Assembly: GCA_008632985.1 (NCBI GenBank)
Contig: QPGO01000022.1
Span: 62,001-126,000, forward strand
DNA from: Psammoneis japonica
Taxonomy: Eukaryota
Direction: 5' to 3'
DNA length: 64,000 nt
Part shown: positions 1-64,000 of the stretch, piece by piece
Numbering within the stretch: position 1 is the stretch's first letter
Layout of the letters: each line of letters starts with the position of its first letter
Made by a program: the position numbers and the translations under genes
Notes under the pieces: model-generated
The model's input: the letters and a program-made list of their open reading frames with translations, nothing else
Databases searched by the model: none
Told to the model about the DNA's origin: nothing

Positions 1-1712
1 GTGAGCAGGACTCCTTGGGGGCATTGCAGTCTTGCAAATCTTGATGCCAAGAAAATCAACAAGTTCTTGCTTGTTTTGCAACTCAAACACATGATGTTGT
101 TTCTCATCTTGCAGCCACCCCCAGGGCTTTGATCCTTTGTTCTTTCCAGCATGAACAGCATTGTCAACACAGACCACTCGAATCATCTCATCCTTGAAGA
201 ACAGGCATGGTTGACTTGTGACTGAGTCCACAACATTCGAGATTTGTTTTGACGACACTCTGAAGCTTGTCCTCAAGCACCAGAGATGTCCAGACTGGAG
301 AGCAGCCAGCGTTCTTGTGGAACATCTCATCATCAAAAAAGCACTCCTGATCAGTGGGTGGCTGTGTGCACACCTCAACAAAATCATTGTCATCACTCAG
401 TTCCATCAAATTGGCAAGTTCAAAAGGCAGAGTGGGTGCATCATTCTTGTCTCTGTCTGAGTGCACCACCAACTCACATTTGAGCTGTGTCATGCCTTGG
501 GAGAGCAGCACTGGATGAGCACACTGTGGGCAACAGGTCAACTCAGTCATCAAGAGCAGAGACAACATTTTGAGTCTGCCAAGAGCATGGGGAGTTAAAG
601 GGCTGAAAAGGGTGGGGAAGAGTGTGGCCAGCCACCATGCAATGGAGCAATTTTGCACACAATGACATCCCCATGGCAGGGATGGCAACACAGGGTGGGC
701 ACACGTTTGAACAGGCAGACATGGTGGGGTGAGAATCCTCAGCAGAGATGCCACAGGCAAAGATGGTGTGAGCTTGGGGCCCCACCAGGTGGCGGTCTGG
801 TGCCAGATTTGGCTTGGACATGGCATCAATGCAGTGCTGCTCAGTGGCAGGGAGAGCAGAATTGTCAAAGGGGGCACCAACTGGCTTGTGCTGTGGGGGG
901 TCTTTGTTGGGGAACATGACACCAGCATTGTCCCAAGAGAAGTTGCCACAGCTGCCAAAGCAATGCTGCAGTCACCAGCATCTTCAAGCTCAACAGTCTT
1001 GACTGCAATCTTGGTGAGCTCCCTCTGAGATGCAGGAGCTGGCTTGCAGAAGCCTTTTGCAGTTGGTGCAGCCAGCAGAGGATGGATCCTTGACTTGCAG
1101 GACAATGAAGCCCAGTTCACACTGGTTCCTTGCCGCCAACAGGAGCATCCCTGGGCAAGTCAGTTGGATCGGAGGCAGTCTGGGTGGCCAGCCCAAGTGG
1201 GTGCCTGAGCACAGGTCATTGATGGTTGATGGAGGTGAGGTCACCCACAAGCTGCTCTTGCTTGGACAGCTTGTGAGCATGGTCCAGTTTCCTGTGATTT
1301 GTGCATGTCATGTCCCTGTGACACCAGTGTGTTTGAAAGAGTGCACTTTTCACAGAAACAGGTCAAACCAGACTTGCTCACAATGGGCTTAGAGGGATCC
1401 ACCAGATGGGCACAACAACGGGGCTTCTTGGTGTGAGCAACTCCTTGGGTTTGGCTCTTGTTTCTCAGCAGGGGAAGTTTCAATGGCAGCAGCACATGTC
1501 ATTGATGCTGGCACTTTTTTTCTTTTGCTGTTGTTGTTCACATGCTTGGAACACTTGCATGGGGCTGTGCCAGCCCACCCAGTGGCATGTTGTGGCTCCA
1601 CAGGAGTGGTGGGCACTGCTGCAATCAGATTTGGAGGCATTGTGGCTCTGAGGGGGCTCAGTCAAGAAGCTGAGCCAATCCTCATCAGCATTCAGAAGAT
1701 GCTGGTGACTGT

Positions 1713-4270
1713 TTGAGAGGCAATGTCACTGCAGGCGGTGGGTGTGCTTCACAAAACATGCGGTTGAATGAAGAAGGAGTGACAGAACCTCAAGTCACTG
1801 AGGGGCTCAGGAAAGAGCACGTAGAAACAATGTGTTGCATGTCTGACACACTTTGTGATTGGGCAAAAGCTGCTCCCGGATGGGACGAAGTGCCGTTTGC
1901 TGCAGACAAAAGGCGCAACAATTACTTTGCTTCCAAACTTTGCGACAAATTTGGTCTCAACCGTGTCAACAAGAACGGCAAGCAGGCACAACTGTTTGAG
2001 CACTTTACACTGGCCATGACTTCGTTGGACGAGTTAGATCCTGTCACCAAACTGGCCACATTGCTCGGATGCCATGTAGACAACTTGAATTGCAGGAAAA
2101 AAAACTGCAACGCTCTCATGTGCACGCACTTTCATGTGTGCATTGATGGTGAGTTGTTGCTGTGTTCTGTCTTTCATTTTTAATTCGTGCAACATACATG
2201 CTCTAACGTCGTTGTTGAATTATTTTCTATCAGGCAAATGGTGTCGAATTTGTCTGATCGGATGTGGTCGTCGTTGCTGCTCCAAGCACTTCACTCGTTT
2301 AGCTGGCAGTGACGAATTTCTTCACCAGATGTTGAACTTCTTCCACTCCTTGCCCGAAGAGTGTCGCCAAATCAATGCACGTTTCTTGCTGCCATCACGT
2401 TCTGTTGGGGTTCACCATCCTTTCCCCAACATGAACAAAATGGTGTGGCACTCGGCCTTCGCCTCTGCCACACTGTGCGTGCTGCGGTCTTGTCCAATCT
2501 CCATGGAGCAAGCTTGTGAGTTGCTCTTGCCAGTGGGATGGTTGACCACCCCCATTCAGATGTACGAAGTGTGTGAAGGATGGGCGAAGAATGGTCTTCC
2601 CACCACCGGCAATCTCACCAAGGTGTTCATCGATGAATGCGTGCGCCGTTGTGGTGGGTCACTGCATGGCGACGGCAGTCGCTTGCAGCCAGCATTCAAT
2701 TGCTCTGCCACAGACGTGGCGACATGTCGTGCATTGTTTGCTCTTCTTCAATCTATTCGCAAGTCTACGCTGGGGAGTTAGATTGCGAAGGAGTGATCAA
2801 GCTTCTGACGCACCATGACAAGAAGAACAACGTTCCAAATGTGATTGGTGTGAGGGACATTGGTGCACAGCATCTGGTTGCAGTCGGCAGCATTGTAGCC
2901 ATGTACGAGGATGCAACGTTGGTGGAGCAAGCTTGGGTGTGTTCATCCACACGCACGTGTGAGGTTGTCAACGAGACATTCGGAATTAGAGCTCCCGTGG
3001 TAAACGAATGTTACAAGAAGTTTGCTCGACTCACTGGTGCAAATGCAGCAGTGTCGGAGAATGTTGCTTGTGAACAACTCAGAACTTTGGGTGAAATGTA
3101 GACGGTGTGACGTCCGAGCTTGTCAAGAGTGGCATTTCTCTACGGATGCAGAAGAATGGCCACTGTCATCGACCCGACACTGTTCACCATGATCAATCGA
3201 TCTTCGAAATTGAAAACGGCATTAGGATGGAATCCTTCAAGAAGTGTCATTCGAATGAAGGAGAGGAGCACGATCTGGTGCGTCAGCCAATGGAACTTCC
3301 TCAATGCAAGGTCAACAAGAGACTTGACATAGATTGTCCCTGGGTGCTGGGAAAGTTTGCATCCCTGAAACCAGTGGAAGCAAAAACTTCCGAAACATCC
3401 GTCCTCCCAGAAGATCGCAAGAAGAACGGCACTAGAAAGAAGAAGAGTGCCAAATTCAACAGAAACAGTCACTCTGGCACAGGAAGAAACTGCGCATGGG
3501 AAGCAGCTCTTCGAGAAAAGATAGACAAGAATTCCAAGCTTGACTTTGAGATCACTAAATGTGAAGAGAATGATTGACCTTGCTACACCAGCGTCAGTGA
3601 AGATCTCAAGTTAACATTGACTCTCAGCAGACGAAGCGTGACTCGGAACTCGACGCGTCCCAACTTGGAAAGTACATTTGGAGCCAACCAATCAGACGGC
3701 ACCTGTCGAACAATGGAATTGGCGAAATTGGCCATGACCAGTCTTGGTGCAGTAGCTTCTCGGAAAAGGAAAAGAGGGAAACGCCAATTGGTCCATTTTA
3801 CAACCAATGAACAATTTGGTCTGGATCCCATTTTTACTGCCACTTTTAATTCTGTGCAACAAGTGCTTTTGCGGAAGAACTGCCACGATTGCATTTTGCC
3901 ATTGGAAGGACTGGTGGCACATGAGAGAGATGTCGCGTTCTGCCAGACACGTGCACAAGCCGAAGCCACTGTCCTTCTGAAAGCTGTCTTGTGTCACACG
4001 TCAGGAACTAAGACGCGTTCAGAAACAAAGACAGATCCAAAATGGGCTGTAGATTTTCTACCAGATTCAAGAATGAATGCTTTGGGTAGAGATTTTGTCA
4101 TGTTGCACACATGCACTAGTGCGGGTCATGGTAAAAACTCAAGAGCAGCAAATGCATTGCTTGGTGTGCTGTTCTTTCGAGGCGGATGCCGGATTTTGTC
4201 TGTTCCCACCAACAAAATGGATTTGAAAAGGATGTGGCAAGACTGCTGTTTACAAAAGTTACAGTTGAAG
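1713..4270 (+). pseudogene. Degenerate multi-domain gene with one intron; candidate DNA base-modification protein (TET/JBP-like HxD region plus HhH / aG-PT-PPlase-like region)
   Basis: ORF pieces 1713-2183, 2134-2781, 2637-3101, 3107-3577 and 3617-~4270 are colinear. GT-AG intron at about 2149-2233 (GTGAGT...CTCTAAC...TCAG) joins 'HVCIDG' to 'KWCRICLIGCGRR'. Motifs: HVDNLN, GVRDIGAQHL, SENVACEQLR. Frameshifts and stops are present. The family assignment is inference. Confidence 0.45.
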
Positions 4271-7200
4271 TGTGCAACCACCAGCAAATGCTTGCCAATG
4301 GTTGAGCATTCAATGTTGTTGCATCGCCAACAATTGTTTCCGCATCCACAGGAATTGTCGTACAACTGCCTTTATAATGTGGCAAAATTGCAAGCTGGGG
4401 AAGGAATCGACATTGCGATCGAGATTGTTGGTCATCCGTCCGTTGGCGCTGTCGACGACTTTGCTCTTCTCTGTCAATGTTTTCTCTTGTTCGTCTGTGA
4501 CTGGGAACACCAGGTGGCAGCTCCATAGTTCCACAATGGATGATCCGTAAGTCATTCCCAGCTTCACTCCATTCAAGCACTTTCTCCCGAGCAATGTTGT
4601 GGGCAGCATCGGCCGATGCAGGACGTCGATGTTGGTGTGTTGCATTTTGCCATGCAGCTTCGAACGTCTCTCTTTTGGCTTTGTCACCATCAAATCCGCA
4701 CACAAATGCATGGCAAGTCCAAGGTCGCAGGAAATCAGATGACGACAATCTTGATCCTGATCCTCGATTGTGCTCATCAATCCGACGAAAAAGATCATTG
4801 GTGTGACCAACACATGCAGACGTGTTGTCTTTCACTGAAAGTGGCAAGTGCACAAATCCCGATTCATCCCTGAGACAATCAAAGTCTTTCGGACGGCATG
4901 GAAAGCATCTTAAGTCAAGCTCCGGTAGAGTCGTTTCACTCCCTTGAAATTTCTTAAGGAAGCAACACATGAAATCTGTGCATTGAGTGCGACGGAGGAG
5001 TGCGTTAGCCAGAGCATCTGCTGTTTCATCAGGCTCGCCAACAAAGATGGTGTCTTGTCCACGTCTTGTTCTAGACAAGAGAACTACAATCTGTTCTCGC
5101 GTCCAAAGAGAACACTCCTTCGATGCATTGATTTCTGTCACCAAAGTTTCCATTGTTTGACCCATGATGGAGTGATTGGTGCAAGCAACTCGATGTCGCA
5201 AACCATGTTGAGTCCGTTGAACTTGAAGTCCGCCTCGGAAAGAATGTGTTCTCGATGGAACACAAGGCATTGAAACTTCTCTCCATTGCAATTGAAGAAG
5301 CAAGGATTTGGAAGCACCTTGAGGAGGAAGACTCTCACATCCCTCAGGGGCGACTGTCACTCAAACAGGTTCCATGTTGCGCACTTGTTGGGCCGATGGC
5401 ATTTCTTCCTCACACATGGCAGCAAGTTGCTTGGCAGAGCATTTGTTCTCTCTGTCATGTGACACTTCATAGACTGCTCCGGGAAAGAAAAGTAACTCCG
5501 ATGGCATCTTTGATTCTTTGGACAGATGTTTTGACACCATGGCCGAGCGGCCAGCTCTCCAATGTCCTTCCAGCGTGGATTCTTCATCCTGAGCCATGGC
5601 CGTGACACTTGGCACGTGGCCAGCATTGCGCATCTTGTCAATGAGCATCTTCTCTGCTTGGAAGACTGCGCTCCACCTCCGAACACCCTGAGAGCTGAGT
5701 CCGGAATGCCGGGGTCGTCCCAACCTGGGACATGATGGAAAACAGACTTGATGAGACTTTTAAACTCCAACATTGTCTCTTGTGTCAAGTCTGTTGGAAG
5801 AATTCTTGTCATGTCTTGCACTCGTTTGTGTGGTTCATCTGAAGTGGCTCTCACAGATTGCTTCAACTGAAACAATGCAAAAGAGGTCAACAAAAATGGA
5901 GACAACAGTGGAGGACGACCTCAAACTGGGGGCAACTGCAAAGGGTCCATCGCAGATGCAACCAAAACGCCACCCATGAAAGCATTGGATCTGCGAATGC
6001 GACACAGCAAAACATCCAAAGCAGCAAGCAACTCTGCTGACACCTGTCCAAGTTCGTCTGTTGACAACACGTCGCGCATCTCAAGTGCAGCATTTCCTTC
6101 AGTTTGCTGTGCAGTTTCATGATGGTGAGTTCAGCTTGTCGTGCGGGGGACCTGTGACCAGGCCTCAGTCGAGACCATCCATGCATGTGCCGTCCTCCCA
6201 AAGCCAACGCACGCTCGGCCATGTGAGCTGTCGACAAAGTGGCAAGGCCACGAGACATTGCCTTGATGCCCGCCATCTCCACTCCACAAAAGGTTTTCCC
6301 ACACCCCGGACCACCTGCAACACAGACAGATTTTGTGACCGTTCTGGTGTTGGCAACACAACCATCCAATGCATTGTCCATTTTGTTGAGAACCAGACGT
6401 TGTTCCTCGAAAGACTCTCGGTTTTGTTGCTCAACATCAAAACGCACCTCGATCTCATCATGAACCGGGTTGTCAATGGTGGCTTCCAATGTTGCATCTT
6501 CAGATGGCAAAGTGACATTGGTCAAGTGTCTTAACCGAGCAATCAGTGCGTGGCACAAGGTGGGCTGCAATTTGTTTCGATGTTCATTCAAATCATTGTC
6601 CACCTGACGAACTAAGTGAGTTTGTGTTGCGGAAGGAGTTTCACCTGACGGAAGGCAGTCATCTACCACAATGCCGCACAATGCTCGTTTGGCATCGGCA
6701 CTCATTCTGTCAAAACTCTGAGATCCTCCCGGAGCACATGTGAGTTGTTCCCCCATGTGCCGTCGCAAGAGCCGGCGACAACATTCTTCCTCACGGCCAA
6801 GAACCAGCAGTTTGCTGCTTGTCAAAGCTTGTCTCAGATTTCCACCGGCAAATGTGTCACACTCATTGTCCATTTTACCCATGCTTGCAACAAGGTGCAC
6901 GACAAAAGCTTCCGGTCTGCTTGGATGGACACTGTCAAACCACACCACAGGCAGAACCTGTCCCTCATCTGAAGTGTCAAGAAAGAGGTTTGCACGTTTG
7001 GCCAACCACGTCTTGTCTCTCAATGACAACGAGTGACAAGGAGCATTGGTCAAGCGGTGCAGTGATTGAATGCACGTTCCATTTGAATTCTTGGAGACAG
7101 GTCACCAGCAACGCATCCAAAATCTTCATCCGTCAATGTCGCCATGTGTTCAATTGCCTCAGGAAGAGCTGCGACTCGCAATCTGATGTCACAATTTGTT

Positions 7201-10200
7201 CCATCAATCCAGCTTGTTTTTGAACAACACTCATCCAATGCTTCATCAAATCGCAGCTGAGCATCATCGAAGGCACCACATCCACTTAAACTGTCTCGTG
7301 TGAGCCATCGGAAGTGATGTTTTTGTTCCCGAGCAAACCGCAGCTCTGGAGGTCGAACGGCAAAAACAGTCCCAGAATCTGTTGAAACACTTGAAAGCAA
7401 TTGATCCTTCAGCATGAGTGATTCAGAAGCTGTGTGCATCCTCCAACGAGGAAATCGTCGTTTTAATTGCTGTTCGTGGCTGGGCACAACAGCTCTGCTG
7501 TCCAGGTCTCTTGGTTCTCTTGCTCGACCCGTTGGATCAACAACGCCCTCTCTTTGAAGCTTCTCGATCGTTGGCCGTCTGTCAAAAGCCGGGCGCATCT
7601 CTGTGGCCACTGCAGACACGTGAGCAAACCTGATGTCCGTGTGCACTTGTGGATGTCCCAAAATTGTAGATGTCATTTCCATCAATCCAGTTGCTCGTCC
7701 TTTTGATTGATGCTCACAATGCCGAGAGGTCCTGTGTCTTTCTTTCTCTTGCATGGCAGACAAGGCAACCTTGGTGTTTGCCAAGTGTTCCATGGCAACT
7801 TCAAAGGACCTGCCTTCCTTTCCTGCAGCAATTCCTGCTTGCACTCGATTGTGCTCATCGACGCTTGCAACATGCTTCGCCAAGCATCGAGACACCAAGC
7901 AACCAGTGCAGAATTGAAGATTCTGTGATGATCTGGTTGCAGCAAAAAGACGTCGTTGCATGCACTTGTCTTGCCCTCTGCAGCAGCGGCTGGAGGACAG
8001 TGTTTCCACGCTTCCAATCTAGCATCTGTTGCAACCCATCTTCCGGTTTCTTCACTCTTCTGCATGAGTCCAGCATCAGCCATCGCTTCACAAGCTTGTT
8101 CCGAGTGCACAATGTCGAGCAACCTCATCGTGTGTTCATTGGCAAATGGATTCTCAAGACCGTTGTCAGACACTCGACAAACAATGTCCCCATTTTTGTT
8201 CCTGCGCATGCAACGATTGCTGCAGATGCGTGACAACAGTCGACGGGAAAGGTCTCTTGCAGCTGGCAAATCATTTTCATCCGCAAGAATGCCCTCTTCA
8301 ATCAAACTTCTAACCTCATTGACTCGAATCAAGTCACCCAAATTTCCTCGAATGCAGTCCTTGATGACATCATCACCCCCGGTCCCACCCAACGTTGTCA
8401 GAGCATGCATGTGGGACAAATTGCCAGCAGCATCCTGACACTCATGACGATGCCAATGTCTCTTTGCAGGAGCACCAAATGGAAGCTCTTGACTCTTGGC
8501 AAGGTGTGACATGAAGAACTCTGTTGTCTCCACCCAGTTTCGCAACAGAAGCACCGCTGCCATTTGGTTCAACGACTCTTTTGCCTCTTGGCACTGTGCA
8601 TGAGTTGTCACCTTGTGTTGACTGCATGCTTCATCCAAGCATTCGTCACTGTCAAGCCATCGCTTCAATTCCTTGACCCCAAAATGATCTCTTTGATTGC
8701 GTGCAAAGGCAGCAAAAAGAGTGTGTTGTTCCACGTTTCCAGCCGCCGACAACTGATTCACCACCGGATGGGAATCGATCATGTCAGTGTCGAACAACGG
8801 AGCGCCCGTTTCCTTTGAACGGACACCCCCTTTCCTTGTCGTGGCGCAAAGCCCCAGTTTAGCATGACTCGAGAGTCATCGGATCTTAGTTCCAAATTTG
8901 CCAACGAATCAAATGAGTGCATGAGACATCGGGGATCCGCAGAACAGAGCAAACCGGGATCCATCGTTCTTGTCCCAATGTGATCCTCTACGCTGGCAAA
9001 ACCATTCTCGGAAGTGAATCCACTTTTGGTCAACAAGCCGCTGGGAAGAGAACCAACAACACTCCCATTGTGGAACGAACACCAAAACGTAGAAGGAAAG
9101 AGCATCGACTCTGGATGCACCAACGGCACCGACTTTCCAGCTGCCACCGACACTGTCCTTTGCAAAAAATTGTTGGTTGTGGTGCTGCCTGCAATTTCAT
9201 GTTCTGATCTAGTCAGCAGGCTTCCACAATTGTTGAGAATGACACAACCTGGTGTGCAAGTTCCTGGGGCACACGAGAAGGACGGAGCTTCTTCATCAAC
9301 CGCAGGAGTGTTCGAAAACACATCCTCCGAGAATTCAAAATTTAAACCGTCGCAAAATCCAAAAATGTCACCAAACTGTTCTGTGTTTTCAAAATCTCCA
9401 TCAGGCTCAAATCCTTGACACACATTAAAATCATCATCCAAGACTTCTTCCCAATCTTCACAATCTGCGTCGGATGTGTCAGTGTCAGCTGCAGAGGGTG
9501 TTGCCGGAGAAGCTTCATCATCAAAAGTGTCGATGTCGCCCATGTCAAAACCATCATCAACAATGTTCTGTTCCTCCCTGCCATCATGAAGCAAACCACC
9601 ACCATCTCGTAGCTCATCGTCCCTCTCACTGTCGTTTGGAGCTGCATTGTCAATGACACCAAAATGTGTCTTGTCAACGTTGGGTGGAATCTCCTTGTGA
9701 TGAACCGTGCACACTCTTGTGTTGCAACCGTCGACAGGACATTGAAAGCTGCATTGTTTCACACAACCATTTGCACAACAACTGCATTTCTTCCGAAATG
9801 GTGAAACGACCAATGGAGCATCATGGCATCGACAGTGTGCCCTCGTCTGTCCCCCGAGCGATGCCAAGAATCCATCATGAAGATGTCATGCACAAACACC
9901 CACTTCCCAATTGTTGCTCAAAGCATCAATTCTAAAGTCATCATCTGTCTTGTGAAAAAAAGGATGACAACATTGAACGTTGTTGGCACGAAAACACTTC
10001 CACCATCCGGGAAACATGTCATCTCCATGACGACTGTAAACTGAACCCGTCCATTTTTGGTTTTCATTGTCCCATGTCGATGCACTGACAAAGCGGAGCT
10101 CCCACTCACTCCCATCGCTTTTAATGCTGTCTCGCAGTGGCGCGGCTTGAGCATGGTCTAGAGCATGATCAACGACAATCACGACATCAAACAGTGGATT

Positions 10201-13047
10201 GCGAACACGGACATCATCCGGACTCAACACCCCTGCCACAACGGAAACCCCGGACACATCCCGGAACAAACAATGGAACTCAAAACCATTTCTGAACATC
10301 GCATCCAGTTGAAGTCTGCTGTGCCGCAACAACTTTTCTCGAATTCTTTCCACCGGCCGATCTGTCACAGAAAAATGATTTTTGCCACCCCCTCAAAACG
10401 TGCACTCTGGAAAACATTTTTTCGCTGCCATTTGCAAAACAAAACCCTGCCACGCATTGTTGCACCGCACACTGTCGTCGGTCAATTCCCACAATTGAGG
10501 CACACAAACAAGCACAGCAACCATGAAAAAGAGCAGTCTGTCATCGACTCTCGATTCATGAAATGGAGGCAATGGCGGAAACTCTGCACCAAACTCTCCA
10601 TTCCGACAAGGATGCACTCCAGTCAACCATCTGGGCCAATGACTCTTGAAAGGTTCGTGAGATGCTGTGCCACTGGCATCAATGACACGCAACAATGGCC
10701 GACTCTCTAACTTTGCAAGCTGCTGCAGTTTCAGAGCATCATGCAAAGCAACAAAAGTGGCTCCTGCCCGAGCCTCATCTGCTTCTGCCGGTGGCTCGTG
10801 CTGATCAGAACAGGTCAACATGTCTTCCCCTTCTTGAGACAACAAAATCCTGCCCTCTTCCTTCCACCGGCTGAACATGCCGTGCACGTCCGGCCGATTT
10901 CTTGGCATCACGGCCTCTTGCTCTTGTCTCAACAAAGAATCAGACTCAAAGTTGTGTGCATCCCCCAAGAACAAAGCATCCAACCCATTGAAGTTCCCCT
11001 TCATTTTACACATTTGATGCCCGTTTGAAAATTCTGAACACTTCATAGACTTCATTGTCCTGGGACGCAACACAGCAGGTGCCAATTGACCAGCATTCTT
11101 GCCAGGTGGATTCGAGCACAGATGTGCAGATGGATGAATGTGTCGTTTGTTGTGTCCTTGATCATGCTCTCGACAGGTCATCATCACCGGGCCTTTTAAT
11201 GTAAACCGGATAGAAGGTTTAATCCGCCATCGACCCTTGCCACATGCCAAGTCTTCTTGCCGAGTAAAACAGTCCGGGCGCGACCCGATGAGTTTCCTTC
11301 TTTTTGTTTTACAATTCTCAAACGTCTTTGTCATGGGTCCGTCCAAATGGTGCGCCATTGTCACATCCAAAGGAAACTCACCCTCGCAATGTGCATGGTC
11401 GGTGCACCCCCACGGACAACGACAAATGGGGTGCAATTTCCTGTTCAGTGTGTCAGCCAACACTCCCAGCCGCAGTTCCTCTGCTGGAACCGTCAAATCA
11501 CGGTGCCACAAAGTCATCTCATGAACAAATGAAGAAGGTCAATTTATGGCACAATCGCGGCAGCCCCAACCTGTGTTTCTCACCAACGCCACCCACCAAT
11601 GTCACCACTCTTGAGGAACTAGACACCACACATTCGAAGCTCTGTTGGCAGCTGCAACTCGTTCATCAGAAAGTGTCATCCAGCGAAAAGCCGGCCACAT
11701 CCATTTCCATTGTTTCGACACCGCCGGCAGCAGTTGAGCTCCATCATGTGGCACTTCCAGACAGTTGCAACACTCATCACACATCCCACACAATCCTCCA
11801 ACGTCAGCGGGCACGAAACAAAACTTCTTGTTGCGCATGCCCCTTGGAAAGTTGGCAGCAGAAACTTCCCGCACTCGAAAACTGTCAACATGAGCCAAGC
11901 CCGCATTGGCGCCATTTGTCATTTCTTCCCAACAACAATTGATGCAGAAACGACCACTCCCGTTGACAGATTCATTGTTCGACGTGTCTGTGTCATCAAA
12001 ATCGCACCCCAATCAATGGACAAATGCTGGCTAATGTCAAGTGCATTGTCAAGCATGTCGTCGACGACACCAAGACCACTGCCAGAATCAGATAGTTCCA
12101 CACTACCCCAATCACTGCCCACACTCTCTCGTGACAACGAAACACCATTGTCAGCGGTGTGCGGCGCACCAAGGGTGCCACAACCAACACTCGCCTTTTC
12201 GCAAAGACGACAATGCCCGTCATTGCAAATGAGTCTGTTCTTGTGAACAAGACAAAGTCTTTTTCTGACAGCGGTCTCACGATGGCTTCTCGCCTTTTCA
12301 AACGGCATGCACCACGCCAAAATTGTGACAATTGCCTGGCAAGAAACTTGTTGTTTTCCACATTGACATGAAAACCGTTCCGGGACTTAAACTGAACAAG
12401 ACTCGCATTGGTTGCTTGTCAGATTTTCCCCAAAATTTGGCAGTCGTGGAAAAATTGAACAACCAGCAACCAGTCGACAGCAATCCACATTGCTCAGAAT
12501 CGCACCTCCATTGGGGTTGCCATGCATTGTCCTCCATTGCTCACACATCACATCCACTGTCGACTTGTCACATGCATGACATTGCTGTCCACAACGCGAA
12601 CAACCTTTAAAAACACTTTTTCAGAATCGCTCAGCAGTCGATGTCAGAATCAACAGCGCCCAAAGTGGTGCGATGTGTTCAGCCATTTTACGAAGACCCG
12701 AACACCCCAACGATTCATGCGACCGCAGTGACGTCAAATTACAACCGCAAAAAACAGTCGAAAATCCCCAAAACGACAACATGCCTCGAAAACGAGATCA
12801 TGAAGGTGTGCTTTTCTCTTTGCCGAAAAAACCGCCATGAACCATTTGCAACGAACTGGGAGTGTCATAAAAAGTTGCTGCACGATTCTTTTTTTATGGT
12901 CGAAAAACCATGTTTTTCGTTTGGGGTCAGGCATTCATTGACCCGCCATTCCGGCATGTGGAGAGTTGCCATTGGATTCCAGACCGACTCCGGGTCCCTC
13001 CCCGGCGTCGACCTGTCACACGGCCGACCCACAGAAGCGCAGCCAAC
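1735..13047 (-). mobile_element. Large Helitron-like rolling-circle element (extent approximate)
   Basis: Contains the RepHel pseudogene and the convergent gene. The left limit is a compositional switch near 1735 (CpG-poor to CpG-retaining). The right limit is the junction with truncated Ty3 pol near 13047. No canonical termini were recognised. Confidence 0.55.
4116..12320 (-). pseudogene. Helitron-type Rep (HUH) / PIF1 helicase transposase with C-terminal GIY-YIG nuclease, frameshifted
   Basis: N-terminal CPWGC and 'HPESMLFPSTFW'. Rep motif 1 'TLFAAFARN', motif 2 'RHECQDAAGNLSHMHAL' (~8401-8458), motif 3 'RCLAKHV' (YxxKY, ~7865-7890). Walker A 'GGPGCGKT' (~6290-6316), helicase motifs 'TNHSIMGQT' and 'VLLSRTR'. 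GIY-YIG-like 'VHLPLS..SACVGHTNDLFRRIDEHNRGSG..RPW..FE' (~4520-4870). Confidence 0.85.
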
Positions 13048-15780
13048 GGACCGAGTGTGGCATGGTTCTACACCCTCCTTGAGTTGGACATGGCAGGGTT
13101 CTCCCTTCCATTCTCCTGATGTCCCATCAAATGAGGCTCATGGCGTTTCAATGGTGCCAAAAGGTTTTTTGTTGAACTGCAGAAAATCTTGTTGCCCCTC
13201 GCGTCATGTCCTCAAGGCAGGCCGGCGCCACTCAGCGTCTGAAATGCGTGAAATCTGGTCAGCTTCCGAAGACAAGGCTTCTGGATCTTTAAGATAGAAG
13301 GAGGTTTCTACCGCAGCATCTGCGTGCCTCATTGGTGCTTCTCCATTGACTGATGGCCACTCTGTCATCTGTTTGGAGAAGACAATGTCAATGCCTTGTG
13401 TCTCCAGAATGTCACGTCCAATGATCATGTCGTGCTTGCCCAACTTTCCGTTGTGCACGTGGACGGCATGTTTAAGTTCTGCAGTTTCGCACAATTCTGG
13501 CAACCGAGTTTTAACGGTGCAGTCGTCAGACGCACTGAACGAGCCTGCTGCCGTAGCCCAGTTTGTCTCAGCCGTTCAACGGCTTCGCAGACGCTTGCAG
13601 TGTCGACTGTCGAGTGGAGCACTGCTGGCGCCACTGTCTGGCAGTGCCTTGATGGTTTGAGTCTTGCCCTTGCCATGTTTGGTGTTCACAGCCACAAACA
13701 AGATTGGGGCAAGATGAGTCTTTTTAACTCGTTTGTGGGATTGGCCTGCAACACGTGTATGATGGCAATTCAGTTGTTCATTTGTGCATTCATCCAATGT
13801 GTTAAAACTGCCTGCATCATGTCGGCTCCCTTCTCAGGTGTCCGAATCTTCGGAATCACTTAAGTTGAGGTCGCGGAAGTGATCAAGCTCCTCCTTGCGT
13901 GCCTTGCGCTTTTTCTGAGCGTTGGCAAAGAACTCCTCGACCTTCGATCTGATGAGAGTGTCAAGGCATGCGCACAACGAGCGCACAGCAGCGCAATGTC
14001 AGCCAGACGACTGTCGTGCATTTTTTGCGATTTGCGCAACAAATTGCCGTCGACGCCGACGATGACGATGACAATTTTCAGATGCTGACAGAGGATGACT
14101 TTGCAACAGGCACTTAATGTGTCAATCAACTGCACTGTGGAGAATGCATGCATGTAAAGAAAGTCCCCCGGACGAACTCATGATCATTCGACAATCGAGT
14201 GCATTGAACGATGGTCAAAAAACAGAGCTCCTTGTTGGCGTGACATTTTGCTTTCGAACGGAGGTTGCTCGCAGGGACTTTCATGACTGAATGCATTCGT
14301 AAACTTGACAAACTAAATGTCTGTGACAACAAAAGACTCTGGGACACGTCACTGTCATCGATGTCGTTACGACAACGCACCACTGTCACGTCACCCATTT
14401 TTGGCGATGAGGCGTGCAGCACGCCACGCGTTTCTCGTACAGCAGAAAATCCTGAAAAATCAAATTGTCGTGCATGCACCCCTTCGTTCTGTGATTGCCT
14501 TAATGTCTTCCTCATTCCGAGGTTTTGCGTTGGGCTTGCTGCCTCCGTCATTGGAATGTCCAGTCTTGGCACGTTTCACGTGGTGCTTGAGCTGACGGCA
14601 ATCCTCCGCATGATGTCCACAGTTGGTCCCGTGTGGCATGCACGACTTCTGGGTGTTCCGTTGGGTCGTGATCAACGACTCAGGATTGTCCGTTCTACGT
14701 CCCCGCTTGCGTGGAACCTCAGCATGTTGGTCCAGGTTACCTTCGGCAAGCTCGACCTGCTCGATGCACTCGCAGAACTGTGCAAATTCGGCGACAGCAT
14801 GCGCCAACGGGTCAAAATTCTGTGATGTCATTAACTTCTGCCATGCGTTCGGCACACCGCACTTGAACATGTCGCCGCAGTTCGTCATTGGGCAATGGTG
14901 CCGGTGCTTCTCCATCCTCCATCATGGGTGGAAACTGAGAGACATGGCCGTTAATTTCAACAGCCCTCGTGACGCAGTCACAAGCAGAAACCTCTGCGGG
15001 CTTGCGCATGAAGCGCCTCAGATGACGCTTCTGCAATGGCACCGCCCCATGTGGGAAGACACTTTCCTTTAGCTTCGCATGCACACTGCGTGCGCAGCAT
15101 TGGTTTCGGATGCCTGCGTGTCAGCGTTGTTGAATGACGTCAGAGCATTGCCCTGCAGCAGGTCACGCATGAGGGCAAATTTCACTGGCCCGGTCATCAT
15201 GTTTTGTCCTTCGTGCACGCGATCCACGTTGCGTAGAAAGATTGGGAGTGTCTCGCATGCAGCCGCAGAAAGGTGCGGGATGCCCATCTCATGCGTTGGA
15301 CTGTCCGGATCAGCGGGGTTGTTGCGCAGTTTGAACGTCTGGTGCTGCCCTGCTGCAGCTCTTTCTTCTCCGGCCATGCAAACGGAACTGGCGGCTCAAC
15401 CCGCTTCTTCATGGTCATTTTGAGATTTGTCGGTCCTGCCAACATTTCGTAGTTTTGTTTCTGTAGATTTCGTCCCTCGCACAATGTGCAGGAGTGATGT
15501 CACTGTGCCCCATGCATGTGCCAGGCGCTGAAAAAGAGAATGTGTTGCGACTTTGTCGTTGTGAAAATTGTGAGCCAGTTTGGAGCAGAGAAAGTGGGAT
15601 CGTGCGAATGGGGAATCTTGCCAAATCCCTGTTCATTCGCACTTGAATCGCATCAAATCGATTGTGCGTTCGCATTGTGGATCGTGCGAATCAAGCCATC
15701 ATGCGCTGTGCACGAGTGATGTCATCGTGTGGAATCACGCTGCCATCGTGGGCCAGACGACGGGCCAGTGTGCTTCACAT
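13047..15780 (-). mobile_element. Ty3/gypsy-like LTR retrotransposon remnant (gag + aspartic protease, truncated before RT)
   Basis: Gag 'FKLRNNPADPDSPT..DLLQGNALTSF..VFP..LQKRHLRRFMRKP..GVPNAWQ' with CxxH..HxxxxC knuckle. Protease 'KALPDSGAS' and 'HDMIIGRDIL'. Pre-RT 'WKGEPCHVQLKEGVEPCH' ends near 13050. Confidence 0.85.
13972..14471. mobile_element. ~500-bp non-coding insertion in gag, flanked by GCATGC direct repeats
   Basis: GCATGC at 13966-13971 and 14472-14477. Removing the insert plus one copy restores an in-frame gag end, ...ERRGACLDTLIRSKVEEFF...SDSEDSDT*. Ends are weakly inverted (GCACAACGA versus GCACGACAA). Confidence 0.75.
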
Positions 15781-15816
15781 GGATGCTCTCTTGGCATCCT
15801 TCTGGAATTGCCTGAG

Positions 15817-16206
15817 GATGGGTTCCAGTCCCAGGTGGGACTCCGTGTGACATTGGGCCCGCAGAATTCTGCGTGCGAGCTCTGCAGCACGAGAATTTAA
15901 TTGATGGACATGTTTGTCTTCAACATCAAACAAACTGCCAAGTTTGTGGTGCAATTGTGCCTCTTGCCACTCGACGTTTTTGCAAACGCGCCTGCCCTGC
16001 GCGATTCTCAAGACATCATAGAATCGCGCTGCAACAAAAAATGTCAAAAGTTGTTGGACGGATCGCTCAACAAGTGTGCCGTAAAATGACACAAAATGTC
16101 AAAAAAATCACGCAGAAATCTACGTGCGCGACATGCGACGTGATTCAAAAAACTGTCGATGTCACAGTTCAGTGGTGCAAGGTCCCACCTGGACCTGGGA
16201 CGTGTC
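15817..16206 (+). mobile_element. MITE family A, copy 1
   Basis: 390 bp with imperfect ~23-bp TIRs (consensus GACGCG.TCCAG..CCAGGTGGGAC). Flanks TGAG / TAAG are a 4-bp TSD with one mismatch. Homologous to copies 2-4. Confidence 0.85.
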
Positions 16207-16299
16207 TAAGACCTGGAGCCACGTCCTCCTGTGGTCGTGCTTCCCAGGTGCACGTTAACAACATTGCGTTGCCACGCACAAGAGGCTTGTGCACGGTCT

Positions 16300-16928
16300 C
16301 GCTGTGTTGTCCAGCAGCGAGGCATGCTGTGCTTGATTGGCTTCATGACCTTGGTGATCTGGCTCGCCTGAGTCAGACATGTCAGTCCCTGGAATGCATT
16401 GCCGTGATGGAGGCTCTTTGCATCCCTGCAGCAGAGTCCTCTCATGTTGATTGGAGAGCTGCTCTCCATCAGATTGATCCCAGCGTGCCTTCTCTCCCCA
16501 GAGCACAGGGTGACAATGCTGGTTGGGGTCGCGCAGCTCTCTGTCAGATTGATCTTAGCGTGCCTTCTCTCTCTAGAGCACAGGATGACAGCGCTGAATC
16601 AATGTTGCCCAGAGCTCTTTTGGCGTCCGTGTCAAATCGTTGGCTGTGAGTTCTTGGTTCTGAAATGACAGATGAGGAAGCAAGGGACAACAGAAATCTC
16701 ACAATTCGACTTCAAGATCAGATGGGACAAGAGACTTCATCCTGCCTTCAACGCAACACCAGAATGGGCACGTTGATGATGTCGCACGCGCAGAGGGCAG
16801 GTGTGAGTGTTGGGTCTCTCCGTCTCCTTTTGTGCAGTGAGCGAGTTGAAGATGACTGGACTTGCGCCAGTCTGGAGCTCGCGATGTGCGACAAGGTCAA
16901 TGTGATGTTGGAACAGAGGGGGGGTTGA
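16300..16928 (+). pseudogene. F-box-like N-terminus in frame with a C-terminal SUMO-like domain (one internal TGA)
   Basis: 'VLDWLHDLGDLARLSQTCQSLE' is F-box-like. It is followed by a 75-bp internal duplication, TGA at 16647-16649, and in the same frame 'LTIRLQDQMGQETS..RNTRMGTLM..RLLLCSERVEDDWTCASLEL..DKVNVMLEQRGG*'. The SUMO-like part is the confident portion. Confidence 0.7.
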
Positions 16929-18140
16929 CAATGCCAGCACGTCATTTGGGGCACGCACCTTTTAGAAAAGCACTGTGTGCTGCGTGCGCACAACACATTG
17001 TCACCCAGTTTTGCGAATGTCGCCCAGACAAAACGCGCTGCAAACACAAATTGCAGCAGCGCGGGCCAACTCCTGCATTGGCTCACCTCAATGAGCGTCT
17101 CGGTTGGGAGAGTGGCCAAGCCGACAAGTGCAGTTGGCTTGCTTCCTGTCGTTTGTCACCACTCCTCTGAGAATGTGCTTCAATGGCTGCAGCTGCATCC
17201 AACAATGTTGTGGCGGATGCTTTTTGAAAAGAACTTCATTTTCTTCTCATTTTGAGCTTGCAATTTTGCATTGCTGTGCCACTGCACTGCCGCTCCTTTG
17301 ACTTTTTTTCGTTTTTCATTCCACACGTTTAACTTGGCTCTTGCGGCATTGAGCATTGTCCAAACCCCGAGGGATTGGTCGAGTGCTGATGAACACCCGC
17401 CAATCCGCCATTTGCCAAGACGGCGCCGCGAATTTGAATGGAGATTGTCCATTTGACTGTTTCTGTGTCTAAAGTCGAAACGCCAAAACACTTTTCGTCA
17501 TCCACTGACACATCCCTGACAAAAGCTTTGGGCACAAGCTCAATCAAGGGGTGACGTGCGGCAGCCTCGGCCAAATGCTGTGTGATCACCTTCCCTGTGT
17601 GATCCTTGCAATGAACAATGCGGGGAGCCGAGTGCGGTGCTTCTGTGAAAAGAAATGTTCATGCACAAGCAGCATCCATCAACACAGCACAACAACCAAC
17701 ATGAACAAACAACAAGCACCCAAACAACACTTGAGACTGTTGCCGTTTGGATTACGATCAAACGGGAAATTGGCAAAACTGCCATTGTTGGCAGTGTTCG
17801 ACAAGAGTTCCTCCACGACATTGCGGCCTTCGGTGGCCACTTTTTGTAAAGCATCCATGCGACACAAGCCTGCACCCGCACGCACAATGTCCTCCATCAA
17901 CAATTGGGGTGAATCACCCTGTTGAGGTAATTTCCTCGAGGCTGACTTGTGGGTGAAGGCATCTGTCATAAAAGAACCCGAATTGCAACACGGGTGAGCA
18001 ACACATTTTAGCATCAAGACTGCTGCCTGGACGAACAGCATGCGTAGTTGAATAACGATTTCAAACATTTATGACCTGTTTCTCCCATTTCTCAGGATTG
18101 TCGTGGTTACAAAGTAGAGAGCAAGCTTCATGATTGTATT

Positions 18141-19244
18141 TTACGTGAAAGAGGTGGATCGGGCAAAGAAACTAAGAAGTAAATAGGTCGACGTACCTGC
18201 TTCAGCATCGCTCCAATTACTCTCGTGAACAGGTTCCTCGTCAATAACCTTTGCTACGGCTTTTCTCGTATTGGTCAGCTCGGCCGGCGAATGAGTATCC
18301 AGTGCTGTACTGTAAGAGAGTTGCAAAGGTAAGCTGAAGCACAAAGAGAAGACAAGAAGCAGATAGATACACGCCATTCATCAGAAATCATCTCCACGAC
18401 GGTCCATGTTGTAGTCTTGTAGAAGTCGTGATAGAAAGAAGGATTCAAACACCAAGGACACCTGCACATGATTCAGGATACTGGCAATACCGGTAGCACT
18501 TGAAGTTGATTTGATTGTCGAAGTTCCGACGCCAAATGCTTAGCATGTCCTCCAAGTTGATTTGTCGATCCAAGAAGTACGCTACAACTTGTACCGGTGT
18601 CGTCATGGCCATGGTCTTGCCCTCGTCATTGGCTCCAAACAGCTAGGCAGCGATTGTATTCAAGGCAGCTCCTCCTCTCGCCAAATCGTCCACCGAGTAG
18701 GGCTCATCCACCTTTGCCATGTTGTCGAGGCCACAACGTATCCTCAGTATTCCCGAACACCCGTCTTGGAGTTTCTTACTTTGCGGTGTCAAGAGAGAGT
18801 CGATCTATAACATACAGCAAAGAAAAAAGCGACAGGAGGGAAGTTGTAAGCAGATATACGGAGAGAAACCTTCCTGACCAGCATGTATGTACTTCCGGAC
18901 ATCAACAACGGAGTGCAGCTTTTACGCTATCACGAATTTCTACATTTGCGCTCGAGAGATTACTGAGAAGGATTTGTCGGCATGATCAAACGTTACTCCG
19001 TTCGTCTGTTCTTCTTCTTCTTCTTCAAGGCTGTATTCATATCGGCAAAGGAAGAGAAGGCATCTGCGCTTGCCGTAGCACTGTCACCACTGCTGCTCTC
19101 CGATAATGCCAACAAGAATGAAACAGCATGGCCATGGCGACACTGCACCGTCGTTGATACAACACCAAAACCTGTCGCTGGATACAACAGCAATACTGTA
19201 ACAGCAATGGCGTCGTTGCTCACCACTTCGCTTCGTCGTGGCAC
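18141..19244 (-). pseudogene. SOUL heme-binding family gene, disrupted, with signal-peptide-like N-terminus
   Basis: 'GGAALNTIAA*LFGANDEGKTMAMTTPV' matches the SOUL motif, with TAG (18643-18645) where Tyr is expected. N-terminal 'VTVLLLYPATGF'. Frameshifts and introns are present, so limits are approximate. Confidence 0.65.
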
Positions 19245-20524
19245 TGTCGTGTGGTCACCAAATGGGTTATGAATTTCACCAAATGGGTTATGAATTCCAA
19301 TTGCGCGAATTTGCCTGCGCTTTCTACTTCTACGATGTCGTCAGTGTGCACTCAGATTTATTCTTTCCTGAAGACTGCAAATGACATTGTCATTACCGCG
19401 GTCTTCATCATTGTTGAACCATGTAAATCGCATCATGCATTTCAAACATGCACCTGCAATTGTACATTCGAAACCAGGCCTGCGGGGAGCATTGACCACT
19501 TGTCTTTCTTTGTGGGTGTGGGTGTGTGCCGTTGCATGCTGCATTGCCTGTGCGTGCGCAGGGCCCCACCGCCGGGGCCGGCATTGTGGCAGGCTGAGTG
19601 GCATGTGCATTTGATGTCTCATGCCATTTTTGGGGCTGCAGCGAGGTGCACGGACACTCTTTTTTTCCAGTTTGTCACCACAATGGCGCGCCGCACAAAC
19701 TCACTTGTTGTTCGATGTGTTTTCCCCAACATGACTTTTTCGTATAGAATTTTTCGTGTGGAATTCACGATGAATTGTCTTTGCACATGACTGAGCACAT
19801 TTTTGAACATGACATGCCGGCAATCCCAATTTTTCAGAGCTTTCGAGCTCTCCTGAAAAACAGTGCCATGCACCCGTTGTGGGGAATTCATCGATTTTTT
19901 AGGATGTCCCCACAACCTCTCATGTCCTCAATGACAATTCCAAGAATCCGAGGAACTCATCTGCACCAAACAACCCATGCCCTTTCAAAATCCAAGGGGC
20001 ACACTTTCAAATTCAGACAAACTGCCCGACTGCCCGAACCCCCGACTGCCGGACCGGAAGGAAAAAGTCCGCAATCACCAACCACTGAGTGGTCAATGAA
20101 AATCCGGAGGTTTCTCATGCCATTCAGTGTGCCGGTGGAAAATCGAGGGAGATGATGATGATGACGATGCTCTCATTTTATTTGAGAAAGGACAGTCAGA
20201 TCAAGATGTCAGCAGATCTGAGACCTCACAGTTTGTCAGCACCAGCATGTTGTGCCGTCTTGTGGATGTGAAGCACAGCTTCTAGAAACTGGATTCTGTG
20301 CTTTCTCCGCGATTCATGTTGAACTTTTTTGTGCTGTTGAACTTTTTCTTGAGCCTTCAGCAGCATTGGAGAGGCTTGATGCGAACCGATCATTTTGGTT
20401 GAGTGCTGGCGGTCCACCAGAGCGAACGGAAATGGAGCTCCCTTTCAAACCAGGAAGTGTTGCTCAAAGCAAGACCACGCCTTTGCGCTCCACATCGCCG
20501 TCGGCTGGATTGGAGCACATTGCT

Positions 20525-20913
20525 GACGGGCTCCAGTCCTGGGTGGGACTTTTTGTGACATTTGCCCTCGTAGAATTCCACGTGCGAGCTCTGCAGTTCG
20601 TACTCTGGTTGATGGATGCATTCATCTTCGACACAAAAAAAACGGCCAAGTTTGCAGCACATCTGTCCCTGTTCGTACTCGAAGTTTTGGACAACACGCC
20701 TGCCCTGCGCCATTCTTAAGACACTCGAGAATGGCGCAGAAGAAAAAAACATTAAAAGTTGTTCAATGGACAGCCGACAAATGTGCTGCAAAATCATGCA
20801 AAATTTTGCCAAAATCACGTAGAAATGCACGTGCGCAAAATACGAAGCGATTCCAAAAACTGTCGATGTCACAGTTCAGCAGTGCAAGGTCCCACCTAGA
20901 CCTGGAACGCGTC
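20525..20913 (+). mobile_element. MITE family A, copy 2 (most divergent)
   Basis: Same TIRs; perfect TSD TGCT on both sides. Confidence 0.85.
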
Positions 20914-21289
20914 TGCTTTGAAACTGATTTTGTGCCATGCAGGTTCGTTGGATTTAAGCCGCATCAAGCATGCTGCACTTGTGTCAGCGTGAAGCATGGC
21001 TCTGCTGGCGCTTGTGGACAAAAGCAAAAGCGAGGGGCCTTGGCTGGGCTTTCTCGACAAGACTTCTGCTGCGCCTTGGAGAACACATGCAACCAAACCA
21101 ATGCACGACAGCTGGCCCCACCGAAAAGAGTTGACAAGGCTGACATGTGCCATCATCAAATGGCAATTTCACTTTGGAGCACAGCTGCGAGCATTTGGAC
21201 AAGCGGTGGAGAATCACGCATGCCATGTGGTGGAAAAGATCTTGGGAAGAAATTCTGATCCCGTCGGCAGAATTGGATCCAAACACGAC

Positions 21290-23400
21290 ACGATTGAGAT
21301 TGTTGTTGGCAATGTTGCATGGAAGCAGCTTGGAATCCCACCGTGAGTTGCTTGGCAAGCACAGTCCACTGCACTGGCGCTCCTTTCAACAGCGATGACC
21401 ACACCACAGAATGTGACAAAGGCGCTCACTTGGTGCATGCTGCACCACTCAGAAGGCAAAAGTGATGAAAAGATGCAAGCACGCACTGCCGGTTGTTGTG
21501 CATGACTCCTGCTGTGCTGTTCCATGCCAACGTCTGGTCATGGCATCTTGACGTCCACTTCATTTGTGTGTCGATGCATTTCGTCGGCTTGCTTCAACAT
21601 CACCTCAGCCAATCTTGAGAATGCTTGCTTCTGCTTGAGCTTCAAGGTCCAGTTTGGCTTCCTCTTGCATGTCTGGCACTTCGCGCTCCAGTTTGTCCAT
21701 GTGCTCTTGGGTCCCACATGCACGGGTGTGTTTGTCAAAGTCCATGCTCTGACTCAAATCTCTCAAGGCTTTCAATTTCGTCAATGGTGCAGAGCTTGCA
21801 GCGAGGTTGATCCACCAGTGAAGTGCAGTCAATGGTGTTGAGTTGTCCATGATGCAGGTGCTCCTTTTGCAGCCTGTGTTGCACAATCTTGGGAGAGATG
21901 TTGGCAGTGCTGTGCAGGTCAAATGGCGCGGCTGCGGTGCCGGTCATGGGACAGATGTTGCTGAGAATGAGTCAAGTCATCCGACAGGAGCAACCTGCTG
22001 CACGTCATGGCTGCCATTGTTGCAGCACTGGTTGCTTCTTTGAAACATTCACACAGACATGCGATGGCTAAAAGCAGTCACTTCTGTCATCCCCCACTCA
22101 TGTCCAAGACACCATCCACAGTGTCAATGGTCTCAACCACAGTGTGCTTGTCATGACAATGGCACAGGCTGGCAACTGTCTTGACCCTGCAGCGGCACTG
22201 CAAAAGCTAAGATGGGCCCGGGTTGCTGCGTTGCTTCTGTTTGTTTCCACAGACTCTGGAGCAAAGAGACTCAGTCTTGAGCAAAACGGGTGCAACCTGT
22301 CTTGTTGATGTTGCTTGTGGCATGTGTTCCGCTGTTGTTCAAGAGCAAGGCACAAAAAAGTCTCCACCGGCGTTGGCTGAGTTGTCTCTTCCAAAGCTCA
22401 GGCTTTGAGATGCAGGCACAAGCCTCCACATTCACCAACTCCACAAGTCCACAGTGTGTGTCGTTTCCAATGGCACAAAGAATCTGTGAATTTGAGGAGC
22501 TGTTCATTCACAGCCAATGGCAGCGTGCCAACCGAGGACTTTTTTCTGGCAACTTCAATGGGCACAGCTTCATGGTGAGAAATCACAGCATCATCAAAAA
22601 AAGGACAGAACCGGAAAAATGCAGTTGTGACAGGTTCTCGTTTGCTCCATTCTTTAACTTGGTGTTGGTCTTGGCCCATCCTCTCCCATCTCATCTTGCC
22701 CATGGTGCAACTCATGACATGTCAAATCTGTTGATCTTTGTCGGCAAAGCAAGCCAAGGCAAGAGGCAGGATGAGAGAGAGTTGCAGCAACTCTGTGAAC
22801 AGATCAAGTCACAAGCAAACCCATCTTGCTTGCAATGCTGTGGCTCAACTTGGGCTGAGCTCTTGACAGAGGCCAGACACGTGCACACCACATGTGAGGC
22901 CCCAAGCAATCCATGACATCAACACCTCATCATCCACTCAACTGCTCCAGCAAGAGCTGCCCTTCTTCTCTTGGCAGAGCTGCTTGGAAGTCCATGCAAC
23001 AGATGAAAGACTGGAGCCAAACAACCCACCTTCTTTGTTCTCAGATGCACTCCAGTGCATGGTGTGTCACACAGGCATGTCTTGCATTTCCATGTGTGTG
23101 TGCTGTTCTGCAGAGTTGGTTTGTGCTGCCTGCTTTGCAAAGCCAAAGACTTTTGTTCCACACACTTGCAAGAACAAAAACATGCACACCCCTGCGCACT
23201 CTTCAAAGTGTGTTGTCTGGCTCATGATGAAGGGTGCACTTGGGCAGCTGAGTGCAGATGAGCCCATTCATTTAAAAAATTGCCTCTTTTCTGTTGGTGA
23301 TCATCATTGTGGTTTCATTCTGCAAGAGCTGTTTTGTGGTTGCAAGCACCCTGTGGGTGTGGCGGAGTGCAGCATTGTGGTTTCATGTGCTTTTGCTTTT
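21290..23400 (-). pseudogene. Highly degenerate transposase remnant, possibly hAT-like
   Basis: Fragments 'EWCSMHQVSAFVTFCGVVIAVERSASAV' (reminiscent of the hAT dimerisation region) and 'DKLEREVPDMQEEAK'. Heavily frameshifted and TpA/CpG-eroded. Confidence 0.3.
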
Positions 23401-24802
23401 TCTTGCAAATGAGAAGCACTTGTTGCATGTGCTGTGCCGCACGAGGCACCTGTGCTGTGCCCCCTTGCTGTGCTTTTGAGCACGTGCACCACTGCACGAA
23501 AATTTTTTGAGGGAGCATTGCTCGCGTCCCTTGACTTTGGGCCCCCACCATGTGAAAGGCCCTGTGACTGCGTGGCTCTGGAGGGGCCATGTGGCTTGAA
23601 TGCTTTGACTCAAATGTTCTGCCCGATGTTTGTCCGCCCTTCTGAAACTCCTGTGTGGCAAAACACACAGTCCCACCATGATGAGCACATCAATTGTGGG
23701 GGCATTGATGTTGACATGGGAAGTGGAGTCAGGGCATGAATGTCTTCCTTGCACCCATGAGAAGGTTTCTGCATGGCGACTCCACTTCCCAAACTCCGTT
23801 TGAGCCATGTTTTTGCATTTGAGTGACTCACCCTCATTTTGTGCCATTTGATGCCTCCACCAGAGTGCGAGTGACAAGCCAAAGACCCCATCACAAGAGG
23901 TTCTCCTGTTGTTGACACACACATTGAATGGTTTTGAGAAAAACAATGGCTGCAAATTGACCATGACTCCTTTTGCTGGATTTGCAACAGAAGCCTGCCA
24001 GCATGCCAGCAGAGGGCTGGAAGTGTTGGAGCCAACAGCATCGCTGTTTGCGCCAGCCACTCACATTGTTGTGGTTGTCATGCCTTGAGAATCAACAGAC
24101 CAAGGCATTTCCTTTTTTTACAAACAAGTGCATCTTGACTGTGTTTTGCAAGTCTTCAATCATGTCATTTCGGAAGTGTGTCATCTAGACTGCCTTGAAT
24201 GTCATCATCAATCTTCTTGGTGGGGCGCAAATGACGCGCTCTCACATTTTGCAATGGCGACACCAAGTCAATCCATGACAGCATTGCAGGGCACTCTTGA
24301 TGTGTTTCACACCTTGCCATTTGGGTTGCACCTCTCTGTTGCGCACATTGACAGAAGCAGAAGCAGGCAGTTGCAGCTGAGACAATGAGCCTGTGCAACC
24401 AACCCACACTCCTAAAATGATCAGGTGCCCTGGTTTTGCATGAAGCACACTGCAGCGTTCAAGTTGCTTCTAAGAAAACCAGCGGGCCATTCATTCTGTC
24501 TGCTTCCAACACCAAACTCCACACAGACAGCCACCCAATGCCGCCACCACACCAAATCTAACTCTCCCTCCCACCTTGCGCCAATGCCGCTGACCGAATT
24601 GCCTGCTGCTCCAAATCCAGAGAAAACGATGCTGCCTGCATCAACATCACCGTCAACGATGCCACCTGTGCTGACACAAATGCTGCCATGATGAATGCTG
24701 CACACACCTCCCTCCACCCAACATCTGATGCTGACAAGTCCTGCACAGACACCACCCAGCACTGCCGCCACAACCAAAAATCCATCTGCGCAAAGTGCGG
24801 CC

Positions 24803-25194
24803 GATGCACTCCAGCCCTGGGCGGGACTCCGTGCGACATGGGCCCATGGAATTCTGTGTGCGACCTCTGCAGCACAAGAATTTAATTGATGGATGTGTTT
24901 GTCTTCAACATCAAACAAACGGCCAAGTTTGTGGCGCAACTGTGCCTCTTGCCACTCAACGTTTTTGCAAACAACGCGCCTGCCCTGCACGATTCTCAAG
25001 ACATTGTAGAATCATGCTGCAACAAAAAATGTCAAAAGTTGTTGAATGGATCGCTCAATGAGTGTGCCGTAAAATGACACAAAACATCACAAAAATCATG
25101 CAGAAATCTGTGTGCGCGACATGCGACGCGATTCAAAAAACTGTGGACATCACAGCTCAGTGGTGCGAGGTCCCACCTGGACCTGGAACACGTC
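24803..25194 (+). mobile_element. MITE family A, copy 3
   Basis: Same TIRs; perfect TSD GGCC. Confidence 0.85.
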
Positions 25195-25899
25195 GGCCAA
25201 GCCCCTGGCACCTCCCTTCAACAAAACCACCATCACCTTCACTGCCACCTCGGGCAGCTCATGCTTGCTCCAACAAAGTGCCCAACACACCACCATCCAC
25301 ATCAACAAGACTCCATGTCCGACTGAGCGACCGAGCTGACATCTCTGTTTGCTTGATCATGTGTGGGGCTCAAAGCATTGCAAGCATCGCACAAACACAT
25401 GTCTTGCAATCGTTTCATCCAAAGGAAGAAGCAATGCAAACAAACAAGCAAGAAGACTTGGGAGGTCGTCAACACTCTTGGCTCCTTCAAAAAAGACGGC
25501 CAGGCACCCCTGTGCTGGAGGTGCCCAATCGCTGCCTGCCCCCCAGGATGCAATCCTTTTGCTCTCATCAAAACAATCCATGCAGAAGGTGGGATCACCA
25601 AGGAGCCACAGCTGCAAGCAGCATCCTCAGCAGACACTTGAGTCATGTGACAGAGATTGCAGAGTGCAACAAAGAACGCTCCTTTTCACATTGAGCTGCC
25701 CAGCATGACGCTGGTGCTGCACCAGCTCAAGCTGCCCTGCACATGACACATGACATGGCATCACATGTCATCCCACTCATTGCCAACACTCATCACTCTG
25801 CACTCCACACCCGCGATGCCCGCCAACTCCATCAATCTCTTGGGGTCACAAAGCATCTTGATTTTCTGCAGGAGAGCAAACAAAGATCAAAGCAAAACA

Positions 25900-26289
25900 G
25901 ACGCGTTCCAGGTCCAGGTGGGACCTCGTGCCACTGAACTGTGACACCGACAGTTTTTTGAATCACGTCGCATGTCGCGCACGCAGATTTCTGCGTGATT
26001 TTTTTGACATTTTGTGTCATTTTACGGTGCACTTGTTGAGCGATCCGTCCAACAACTTTTGACATTTTTTGTTGCAGCGCGATTCTACAATGTCTTAAGA
26101 ATCGCGCAGGGCAGGTGCGTTTGCAAAAACGTCGAGTGGCAAGAGGCACAATTGCACCACAAACTTGGCCGTTTGTTTGATGTTGAAGACAAATGTGTCC
26201 ATTGATGAAATTCTCGTACTGCGGAGCTCGCACGTGGAATTCTACGGGCCCAATGTCACACGGAGTCCCACCTGGGGCTGGAGCGCGTC
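25900..26289 (-). mobile_element. MITE family A, copy 4 (inverted)
   Basis: Reverse complement of copies 1-3; perfect TSD AACA. Confidence 0.85.
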
Positions 26290-29200
26290 AACAGCAGATT
26301 GAGAAAATAAATGCCATTGAACAAATCACACCGAAATCATGCAGGCATCATTTTTGCATGCACCCATTGATTGTTGCAGCAAACTCAACAAGATGGTGGG
26401 AAAAATGAAGCAGTGCAAGGGCACACATCACGACAGAGAATGCCTTGATTTGTTTTTTTTTACATGAATCGGGACACGACAGCAGCAATGCCAACATTGT
26501 GTCAGCACAAACAAAACAACACTCATTTTTTGTTGCCAGAGCCTGTGGTCTGGGGACTCGAAGTCCACTGGCTCGAATGTCTTTCTTGGAACACACCTGC
26601 ACAGCCCTGTCAAAACGTGGATTGACCACACAAAGTCATCCACAAAACACAGTGTTGTGGCTCTGTGCATGTTGCGGTTGTTCAGAAACACAGCACCGGC
26701 GACATGATGTGATGTCATGTCTCATTGTGTTGCAGCGTTGGAAGCGTTGAGCGTTGGTGTGTGTGAGGTGTGATTGTTGTGGTGTCGTGTCCCTCAGTTT
26801 TGAATGTGTCGTCCTTCGGTGTTTGTGTGTCTGTGCATGGTAGTTGTACGCTTGTCATGTCCCTCTGACATTGGGTGTGCTGTCCCTCTGATTCGATGTG
26901 TCACAGAAAATGTCTGTGAATGCACGTGGATGGGACCGCACATGAGTCGTTCGACTAAAATATCTTTTGGCGCGCTCGTCCGCCATCTCAAAATCTTCGT
27001 GCTTTTTGCGCGAGAAAAAAAGACATCGACCAAGAACCAGGAACATCGTTTGCGGCGGCGTTAATATTGAAAATCGAGCAGGAATCTCATCTGGAGAGTC
27101 CTTTCATACCTAACTGGGAGCATATGGCATGGAGATTCCTGCTCGATTATATCCTTGAGATGCTTTTTTTTTTCACATTACTACTTCTCATGCGTTTTCG
27201 TTGTTGCTGCCTCCATCCACCAGAGTCCAGCAAAGGTTTCAAAGGTCTCTCCGACCGAAGTACATGCCAGAGTACTTATGTTCATTGATCGATTCAATAA
27301 AAATGGTGGTATGGATGGATTTACTTTCTTGGGTGGAATCATGTGAGCAGAAACAAACACAGATCCACCTTGAAACAGTTTGCCAGCCCCCACGTGACAA
27401 CCAAATCGACTCGGAATGCAACAATATTCGTCATGCATCGTTGTGAATTCATCTATTTCTTACCATGAGTGGTCCATAGCAATGATAATGGGTGGTTGGA
27501 ATAAATGACAAAGTGTTTCAAGGGCTTGAGATGCCGGAAGCTGTTCGACTGGAGACATTTGATGCATCCGGCTCATCCGCCAAACAAACATAAGAAGCTC
27601 TTCTAGTGATGTTGTGACCGTTAGCATTCCACTATTGATGCGAAACATGCCTAAGCCAGTCTTCTAGGGCTCTCAATCTTGGTTGTCGAAGCCATTGTAT
27701 TGCCTCAGCACTCGTTGCGCGCTTCGATTGCATCAGATTGGGTCTGGGATTGTCGCAGAGCTGAATGCGACCTGCTGCAAGGCCAATTCTACAATTGATG
27801 CTTGAGTATTCTGACAGAAATATTGCTGATGTTAAGAGACTGTGTTTTGGAGTGTATCTGACCTGGACGATGGACGTCTCTGTCCGAGCATGTGCCGTTC
27901 CTGCCACTGCACAAACAATCGAGTCTGATCGACTTTTGCGAGATGACAGTGCACCTTTGATCCGTTTCTTTATACAAAGATCCTTTAAAGTGTCAAAGGC
28001 GCAATGTTGAACTTGAAAATGAGAGGCTCTCTTGGAACAACAGCGGTCGATGTGATGTAACCAGCCCTCGAATGACTCACGCCGCGGACGCGTCAAAAAT
28101 TGAGATTAAAATGCTCCCTTTGGCCTGCAGAACTCTTCTGATTCTTATTCTTTCTACAACAAGAGGCTAGAAGTGTTCAACCTAACAACAAAGAAGTCGA
28201 AAACAATAGATTTTGTGAGTAAAACAAAAGAAAACGTTATAAAGCCTGCCATCGAGTGCTCACCTCACAATGCATGCACCGGCACCCGTGTCATGATCGG
28301 AAGCATCAAAGTGATGCTCTCGTCCAAATTTTGCGATGCTTCTCTTCAAAACAAGTTCAAAGCATCATTAGGTCCAAATACAATAAAGCACGGAAATTCG
28401 GTCGACTGGAACTTCTATCCAGATGCAACTTCAACTTGAACAAGTGGGATCTTGCACGCGTCCTCAGGTTTGCAAGCCGAAAACAAGATGTTTTGAACTG
28501 TTTTCATCCAAAAAAGTTATATGCTACAATTGAGGAAAGAATATATGACAGTACTATAATGTATTGCTGGGAATAAGCTTACGTGTTACCGCCAGAATCG
28601 TAGCGTTTCATCATGGTCGCACACATGAAACTCCTTCGGCTCATCGTCGCGCAATAATTTTGCAGTGGTGACGTCACGGGACTTGTTGTTTTTTTACGAA
28701 TTGTTCTCGTACAAACGTACGTATGACGTCAACATACCAGGCCTGCGGCGGCTCAGCGCTACTGCAGTGCCCCCTGTTTCACGCAGTCGCGCGCGCGCGA
28801 TCCGCGGCCGCGAACCGGAATTCATCCTGGAATATATATCTTAGAGTTTAAAGATTTGAATGAACTTCATTTTCCATAAATCCATGACGTCATAAAGTTC
28901 GTTGGAATCCGAGTGCTTCATCAGCAATCACAAACGATCTTCACTCTCACTCACAAAACCACGACACTCAAATCGCTTTGCCGTTGTCGTTGTTGTTGCT
29001 GCTGATACGAGTGTAAGTGCGACTCTTTGCATCTTCGTCCCGTTTGATGCTTATCATTGATTTTCTTAGTTCTTATCTAATGAAGCCGTTGTTCTTTGTA
29101 CAGTGTACAACTGCAGGGAAATCAGCTTGACGCACACGGTTTTTGAAACACATCAGCTACAAGCACGTCTCCGTCGGCACCGTTTGAGGTAAGAGTCGCT

Positions 29201-29835
29201 TTGTCTCGCAATATTGGATTATGACCAACGATCCTTCTAATGTCTATTGTTTCAATCTTTGCAGTTTGTAGCACTAGAAGATACGGAGTGATATGAAGTT
29301 CACGGTTCCACCAGATACGCCGGCAAAAAAACCGCCTCAGCTCCATCAACATTCAAAAGCAAACCGGGATCTATTTGAGCGAACACATGGAATGATTGCG
29401 GGTTTATCGAGAGAACGTGCAGCAAGCAACCAGTCTGGTGCTACTGCTGCCGCCGAACTGAACAGAACTACGACGGTCAATACGAAGCATTCTTCTTCGC
29501 AAGGAGGTCCGCTTCGAAGCATCCATGACCGTAATCAACGTCCTCCAAGACAACAGCAAGTATTGCCTCGTGGCTCTGTGCCCTCTGCTCCTCGAAAGCA
29601 ACCCGCTGCCAATCCTCAGCAGCAACTGAACGAGATCAAGACGGTGAGGAAGAATCTGCATCCGACGAACAATGGAAATCTACCAATTGCACACGACGGG
29701 CTCGTTCCGTTTTGGAGACGGCGGAAGAATCGGTACCAGCCCTCGAAGTTGCTCACCGGGCACAGGCGCAGAAAAGCTGCCTTGTTGGCTTCGGACAGTG
29801 AAAACAAGAGTAGCATCAGACCGGGTGTGACAGGG

Positions 29836-30260
29836 NNNNNNNNNNNNNNNNNNNNNNNNNNNNNNNNNNNNNNNNNNNNNNNNNNNNNNNNNNNNNNNNN
29901 NNNNNNNNNNNNNNNNNNNNNNNNNNNNNNNNNNNNNNNNNNNNNNNNNNNNNNNNNNNNNNNNNNNNNNNNNNNNNNNNNNNNNNNNNNNNNNNNNNNN
30001 NNNNNNNNNNNNNNNNNNNNNNNNNNNNNNNNNNNNNNNNNNNNNNNNNNNNNNNNNNNNNNNNNNNNNNNNNNNNNNNNNNNNNNNNNNNNNNNNNNNN
30101 NNNNNNNNNNNNNNNNNNNNNNNNNNNNNNNNNNNNNNNNNNNNNNNNNNNNNNNNNNNNNNNNNNNNNNNNNNNNNNNNNNNNNNNNNNNNNNNNNNNN
30201 NNNNNNNNNNNNNNNNNNNNNNNNNNNNNNNNNNNNNNNNNNNNNNNNNNNNNNNNNNNN
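29836..30260. other. Assembly gap (N run)
   Basis: 425 consecutive N. Confidence 1.
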
Positions 30261-30799
30261 GAAGGATGGAGTCTGGCTGTCCGGAAACAAGAGACATGAG
30301 ATCAAGAGAATTATGGACCGTACAACGACCAAACGACAGAAGATCTCTCGTGGCCAAGATGTTGCAGCTGCCACCGTTGTCATGCTAGACGCGAACACAA
30401 CTGAAAAGCCCAGGGAGGCTTCCAATGGATGTCTAGAACCAGCCGAAGTTTTACCGGGCAAACCGAGCGGAGCGCTGTTAGCGAAAGTATCTGCTACAGT
30501 TGGGAGAGAGGGTGACGAAGCTGAAGGACGTGAAGGGGATAACGCCACACTACCACCCTCAAACCGAGACGGATCACCCGCTGAAGAGTGCAACATGCCA
30601 GGCGTCGATTCCTTCTCCGGGCCCGACAGCAATGGCAAAACTCAGCTAGATGTCAACGGATCTGTCAAACCAGGCAACAACGGTGATGCATTTCCAGAAG
30701 ATTGTGGACCTGGTAAGCCAACGAGCGAAGTTTCCGTTGTTGAATCATCAGAGCCCACCACAACCACCCAGCACACCGATGAGCCTACCACCATTGGCG

Positions 30800-32670
30800 C
30801 GATGGAGGCCACGAATGCGAACGATGACTCAAAAACGAAACGGCACTCGGCAGTCCACACCAACAACGAATTGGAGTTTGCTGGGGGGGGTGCAGAGGCC
30901 GCTGCAAACGCGGAAAAGGGTGCGATTGACGGAACGAAAAAGAATGTAAGTCCATTTCGGATCTTGATTTCTTTTCAAGGATGATGTTCTCTCATTAAAT
31001 TCGGTTTTTCTGCCTTTCAGGTTTCGATGAACGATGGGGCGGTCGCTCACGCCAACCTTCGAACCAGGAACAACGACGATATTGCAATCGACGTAGCTGC
31101 ACAGAGGAGTTGCTGGCTGCGACGGTTGTTGGGGTGGTCGCTCTTAACGAGCTGGGAACCGAGAGCACCGACGAATCGCCTTTGTCAGAAGCGAGTGAGG
31201 ACAACAACGAAATCGTAGAAGCAACGACTGGCGACAAGGTCGCTCACGCAAACCCCGGCACCAGGAGCAACTTCGATGGTGGAGCAATCGAGGCCGCACG
31301 GACTGATGAGCTTGTCGTGGCGACCAAGCAGGGCAGAAGCGAACGGGGTCGAGTTTCCTTGGAAGCGCCTTCTGCCAAGCATGGTTCTGGCAAACAAGAC
31401 CGAGCTTCCTTGGTAACACCTCGTGCTGTAACAGGGGATGCCACGGATGATAGAGATGACAAGCACACCACACGTAGAAACGGATTTCACTCTGATACAA
31501 CCCCTACAATCACTGGGGACGATGAGAACGGCGACACGAGAAAGAAACGCCTCCCTGAAGGCGTCGCAACCACCGAAACGGAGAACACAAATGCCGCTGT
31601 GATGGAGGCATCGGATGCGAGCGACGACTCGAAAACGAAACGGTACCGGGCAGTCCACACCAACAACGAATTGGAGTTTGCTGGGGGCGATATAGATGCC
31701 GCTACAAACGTGGGAAAGGATGCGATTGACGGAAAGAAAAAGAATGTAAGTCCATTTCCTGGATCTTGATTTCGTTTCAAGGATGATGTTCTCTCATTAA
31801 ATTCGTGTATTTCTGTCTTTCAGGTTTCGACGAACGATGTGGCGGTCGCTCAGGCCAACCTTCGAACCAGGAACAACGACGATATTGGAATCGACGTCGC
31901 TAGAAAAGAGGAGCTGGTGGCTGCGACGGCTGTTGGGGCGGTCGCTCGTGATGAGCCTGGAGCTGAGAGCACCGACGAATCGGCTTTGTCAGAAGTGAGC
32001 ACCGACGAAAGAGAAATCATCGAAGCAATGGCTGGCAACAAGGTCGCTCACGCAAACCCTGGAAACAGGAGCAACTTCGATGGTGGAGCAATCGACGCCG
32101 CAAGGACTGGTAAGATTGTCGTGGCGACCAAGCAGGGCAGAAGCGAGTGGGGCCGAGTTCCCTTGGAAGCGCCGTCTGCCAAGCAAGGACCTGACAAACA
32201 AGACCGAGCTTCCTTGGTGACACCTCGTGCTGTAACCGAGGATGCCACCGAATGTAGAATTGACAAACACACCGCACGTAGAAGCGGATCTCACTCTCGT
32301 GCAAAACCATTTGTGGAGACAACTGCAATGACTGGGGACGATGCGAAAGGCGACACGAGAAAGAAACGCCCCCCTGAATGCGTCGCAACCACCGAAACGG
32401 AGAGTGCAAATGCCGCCGTGATGGAGGCAACGGATGCGAGCGACGACTCCAAAACGAAACGGTACCCGGCAGTCCACACCCACAACGAATTGGACTTTGC
32501 TGGGGGGTATGTAGAGGCCGCTGCAAACGTGGAAAAGGATGCGATTGACGGAACGAAAAAGAATGTAAGTCCATTCCCGGATCTTGATTTCATTTCAAGG
32601 ATGATGTTCTCTCATTAAACTCGTGTATTTCTGTCTTTCAGGTTTCGATGAACGATGTGGCGGTCGCTTA
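30800..32670 (+). repeat. ~800-820-bp tandem units, each containing the same intron
   Basis: 'GATGGAGGC..GACTC.AAAACGAAACGG..AGAATGTAAGTCCATT..TTTCAGGTTTCGA' recurs three times; intron starts are 800 and 819 bp apart. Confidence 0.9.
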
Positions 32671-33330
32671 CGGTGGTGGAGCAATCGACGCCGCAGATGG
32701 CAAGCCGATGAAAAAGAATCGACCATCTCGAAAAATGAGAAAAAAGCTCAACCGAACAACACCAAGAGTGGAGCCAAGCTTTTGCCGAAGGGAGTGCTCC
32801 GCGACGATGGCGTCTATGTTGGCGTTGGGAGGAAGGCCACATGCGTCCCTGATGCTTGTGCAACAATAGCTAGCGACTTAGTCCCAGAAGAGGAAATGAG
32901 AAAGGAACTAGGCATTGATGTGGGCTTATTTCGAAGAGATATGGTTGCCGATGAGGATGGCTGGGTTTCAATGCCTGACATGATTGCTTTTTTTGAAAGT
33001 AAAGGATTTCAGGTTGATGAGTTGCTTGGTGCCGATCGATCTAGCATGCATCTTTTGCTCAGAAAAACAGAAGGCCATTACATCACCATTGTAAACAAGA
33101 GGACGCTGGTGCGCAATCATTCCATGCCCTCGCCTTTTTGGCCGCAAGAGGTAAACTCGTTGACAACGCTCCGAAGGCTCCCGTCGTCGAGCTTGATGAC
33201 TTGGACCGCAAACTATTGAATAAGAAGACCGGAAACGGTGCCTGGCGAAGAGGGAGAAAGATCTTTTCTTTGTTGATGAAGGGAACTCTCGAAATCGACT
33301 GTCAATTCAGGATCTCAAGAAAGGACACGA

Positions 33331-34405
33331 GAGGCGGTCGTAGATTCAATCGCCAAAGGACTGACGGATTGTTAGACACCATGCTTTTTGTCTAGAACAT
33401 GTGTCCCACTTGACAGGGTCATTGGGGTTGCACTCAATTCCGTGCCCAAGTGATTGTGATGGCGTCTGTAGCGTGAAATGTTGATGCGTGTCATGCTGCC
33501 GTTTACATTGCGATTCCATCACAGGTGCCTCCTCTCGTTTTGTATCAGAAAGCGCAGGGTGGTCAAATATTATCCACGTGCCGCTGGTGATTCTTCCGAC
33601 AAAGAAACACAGGCCTGTCGTGAAAGATCCGTGGTGTGAACACCCGCATTGCTCACGTCGCCACCGTCATCGCCAAAACCTCTAATAAAGTCGCGGTCGT
33701 TGCCATCGCCTCCAAAGTCGGAATCCACAGCGCCCACACCTGCATCGTCATCGAGGCCTGGAAGAGTGTCCGCTTCATGCGTTGGAAAAGATCCTGGGTT
33801 GGCACCGAATGCGATCTCAAGATAGGGCAAGGCCTCATTGGCTGAGGGTCGGCAGGAGTAGGAAGAGGCGGCCGTAGATTCAATCGCTAAATGACTAACG
33901 GATTCGAGATGATTGCTTCCGAGTAGGCGAGAATATGCATGTGTATACCGGTAGCGTCGAGACTATCGACATTATTAGTTACTATGCTTTTTGTCTAGAA
34001 CGTATGTCCCACTTGACATGGTCATTGGGGTTGTATTCAATTCCGTGTCCAAGGGATTATGATGGCGTCTGTAGCGTGAAATGTTGATGCGTGTCTTGCT
34101 AACGTTTCTATTGCGATTCCTCCTCTCGTTTTGTATCAGAAGGCGTAGGGTGGCAAATATTATCTCCGTGCCGCCTGTGGTTCTTCCAACAAAGAAACAC
34201 AGGCCTATCATGAAAGATCTGTGGTATGAGTACCCGCATTGCCCACGTCGCCACCGTCATCGTCAAAACCTCCAAAGTCGCGGTATTTGCCATCGTCTCC
34301 AAAGTCTGAATCCATAGCGCCCATACCTGCACCGTCATTGAGGCCTAGAAGAGTATCCGCTTCGTGCGTTGGAAAAGATGATGGGCTGGCACCGAATACT
34401 AATCG
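33331..34405 (+). repeat. Diverged ~490-bp direct duplication (33331-33816 and 33865-34405)
   Basis: Colinear alignment by eye; copy 2 has a ~70-bp extra segment near its start. Confidence 0.9.
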
Positions 34406-34454
34406 TTTCAACAAAACAACAGAAGAATCTCGTTCCAAACAACACGGCTGGGCA

Positions 34455-34700
34455 ACGTAACGTCGACGGCTTCAAACCCCGAGGGCAAACGATGACAAAT
34501 CACTGTGCTGACATTGCCCGATGCTCCAAAATGAACAACATACGTTTTGCCCGAACAAAAGGATGGTTGCGGTGACGTAACGTCGACGACTTCCGAACCC
34601 GAGGGCAAACGACAACGAATGATAACCATACTGAAATTGCCGGATGCGCCAAAATGAACAACATACGTTTTGCCCAAACAAAAGGATGGTTGCGGTGACA
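34455..34700 (+). repeat. ~120-bp tandem duplication
   Basis: 'ACGTAACGTCGACG..CCCGAGGGCAAACGA..CAAAATGAACAACATACGTTTTGCCC.AACAAAAGGATGGTTGCGGTGAC' occurs twice. Confidence 0.9.
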
Positions 34701-36110
34701 GTGCAAGTGCCACGCCCTCTCGCGCCATGGCTCTGAAATCAAAATTTGCGCAAAAGTACAAGTTCCAGCAAAAAACTAATGCCAGATCCCATCACATACA
34801 CCGGTATAACAAATTGGAAACAGGATGATGAAATTCGTAAAGTCTCAAGTTTTTACCTTCCAGTGTCACAACCATGTCCGTCCTCCACAGAAAAGACGGT
34901 AAAAGGCATGAAAGTGTACGTTATCCCATCCTCCGTATTCACGCTCCATGGGTGCCACGCGAATCGAATTAGCTTCACTGAGCACGGTACAGGACAGAGT
35001 CAGCAGCCCATCCACTTCGCCTTGTTTGGAAACAAACCATAAATCATCGTCTTGCGATGATGTCTTGATAATGGCAGCTTGATGCGTACAGTACATTCGG
35101 ACGTGGTGGTGTGCTCTCGTGCAATGGATGTGGATGACGAAACATTATGGAACGACAACAACCTTTGCGTGCTTGTACCGGTGTGGAATGCTCGACCGCG
35201 TTGTGCTTTGTAATCGGAAGAAAATGACAACAGCCTGCAAAAGCTCGTGATACTCCACAAACTAGACACAAGTCGTCCTCAAGCATACAGTATACAGAGA
35301 GCGTACAGTGAGACTCCTGTGTCCTCTTTTAGTTTGCTCATGTCGTCCTATGACGCTGGATTCGTTGGAACCAAGGCACAATGCTGCGCCACACTTTTCC
35401 TGCAGTTTCGTTTTTTCTCGGTCATTTGATTTGCGTTGAGAACGCACCGGGGGTTAGTTGCGGCGCGTTGCTGGGGATGGCTTCTTGTGCTAAAAGCACG
35501 TCAATCGCTAACATTATAATAAAATCGCATTGTAACGAAATTGTGATACCTCGTCGTCAAATGGAGATTCTCGTCTCACGCAAAAGACCCATGGTAGAAG
35601 ATGTGTCCATGCCATTTACAAAAAATGACCGGGACAAATCTGGAACATGTGCGCTGACGCGCCCCAACGGTTAACGAACACACTACTTGAAGGCCCGAGA
35701 AGGATTCTCTCTACTGGCTATAGTGGAAGAAAATTGAGATGGGCCGCTGCAGGGACTGCGTTGAGGAAGAAAAACAGGCCAGCAGGGACTGCTTGACTGT
35801 GAGGACACATGGTATTCCTTCAGCGATAGCTCAAAGGTTGCACCGCATAGCAGATGATGTGTTGACCGACTATCCTCCATCCTTGCCCAGGGATGATGCA
35901 TCCTCTCATTCAAAGAATTGAATCACGGACTCTTCGGGAGCAGCTGAACAATAGCTCGAGAATGACTTAAGGTTTATAGGATTTTCGTAAGTCTTCATCC
36001 GCCGGCCTCGAGGTTGTCCTGTCGACGCCAAGCAACCATTCGTTGCTACGAGGCATTTCTTGCATGGCACACTGATGCTCACTGCGATACACGGTTTTCT
36101 TGAGAAGCTT

Positions 36111-36328
36111 TCAGCAATTCTGCTTCGCGTTCCTTTGCTGCCGGTGTCGTTCCAAGCCGTTGTGTGCCGTCGATTCTTTTTCCCAGAACTGCATGGGCGA
36201 TGTTTCAATCTTCCCCGTCAAAGCCTCCACGCCATCTGTAGTGACCAAGAGGGTGTGCTCAAATTGTGCCGACCGCTTTCCATCAATGGTGGTGGCCGTC
36301 CATTCGTCTGGCCATGTTAATGCTTTGG
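36111..36328 (-). pseudogene. Orphan 3' exon of methionine aminopeptidase type 1
   Basis: '[33 protein letters not shown]' is the MetAP1 C-terminal signature. It is preceded by CTAAC...ACACAG (intron 3' end). No upstream exons were seen. Confidence 0.85.
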
Positions 36329-36429
36329 CTGTGTCACGGCAGCGCAAACAGTTAGACAGAGCCGACAGCAATCTCATCAAACGCACATTTCATCAACTCT
36401 GCTCACCCGATCCCCTTCACAAATCATGG

Positions 36430-37138
36430 GTTCAATTCTGAAGTGGAAGAATTCAACAACAAGAATCTTCAGAGGCTTGGCAAGCCCATTGCTCTAGTGC
36501 GAGCTAAAAGCACTGGTGACGGCAAGAAAAAGACGTCTGATTCCTTTCGAGGCTTGGAGAATTCGATGTACCTCAGCGTCGGAGCAAGAGCAATGCTTAC
36601 CATGAATGTTGCCCAGTCGGCGGGATTGTGCAATGGAGCAACTGGGACAGCAAAGGACGTTGTGCATGACGAATCAGGCTCGGCTCCATCTCTTCCAAAG
36701 TTTGTGTGGGTTGACTTTGGCAGAGACTACGGTGGAGGATCGTTTTTCCCCGACGATGACAGTCCCCGAGTTTGGGTGCCAATTCACCCTGTGACTGCAG
36801 CCGTGTACACTCGAAAGCGAGATGATACGGGCTATGATGAACATACTCGTACTATGTTGCCCTTGAAGCTTTGCTGGGCGATGACTATTTGGAAAGCTCA
36901 AGGCCAAACCATCAGGTCCCATTTTGTCGTCGATTTGTCCAACCGCGAGAAGGAGCATGGTTTGACCTACACTGCTTTTTCCCGTGCCCAATGCCTTTCA
37001 GATATTGGATTAGTCGATGGTATTACGCAAGATCGACTTTGTAAGAAGGTACGCAAGCACAAGAAAATGGATAAGCGTCTACAGGAGGAGAGGCGTCTAG
37101 AAGCGCTACTACGAACGACCATCCAAGCTTTTCGATAA
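36430..37138 (+). pseudogene. C-terminal half of a PIF1-family (Helitron-like) helicase, 5'-truncated
   Basis: 'LSVGARAMLTMN..GLCNGATG..WVPI..RTMLPLKLCWAMTIWKAQGQT..VVDL..GLTYTAFSRA'. No Walker A upstream. Confidence 0.85.
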
Positions 37139-37531
37139 CCATTCTGTACTGTAGATCAATCCAATCCAGCTATTTTATCCTTCTATCCTACCACATTCCT
37201 TGAAAACAACCAATCACCACCTTTGAGGGCAGGCGAACCCTATCTAACTGAGATTCGGGTCGTAGCACGTCGAGTGGCACCCCCTTCCTTGGAGGTACCA
37301 CTCTCAGTCTCACCGGGGAGCAACCCCTTGGCTCTCGTGGGCCGTCTTGCAGAAAAAAATTACCGAGGCGCCACTGCAGTCAGCTACCTTGGTATAGTTG
37401 CTCGTAATTATTAGAGACGAGAGCAACCTCGTCTGCCCTTTATATCGGGACTTTCCCAAAAGTGGTAGATTGTAGATTTTAAAATGAAGAATACTCCTCA
37501 CCCTTGGACCACTCCATATAATATTCAATTT

Positions 37532-37713
37532 GGTATCCGCTTGAGTCACCCAGTAAGGTGTTGGTATCCACTTGAGCCGCCCAGCAAGGTATTGGCATCC
37601 GCTTGAGCCGCCTCGTATGATGTAGTATCCGCTTGAACCGCCTCGTATGATGTAGTATCCGCTTGAGCCGCCCGCATGACATGGCATCAACTTGAGCCGC
37701 CCCGCATGATGTG
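37532..37713 (+). repeat. Six ~30-bp tandem units (core GTATCCGCTTGAGCCGCC)
   Basis: Directly visible minisatellite downstream of the helicase fragment. Confidence 0.9.
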
Positions 37714-38160
37714 ACATTTTCCCACAGAGAAATATGGACAAAGATTAAAGGAAAACAAGAAGTTGAGAAAACCATAAAAATACCGTGGAGTGATTTGATT
37801 CACTCACTGAGAATGTGAGAATGAAGAAACACATTTCGGCTCAAGAGAATATTCCCATTTGTTTTCATTGTGAATCAGTTTTTGGGTTGACAACAGCAGG
37901 TCCAATGGTGTCAACACAACATCGATAATGCTCGTTTTCAGCGGCGACGGCCATTGTTGCAGGTGCTCCGTGTTGATGATGTTTGTGGTTTGTGGTGCGG
38001 GGAGAAACGAGAAACGGCGCCGTCTTCAACGTGCGTGCGGCTCACTGCGATGCTGTGCAAGCGCCTGTGCTCCTGATGTGAGCGCCGGTGCTGCGCTCGC
38101 TCGCTCGCTGCGCAGCGCCCCAGACTGCGCGCGGCATGTGTGTTTTTTCATTTGCAGAGC

Positions 38161-38521
38161 GTGGCTAACGCCACCAACGCTGCTTGGGAGTTCGTCCTGC
38201 TGGCTGTGGTGGCAGTTTTGGTGGCTTCAGGCTTTGCTGGGGTGACAACTCCCCAGCCCAAAACTGCCACCAGGCAGCCCAGGGAGGGAGAGGAGGGTCA
38301 ATCACAGCTGCTCTTGCGGCCTGGACAGGCGGCGATGAGCTGCAACAAAGAATGCCGTTGGCACTCGGTTCGTTCAAGGCTGTGAGTGGCTGCGGCATCT
38401 GTCCTTCTCCCTTCCAGCCCAAATGGCTAATGCCACCAATGCTGCTTTGGAGTTCGTCCCACTGAATGTGGCGGCGGTTTTGGCGACTTCAGGCTTTGCT
38501 GGGGTGACAACTCCCCAGCCC
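38161..38521 (+). repeat. ~100-bp direct repeat pair (38161-38259 and 38423-38521)
   Basis: 'TGGCTAA.GCCACCAA.GCTGCTT.GGAGTTCGTCC...CTTCAGGCTTTGCTGGGGTGACAACTCCCCAGCCC' occurs twice. Confidence 0.85.
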
Positions 38522-41500
38522 CAGAACCGCCGCTGCTGCCAATCTTGGGGGCAAACAAGCAGGGCAGGAAAAAGAGGCAGAGCCGAGGGTGAGAAAATCA
38601 AGGGATGGCAGCAAGTGCAGCTTCATTTGCAATTTGTTGGGCAGCCAGTGGGACGTCGGAGCCAGGCAAAAGAGTGAGAAGTTCCCGTGAATTCCAAGTG
38701 CCGCTGCACCGCCGCATCAACCCCACAGTGCAATGACAATGCAAGATGCCAGCAGTTTGTTCTTCCCAACAGACAAGTGACACAATCACACCACCAAAGA
38801 AAACTGCAACACTGAGAGTCATGCCATCACACCTCCAAAGAATGACAAAATGCCATGAGTCGTTTTAACGGATCATCAAGCTTTTCATCGTCAACGGAAA
38901 ATGCCGAAAATGCCACTGCAAGTGGAAGGTCACAAATGGACAATGCATTTGATGGTTGCCTTGATGCTTCCACATTTGCTTCACAGATGCAACACCAGGA
39001 CAATGCATTGAAAAATGTTCAAAACATTTTGACAAGCGGGAGGAAAGTGACCAAGCGGAAATTGAAGGAAGCCAACAACCAGCTGGCATTGGTGCAAAAC
39101 AGCCTCTTAATTTTGCAAGCGGCAACAAAAGGAGCAACTGTGGCAGCTTCTGAAGCTGCTAGAATTCCCAATGTTGGACATGTCCACAACCACTTGAACA
39201 GTGAAAGGGCATGCAAGAAGCAAGTGGAAGAGCAGTTGAGAAAAAACCAGAAGCCGTCTCCATCTCAAGAATCAAGCACAGCACCGGCAGGTCAAAAACC
39301 TGTGCTGGCAAAATTGGAGCCCCTCATTGCATTGGAGGACATGTGCAAAGAAAATCAGCAGCTGCAATCAGAGACTCATGCCCAAAACAAGAGACCTCAT
39401 CTCACGCCGTCATCTCAATTTCATGAAAACTTCTGAATGCCGACAAACAAGGAATCAGGATTGCACAGAAAATTGGAGTTTGTTGACATGGTCCTGCTGG
39501 CTGTTCCCACATCAAAGCATGCCAAAGACATTGATTTTGCAGTGGAAAACTCAATGACTCCATTGAGCAGCCAGTGAGCGGCTGACAGGATCATCCAAAA
39601 GTGATCGCATGCCGCAGCCATGATGCGCCACTGCTTCTGCTGATGAGATTCAAGTGATTGGCAAGAAGTCAGTTCAAAACAATGGCAAGTCATTTGGGCT
39701 TGACAAAATGAAGACAGCTTTGGCTGATTGCAAATGCCCGTGTCCACAAGAGAAGCCAAGAGGTGTCACGGGTTGGCTCTGGGGAAGAACAGTGAATTGT
39801 CAATGACCAAGACAATGCAGCACAAGACTGACAATCACACCACAGCCAAGCACTCCTTGCAAGCCACTGCAACCTTGGTCATTCCATGCACCCATGCATC
39901 AGCAACTCAAGAACTGTGACACTCACCACAACCACTGGACACTCCAATGGGCAGAACAGAATCTGCCGCTGATGGCAGCTGTGATGGTCAGCCGCGGCCA
40001 TGTCCCCTCCCAAACATTGAGTTTCAGAGTGGTGCCACATCCTTGTTGCTCCACCCAAAGGCACAGTCCAAGAAGTGCACTGCTGGAGATCTTCACAAGA
40101 AGGAAGGTGCCCACGGATTGTGTCGCTTCTGCACACCTGTTGGGTTGGGAAAAAATTCATGTGCCAACACAAATTTTGGAGTGCAAGATGATGAGCATCT
40201 AAAGTGCTCTGAGCTCACCAAATCCAAGCATGTTGACAATGCTCTCCACTCCTTGCATCCATCCAAGGAAATCAGCTGAGACATGAAAGAGGGTGGTCAC
40301 GCAGTGATGAAGATGTCACAAATTTGCTCACCTCAGAAGGCCCTGATGGTTTGTTCCAATGAGATGCTGAGACCTTGAAACACCCAGAAGAGTCCAAAGT
40401 CAGCGGCACTCTTTGGCTCAAGAAATTGTGGCAATGGCGGGTCATCTGGCTGAGTGGCAAAGACAGCGTCTCTGAACTCTCCTGGATTTGAAAGCTTTGG
40501 GTTGCTTCAGATTCACTTGACTGGGACCAAGAGACAAATGGTGTCCCTCTGCAGCTTTGACAGCTGCTGTCTCACGCGCATTGTCCTCCAGTGCAAAGCT
40601 GTCCATGTGTGGGTCAAAAAGGACAATTGACTGCATTGGTCTCAGCGCCAAAAGGGGCACATGGAACACAACTTCTCAATTGACACTTGCCTTTTGCACC
40701 AAGTTACAATCAAAGCAGTGGCACTTGCTGCCAGAGAGTTCATCCCACAACGGCAGAGACTTCTGCACTTGGGCCAGTGCCGTCTTCATTGCTGTGTGGC
40801 TTTTTGCACACAGCCGGCACAGTGCCCCCCACTTCTGGCAGACAGATGTCTTTCTTCCTGTGCCTCTTAGAACAGCAGATTGGCAAGTCATCATTCAAAA
40901 TGGTGAAGCATGCACACACACACACCAGAGTGACAGATCACACATGAAGATGACCGCCTTCATGTTTGCCATGTCATGCTGGCGTGCACGCTTTGGTTCC
41001 GTTGTGGCATCGATCCACACCCGGGTGCTTGTTTTGGCTTCACTCCGCTTTTTCCTCAAACAGGTGCTGAAAATCCAGCAAAGAGAGAAGTGCACCAAAA
41101 AGCTGGAGGAAAACAACAAAAAACAATGGCAAGTGCACATGTGGGATGACTTGTGTGCAGAAGGGACACCAGCAAGTGCTGTGGTGCATGTGTGGGGTGG
41201 TGCCATTGAAAAGCAATTTCAAAGCCAATGCATCAAAAGAAAAGGGCAAATGTTGTCAAAAAACAATTCAACAATTAAAAGCAATTGTGATTTAAAACAG
41301 ATCAGTTCACAAAATTGATCAAGAGCAAAAGACAACAAAGACACACATGAAACACAAACAACAAATGCATTGTGAAATCAAATTTGGAACGTTGTTTCAC
41401 AAAAACAGCTGGAATGAAAAACACAAAGTGAAAAGCATCAAAACATGCAAATGAAAGCTGACATCAACATGTTGCGGCCTCTGATGATGGGAAAGGCAAG

Positions 41501-41829
41501 AGGAATGGAAATTCATTCAGGACCCCTGTCCATTTTATGAGCTTGGTGCCATCAGAAGCAATGGCAAGAGATGCCATGTGTGAGACAGAAGCAACATTGC
41601 AGCATTGCTTTTGTCATTCAAACACTGCGCTCTTTTTGTGTGTTTGTTTCATCCAACGCTTTGGCATCTCAAACCCAAGTCCATGGCATGTGTGAAGGCG
41701 TGCGCTGCTGCATTTCAGCGTGGCTCCTGCCAGTCACAGGGAATCAGATGTGGAAAAGGAGAACACTGGGATTTGTTGGCTGCCATGCTCACCTTGATTC
41801 TTCTTGATCATGAAGCCCAATCTGCAGTG

Positions 41830-42794
41830 CTTGGTGCATGTCCTTCCTTTGGCTTGATCCACAAGCCTGTCATGAGAGTCGTTGGCTCAATGTGTGGTTT
41901 GGACTTTCAAATGGGAGACAGCAAGCGCAGAATGTTGAAACTCCATTGGCTGTGTTCAGGGATTTGAACAAATGCATTGGACAAATGGTGCACAAGCACA
42001 TGTCTGCACTCTCAGCTTCTTTCTGCTGGAGTTTGCACCTGAAGGATCTGTGTCAAGTGCACCAGCACTTGTGGCACCCAAAGCACAGATGCTTGACGTG
42101 TCCAAGAGCATCAACCTCATCAACAGTTTGCACAGCTCAGTTCAATGTGGCCTCTCTCCTTGTTTCCATGACATGAGAGCTGGGCATCAGCTTGGTTTTG
42201 GTGCCTTTTCTGACCCTCTGGTGGGCTGCGGAGGCTGCCGAGATGGGATGACAAGAAGTTTGGCAGAGCTTCAGAAATGTTCATGCATGAAGCCTCAGGT
42301 GAAACTTCTGGAGCAACTGTTGATGAGCTCGCCACTCTTTTGACATTGGGAAGGCTCAGCACCAAGAACAGGAAGCACGCTGCAGCTGCTTTTGATGCTG
42401 CAGTGGTCAACGTTGAAATCCAAGGATTTGTGAGACAATGTGGCCACATTGCAAACCTTGCAATTTGGTTGAACACCCCCTCAAAACTCCGGCAATGGCA
42501 TGTTTCCATGCCTGGGGTGGCAACTGCTTTGTGGCTGGTAGAGCCATCAAGGGTGGCAGAATCTTGGGAGAGTGTGGTCCTTCCGACATGTCTGAGAACA
42601 GCAAAGTTGATGTTGGAAGAGGACAGCTCATCCCAACAACTTCTTGGGATCTGATCTGGCCCAGCATTGCACAATGGACCGGCATCACCAATGCTGAAGA
42701 CTTTGATCATGTCTGCCCAAATCGTGGCAATTTTGTTTCCACATTTGCCGCATTTGATTTGTTTGAGAATGCACCTCAAGATTCAATCCCGTGA
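41830..42794 (+). pseudogene. DUF1800/DUF1501-type protein fragment with internal deletions
   Basis: 'VDELATLLTLGRLS' and C-terminal 'HAWGGNCFVAGRAIKGGRILGEC..VGRGQLIPTTSWD..IAQWTG..VCPNRGNF'. TpA- and CpG-eroded. Confidence 0.7.
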
Positions 42795-43562
42795 CCCATC
42801 CCCAGAGGCAACAGAGAGATGTCTGCACCTGGAGAGCAGCAGCCTGGCAAAAGCCCCTCTCCGCCACCCATGATGCACCCCAATGCAAACTTGGAATCAT
42901 CTGCAGTGCCCCACATGGTTGTCGCCTTTGCTTCCAGCATGCTGGTCCTGTCAGTCCCAACCGGGATTCAGCCAGTTTGGTGCCTTTCCGCAAGTGCACA
43001 TTGGATGCCCATTTGTGCATTGGATGCCCATTTGCAGGAGACAAGTTGGTGAGTGACATTAGAATGAGTAACAACAACAAGAAGCTGCTGCTTCTCAATG
43101 GACAGTTCGGAGATGGAGTGCGCTCAACAGACAAAACCTCACACAATTGAGTTTGTCGAAAGACAACTGCGACGAGACGCGGTCTGCAAGAATTCGCATC
43201 AACCGGAGCACCCTTTTATCGCACTGTGCTCCCAACAAGGCTACCACCGGCAACCAACACAATGACAAAACAGATCACAAGCTCTACTTGCACAGCACAA
43301 AACAAGAGGAGGCAGTTCCCACCTACATGATGCGAATCGAAAAAGAAGCAGCAGCAAGACCCGCCTGAGCAATGACAAATTCTATGGCCACCATCGCAAT
43401 CACTTGCGAACGGAATAGAGTAACCCCCCAAAACCCCCGCTCTGCATTATATAATTTAGACCGCTGCTTCATTATGCATGAGTCGCAATGGTGAAGCACG
43501 CGCTCGCAGTGCCGGTACATCCATTGGTCGTCCCTCTCTGTGCCCTGCTAGACACTGAAACC

Positions 43563-46500
43563 TTAAGGATTTGATTCCTCAATTGAACAAATAATAACGA
43601 AGGACTCATGCCATGTAGATTTTTGGCATGAAAGGACAGTTTCAGCACTCGCAGTCCTAGATGTCCATGCTGAAAAAATGACAGGTATAATGAAAATATA
43701 GCTCCTCATCGAACGAGAACTGCGGACACTCCCGACTTCACCTCCTGGAGTCGGCTTGGGAAGTCTACTACTAGCAGGCTTGGAGCGACCTGCCGACTGA
43801 ACACCGTTCAACTGGTTTTCGTCATTTGTGCTGTCGCTGTGACCACCTGAACTTGACGACTTGATGTTTAAAGCTGCGTCTCGCGGCGGACGAGAACTAG
43901 TACCATGGCGGAAGGAATCCCTCTCCTCAGAAAGCTTCTCCTCAAACGAAGGCTTATTCTCAATCTCCAACTTCCCACCAGTGAACAAAGGGTGTTCCAA
44001 GACTTCCCTCATCGACTGGACGCGTTGGTCAGGGTCATGATGCAAGAGTTTCCTCCAACAAGTGACGGGCCACCTCATTCTCCTGGGGTACATGTTTGAG
44101 CGCCTTCCTCAGGCTGCTATCATCCCAAAGACCGACCTTACTAACTTCCGAAGAACTCATGGCTCGCTTGCCTCGGCATGCATACGGGGAGAGTGGGAGA
44201 CCCGCAATAGCCTCGTATACAACGACCCCATATGCCCAAATATCGTACGTTGTGTGGGACGAGATCGAGACTACGCAGGCGGAGACATTCTTCTTACCAA
44301 TCGCAGCGCGCTTGTTGTCAACTAGTGGGAGACCCGCAATAGCCTCGTATACAACGACCCCATATGCCCAAATATCGTACGTTGTGTGGGACGAGATCGA
44401 GACTACGCAGGCGGAGACATTCTTCTTACCAATCGCAGCGCGCTTGTTGTCAACTACGATTGCTTCTGGCGGGTGCTAAAATCCACGATTTGGATCTGTC
44501 GGTTCTCCAATCCTGACACTCCCACCGACTCCCAGCAACTTCCATCGGCTTCCAAACTTGCCAATATTGTGAGTTCCAAAGTCACCATGAATAAGTCCGT
44601 GCTCGTGCATGTGCAGCAGCGAAATACCAATCCTCTTTAGCGCCTTCTCGGGGAACTTTTTTCCGGACTTGCGAGTGTCCAGCATGAGATTCTCGGCGGT
44701 TGTATCGGCGCCTTCCATCGTGATGCAGTATCCAGGCTCCGCCATAGCCTCCGAGTACGCAGCATGCTGCACTGTGTGGTGGACACTAATAATGGCTGGC
44801 ACATAGTGCCTCGACAGGTGGTAATCTTTTCGGACTTTCAGTTCACGTTCAACGACATCAGACCTTGAAGTCAACTTCGCAATAACTTGTTGCCCCTTCT
44901 CTTTGCGAATTCGGCGCAGCTTGTCCTCGATACTCTGTTGGGACTTGGTGCTAAGCGTAGATCTCATGCTATTCCGAGATACCGCAGAGACCTGAGACGA
45001 ATCGTCCCAATCTTCCACATAGTCATTGTCCCCGCCGTCGACTTTGTCATCGTGGAGCACCGTAAAGCCACTGCCTTGCTGCTTGGGTGGTTCGTAGCGC
45101 AGCGCATAAAAGATCTGCGTATCGCTCACTGGATTCGTGTACGCCGGTCGTTGATTCACGACTTCCAAAGTATTGAACAGACGGAGCATGACACGAAGCT
45201 CATGTTTGCAAACAGGCGAAGCGGCCGTAAGAGCAATCCTACCATCGGGACCCTCGACGTGCGCAAGGGCAAGCACCTGGGGCTGCGTACAAGTTTGCAG
45301 GATTTTCGTTACAACCTGGTGATAGAGGTCGTCGGTGTTCGAGACAATGTGGTTCCACGAATAGTGGTGAGGGAGGAGCTGGGCCCGAACCTTTTCCTTA
45401 AGGTCGATCGGCATGTCACGCTTCAACAAATTGTGAACAATAAAGTGAGAATGCTCGTTCTCAGTAGCGACCTGAATGGGAAGCAAGCCAGTCTTCCGAT
45501 CAACGGAAGTTGCAAGCTGTAGAAGGAGAACAAAGAGGCGGCTAGTGAGAATACGAAGAAGGAAACTCGATCTACATAGGCGACCGTTCCAACACGTACC
45601 TCTGGTGCATGATTGAGCAAGCCCATAATCGTCCTGTCGTCTGCATTGTGCTGGAACGCCAAAAAGAGCGGGCTGTGACCGTCTCCGTTTAGAACTCCAG
45701 CACCCTCTGGGAACTGCATGATAATCGTGTTGATCACTGCCGATCTGCATTGATTCTTAATTGAAATGTGCAGAGGCAGGTCTCCATTCATATCGGTTCG
45801 CGACACCGCCGAAGAAAAGCAAGTCAACAACGTCTTGACCACAACCTGATCAACGACTTCGCCACAACGAAGAAGTAGGTGTAGCGGAAGATCGCCGTTT
45901 TCGTCGGTCCTCTTGGCCGACGCAAAGTTCTCCGCAAGAAGAGCCGTGATGACACCGATAGAAGCATAATTACGACAAGCAATGTGAAGAGGAAGGCCTC
46001 CACCTGAGTTATTGGGAGGACGATACACCATCGTATAAGCACCTTCAGGAGACTTTGAGAGCAAGAACTTAACCGTATCTACGGCGTCAAACTCAGCGGC
46101 AACATGAATAGGAAGGCGTCCCTTTTTATCGGTGTCGTTGATTCCCTCCTTGTAGGCACTGTACCTAGATAATCTCCAAGGCTGCCAAGTTGTCGTGGGC
46201 CGAAGCATGGTGGATGGGAAGAGCGCCCATATTATCTCTGTGGATAAGAGCTTTTGGATACAAAACGAGCACCATGTCGATTAGAAGAGTCCAAGCCCCG
46301 TTGTGTCGCGCAATCATATGAAGCGGTAGTTCTCCGCTCTTGGGTTCAGGGGCCTCTGATAGCTCTGGATGCTTGTCCAGCACATTCTCAACCATCGCCC
46401 AGTTCTCTTCTTGAATGTGATGAAATAGCTCCTGTTGCATATCAGAAGAGACGGCAAGGGCGTCCGTAGGAGTAGGAGGGGGCAACGAAGGCGTGATTTC

Positions 46501-49500
46501 GCGCTGAATCGGTTCGGGCGATTGGAACATTACAACCGGCGATCTGACTTTCTGTTTGACTTCCTCTTCTTCCACGGCCTTAAGCAAAGCCTCACGTGTC
46601 CGACCACCCCGATAGATCGCTTGCATGGCAGTCACTGCCATCACAATATCTTGTTCTGTCATTGAGTTGGATTCTTGCGCAATGAGCTGCATTCTGTGGT
46701 TTCTGTAGGAGCGCTGGATCTTAGTTGCAACATTCGAACGCGTACTGACAATGCTATCCACAGACTTTCGCGCGGAATGCCCTCTCCATAATTTCTGCAC
46801 CGTAGTCGCGGCACCATCCGTTCTCATCCGGCTCGCCCGCATGGCGGAAAGCTTCATGCGGAGGATACTTTGAATCATAATAGCTGCTCCCTTCATCGTG
46901 AGGAAGTATGTGCGAACAATCTTGCCTCGAACAATCTTCTGAATCGCACTCGCAGCAAAGAAGAATTTGTCCGACCTCATCGCCTCGATTCTGTCAAACG
47001 CTTCACGTCGGAGAAACACCTTTGTGCGTCCTAGCTGTAGACCAGCGACCGCACAACGGGAAGCAAATCCAGGGACAAAAATTCCTCTTCGGAGGTAGGA
47101 CGAGCGACATCGTGCCCCTCTGTTTTACCTCCTCTCGAAGTTCTGCCGTTGCTGTCCCTTTTCTTTCGTTGCTTATCTTCTGGCGTCTTTACTGAACTTT
47201 CGACAACCAAGGAAAAGGCAGGACCTCGTGGACCTGTCATTTGCTTCGTTTGCTGATCGGATTGCCGCTGTTTAGAAGCGATAACGGAATGAAAATGTCA
47301 GCGACACGAATCGATTCAACCTATAATTCGAATATTCAAAAGTAACTTACATGAGCATATTTCGGAGACGACAAGAGAGTTTCTCTACGCTTCTCCTCCA
47401 TCTCCAGAAGCGCAACAATGTGCTGATGGTCGGCTTCCCACAAATCAAATGCAATTTTCGAAATGAGACGCTTGAGCTCGGACACTTGTTCGGTGTTGGA
47501 CCGTGGCGAAAACATGGGAGACACAGGGCTAGTATCTTCAAAGTCACCAAGGATGTAGTATCGAGCCATAAACACATCGTGGGCGTATCGTGTTGGGTAG
47601 CCTGCACGACTTACACGGACAGCTTCCAGTACACCTCCACAACGAAGCTGTTCGACAATGTTTTTGGGTTCAAAGTAGTCCGGAACCTAACTCATCGTTC
47701 GGTTTGAGGCAGCGAATGTAGTGGGGTACGGTAGTGTCAATCCTCGCACGAAGCGTACGCAACTGCTCGGAGAATTGGGCACCAACAGACTTGGTGGCAA
47801 TTGTGCCGCGTCCCTCGCGATCTTCTGATCTGACATACTTTTGAATGTCCGAGATGAGGTGAAAGTCCGAAGACGTCAACAGGTCAGCGGAGGCAGCAGG
47901 AAGCTGGTCCTTGTTCTTTTCGAGCCATGAATCCGTCGTGTACTCTACGTAACCGGCGTAGTGTTCAATGCTAAACTTGTAGTCCACGCGTTGCGACGAA
48001 GTTGCGTGAAATCTAGGATGAGAATCGCACCGACCGTAAATATACCGAGTGAATTTCTGATCCATACTCTTTGGAAGGATACATTGCTCATCAAGGAGAG
48101 CGAGAATACCCCTGTGCTTCTTGTCAATCAAATCAAGGACGTCCTGGTTGTCGGGGAACGAAATGAACTTCCACAGGATTCCCTCCTTCTCGTATTCCAC
48201 TTGTTCAATCTTAAAGACAAACTTGTTGAACTGCTGCTACAGAGCTTCGTTCGTGTAGTTGATACAGAGCTGCTCGTAGTTATTAATGTCAAAGGTTTCA
48301 AAACCAAAAATATCAAGCACACCGATGGATGCTTCAGAACGCATGGACGGGTCCTCCTCGATACTATCGTTCACTCGTTCGACAATATAGTCAAACGCCG
48401 CGCCATAGACGGCCTTGATCAGGGCCTCGCATGCCTTGGTCGATTCGTCAATATGAAGCGGCTTGTGCACAATCTCATTTCCAGCCAGAATAACTCGGGT
48501 GGATAGAGAGGCAGCGAGCCCCTCAACGCTCACACCCAAGAGCGCCGTAGTCTTCAAAGCAGCTTCTGTCTCATCCAAGGTGCAGGACTCTCCATCCTTA
48601 GAGGCGGTGAACGTAATGTTACCAGCAAAGAGGACAGCCATGACAAGGCGCATGAGAGCCTGAACGGTTTCTGGTGAAAAGCCAATCGTAATCTGAATAC
48701 ATAAGAGAGTTTTAGAAAAACAAATTAGTCGAGAGAAAAACGAAGAAAAGAAAAAACGTGACGACGAAAACCACTCACCATTGCGTCAAGCATTTCTTGA
48801 TGCGTCACTTCATCGCTCACACCGTCGCGGCGATCGTACGTCCCACTCTGATTAAGCAATTTGAAATCTTCGAAGTGAAGGTTATCAATATAGAATTGCT
48901 CCCTTTCCGCCAGGGTAGCGCTGGAGAGAAACTGATAAAAGACGTGGTAGTTCCGTTCTCCTGCTGCTTGATGGATGAGTCGAACCTTTTCCAATAGATA
49001 AGTTTCAATTGAAGCGCCAGACAGCTTTCCAGACCTTGTGAAGCTAATGTCAATATATTTTCCAAAGCGGGAAGAGTTGTCGTTGCGGATCGTCCTTGCA
49101 TTTCTAAAGGATTCAAGAATCGGGTTGCTCTGCAACACTTCCTGTTCGATACTGACGTCTTCGGCAGCACCCTTGGGAAACTTACGGGGCGAAGAGCTTT
49201 GCATTTCAGCTCGCTTGCGTGAAAGCATGGCAAAGTAGTTCATGACAATCTTGGTCGTGACCGTCTTTCCCGCACCACTCTCCCCAGAAACCAAAATACT
49301 CTGGTTGGTCGGATTGTCTAGGAGGGCAACTCGACCCTTGCCTCTTGATACCTGACGTGACTGTCCCATCAGTGCAGAGTTCTCAAGTCCCCTTGTCATT
49401 GCACGGTATGCATCATCGGCAGTCTGGTATACGTGTGGTGGTAGCCTTTGATGAGACACATCTCTTCTACTGGGACGACGCTTAAAAGGCGTAACCATCC

Positions 49501-50104
49501 CGTCGACCCCGTTCTCGGTGTTAGCTCCGACCCCCTTCTCCCCCTGAATTCTATAGCGATCCATCATTTCAGACGAATAAAGACCCATTGGTTTGAACGG
49601 GTTGACCGCAATCAGGATGGGACCTGTGGCTGTGTAGATAATATCCGCATCGTACCTGAGTCGCAGGGCGTGCAGAATAGCAGGTTCGTGTAAATGCGTT
49701 AGCCCAATCAAATCGTCGACTCCTCCAACCACTGATTCGTCTACTTTGTTGGAAGGACTCGCAATAACTCCCGCTTCTGGGTCCTCTCCCACCAGATGGA
49801 AGCTCGTAGGCAAATTTCTCAGCTTAATGTCGTCGTGATCTGCAGTTTTGAGCTGTTCTGGATCCACCGTCACCACCACTTCGAACTGGTCTCGCTCATC
49901 GTAGTAACTCGAGCGCTGTCGAGCAATACTCGGTCTAGAAGGAGTCATACCCATTGTCATCTCAATGTTTGGGTCGTCCCTAAGGGTCAGGTTAAACATA
50001 TCAACTCCCTGCACCACAACTGGTGTTTTATCCGTAATAACAGCCGGCACCCATCCCCAGTGAGATCCGTCAGAGCGGAGCCATACGTGCGCTCCCACCT
50101 CCAT
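43563..50104 (-). pseudogene. Unconventional myosin (motor, IQ motifs, ankyrin repeats, kinase-like tail) with multiple disablements
   Basis: Motor motifs 'GESGAGKT', 'NDNSSRFGK', 'LDIFGFE', 'PHYIRCLKPN'. IQ repeats, ankyrin 'LPLH' repeats and kinase-like 'IHGDF..NIGK'. Introns 48693-48778, ~47268-47350 and 45517-45599. In-frame TAG at 48237-48239 and 44476-44478; frameshifts near 47686, 47067 and 46165. Confidence 0.9.
44191..44454. repeat. Near-exact ~130-bp tandem duplication inside the myosin kinase-like region
   Basis: 'AGTGGGAGACCCGCAATAGCC...GCGCTTGTTGTCAACTA' is repeated back to back. Confidence 0.9.
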
Positions 50105-51008
50105 GGTTGATGCCTTAGTTTGCTATCTGGTCGTGTAGCAGAGCGAGTAAGCAAGAGACTAATGAGTATGGTGGGTTGAATAATAATCAATGCAATCGGT
50201 CGACTTGAAGTCGCATCACACTGCAATCGATCGATCGCGACAAACGAAAGGGCCTGGAACAAAGTACCCAACAACATGCCACAGAGGTCACGAATCACAG
50301 TGTGCTCACCAGGGGATCTTTTAGAGGTAGTTCTGAGTCATCCTACCAAATTTTATGGCCCCAAGTGTCACCAGTGGTTCGTTGTATCAACGCATCCAAG
50401 GGTGGGCGAGGAGCCCGGCAACGCAAGCTTCCGCCTTTCCACTTTACCCAGTGCAAAGCCTAAACTGGTCGGTACACTACCAAGATCTTCCAAAAAGCAT
50501 GGGTGATGTCATGTTTTGACAATGAAGAGAATGTGGTTGTAGAGTAGGAAGAAAGGGTCGTCACACCGTAGACCAGATAGACACCAGATAGACACCTGCA
50601 CACATGAACTAGACACACAAAAAATCGCTCGTGAGACATGCGATTTTAGTCAAAACAAAGCCAAAACTCTCCAACATACTCACAGGCTTATCATATTTTG
50701 ACTATGATAAGATTGTCTGACAAATGCCAACGTCATAAGTGTCCTCCAGGCTCCATCGCGTCGTTTTGTTCCCAAGGCATGCACTTTTCCAAAATTTTGA
50801 CGGCCGAAAAACGACATGCCGTGATTACGAGCCGACCAAGACCCCGAGAACCACATCAAGCACGTCACATATCCAGCATAACATTCATAATGGGCACACC
50901 ACAGGATGTAGAGTGAGATGAAGAGTAAGGCTCCCAAACGGATACGCTGCAGTGGTGCAAACGACGTGAAAAGACACCAATGTTGCAGAAGCGATAATCG
51001 AGCAAATC

Positions 51009-52035
51009 GACGATCAATCGACCTTACAAGCTGTAACAAAAAGCAACAATGATCTTTAGTGAATAAGAAAACGATATAAAATGATAAGACACAAAGAGAA
51101 CTTACCGTCGCAACGTTGTCGACCGTAATCACTGTCTCGGGTGAAGCTGAAGGAGAAGTTGAGATTCGGTCCGATGGGTGCGACATCCGTTGCGCAGATG
51201 GTACGGACACGTTCTACCACCATGACTTTCTTCTTCACTTCTCTCTCACATGCTATAAAAGCGACAAGTCTCCAAGGTCGCTACACCTCTCGATCATCGA
51301 CACTCTTTCGTACGTAGTGTTATTATGAGAGCTTGTTATCACGCACGATTGAAATCTTTCGCCAAATCGACCGACCGTACGAGACGATCAATCGACCTTA
51401 CAAGCTGTAACAAAAAGCAACAATGATCTTTAGTGAACAAGAAAACGATATAAAATGATAAGACACAAAGAGAACTTACCGTCGCAACGTTGTCGACCGT
51501 AATCACTGTCTCGGGTGAAGCCGAAGGAGAAGTTGAGATTCGGTCCGATGGGTGCGACATCCGTTGCGCAGATGGTACGGACACGTTCTACCACCATGAC
51601 TTTCTTCTTCACTTCTCTCTCACATGCTATAAAAGCGACAAGTCTCCAAGGTCGCTACACCTCTCGATCATCGACACTCTTTCGTACGTAGTGTTATTAT
51701 GAGAGCTTGTTATCACGCACGATTGAAATCTTTCGCCAAATCGACCGACCGTACGAGACGATCAATCGACCTTACATGCTGTAACAAAAAGCAACAATGA
51801 TCTTTAGTGAACAAGAAAACGATATAAAATGATAAGACACAAAGAGAACTTACCGTCGCAACGTTGTCGACCGTAATCACTGTCTCGGGTGAAGCCGAAG
51901 GAGAAGTTGAGATTCGGTCCGATGGGTGCGACATCCGTTGCGCAGATGGTACGGACACGTTCTACCACCATGACTTTCTTCTTCACTTCTCTCTCACATG
52001 CTATAAAAGCGACAAGTCTCCAAGGTCGCTGCACC
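51009..52035. repeat. 374-bp tandem repeat, ~2.7 near-identical copies
   Basis: Units start at 51009, 51383 and 51757. Each carries, on the minus strand, a short exon-like segment followed by GTAAGT...TTACAG. Confidence 0.95.
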
Positions 52036-52439
52036 CATCATTGCGATGTCATTGCCATTCTCGATCATCGACACTCTTACTCTCTTTCGTGTGATTATGA
52101 CGACAGAAATCGTTTTCGCCAAAAATCGGAAACGGTTGGATAGTTTTTAGTTTTGTACAGAAAATGCGATAGTAATGCTGTACGTAGAATCAATACCATG
52201 ACCTAGTATGTAGAACATCGGAAGGACGAGCAGACGAGCCGTGCGCAGACGTAGGTAGACAAGCCGCACGGAAACATTCAACATGTGACGAAGATCTCAC
52301 GCGGACAAAAAGGCAAAGAGAGCAGAATTTGATCCCTTCGAATGGATCCGATCGCGCAGAAAGATGTCGGATGTCGCATCACGCATCAGCCGGCCATGGC
52401 TCATGCAAACATGACACCCCACTGCCGCTGATGGCCGAC

Positions 52440-53880
52440 GGCTTTTGAGATCTTCGGGCTACACAACACTTCCCGTGTTCGCTGGGCTGGCAAATCTCTC
52501 TCCTCAAGAAGACTGACTCCTGTTTGCCCCAATCTCACCACTGGTTCAACACAAGAACAAGAGCCGGCACAGCAGGGCCCAGCATGAAGTTTGCACAAGG
52601 GTGCTAAATGTGACGGACTCGTCATTGTTCAACAAGGCACCATCAAGACAGTCAATGTTTCGATTGGTGATGCCAAGGTGCAGGACTTGACCTTTGGTTG
52701 CAATGGAGTCTTTTTGGGGGCAGAATCTCACCCAAGACGAAAAGCCATGGCCAGGCGACGCGAGGGCGCTGACGGACGGAGTCATGTTTTACCTTTCACG
52801 AGACAACTTTGTCAAGGTGGTGGGTGGACTCGATCTAGACAAGTTCATTGCCAAGAGCTTGTACAAGCACATGCTGGTGCGTTTTTGACAGTGTCTCACG
52901 ATGAAAACAAGCACATCTTTTTCCGACAAGAGGCAAGGTCGTGACGCATCCAACGATTTACATTGTCATTTCGGGAACAGTTTTGGTGTCCACCAACAGT
53001 TTGTCAGGCGGAATGACCAAGATTCTTGAATCAAATGGCATGTTTGGACACGAACAACTCGCACCAGAAACAAAAGGAGAGCCCACAAAAGCGACATGCC
53101 GGCACACCATTGCAGCGGCTCAAGACGTGACAATGGGTGTCTTGACTCTGGAGGATGTCAAAGGGGTCATTTTAGATCAAGCAAGACTGAGCAGAAAGAT
53201 TGAAGAGGCACCCACCAAACCGGGATGTTCGATTCAACTCGATTCCTTGAAAATGCTCAAACCACTGGGAGCGGGTGCCTTTGGACAAGTGTGGCCAGTT
53301 TGTGAAAGTGACAACCCAAACACCGGCGCAACAAAAAACTGCTCATCAAGAAGGCAACGCCAAGCAGCAGCAATGGCAGCCAAAAAGCAGGCAAAGCGAT
53401 GTGTGTGCTCAAGGTCCAACACAAGCATGACACACTGAAGTGCAACCAAGCAACGGGAGCACTGGAGGAGAAAGCAATTGTGCAAAAGATGGGTCATCCC
53501 TTTGTCATGCGTCTGCTCGATTCGCACAAGGACGAGGAGTGTCATCACATGCTGGTCAATCCATTTCAAGGTGCAGAGCTGTCCAGCATTGTTCACACAC
53601 ATGAATTTGACAGTGTTCCCAAGGATGAGGTTGTTTTCCATGCCGCGGCAGTGTGACATGCTGGACAGTGATGGATGTTGTGTTTTAATCGATCTTGGTT
53701 TTGGTGAGCATTGCACAGGTGTCATTTGGCGGCAGAGGTGTGACTCTTTTAAATGCCGAGGAATGTCTTCTCATGTTGTTTGCTCATTGCTTCTTGAGTC
53801 CCCCACAGCCTTCAGCGCACAGGGTCGTGATGCCGATCACGACCAAGAGGAGATTTGGAACAAAATTGTCAATGCTTCCA
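52440..53880 (+). pseudogene. cGMP/cAMP-dependent protein kinase (cNMP-binding + AGC kinase) remnant
   Basis: cNMP-like 'DGLVIVQQGTIK' and 'IYIVISGTV..GMFGHE'. Kinase motifs 'LGAGAFGQVW', 'VCVLKVQHK..EEKAIVQKMGHPFVMRL..QGAEL..FHAAAV' and 'MLDSDGCCVLIDLGF'. Deletions and frameshifts present. Confidence 0.85.
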
Positions 53881-53967
53881 CTTTTTCGGCATGATGATCC
53901 CCCGACTGAAAGTGCGGGAAGTGGCATCAGCCTGACTGCTGCAAGTGCGAGAGCTTCTCGGTCGACG

Positions 53968-54616
53968 ATGGCTCAAACCTCCAACACAAGTTCTCCAGAC
54001 AACAATGTCGTGGTCATGGACAGCGGATGTGACTTGCATGATGAGTCGTTTCCAAAGCAATTTGACACTGGCCTGATTTCACGTGAAGAATGCAATGAGA
54101 AAATGCAGCAACTCAGAGAACGCTTGGACGAGTGGAAATGCGGAAGAGCGACTGTTGCGATTCCAACCATTGCCTTGTTTGTTCTTGTTGCCTTTTTGCG
54201 GCCCACTTCACTGCCCATTTTTGGAGCAGCCCACTGTTTGATCATCCTGGGTGCATTGCAGCCATGGCTGTGACCATTGCTTCTGTATTTTGCCTCCTCT
54301 GTCGGCACTCACAACGGGAATTGCAGAAGCCAGTGGCAGACGTTGAAGACTTGCATCAACTCTGGAGAGGCCGAGGCATCCACGTGACAATGAAATGATG
54401 TGCAAATGTCGCCCAATCAATCCCACATGTGCAACGTTCATCAAGAGCAATGCATGGAGGCAACCTGCATCTGGGTCAAATTGTTGTTGCATCGTCATGA
54501 CACTGATCGATGAAAATGAGGAAGATGTGCAAGACAATGTGAGCACAGGAACAATCATGACTGACGCAGCCGCTAGAGTGGAAGCGGCGATGAAGCAAAC
54601 GAGGAGGGAGAGGTGA
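53968..54616 (+). pseudogene. Small membrane protein remnant, Erf4/Golgin-A7-like
   Basis: 'ESFPKQFDTGLISREECNEKMQQLRERL', two hydrophobic stretches, then 'LWRGRGIHV'. Frameshifted. Confidence 0.4.
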
Positions 54617-56052
54617 ATGTTGCAGATGATGTCATTTGGAAGCAGCGTGTTGGGTTGTTGCGCACTGCGCAAGCAGCAGCTTGGATTGACTGAAGCTTTT
54701 TGAAAAGTTCAAGCCATGAAATCATGAGCGTTGATTTTAAATGGCGCGTTTTGTGCTTCACGCACAGGAGCCTCGGGACATCCTTTGAAGCCGTGCAAGC
54801 CCGCCTTGACATGCTGTGGCCCTGCCAGAGCAGAACTTGCCACACAGCGGATGCCATCTTTCATGAGAGCAGCAATCGGCAGCTGTTCTTTAACCGAATC
54901 GGAGTCATGGGATGGCATCTGTTTTCCAACTGAATCGTTGCTCTAAAGTGAGATCAACGACCAGCATGCACGCTGGGTACAAAAATGGGAACGTTTGCAA
55001 GAGTTTCGCATGGAAGGACTCACGATGATAAAATGCTACACAGAAAATGGTCTCTGTCGGTGGGTCTAGTTTATGAAAAGGATTCACGCTTTTTGACAAA
55101 CCAAGCAACAACAACGAGTGCAGCTTTCCGTCTCAGTTGCTTGTCCTCGATCCGCACAGCAACTTGAGCTGCGCTTTCACTCCGAATTGGACGCCACAAC
55201 AGAGCACAGATCTGCAGAGCATTTCAAGCAGTTTGGAAGAAAGAGAGCCCGTGAAGCAAGGTGGCAAAACATGAGAGGGAGATCTTGTTCAGGAAGCCTT
55301 GCCAGCCAAATCCATTTGCCGTCAAGCATGATGATCTCATCACTCTTGCAAAAGACACTGCAACTGTCAATGGCACCGGAACAAAAGAAAATGGCAAGTG
55401 TCTCTCGCAAGATCTTTTGCTTCGTCGAAACCAACCATAAATTTTTTTATAAAAGCACTTGGCAGCCTCAAGTTGGAGCAGTCCTTTGACATTGAATCTC
55501 AATTCCATGGATGGACGGTTGTCTTGTTGTTCTCCCGAACCGTTGCTGGTTCATGTCGCGACAACAAGAAGCCACCCACACAAAATGCTGATGATTCTTC
55601 CACCTCAGTGTCATCACATTGACTTTAACTAAGATGGAAGGGTCACAGAGTTTACTTTCCATGCAGCCGACCGAGCCCAAGGAACAACTGAGGTGCTTGC
55701 GGCGAAGCGTTTGTCTTTTCATTGTGGAGTTGGTAAACACCACCACCTTTTCCTGAGGGCAAACAATGCAGAAGAGTCTTGGGTGCCATCTTGCTTCCTC
55801 GATTGGTTGTTTTCCGCAAAGTGCATGTCTCGCAAGCAAGAGCTGGTTGTGGCAGAAAAAGCTTGAGCTCAAAATGATCAATCCTTACATTCTGACTTGC
55901 ATCGGAGGATGCATTGAAGTCAATGCTGCGCATCCTGGGCCATCAGTTTGGCGGGGCCAGCAGATGCTTTCGCAGCATGAGGCGGGGTGGACTGGTGGAC
56001 CACGACGACTTTTGAACTTTTGTCACTGGCGAGAGTGAGTGCTGACAAATGA

Positions 56053-56632
56053 TGCCTCTCTGTCACGTTTGTCGTTCGGTTGTCACAAAGGTGGGCGGTC
56101 GTGGCGGCAGGCATTCGTTGAACTCCAACACAGCACACACGGTGGAACAGTGCGTTCTGGCAATGACCAAGGTGCAGCAAGCCAGGATGGTTGCTCAACG
56201 ACAAGTCATTGCCACTGGACAACACTTGCACAGCGCATGTGCCACAAGCCCAATGATCCACATGTCCCCATCCATGTTGATCAAATTGCGGTCTGAATGG
56301 TTTGGCCTTGCATCTGACTGCAAGAGGCCCGGGCTCTGCTGAGAGCACCCATGTCGTCCCTTGCACGACAGCGTCGTTGCCCTCTCTGTCATGTTCATTG
56401 TTCGGTTCTCACAAAGTTGGGCCATCGTGGCGGCAAGTGTGCATTGAACTCCAAAACCAGCACACACTGGTGGAACAGCTCGCACTGGCGCATGTGCCAC
56501 AAGCCCAATGATCCACGTGCCCCTGCCCTGCACAGTGAGATCCATGTGTTGGGCAAATTACGGTCTGAATGGTTTGGCCTTGCATCTCACTGCAAGAGGC
56601 CTGGGCTCTGCCAAGTGCCCATGTCATCCCTT
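56053..56632 (+). repeat. Diverged ~250-320-bp tandem duplication
   Basis: 'CTCTCTGTCA.GTT..TTCGGTT.TCACAAAG.TGGGC..GCATGTGCCACAAGCCCAATGATCCAC..GGTCTGAATGGTTTGGCCTTGCATCT.ACTGCAAGAGGCC' occurs twice. Confidence 0.8.
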
Positions 56633-56999
56633 GGTCGCAAAGGTCGAACTCCCCAGAGATCACTCAGTGACTCCCATCTGCCGCTCGGCACATTGCCTGG
56701 TCTCTCATGCAAGCAGGGTCCCATCAAACTGACTGCACCTGACGCTTTTCAAAGAGGTGGGTCAAGTGCTGGGATGCACTCTGCTGCTGGCACAGAAGAA
56801 GACCTTGTTCATGACACGTGCACATGTGAGTGTCACTTGGCTGCCGCAACTCTCTTCTTTGTAAGTCAAGCTCCATCTCTGTCCAGCTTGTGTCTTTCCT
56901 TGATGATGACAGTGTGTTTTCTGCCGAGCAATGGGCACATGTGTGTTGTTTTGATGCAAAGTGCTCAAAACTAGTTGCACATCATGTGGTCAAAGACAG

Positions 57000-59900
57000 C
57001 AAGAGGCAATCCTCGATCAAAATCTTTGTTCCATTGCATTGGCATGAGCCGCCAACTGCCACGGTCCAAAATTAAACTTGTTGTTCTTCCTGAATGCAAA
57101 ACTCGAGATTGGAGTCCTCGTCTTTGCCCTCTCTTTTGGACACAGTGTGACTGCTCAAACCATGCTGTGCTTTTGGCACAACTTGCTGTGGAAACTGGTG
57201 CAAGATCCAGTTTCAAACAATGGACGACATGCGTGTGGCAGCACTGGTGGTCTCATGCTGACACTGCATGAGATCATGCAGGAAAAAGTTGGTGACTTTC
57301 ATGTCTGTCATGGACAGGAAGTGAGTGATTTTCTTGCTGGCAAACAAGGTGAGCCAGAGATTCATGCTGGTGCCAGTTGTTGTGGAGATGGCTGCCAAAT
57401 TGCCCCAAACATCAAGCACCCATGGAAAAGCATGTGCAAATGATCTGGGACACATGAAGCAACAATTCATGAATCTGAGGAAGGATCTCCAAACTGAGCT
57501 TGCTCCATCGTTTCTTGCCAGCTCTGCACAAGATCATTGCTTTGCAGATCTGAGTTGGCCAATGATGACTGCGGTTGCATCAAGCACAGAAAGATGCCAT
57601 CCATGTGGCAGTTGTCATGATGATCCACCCAAGCAGCAGAAAGAGGAGCCATGACAATGTCTGCCATGTCATCATTGGAGGCAACTGGTGGAGATTGGCA
57701 GGCTCTTGGGGGACCAGTCAAGGTTTCTTTCCATGCAGAAAACCTTGTTGTGGACTGGCGCTCTGCTCCATCATCCCAAAGAACAGTCCTGTTGTCCCCC
57801 GTTTGCACACATGACTGAGCAAGCCTTGATGGCACCAACTGAATCAAAGGGCACCAGCAACTGTCCATTGTTGTTCTTCGGTTTTTCAAGGAAACAGAGC
57901 TGGCATCTCCAGGGACTTGTCAAGAACTTTCTCATCATGCTTGCACTGTTGTGCAGCTCAAATGCAGCATTGACTGTGATGCTCCTCCAGGCAAAGGCAT
58001 TGCACACTGGCATCCCTTGGTTGCAAGAGTTGCTGTCAATCTGGGTGAAAAAAACATGGACACTCTTGCGGACTCTGTCATGTTGTTCACCCCCAAGGCA
58101 TTGTGCGCACACACAGCAGAGCAAACATTGCCACCAAGATTGTTCCTGGTCAGGGTGCCCCTCAAAGCATTGAAAAACCGATTCAAAAACTTGACAATCT
58201 CATGGAAGAAGATGTGGGTTGCTGACAGGTGCATCAGGGGTGTCCATTTGCATCTGCTGCACCATGCATCATTTTTTGTTGGCACCACACCATCATGTGC
58301 AAAACCTTTGTTGCTTTCTCTGGAGAGAGTTTGGAGACAGGTGTCATCACCTTGAGCAGGATCAGCGCTGGGTGACAGACCTGTGCCTGTGCTCCATTTC
58401 TCAGATTGTTTGCTTCTTCAGGTCTGAGTTGGATCTCTTGCAGTGTCCACATCCTTGTGTTGAGAGGCCCTCCAAATCAAGTCTCAATGACACCTGCTGC
58501 AGCTCTTTGTTTTCTGTCACATTGACTTGAGCAAATCTCTCAATGTGATGCCAGCAAGCTCTGCATTGGCATTGGTGTGTGTCCACCCCCAATCTCAGCA
58601 CTTGGCAGTTGGACAGGTGGGAATGGATCAAGTCGAAACATGCACAACGAGAAAGGGTCATGACCCACAGGCATCACTAAAAGATGGTTGTCTCTGATGT
58701 TGAGCTGCAAACATGATTGATTTTAGCTGCAGGGGAGTTGTGCAGTGCAAATGGACATTGCACTTTGACATGCCCAACCTGTTTGTGTGCTTTTCTTCCT
58801 TCACCTGGCCATGTGTGGTTGTGCCTTGCAAGAGATTGCCAACAGCATTGTTTTGCAAGTTCAATCTGCACATGCAGAAGCTGCGCTTGCTGTTCACTGG
58901 TCCAATGCCATCACTGCACTGGTTGGATGGAGCTGTGTCATTGGAACAGTTCAAACTGCTCACTCTGAAGTTGCAGCTTCTGGGGCCAATCGTGGCGCCA
59001 AACCAAACCACAGCAAGCCCTGGAACCACTGCAAGACCACAATTTGACAGCTGTGTCTTTCTGGTCTTTGCACACATTCCATCCATTGCAACTCTTTCCA
59101 ATCATGGCTTGCACCCCGCAGAATTGAGTCACAAGTTGAGGCACATTGCCGTTTGCACCATGTGTCAAAACCAAAGCCCCCCAGAAAACCAAACCAATGT
59201 GTCAACCTCTTCATGACAATGGCAGAAAAAGATCCCCCATGAAAAAGACACATCCTCAACCTCCGCAAGACCCAAATTCTCACCGCCAAATTGCTGAAGC
59301 AGCCCCGTTCCCACTCTTCCTCCCTTTCAAGCTGACCCTCTCTGTGCCACCCTCTCATGCCTTGACACTGAAAATGATTCATCCTGCAGCTCCAAACTCA
59401 CCTCTGGTGTGTCTGCTTCCTTGGTCAACCCCTTGGTTCACAAACTTTTGCTGGCTCCTTCTTCTCTGCCGCCACTTCCACCCTCTCCAACAAGGTTGAC
59501 ATGCTCCTCTCTTGCTTTCATGACAAGCAAACTCAAGCTCAACTTTTCAAGCATTTCTTCACTCCTTCCTCTGTCCATCCACTTGGCAACAACTTTTGCC
59601 ACAGCTTTGATCCCAACAACCCACCCAATCGCTTCCTCTGGCCCTCCTCCTTTCAAGACTTTCTTCTTGCTGCTGCTCACTGATTTCTCCACTCTGTGCC
59701 ACCTCCCACACTGCTCCTCTCCCCAATCACCACTCCCTTGCCATTGCCCTCCTTCCTGCTTTGCTTGGGTGCTTTGGTCTTCATGATCCAGCTGCTGCTG
59801 CCACCCCTTTGTTTCTGATCTCACTCCTCCTCCGCCCCCTCTGCTTTGCATCTTGCAGCATCCAGCTGCCGTCAGGTGCTGCCGCCACCCTTCCTTGCTG

Positions 59901-60900
59901 CTTTGAGCTCTCCCTGTCTGCTTGGAACAACCCCCCCGCTTGACCTTGCGTCTTTGCATGATCTTCCGTTGCTGTTCCCCTGCTCTTGCTTCTGCCCCTG
60001 CCCTTTCTGCCTCCTCCCTGGCTGCCCTTGTCAAGTCGGCCACTCTTCCTGGCCTGGCCTGGCCTGCCATCAACATCATGAGCACCAGCAACAAATCATT
60101 GCTTCTGCTCTTGCCAGTGCTCCCTCTGACGTGCAAGTCTCTCTGCCTTTGCTGCTGTCCCTGCTCACCAGCTCACCACTTCATTCTCTCTCTCTCTTTC
60201 TTGCCACTCCAAGAGCTCTCATCTCACTTCTGATGCCTGTGTTGTTGCCACTCAGTGAAAACCCAATTCTTCCTCCCTCCCTTGCTGGTGTGCCTTGTCC
60301 CTGTGGCTGTGTTGCTTTGCTCAACAATGACAGCATCTTCCTTCTTCCTTTCTCTGTCAACCACCTCTTGGCAGCCTTGGATTCTTTGCCCATCACATCC
60401 TTTTTTGCTCTGTGCATTCATCTGCTTGCTCTCAACCCAAGCCTCCCTGGTCCTCTCCCTCTGATCTTTGCCGCTCTGATGCTTCTTGCTCTGCTTTCCT
60501 CTGTGCCATCATCTCCCTCTGCTCTCCTCCCATCTGCTGATTTTGTGTGGAATCACCTGTCCACTGAACGCTTTGGCACTGCATTCTGCACCACTTCTCC
60601 TTCTCAGTGGGCCATTCAAACCCTTGGTCACAGCATTGTCCTTCCCCTGCCTTGTCCAGCCCTTCTGCCAAGCGCCCCACGTCCTGCACTTGCTGCCCAT
60701 TCTTGTCTGCCGTCACTGCAGCTGTCTCCGTGCCCCTTCTGCTGTCCCCTTTTGCTCCACACAGGCTCTTTAACTCTGCACTTAGTTTAAAAGCGTGCCA
60801 AATGAAACTGCACACAAAACACAAACAAGAGCAATGTCAAGCATCAGCCGCACACCCAGCACCCGCACCCGTGCCATCCAACCATGAACTTTAGCACCGA
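57000..60900 (-). mobile_element. Very degenerate non-LTR retrotransposon (RT and RNase H-like remnants)
   Basis: Fragments in the expected order: 'CSNDTA..CSDGI', 'TNRLGMSK..PLQ', 'VSKLSPEKATKVL', then RNase H-like 'DG.F', 'WSKLSL' (YRSEL-like) and 'RHESHQ'. No intact catalytic motif; the upstream limit is a guess. Confidence 0.4.
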
Positions 60901-61106
60901 ATTCCTTTCCCTCCCCAAGGACAAGAGGCAGCTCTTGCTGGAGATGACCAAGTTTCTTGCAGAGTGGAGTAACAACCCAGTGCTGAAACACTCAACACAA
61001 CGCATTGATGCCACACGTGATCACTTTCGTCACACCCAAGAGTGAGCTTCTCGCATCATGACACTGCCTGCTGCTTGTTTCTGTCCTGCTGATTCATTCC
61101 AACATC

Positions 61107-61376
61107 TTGACATTTGCTGTTCTCCATGGAAGGGTGAGCGAAGATAAAGGAGAGAAGCTCAGTCAGGACTTGACGGAAGCCAACGAAGAGGTGGCCGACA
61201 CGGAGGCTGAAATCGAGGCTCAACAACGCGAGTTGTCTCGCGGCCAAGCGAAGCATGACTCGTTGCGCGACAAGCTCGCTGGCCGCAAAGATCGCGCTGC
61301 TTCAGCCGCTGGAGGGTGCGAGGATTGGAAGCAAGAACACATCAAGTTGACTCGCGAGCGGGAGGCGTGCTTGTGA
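61107..61376 (+). pseudogene. Coiled-coil protein fragment
   Basis: Heptad-like E/K/R/A-rich ORF 'LSQDLTEANEEVADTEAEIEAQQRELSR..LRDKLA'. Confidence 0.35.
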
Positions 61377-61650
61377 CATCTGGGTAAAAACCCACCCAGC
61401 AGGATCCGTGAGGATTGAGTCGTCGAAACCGTCGAACTCTTGGGGAGCTCCGACTACCATGCTACTGCCCGTACCGGTATGTTCAGTTCTGCTTCAATGT
61501 TGGGGGGCATGTCGTAAGGAAATGGATTTTGTAGAAGCTGTAGTCTGTAGAACAACTACATATATTTACTAGATCTAGGCCTAGAGATCAAACCGAACAC
61601 CTTCCAAAGTAGTCGTCTTAAAGATGTATGCGTCCCAACGAATTCATCAA

Positions 61651-61764
61651 ACATTTCCATTATTAGCGACAGGGAGAAACAAAAAGATACCTCCGCCGTC
61701 GTTGTTAACATTTCCATTTTTAGCGACAGGGAGAAACAAAAAGATACCTCCGCCGTCGTTGTTG
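61651..61764. repeat. 57-bp tandem duplication
   Basis: 'ACATTTCCATT.TTAGCGACAGGGAGAAACAAAAAGATACCTCCGCCGTCGTTGTT' occurs twice. Confidence 0.9.
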
Positions 61765-61899
61765 ACGATATCGGAGCGCTAGATTTTGTCCGAGATTGTG
61801 AATCGCCATCATTCTAGCATATACGAACATATCAATCGCGAGAGCTCTACAACAGAATCGCCAAAGCTAGCAAATTCTCCATCAAATGATGAAGAATAT

Positions 61900-63030
61900 G
61901 ATTTCAGCCATTGAAATCCACCACCAAACCATCGGTAGAATCCGGGAGCATCTGTAACTCTGCCTCGGTTGAACAACGTCATGGGGTCACTTCGATCGTC
62001 GTTTCAAATCGGATCGCCCTCCGGTGCCAAGTTTTCACGATACTATACATTGACATGATAGGTCCAGGAGTTCACGTGCCAGTGATGACACTGCCTGGTT
62101 TGCACCCGACAAGGTGATAGACACGGGTACATCGTTGCTTGGAGGCGGAACATCCCGAAACCACTGAGTATACGTGGACGAAAACGCCTTTACTTCAACT
62201 TGATCCAAGGCTTGATTGGCTCCCGTGTCTCGATTCTCATAGGGGCGGTCGGCCGTCTGTAACCCCAAGGGTACACCATCCATTCCAGCGTCCTTGCCAA
62301 CCGCGGTCCCACTCGACGTTGTGATTGCGGATCGCTTTTTACTGCTACTGTACGTGCATATCCAAGAGCACGAAATCAGGCAGCACGCTCGTCATGAACC
62401 GACGTGGCATGGACAATTCTAACATCGCATTTGACAACATCTTTTCCCAATTCCAAAGCCTTGTCCTTCGTGCTATTCTTTCAAGATTGTGTCAATCAGT
62501 CTGTCAAACGACATTTCGGCTCAATCTGCAAAGCCTCGTTCATATCATGGAGCAGCTCGACCCAGTCCGGTCGTTCGAAACCATGTTTGGTCTCTTTGAG
62601 AACACCAGACACAAGCAAGGCGTCTACTTGCGGAGCGTCCAATAAATTGTCGGTATCCCATTTTATCGCCCAATTTGGTTTCCCACAGAGACATGTATCT
62701 TGTAAGAGGCCCTCGGCTTTTGTCGTGACATTGTCTTTTGATGATGCTACGTTTGTTCGAAACGGTGCGGCACCACTGTAATACATGAATTCGACTGTAA
62801 CTTGCAGAGGAGCTACTTGACCGTGTGTACAAGAGATGGGATCGTGTACGATTCAAGCGAGCAGATACCTCGGCGGTCTCGGGGTTAACACCGTGCAAGG
62901 TTGAAATGGGCTCTTCTCCAATTCGAAAGCTTGGAGAAAAATTCAGCGAGGTCGATACGGACAGTAGCGTCGTGTTGCGGCATCTCGAAATTGTCGACGT
63001 TTCGCGGCGGTCTTTGCAGGTTTGGTTTTC
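61900..63030 (-). pseudogene. Frameshifted gene of unknown function
   Basis: Protein-like pieces in successive frames (62545-62898, 62496-62786, 'NHNVEWDRGWQGRWNGW', 62035-62283) with stops between them. Confidence 0.3.
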
Positions 63031-63587
63031 TTGATATTCCTGCAGCTTTGTGAGTTCTCTTCTTGAAGGAGTATGATTATGAAAAGCCGTACGACTTTCT
63101 GTTTGTTCTTTCTCTTCTTTAAGTCTCTACCAAGTCAACAAGGTAAACATGCCGTGTGATGAACTCCGCCGCAAATGCCAATCAGGATTCGCTACAAAGA
63201 GCATACTCTCTAGTACGTGCCTCACAACAGCCATGATTTTCCGTTTGAATCAAGAGGACGCGGAAAGGACTTTAAATTTTGAATTCATTGTTCGCCGAAT
63301 AGATTTTGTTCAAAAGATTCCCGGTCAAGTTGCTACTCCTACGTTGTCTTTGTTCCAATTAATCAATGACGAGAAGGACGTAGAAAAATGACAAATACAG
63401 CCGTAAACGTCGGTGCCGCAAGGATTGACATGATTGCAAGCGCTATTGACTGTTGTTGGACGGTGAATAGGGGCGTGATCACTTCATTTTTTGTTGTTTT
63501 GTTTATTTCAATGCATGCCATGCTTGGATGTGTAGAGATTGCAATCGCTATTCGAATGGTCAAGTGTAATGTACTGTACGTCCATCT

Positions 63588-64000
63588 TCATCTTGCAACG
63601 TACCGTACCATGTTGGGTCCAGCACCAACCATGGCATGTCCTCCAGGCGGTACGACTATCTCAAGCTGATTGGCTTTCAATGTCTTTGAAAAGTACCCCA
63701 ACACACAGTAAGCAGTGTCGGGCGGTTCAAATCCATCAAAGGCCGTACCCAACCCCAATCCACCGCCAAAACCGCCACATCCCAAGTTTGGAAACACAAG
63801 CCAGTCGTCACAATTGAGTGGAGGAAGCATGACTTGTCGGCAAACCCTGTCAAGGCCGTCGTCATTATCACTACTAGTCGTTGTCGTCTTGAGTGGCATG
63901 GGGCTAAACTCGTGTCCAGGTAATCCAGTGGTTTGTAGCGATCCGTAGCAACCGTCATCAATGTAGTAGTGCATGGTGCATGGTGTATCCAGTGTTGCAG
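63588..64000 (-). CDS. C-terminal part of an ornithine/arginine decarboxylase-like protein (runs off the window; possibly inactive or pseudogene)
   Basis: 'HYYIDDGCYGSL', 'DGLDRVC..LPPLNCDDWLVFPNLG' and 'TAFDGF'. The usual 'GPTC' before DGLD is absent. Confidence 0.75.
   Translation of the reverse strand, partial: ATLDTPCTMHYYIDDGCYGSLQTTGLPGHEFSPMPLKTTTTSSDNDDGLDRVCRQVMLPPLNCDDWLVFPNLGCGGFGGGLGLGTAFDGFEPPDTAYCVLGYFSKTLKANQLEIVVPPGGHAMVGAGPNMVRYVAR

Follow-up and report, generated by a model that had tools for sequence, protein, structure and literature searches.

Why does a stretch of diatom chromosome contain multi-kilobase blocks that almost lack the dinucleotide TpA and that adjoin genes of ordinary composition? 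The window analyzed here comprises 64,000 nucleotides of Psammoneis japonica (contig QPGO01000022.1, positions 62,001 to 126,000). A sequence-only reading had attributed its composition to a near-saturating mutator that turns TA into TG or CA within discrete domains and acts on repeats and gene copies. We find that the domains, the direction and the near-saturation of the loss hold up, and that the link to repeats does not.

Extent and contents of the TA-poor blocks

Direct counts, sliding observed/expected (obs/exp) ratios and segmentation all confirm the near-absence of TpA. Two-state segmentation sets the limits of four blocks, to which no strand is assigned, at 1..17900, 19501..26800, 37801..43200 and 52301..61400; TA obs/exp is 0.12, 0.07, 0.05 and 0.07 in this order, and CpG obs/exp 0.69, 0.51, 0.38 and 0.45. 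Together they hold 227 TA in 39,700 bp (5.7/kb), against 849 in 20,700 bp of gene-bearing DNA (41/kb), and the six larger intervening segments have TA obs/exp of 0.51-0.86. "Normal" TA refers throughout to the gene-rich DNA of the window, and the baseline for transposable elements comes from sequences of other organisms. The longest TA-free stretch, 2,047 bp at 58724-60771, lies in block 4, and positions 1-1740 contain exactly the two TA that had been counted by eye (596 and 1390). Conversion is uneven: sub-zones 1801-4600 and 11001-15000 of block 1 are only partly converted, as is a zone at 30301..33800 (no strand) that includes an ~800-bp tandem array (30.8-32.7k) and keeps RTAY at 0.29 and TTAA at 0.79 of normal density. 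A scaffold gap occupies 29836-30260.

What the blocks have lost in TA they have gained in TG and CA, both at an obs/exp of 1.65 inside versus 1.16 outside. By arithmetic from the composition counts, the TG+CA excess of ~70 per kb matches the summed TA and CG deficit, and TA deficit and CpA/TpG surplus coincide in clustered windows. The only depleted trinucleotides are those containing TA (ratio 0.04-0.29) and, less so, those containing CG (0.49-0.72), all others lying at 0.81-1.73. A strong CpG deficit (0.1-0.3) is confined to subdomains 1-2k, 22-24k, 39-43.2k and 57-61.4k.

Block edges are sharp (~100-200 bp) and fall 0.4-2 kb from genes. A 1.6-kb island of normal TA separates blocks 1 and 2 (17901..19500, obs/exp 0.60), and blocks 3 and 4 are separated by a gene domain without assigned strand (43201..52300, obs/exp 0.63) that carries, on the minus strand, a myosin gene (44479-50122) in which ankyrin and IQ regions are found, together with a 374-bp tandem array (51009-52035). 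Beyond block 4, TA is again normal (61401..64000), and a fragment of an ornithine/DAP decarboxylase-type gene lies there; the myosin and decarboxylase gene regions both keep normal TA. No terminal repeats were found at the edges of block 3 (37801..43200) or flanking the blocks generally, which cross several unrelated sequences.

The proposed restriction to domains is borne out: the blocks contain mobile elements in degenerate form as well as a kinase pseudogene, and genes are spared. Homology shows a transposon origin for parts of block 1 only, and identifies part of block 4 as a pseudogene; over most of blocks 2-4 no recognizable homology was found. The pseudogene (52905..53653, plus strand) is a degenerate cNMP-binding and protein-kinase (PKG-like) sequence, with matches to Pkinase (E 4.8e-5) and cNMP_binding (E 1e-3) that fall short of Pfam cut-offs and to PDB kinases at E 3e-4 to 1e-2, NYYLVM aligning with CHHMLV. 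The FHAA motif reported there is present (53636-53647, plus strand), and the kinase identity is tentative at such scores. Likewise, the reported protease motifs LPDSG (13630-13644, minus strand) and HDMIIG (13417-13434, minus strand) are in place, and the assignment to a protease family found no backing, with 0 Pfam families at E<=10.

Direction and target of the change

The direction of change is clearest in a giant mobile-element gene of block 1 (4530..11706, minus strand), now degenerate and broken into at least five frames. It comprises an N-terminal region, a Rep-like region in which HxH and YxxKY motifs occur and which may represent an HUH Rep endonuclease with two catalytic tyrosines, a Pif1-type helicase and a C-terminal SLX1-type GIY-YIG domain (E 2e-11). 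A profile of seven relatives matches Helraiser (7lcc, residues 1004-1202, E 9e-11) and Pif1 helicases, and PF05970 is detected in homologue P0122. The HxH and YxxKY motifs are kept in relatives; no Pfam Helitron_like_N match was obtained, and the PDB match lies outside the Helraiser Rep domain. The element thus shares with Helitrons a Pif1-family helicase like that of Helraiser and differs by its GIY-YIG nuclease, which canonical Helitrons are not known to carry; judged from its sequence, it is a Helitron relative of non-canonical type.

Conserved codons, defined by at least 75% agreement among at least three homologues, polarize the changes. Tyrosine is retained at 2 of 19 conserved sites, His and Cys standing at seven each, so that both strands are struck equally; other residue types are retained at 53-94% of sites. 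The exception is isoleucine, kept at 1 of 18 sites and replaced by Leu at seven, for which TA->TG/CA accounts only in part. All seven Thr->Ala changes read t|GCN, a preceding t is absent from all 16 Thr codons that were retained, and a purine stands before 6 of the 7 Tyr->His codons. Among the listed aligned pairs, no homologue has Cys or His opposite a Tyr of the window. The tyrosines of catalytic type said to be lost from the Rep-like and GIY-YIG regions are indeed lost relative to homologues: RYLAKY/RYVVKY became RCLAKH, EYQ became ECQ, DPRY became DPRC, and "VYL...FYIG" became "VHL...ACVG" in the GIY-YIG region. The CLAKH motif lies at 7872-7886 (minus strand), and its reading as a former YxxKY fits these homologues; the accompanying claim of HIH changed to HMH falls away, since P0122 also has HMH. 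Relatives encoded at environmental loci have TA obs/exp of 0.47-0.68 over the matched region at all 10 of 10 loci, and their longest open frames span 253-2708 aa, reaching 2527-2708 aa in the largest, with Tyr at 1.9-3.6%. Read against these homologues, and against the paralogues and the tandem pair described below, the TA loss is mutational and runs from TA to TG/CA.

Survival of TA depends on its flanks. In the blocks, RTAY occurs at 16 sites against 512 expected (267 in normal DNA half as long), and TTAA at 49 against 54 expected (28 in normal DNA half as long). Relative to normal DNA, survival is 0.008 for ATAT, 0.019 for ATAC, 0.074 for GTAC, 0.24 for CTAG and 0.91 for TTAA, and the ordering is identical when the element is compared with its own relatives. 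Segments differ in the "dose" of conversion they have received, with the same flank ordering throughout. For ATAA, the observed survival of 0.067 is close to the 0.086 computed from an additive two-strand model and far from the 0.51 of a palindromic multiplicative one, a fit that implies that the strands act independently. Together with the dependence of rate on one flank, strand independence defines the target as the trinucleotide VTA (equivalently TAB). The rate of T->C in 5'-N-T-A follows A > G > C >> T, which equals A->G in T-A-N following T > C > G >> A; because TA is self-complementary, adenine and thymine chemistry look alike in sequence. This 3' preference matches none of the ADAR or TadA preferences known to us. 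The flank rule and strand independence are new here.

Conversion in place and its possible causes

Repeated sequences indicate when conversion took place. Four copies of a ~390-bp family, which belongs to a repeat of very high copy number (depth up to ~96,000), lie in blocks 1 and 2: a (15817..16210, plus strand), b (20521..20920, plus), c (24803..25197, plus, within a CpG-poor subdomain) and d (25893..26293, minus). Copies differ by transitions and transversions in ratios of 23:2, 35:4 and 46:4, with 6-10 TG/CA doublets per pair and alignment columns such as CA/TA/TG/TA. TG/CA doublets could in principle come from CpG, which we consider unlikely for the pair a-d by argument rather than measurement. 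In a tandem pair, the first copy (33368..33810, plus strand) has 9 TA and the second (33971..34397, plus) 23, of which 16 read TG (8) or CA (8) in the first; a single reverse case means that the second lost at most one. Since paralogues differ by TG versus CA, and one tandem copy was converted and its neighbor was not, conversion occurred in situ, after insertion. Arithmetic from both comparisons gives, as a lower bound, a change at TA sites roughly 30-fold or more faster than at others.

The same material argues against the view of the process as a "reverse RIP" acting on repeats. Read depth over the 6.7-kb element is 114-147, versus 145-191 in the flank at 16.7-18.7k, so it is roughly single-copy; the array at 51.0-52.0k, 99.4% identical between copies, is unmutated; and one tandem copy of two escaped. 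With a low-copy element struck and near-identical copies spared, the process is not driven by homology.

We consider the best explanation, at a probability of roughly 70%, to be an in-situ, DNA-level hypermutation of TpA to TpG/CpA, targeted to domains that form multi-kilobase, silenced, transposon-derived blocks of the diatom nuclear genome, and a counterpart of a process in the alga Bigelowiella natans (below). A:T->G:C transitions would arise at TpA in resident chromosomal DNA on each strand independently, with VTA/TAB as the recognized unit, RTAY erased first and TTAA immune. Segments would receive different doses of this one process, and CpG decay, presumably via 5mC, would trail more slowly in the most strongly converted segments. 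Tyr codons would become Cys or His, t|ACN Thr codons Ala, and TAA/TAG stops would vanish, probably along with TATA boxes and AATAAA signals, so that elements would be inactivated without new stop codons. A candidate enzyme is a DNA-acting adenine deaminase of ADAT2/TadA type (A->I->G), and an alternative candidate a TET/JBP-type thymine oxidase (T->5hmU/5fU, mispairing with G); chromatin state, rather than sequence homology, may provide the guidance.

The most serious rival, which we nonetheless regard as unlikely, is passive decay, whereby a TpA-specific modification in silent chromatin (e.g., 5hmU, or 6mA at VTAB) slowly miscodes as 5mC erodes CpG, with no role in defense. The graded doses, the CpG decay of the most strongly converted subdomains, the equality of strands and limits set by domain edges instead of element edges would all suit it. 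TA loss, however, far outpaces CpG loss (at 5-18k, TA 0.05-0.2 versus CpG 0.55-1.06), the tandem-pair arithmetic puts it roughly 30-fold or more above change at other sites, and a full-text literature search yielded no paper describing a modification of this kind in diatoms. In B. natans, moreover, the mutations are reported to have come as bursts that affected 11 of 15 lines, each with 2-45 mutations (10.64898/2026.01.13.699255).

Far less probable is an artefact of sequencing or assembly, in which consensus or polishing errors, or a modified base such as deoxyinosine read as G, mimic the change. The scaffold gap noted above, and the origin of runs X1-X3 in one sample, possibly the window's own assembly data, leave room for it. 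Against it, Logan contigs of X1 reads match the TA-poor sequence to 98-99.5% (3 differences over 635 nt, 4 over 696, 15 over 793), whereas reads carrying TA at normal density should give ~23 differences per 700 nt; as these reads may belong to the sample used for the assembly, the agreement is no independent confirmation. Furthermore, paralogous copies became fixed for different changes, the changes sit within coherent codon changes, and TTAA is spared while RTAY is erased, unless a genuine modification had that specificity, which would itself be the finding.

We give little credence to A-to-I editing of element transcripts by an ADAR- or ADAT-like enzyme followed by reverse transcription and integration. 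In its favor, both enzymes prefer U before the edited A (10.64898/2026.01.13.699255). It is contradicted by equal conversion of both strands (seven Tyr->Cys, seven Tyr->His; TG and CA both ~1.65) and by blocks that span unrelated sequences without terminal repeats; the clearest targets are the helicase/GIY-YIG DNA element and a pseudogene rather than a retroelement, and inserted copies were converted independently. Equally implausible is a native composition, from a source that avoids TA or through selection (e.g., escape from TA-targeting transposons or nucleases), which only composition taken alone would favor and which polarized comparisons contradict: conserved Tyr sites read Cys or His, genes are broken, relatives have normal TA, and a neighboring tandem copy retains its TA.

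Relation to known systems and implications

The signature had been thought to belong to no described system. It is no longer undescribed, since a 2026 preprint gave the first report of this mutation, from an alga of unrelated lineage: integrated NCLDV and virophage DNA of B. natans undergoes TpA-specific hypermutation (Mettrop et al., bioRxiv 10.64898/2026.01.13.699255, version of 14 Apr 2026). There, two viral insertions acquired 231 de novo mutations, of which 230 were A>G or T>C at TpA, at a measured rate ~1000-fold above background and episodic among lines; the long-term footprint is TpA depletion with CpA+TpG enrichment, seen both in clusters and across RT/DDE-type coding sequences (10.64898/2026.01.13.699255). 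As far as the preprint describes it, both cases share A:T->G:C change exclusively at TpA, giving TpG or CpA by strand, in discrete regions of non-host-type DNA with a footprint in composition; single-copy DNA is affected, so neither is repeat-induced, and in both the enzyme is a candidate only. They differ in lineage (Rhizaria versus a diatom, Stramenopila), in target (viral insertions versus transposon-type sequences and a pseudogene) and in degree (TA obs/exp 0.45 in the NCLDV region versus a near-saturating 0.05-0.12 here), and the rate was measured directly there, whereas the extent here is read from a sequence footprint. The diatom shows, in addition, the flank rule (VTA/TAB, with TTAA spared) and independence of the strands; the words "TTAA" and "trinucleotide" are absent from the preprint's main text (10.64898/2026.01.13.699255). 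Our literature search found no report of TpA hypermutation in diatoms.

As had been argued, neither fungal RIP nor 5mC decay can yield this signature. RIP shares dense in-situ transitions at one dinucleotide, inactivation of elements and compositional blocks beside normal genes, but it runs from C:G to T:A, mostly CpA->TpA, and makes stops where the diatom process does the opposite and removes them; it also needs duplication and strikes both copies, whereas here low-copy DNA is struck and one tandem copy spared. Decay of methylated CpG likewise turns a self-complementary YpR step into TpG/CpA in silenced DNA and is probably also active in the most strongly converted subdomains (CpG 0.1-0.3), but it acts on C, never removes TA, and is slower here than TA loss. 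Deaminases restrict selfish nucleic acids in several settings, including APOBEC3 on retroelement cDNA and ADAR hyper-editing of dsRNA, and fungal ADAT2/3-type enzymes edit mRNA with U at -1. Base editing against selfish nucleic acids is common to these and the diatom process, and adenosine deaminases, as the preprint also describes, favor U/T before the edited A; they work on single-stranded cDNA or RNA and leave strand-biased tracks, in contrast to change on both strands of resident chromosomal DNA.

A broader proposal, which we put forward tentatively and at slightly less than even odds, is that diatoms and chlorarachniophytes, possibly with much of SAR, share a chromatin-guided VTA/TAB A:T->G:C editor of double-stranded chromosomal DNA, active in ordinary growth. 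It would serve genome defense separately from RIP, APOBEC and small-RNA silencing, and its enzyme would be a natural DNA base editor, A-to-G (or T-to-C), of uncharacterized kind and of interest to genome engineers. The target rule (VTA/TAB, TTAA immune, strands independent) is a constraint that any candidate enzyme must reproduce in vitro, and because diatoms include transformable model species, a genetic search for the enzyme is possible. TA-free DNA without TAA/TAG stops produces long false ORFs, which can pollute gene catalogues; the window has 37 open frames of at least 200 aa (stop to stop), and by our estimate ~0.4 frames of at least 323 aa are expected by chance in the blocks. The diatom case, in which copy homology is ruled out as the trigger, shows the end state of the process, nearly TA-free blocks adjoining intact genes. 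If the proposal is true, hypermutation in B. natans would be no single-species curiosity, and the disarming of mobile and foreign DNA by this route would be widespread among algae.

TA-poor blocks and their surroundings

A 1-kb scan and a two-state segmentation on TA counts delimit four TA-poor blocks in the window (1-17900, 19501-26800, 37801-43200 and 52301-61400), with observed/expected (obs/exp) TA ratios of 0.12, 0.07, 0.05 and 0.07, respectively, against 0.51-0.86 in the six larger segments between them. In total, 227 TA remain in 39,700 bp of blocks versus 849 in 20,700 bp of normal DNA, and the longest run without TA reaches 2047 bp. Scan, segmentation and counts thus confirm the near-absence of TA that a sequence-only reading had noticed by eye, including its count of only two TA in 1-1740, which is exact. 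TG and CA have an obs/exp of 1.65 in the blocks versus 1.16 outside, and by our arithmetic their joint gain of ~70 per kb equals the combined loss of TA and CG. Across all 32 strand-symmetric trinucleotides, depletion is limited to those containing TA (0.04-0.29) and, more weakly, CG (0.49-0.72), and CpG is strongly depleted just in those subdomains where TA is scarcest (1-2k, 22-24k, 39-43.2k and 57-61.4k). CpG loss in the blocks also depends on the flanking bases: ACGA/TCGT and TCGA stand at 0.43 and 0.49 of normal density, CCGG and GCGC at 1.0 and 0.91.

Block edges are sharp, the transition taking place within 100-200 bp. The best match in a search for terminal repeats at these edges is no longer than 14 nt, and self-comparison of the window yields no LTR or TIR pairs. 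Between the first two blocks lies a 1.6-kb island of normal TA (17901-19500), where the depth of sequencing run X2, whose coverage of the first 20 kb is patchy, peaks; this island may have been inserted later, or may form a unit that is protected or expressed.

The sequence of the window is eukaryotic, with a single scaffold gap (29836-30260). Normal-TA DNA carries a myosin gene with ankyrin and IQ regions (44.5-50.1k, minus strand), kinase fragments and, at the right end, a decarboxylase fragment. The best named relatives of the myosin come from the diatoms Amphora and Cylindrotheca, with a top match of 73% identity, and in the ESM Atlas the cluster closest to it consists mainly of Bacillariophyta; we take the window to be diatom DNA. 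Just downstream of it, also in normal-TA DNA, a kinase-like ORF contains a perfect 133-bp tandem duplication (44192-44456, 100%); upstream, three 374-bp tandem units (51009-52035, 98.6-99.4% identity) have normal TA, though block 4 starts only ~300 bp away. Adjoining the gap is a GC-rich array of ~800-bp tandem units, 87-91% identical (30798-32672), with CpG obs/exp above 1, intermediate TA and open ORFs on both strands that match no family.

Pfam searches of 130 ORFs of at least 120 aa, together with looser scans, gave no match over most of the block sequence, and ORFs previously read as proteases match no Pfam family even at E<=10. ORF 59819-60787(+) has no homologue at E<=0.001 among 8000 scored candidates, and ORF 191-1159(-) none among 1.84 billion representatives. 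By Pfam and by homologue searches of these two long ORFs, blocks 2-4 are mostly devoid of detectable homology and may or may not be of viral origin; a weakly recognisable cNMP-binding and kinase pseudogene lies at 52.9-53.7k. A high-copy repeat occupies 12674-16675 and 19344-20000, where summed contig depth in sequencing run X1 is 3,400-96,000 versus 114-378 for the remaining bins under 12.7 kb, so that the genome has a very abundant repeat family that is TA-poor in the window.

Direction of change in a degenerate mobile element

A degenerate giant mobile-element gene (11706-4530, minus strand) is related to sequences P0121 and P0122 and to ten environmental loci found by scanning metagenomes with P0121 as query; with alignment A2 as query, 165 metagenome stretches matched and none was confirmed. 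A profile built from the relatives finds GIY-YIG nucleases of SLX1 type (E 2e-11), the Helraiser Helitron transposase over its helicase part (E 9e-11), and Pif1 helicases. In the ten loci the longest open frames span 253-2708 aa, the largest 2527-2708 aa: six environmental contigs (L001-L006) encode intact proteins of this size, each joining a big N-terminal part to a region with HxH/YxxKY, a helicase like that of Pif1/Helraiser and a GIY-YIG nuclease of SLX1 type. They look like members of an atypical, Helitron-related family of elements in diatom-type organisms; Pfam Helitron_like_N has no match in the family. Elsewhere, in mostly normal-TA DNA, ORF 36356-37135(+) carries a Pif1 2B domain (E 2e-5). 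It shows no relation to the converted element at E<1e-5 and would therefore belong to another element with a helicase, or to a fragment of a host PIF1, that has largely stayed unconverted.

We mapped nine relatives onto the element codon by codon, leaving L003, L005 and L006 aside since they nearly duplicate L002 and L004, and took a codon as conserved if three or more relatives covered it and at least 75% of them agreed. Only two of 19 conserved Tyr are kept, the rest reading His (7), Cys (7), Leu (1), Gln (1) or Phe (1), while conserved residues other than Tyr and Ile are kept at 53-94%. A purine precedes six of the seven Tyr->His codons. Thr->Ala occurs seven times, always as t|GCN, and the 16 Thr codons that are kept all lack a preceding t, as TA->TG spanning the codon boundary would produce. 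Conserved Ile is kept in one of 18 cases (otherwise Leu 7, Val 6, Thr 2, Met 1, Phe 1), a loss that TA->TG/CA explains only partly: it accounts for t|ATY->t|GTY (four of the six Val) and ATA->ACA/ATG, but the seven Ile->Leu lie beyond it, since Leu needs transversions or a lineage difference.

In pairwise alignments, the window has His opposite 9 of 30 Tyr of P0121, Cys opposite 8, Phe opposite 7 and Tyr opposite 1, and among the pairs listed no Cys or His of P0121 is aligned to a window Tyr. The matched regions of the ten loci have TA obs/exp of 0.47-0.68, and their longest open frames contain 1.9-3.6% Tyr. Because family members are intact and have Tyr, the window copy is derived. Conserved codons, codon contexts and relatives with normal TA therefore bear out the direction TA->TG/CA that had been proposed from motifs. 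Intact relatives encode Tyr, not Cys or His, and the motif changes RY..KY->RC..KH, EYQ->ECQ and those at both GIY-YIG tyrosines hold against them; HIH->HMH does not, as HMH is present in a relative too.

Change in place and the flank rule

Repeats allow the change to be followed in copies of one sequence. A 390-bp family has four copies in blocks 1 and 2 (a, 15817..16210(+); b, 20521..20920(+); c, 24803..25197(+); d, 25893..26293(-)), of which we compared four of the six pairs. Transitions outnumber transversions 23:2 in a-d, 35:4 in a-c and 46:4 in c-d; a-b is more divergent (50:34). Each of these pairs has 6-10 columns with TG against CA, and the alignment includes columns such as CA/TA/TG/TA. 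Pair a-d has only 4 differing CpG columns, so double hits at CpG are insufficient for its 6 TG/CA doublets, which, judged from the alignment, would be independent conversions of ancestral TA. Adjacent TG/CA doublets also separate the window from contigs (Logan) of sequencing run X1, for example at 5355-6, 6480-1, 7073-4, 7145-6 and 17783-4, and might reflect independent conversion in two haplotypes or paralogues.

A tandem pair is more direct. Tandem copy 33971-34397 has 23 TA; at these positions the copy 160 bp away (33368-33810) has TG 8 times, CA 8 times and TA 6 times, with one reverse case in the pair. Two copies of one repeat thus lie on either side of the boundary of a partly converted zone, and on this comparison of sequences the change is made in place, after insertion. 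We estimate from the pair, by our own arithmetic, that the process is at least ~30x faster than other substitutions.

Which TA are converted depends on their neighbours. Taking survival as the density of NTAN words in blocks relative to normal DNA, we find 0.008 for ATAT, 0.019 for ATAC/GTAT, 0.067 for ATAA/TTAT, 0.073 for CTAT/ATAG, 0.074 for GTAC, 0.13 for CTAC/GTAG, 0.20 for GTAA/TTAC, 0.24 for CTAG, 0.35 for CTAA/TTAG and 0.91 for TTAA. At normal density the blocks would hold 512 RTAY and 54 TTAA; they hold 16 and 49. The element, measured against its own relatives, has the same word order (RTAY words 0, TTAA 0.78), which the partly converted zones (1801-4600, 11001-15000 and 30301-33800) keep at lower dose, with RTAY at 0.13, 0.04 and 0.29, half-fast words at 0.46, 0.24 and 0.49, and TTAA at 0.74-2.4. 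An additive log-survival model of left and right flanks, with terms of 2.4 for A, 1.3 for G, 0.72 for C and 0.05 for T 5' of the T, reproduces the mixed words (ATAA predicted 0.086, observed 0.067). A palindromic-site model, as the product of both flanks, fails by our arithmetic, predicting 0.51 for ATAA against the observed 0.067. The strands are therefore hit independently, the unit being VTA (T changed), equivalent to TAB (A changed). This flank rule, as read from word counts, is new in this analysis.

Several other explanations were weighed. A homology trigger, the 'reverse-RIP on repeats' of the sequence-only reading, is not upheld, because the 6.7-kb element is hit at a depth of only 114-147 (145-191 in the 16.7-18.7k flank, part of which lies beyond the block edge in the normal-TA island), while the tandem array at 51.0-52.0k, with 99.4% identity, has escaped and one copy of the tandem pair (33971-34397) is spared. 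A consensus artefact is rejected because contigs built from X1 reads are TA-poor as well and depart from the window by 3/635, 4/696 and 15/793 differences, although the runs may be the assembly's own sample. RNA editing with retro-integration is at odds with equal conversion of both strands and with blocks that cover unrelated sequences and have no terminal repeats. RIP and CpG decay have the wrong direction of change.

Candidate chemistry and a precedent

Taken together, our findings show an A:T->G:C process with trinucleotide specificity and strand symmetry, which operates on DNA already resident, in separate blocks and at varying dose. The agent would be an enzyme, presumably steered by chromatin state. 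One candidate activity is adenine deamination by an ADAT2/TadA-like protein. Such enzymes act in a U33-A34 context, which the fixed T before A resembles. The other is a TET/JBP-type oxidation of thymine to 5hmU/5fU; as TA is its own complement, adenine and thymine chemistry are inseparable by sequence. Elements would probably lose catalytic tyrosines, TATA and AATAAA signals and TA insertion sites. Stop codons would not be created, leaving long false ORFs; the window has 37 stop-to-stop open frames of at least 200 aa.

The sequence-only reading knew of no described system, but a precedent exists in Bigelowiella natans (bioRxiv 10.64898/2026.01.13.699255). According to this preprint, 231 of 302 nuclear point mutations in mutation-accumulation lines fell in integrated NCLDV and virophage regions, and 230 of those 231 were A>G or T>C changes confined to TpA, at a rate of ~6e-7 per site per generation and with such mutations in 11 of 15 lines. 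It also describes 324 coding sequences low in TpA, among which RT and DDE domains are enriched, and 124 clusters of windows poor in TpA and rich in CpA+TpG, and its authors propose an ADAT2-like candidate. Diatoms, TTAA and trinucleotide context go unmentioned in its main text. A full-text literature search returned nothing on TpA loss in diatom repeats, and none of the titles among the matches listed reported 5hmU or 6mA from diatoms. Within the literature searched, the signature has thus already been described, though not in diatoms. Measured against this precedent, described once, in 2026, the case of P. japonica is much more extreme and adds a new target rule.

Follow-up and report, generated by a model that had tools for sequence, protein, structure and literature searches.

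Surviving TpA Sites and the Flanking Preference of TpA Erasure in Repeats of the Diatom Psammoneis japonica

Features of the window and the TpA-erased block

The window is a 64,000-nucleotide stretch of contig QPGO01000022.1 from the pennate diatom Psammoneis japonica. It includes TpA-depleted domains, copies of a 390-bp MITE, and a myosin gene with normal TA content. The features are as follows:

1..27000, no strand: TpA-depleted domain with retroelement and helicase-element remnants, and a TA-normal island near 18000-19500
15817..16206, + strand: heavily mutated copy of the 390-bp MITE, a natural reporter with 30 TA sites
20525..20913, + strand: older, diverged copy of the 390-bp MITE
24803..25194, + strand: copy of the 390-bp MITE with heavy TA loss, CG kept at 13/28
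25900..26289, - strand: copy of the 390-bp MITE with most TA gone, CG kept at 28/28
36356..38098, + strand: Pif1-type helicase fragment (Pfam PF21530) and end of a repeated element; 43 matches genome-wide
37800..43100, no strand: TpA-erased block made up of nested dead repeats plus a pseudogene
39900..40930, + strand: eroded repeat-family fragment with TA-rich paralogs on C18, C12, and C100
41482..43309, + strand: eroded, internally deleted DUF1800/DUF1501 gene copy with an open paralog on C56
44479..50122, - strand: myosin gene, TA normal, used as internal control
52250..61500, no strand: third TpA-depleted domain

The observed targets of the erasure are transposon remnants and pseudogenes. 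The element at 36356..38098 is probably Helitron-like, judging from its Pif1 fragment. Its TA dinucleotides are intact to about 37800 in the window and on C47, and are erased in five other copies, including a collinear copy on C331. The myosin region has several copies with 98-99% identity, none of which is eroded.

In 37800-43100, only 16 TA remain versus about 336 expected from base composition (37850, 37926, 38166, 38428, 38866, 39108, 39160, 40200, 40705, 40868, 41276, 41293, 41536, 42539, 43060, and 43069). The observed/expected ratio of TA is 0.02-0.06 at 38-43 kb and 0.54-0.74 at 44-52 kb, and CpG is also depleted at 39-43 kb. Short-read contigs from run X1, which may be the source sample, give depth in 30/30 bins of 36400-44200, which argues against a long-read artefact.

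The initial annotation had described the leftover TA as mainly YTAR, with no RTAY noticed. The 16 survivors are 10 YTAR, 2 YTAY, 3 RTAR, and 1 RTAY, while the 787 TA in normal blocks are 128 YTAR, 176 YTAY, 245 RTAR, and 238 RTAY (Fisher p = 5e-5). The absence of RTAY holds for 38001-43000 and fails for 37800-43100 through a single ATAT at 37850, at the less eroded left edge of the block. When the four deep blocks (16.9 kb, 37800-43100 included) are pooled, the 38 survivors are 28 YTAR, 5 YTAY, 5 RTAR, and no RTAY (Fisher p = 6e-14). In normal DNA, YTAR is the least frequent of the four classes, and therefore base composition works against the observed excess. The YTAR excess among surviving TA is thus real and confirmed. 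All eight positions quoted earlier inside the block are correct within 2 bases, as are 1390, 22069, 22208, 24186, 24413, and 58678 outside it, all YTAR; the site quoted at about 594 was located at 596 (TTAA), and 56972 is CTAG, both also YTAR.

Among deep-block survivors, 29/37 have T at -3 or A at +2, compared with 368/786 normal TA. The survivors at 40200 and 40868 are TA also in unmutated paralogs, and the GTAG at 42539 was newly made from CG.

Type, polarity and timing of the substitutions

Comparison of eroded copies with unmutated paralogs revealed that, after insertion, TA had undergone transitions to TG or CA on both strands. The element at 36356..38098, with its TA kept to about 37800, served as the ancestral proxy. 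In the ten cleanest paralog pairs, 646 TA were aligned with TG (247), CA (262), unchanged TA (128), CG (2), or others (7). Single transitions thus represent 509 of the 518 changed TA, and non-transition changes 7. In the DUF1800/DUF1501 pseudogene, 60/61 aligned TA were converted, by transition. Five copies of one element were mutated independently, with 8-18 opposite outcomes per pair. UV photoproducts at TA give T>A transversions, and since transversions are rare at TA, this cause was ruled out.

The polarised rates in the mutated lineages are 189/348 for TA>TG, 40/2230 for AA>AG, 13/2073 for CA>CG, and 18/2011 for GA>GG. The per-adenine rate is therefore 54% at TA versus 0.6-1.8% at non-TA adenines, CA being mutated about 90-fold slower than TA, and a 5′ T is required. 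A weak leak at non-T adenines before Y was seen in the polarised families (42/2684 vs 29/3630, p = 0.005) and in the MITE (21/1937 vs 11/1968, p = 0.08); both are suggestive only. At 13636 on the - strand, the reading 'ALPDSG' appears to fit an earlier remark on a CTA>CCA change in a protease.

TA loss precedes CpG loss. In one paralog pair, TA was lost at 43/56 sites and CG at 1/46, and the hazard ratios of TA loss over CG loss are 7, 8, and 66.

Flanking preference and strand behaviour

Over 1104 paralog sites, TA survived at 125/213 YTAR (0.59), 222/585 RTAR/YTAY (0.38), and 74/306 RTAY (0.24) sites. This is the predicted rate order, RTAY > RTAR = YTAY > YTAR. In the MITE, with only 5 YTAR sites, YTAR is not clearly slower (kept at 342/450 vs 1098/1528 for RTAR/YTAY). 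The MITE copies were chosen by terminal pattern, which 200 copies match, since a query-based choice is biased towards the TA states of the query itself.

Survivors alone leave the A of TAY and the A of RTA merged, and the direction of change separates them: at asymmetric paralog sites, the A of TAY was changed 271 times versus 92. This direction agrees with the earlier proposal of an enzyme acting on the A of TAY, although the preference is about 4-fold, short of a strict motif. The TAY/TAR rate ratio is 3.9 (3.3-5.3) in the paralog pairs and 3.7 across 91 MITE insertions; for the 60 MITE adenines, the rates are 1.49 at TAY and 0.40 at TAR (p = 0.002). By the +1 base, the pair rates are 1.55 for TAC, 1.62 for TAT, and 0.46 for TAG, and the MITE mean rates are 1.36 for TAC and 1.67 for TAT.

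Wider positions also contribute. A at -2 raises the rate, which is lowered by T at -3, by A at +2, and by a neighbouring CpG. The factors are 2.7 for C and 2.6 for G at +2, and 0.63 for TA followed by CG in the pair-trained model; the MITE medians are 0.25 for TACG (10 sites) and 1.25 for TACH (9 sites, p = 0.08). Direction-only fits leave the +1 and -2 effects inseparable. The rate model was trained on paralog pairs and then tested on MITE site rates, and the correlation with these held-out rates rose from rho 0.31 with TAY only to 0.67 when -3, -2, +2, and adjacent CpG were added. The preference is thus shown to be graded, about (not T)-(A best)-T-A-Y-(not A) with the A after T taken as the target, and damped by adjacent CpG. 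YTAR sites are slowest, above all with T at -3 or A at +2, hence the residue. The context effect acts partly on both strands of a site. Two MITE sites with an identical 8-mer have rates of 9.5 and 0.31, 30-fold apart, indicating that shape or chromatin position has no less weight than sequence.

Strand-coordinated bursts were considered and rejected. The concordance in the paralog pairs (z = 3.6 at 2-10 bp, with a ±1 context control) fell to z = 1.5 at 3-10 bp in the MITE under site-matched permutation. Under the same kind of permutation, no strand-coordinated clustering was found in the MITE (3448/6896 same-strand pairs vs 3411 ± 31 permuted, z = 1.2), and the value for lightly mutated copies is z = 1.75. 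An excess of co-loss at 2-10 bp persists in the MITE (69 vs 52.9, z = 2.7), and may reflect neighbouring changes altering each other's context.

Candidate mechanisms and known systems

The best reading, which we consider about equally likely to be right or wrong, is a chromatin-targeted DNA adenine deaminase of the host with a TadA/ADAT fold, whose action on A we infer. Such a mutator would act on silent chromatin domains and change TA to TG on either strand, sites being converted singly over many generations. Adenine would be deaminated in DNA to hypoxanthine, which is copied as G, by a zinc-dependent enzyme recruited to heterochromatin. The CpG decay would be a separate, slower process caused by methylation of cytosine within these domains. 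The lack of strand-coordinated clusters, which also distinguishes the diatom MITE from APOBEC-like processive deamination, counts against a processive single-strand deaminase.

The genome encodes TadA-like, ADAT2-like, and ADAR/ADAT1-fold genes (the last on C40 and C79), which are candidates. The deaminases examined, a set without the C40 and C79 loci, resemble ordinary tRNA/nucleotide enzymes, and no chromatin domain was found in their visible exons. The TadA-derived editor ABE8e-YA prefers YAY to YAR (PMC12528748), so the TadA fold can give the order observed here, and the suggested likeness to DNA editors with this fold, which also change A to G after a 5′ T, is retained. TadA-derived YA editors also take CA, which in the diatom is about 90-fold slower than TA.

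It is unlikely that an error-prone polymerase of the pol eta/iota type inserts G across from the template T of TpA while it copies or repairs heterochromatin. Pol eta acts as the A/T mutator in antibody genes and has a WA hotspot (PMC6423074). Changes on both strands without long runs fit this process, and AAT>AGT tops the non-TA adenine changes (18/470). However, WA covers AA, where the rate is 1.8% versus 54% at TA, and changed TA other than transitions are rare (7/518). TA loss is independent of prior CpG loss, which makes it improbable that mismatch repair of deaminated 5mC is the trigger.

Thymine as the target is improbable: the T in 5′-RTA would be oxidised to 5hmU and then to 5-formyluracil, mispairing with G. 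5-Formyluracil miscodes, and T>C in RTA and A>G in TAY fit the data equally well; in a genome sequence, the two cannot be told apart. The TET/JBP profile PF12851 had no match in the genome, which weighs little as the control profile also had no match anywhere. Dinoflagellate repeats are enriched in 5hmU made by TET/JBP, and the available portions of that source do not report T>C hypermutation (PMC11572971).

A two-step route like CpG decay, in which the adenine of TpA in silent domains first becomes 6mA and later undergoes deamination or misreplication, is quite doubtful. The slow independent changes on both strands, the palindromic core, and the duplex-level context effects resemble a methyltransferase. 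However, eukaryotic 6mA is mostly at ApT and within genes, and 6mA is not known as a strong mutagen.

It is very unlikely that the enzyme is a TadA of bacterial type that applies its tRNA motif UACG, although a TadA-like gene is found on C38 (133 bits vs cut-off 150) and the hottest MITE adenine lies in TAGTACGA. ABEmax RNA edits favour UACGA (PMC8052359), whereas in the diatom TAT equals TAC, G at +2 equals C, and TACG is not favoured and tends to be slower; the motif thus differs from that of wild-type TadA, and the earlier comparison with it does not stand. By inspection only, the N-terminal leader of the C38 protein suggests an organelle location.

A residue shaped by base composition, selection, or new TA rather than by target preference is hardly credible: some survivors are new, as at 42539, but the new ones observed are the non-YTAR ones, YTAR is rarest in normal DNA, and the direct rates and the 271 versus 92 bias refute it. 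The interpretation in the initial annotation is, as a whole, partly supported.

For Bigelowiella natans, a 2026 preprint (Mettrop et al., bioRxiv 10.64898/2026.01.13.699255) describes TpA hypermutation in NCLDV and virophage sequences integrated into the genome. TpA>TpG/CpA was measured de novo there (231 mutations), at a rate raised about 1000-fold and in a subset of lines, and an ADAT2-like deaminase was proposed. In both systems, these transitions affect either strand and are limited to silent regions of foreign origin, with genes spared. The targets there are integrated viral DNA, whereas those in the diatom are transposons and pseudogenes, and the diatom shows near-complete erasure, accompanying CpG decay, and a measured flanking preference. 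The words 'context', 'flank', 'trinucleotide', 'CpG', and 'diatom' do not occur in the main text of the preprint, whose Table S2 may hold contexts. No report of diatom TpA hypermutation was found in a literature search.

RIP in fungi likewise ruins repeats by dinucleotide-specific transitions on both strands. Its C>T transitions create TpA, whereas the diatom mutator, of opposite polarity, destroys it. Copy number alone appears insufficient in the diatom, since the end of the repeated element and the myosin region with its several copies keep their TA; the 36.4-37.8 kb stretch, kept in the window and on C47 but erased on C331, may owe its survival to young age or allelic status. ADAR shares A>G with a 5′ U/T and prefers 5′UAG on dsRNA (PMC10661471), whereas TAG is slow in the diatom (0.46 vs about 1.6 for TAY) and non-retro elements are altered on both strands after insertion.

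Tentatively, and with a somewhat less than even chance, diatoms and chlorarachniophytes may share, or may have twice evolved, a heterochromatin-recruited natural DNA adenine deaminase that would act singly on duplex TpA with a preference for A-T-A-Y-B (second A targeted), as a counterpart of RIP directed at adenine. Most genome-defence mutators described to date are cytosine-directed, and a TpA-directed mutator has been measured so far in one alga, B. natans. The cross-validated six-base rate profile and the absence of strand runs provide a fingerprint for any candidate enzyme, and the 390-bp MITE with its 30 graded sites is a ready reporter. If a natural DNA adenine deaminase is responsible, it would be relevant to base editing as a natural genomic adenine base editor. 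TpA erasure alters the reading of transposon ages and of long open frames in such DNA.

TA-erased blocks and their residual sites

The window (G000:C22:62001-126000 of the 91-Mb assembly) has a TA observed/expected ratio of 0.02-0.06 at 38-43 kb and 0.54-0.74 at 44-52 kb; the drop in TA is accompanied by a gain of TG and CA, and CG drops as well. In the stretch 37800-43100, dead elements are nested in one another: the end of a helicase element, a fragment of a repeat and a DUF1800/DUF1501 gene copy carrying a deletion. The open paralog of this gene lies on contig C56, and compared with it, transition converted 60 of 61 TA of the copy. YTAR dominates the residue of 37800-43100, as the initial annotation had proposed: 10 of 16 sites, against 128 of 787 in blocks with ordinary TA (p = 5e-5; p = 6e-14 for four strongly erased, or deep, blocks).

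TA sites by flanking bases (YTAR; YTAY; RTAR; RTAY)
Remaining, 37800-43100 (n = 16): 10; 2; 3; 1
Remaining, four deep blocks (n = 38): 28; 5; 5; 0
Present, normal blocks (n = 787): 128; 176; 245; 238
Remaining, 214 deep 500-bp blocks (from the genome stretches analysed; redundant, sister copies counted): ~187; ~50; ~50; ~8
Kept in paralog pairs: 125/213; 96/294; 126/291; 74/306
Kept in 390-bp MITE: 342/450; 464/716; 634/812; 406/721

In window 59400-60800 and other eroded blocks, loss of the TAA and TAG stops gives rise to long but spurious open frames. A myosin exon of the window has protein matches from Amphora (67%) and Cylindrotheca (65%), the two entries with an organism name among the 120 matches listed, which makes a pennate diatom the probable host. 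Exact or near-exact tandem duplications are found at 44192-44456 (133 bp), 51009-52035 (~374 bp) and 30800-32670 (~800 bp); three sister copies lack the 133-bp duplication, which may have arisen in assembly.

Flanking preference in paralog pairs

From 1366 alignments among genome stretches, 29 pairs with low background, each setting a TA-rich copy against a TA-poor one, were picked by hand; 28 of the 29 were recovered, and the non-redundant set includes 19 pairs with 1104 TA sites. The TA-rich copy stands in for the ancestor without being it. Of the 646 TA in the ten cleanest pairs, 247 turned into TG, 262 into CA and 2 into CG, 128 stayed TA and 7 had other outcomes. In the mutated lineages of six polarised families, TA>TG was observed at 189/348, compared with AA>AG at 40/2230, CA>CG at 13/2073 and GA>GG at 18/2011. 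Between any two of five copies of one element, 8-18 common sites had different outcomes, so the copies were mutated independently, after insertion.

Survivors alone cannot choose between the +1 and the -2 base, because YTAR includes neither TAY nor RTA on either strand. The direction of change separates the two: at YTAY and RTAR sites, 271 changes fell on the A of TAY and 92 on the other one (p = 1e-21). A competing-hazard fit on the pairs gave rates of 1.55 for TAC, 1.62 for TAT, 0.46 for TAG and 0.37 for TAA, with a TAY/TAR ratio of 3.9 (3.3-5.3); a 5' ATA raises the rate ~1.8. Wider context contributes much beyond the +1 base: +2 not A, ~2.5-fold; -3 T, ~0.26; CGTA*, 0.29; TA*CG, 0.63 (asterisk, mutated adenine). 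The observed residue is real, and the TAY preference suggested initially is now measured, but as a four-fold term inside a wider profile.

Purines with a pyrimidine after them also show more transitions than purines in purine runs in the cleanest pairs, both at A (RAY 51/3226, RAR 4/3830) and at G (RGY 39/2669, RGR 9/2629). This excess is far weaker in normal DNA, and the polarised data reproduce it only in part.

The MITE as a natural reporter

390-bp MITE: window 15817-16206, 20525-20913, 24803-25194 and 25900-26289; also genome stretches L132-L252
554-bp MITE, related to it: contig C331 (L018:4693-5246), matching window 41200; TA-rich, 51 TA

The 390-bp MITE, presumably Sola-like, is abundant: a first look gave 1589 candidates. 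It ends in inverted repeats and is flanked by 4-bp target duplications that vary in sequence. Nearly all copies lie in TA-depleted domains, which suggests that insertion is targeted to such domains or that copies are retained in them. Its terminal pattern had 200 genome matches; the first 100 were used, and 91 copies were full length with distinct flanks. Their 30 TA sites span from wholly kept to wholly lost, and 853 of 2699 scored TA site-copies were changed compared with 123 of 2548 for CG, some hits possibly being common by descent among copies.

Fitted rates had a mean of 1.49 over the 33 adenines in TAY and 0.40 over the 27 in TAR (p = 0.002). The pair-trained model correlated with MITE rates with rho rising from 0.31 (+1 only) through 0.45 and 0.58 to 0.67 (full); by the rates it predicts, the TA sites surviving in the deep blocks of the window rank at the 8th percentile. 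The rate order RTAY > RTAR = YTAY > YTAR predicted earlier agrees with survival counts in the pairs, but in the MITE YTAR is not the slowest class; two of its five YTAR sites are fast, one of them inside the search pattern. Two MITE sites with an identical 8-mer are 30-fold apart in rate. Two internal palindromes with TACG (MITE positions 44-57 and 295-308) are among the least mutated sites, perhaps shielded by a bound protein or by methylated CpG.

Within copies, no strand coordination was detected (3448 of 6896 pairs agree; 3411 +/- 31 in site-matched permutation), nor an overall strand bias in any pair of copies (every |z| < 2). CG loss lags TA loss: 1.4% of CG is lost at 29% TA loss, and 21% at 84%.

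Targeting and candidate enzymes

Both flanks were depleted for 70 of 91 MITEs and both normal for 0 of 91; some with both flanks depleted retain 30/30 TA. The 554-bp MITE is inserted in the C331 sister copy of the 37800-43100 block and absent from the window. Incoming DNA therefore erodes gradually within a depleted domain. The 36.4-37.8 kb stretch is erased on C331 and intact in the window and on C47, and the myosin region is intact despite multiple copies. This variable erasure of a repeated stretch, with the intact multi-copy myosin, suggests a movable chromatin domain rather than copy counting. Window 35000-64000 has up to five copies (compared with C47, C88, C331 and C55), 94-99% identical, differing in repeat insertions and in where erosion stops; the copies may reflect polyploidy, haplotypes or segmental duplication.

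Genome profile matches to PF00383 (9) and PF14437 (5) include dCMP deaminases, RibD, an ADAT2-like gene, a TadA-like gene, a deaminase-2OG-Fe(II) dioxygenase fusion and one more small deaminase, the ADAT2 and RibD labels resting partly on inspection of sequence. PF02137 matches two loci. The fusion (L063:313-1785, contig C79) joins a zinc deaminase domain to DIOX_N/2OG-Fe(II) dioxygenase and probably serves nucleobase metabolism. In known ADAT2/3 substrates, the edited A is followed by A, C or G, never U, which fits poorly with fast TAT here.

PF00145 has 27 matches, so cytosine methylation is plausible. C5 DNA methyltransferase frames in L258, L259, L260 and L264 (C301, C297) lie within TpA-erased DNA and may be transposon-borne and since eroded. 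A weak chromodomain match (L261:2348-3508, C34; 24.7 bits, cut-off 25.1) adjoins a DNA methyltransferase exon, immediately upstream. Transposon CpG of Phaeodactylum is methylated by DNMT5 (PMC9998398), dinoflagellate repeats contain 5hmU (PMC11572971), and deaminase clades (PMC3239186) and a WA hotspot (PMC6423074) are described.

Literature searches, covering few subscription papers, found no diatom report of TpA hypermutation. A preprint reports the same TpA substitution arising de novo in viral inserts of B. natans and proposes ADAT2; reading and term search of its main text found no flanking analysis. ADAR prefers 5'UAG (PMC10661471), ABEmax prefers UACGA (PMC8052359) and ABE8e-YA follows YAY > YAR (PMC12528748). 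The measured profile does not match the UACG motif of wild-type TadA, which the initial annotation had cited. In its behaviour the mutator resembles an adenine base editor directed at silent chromatin; the likeness does not assign it to an enzyme family.
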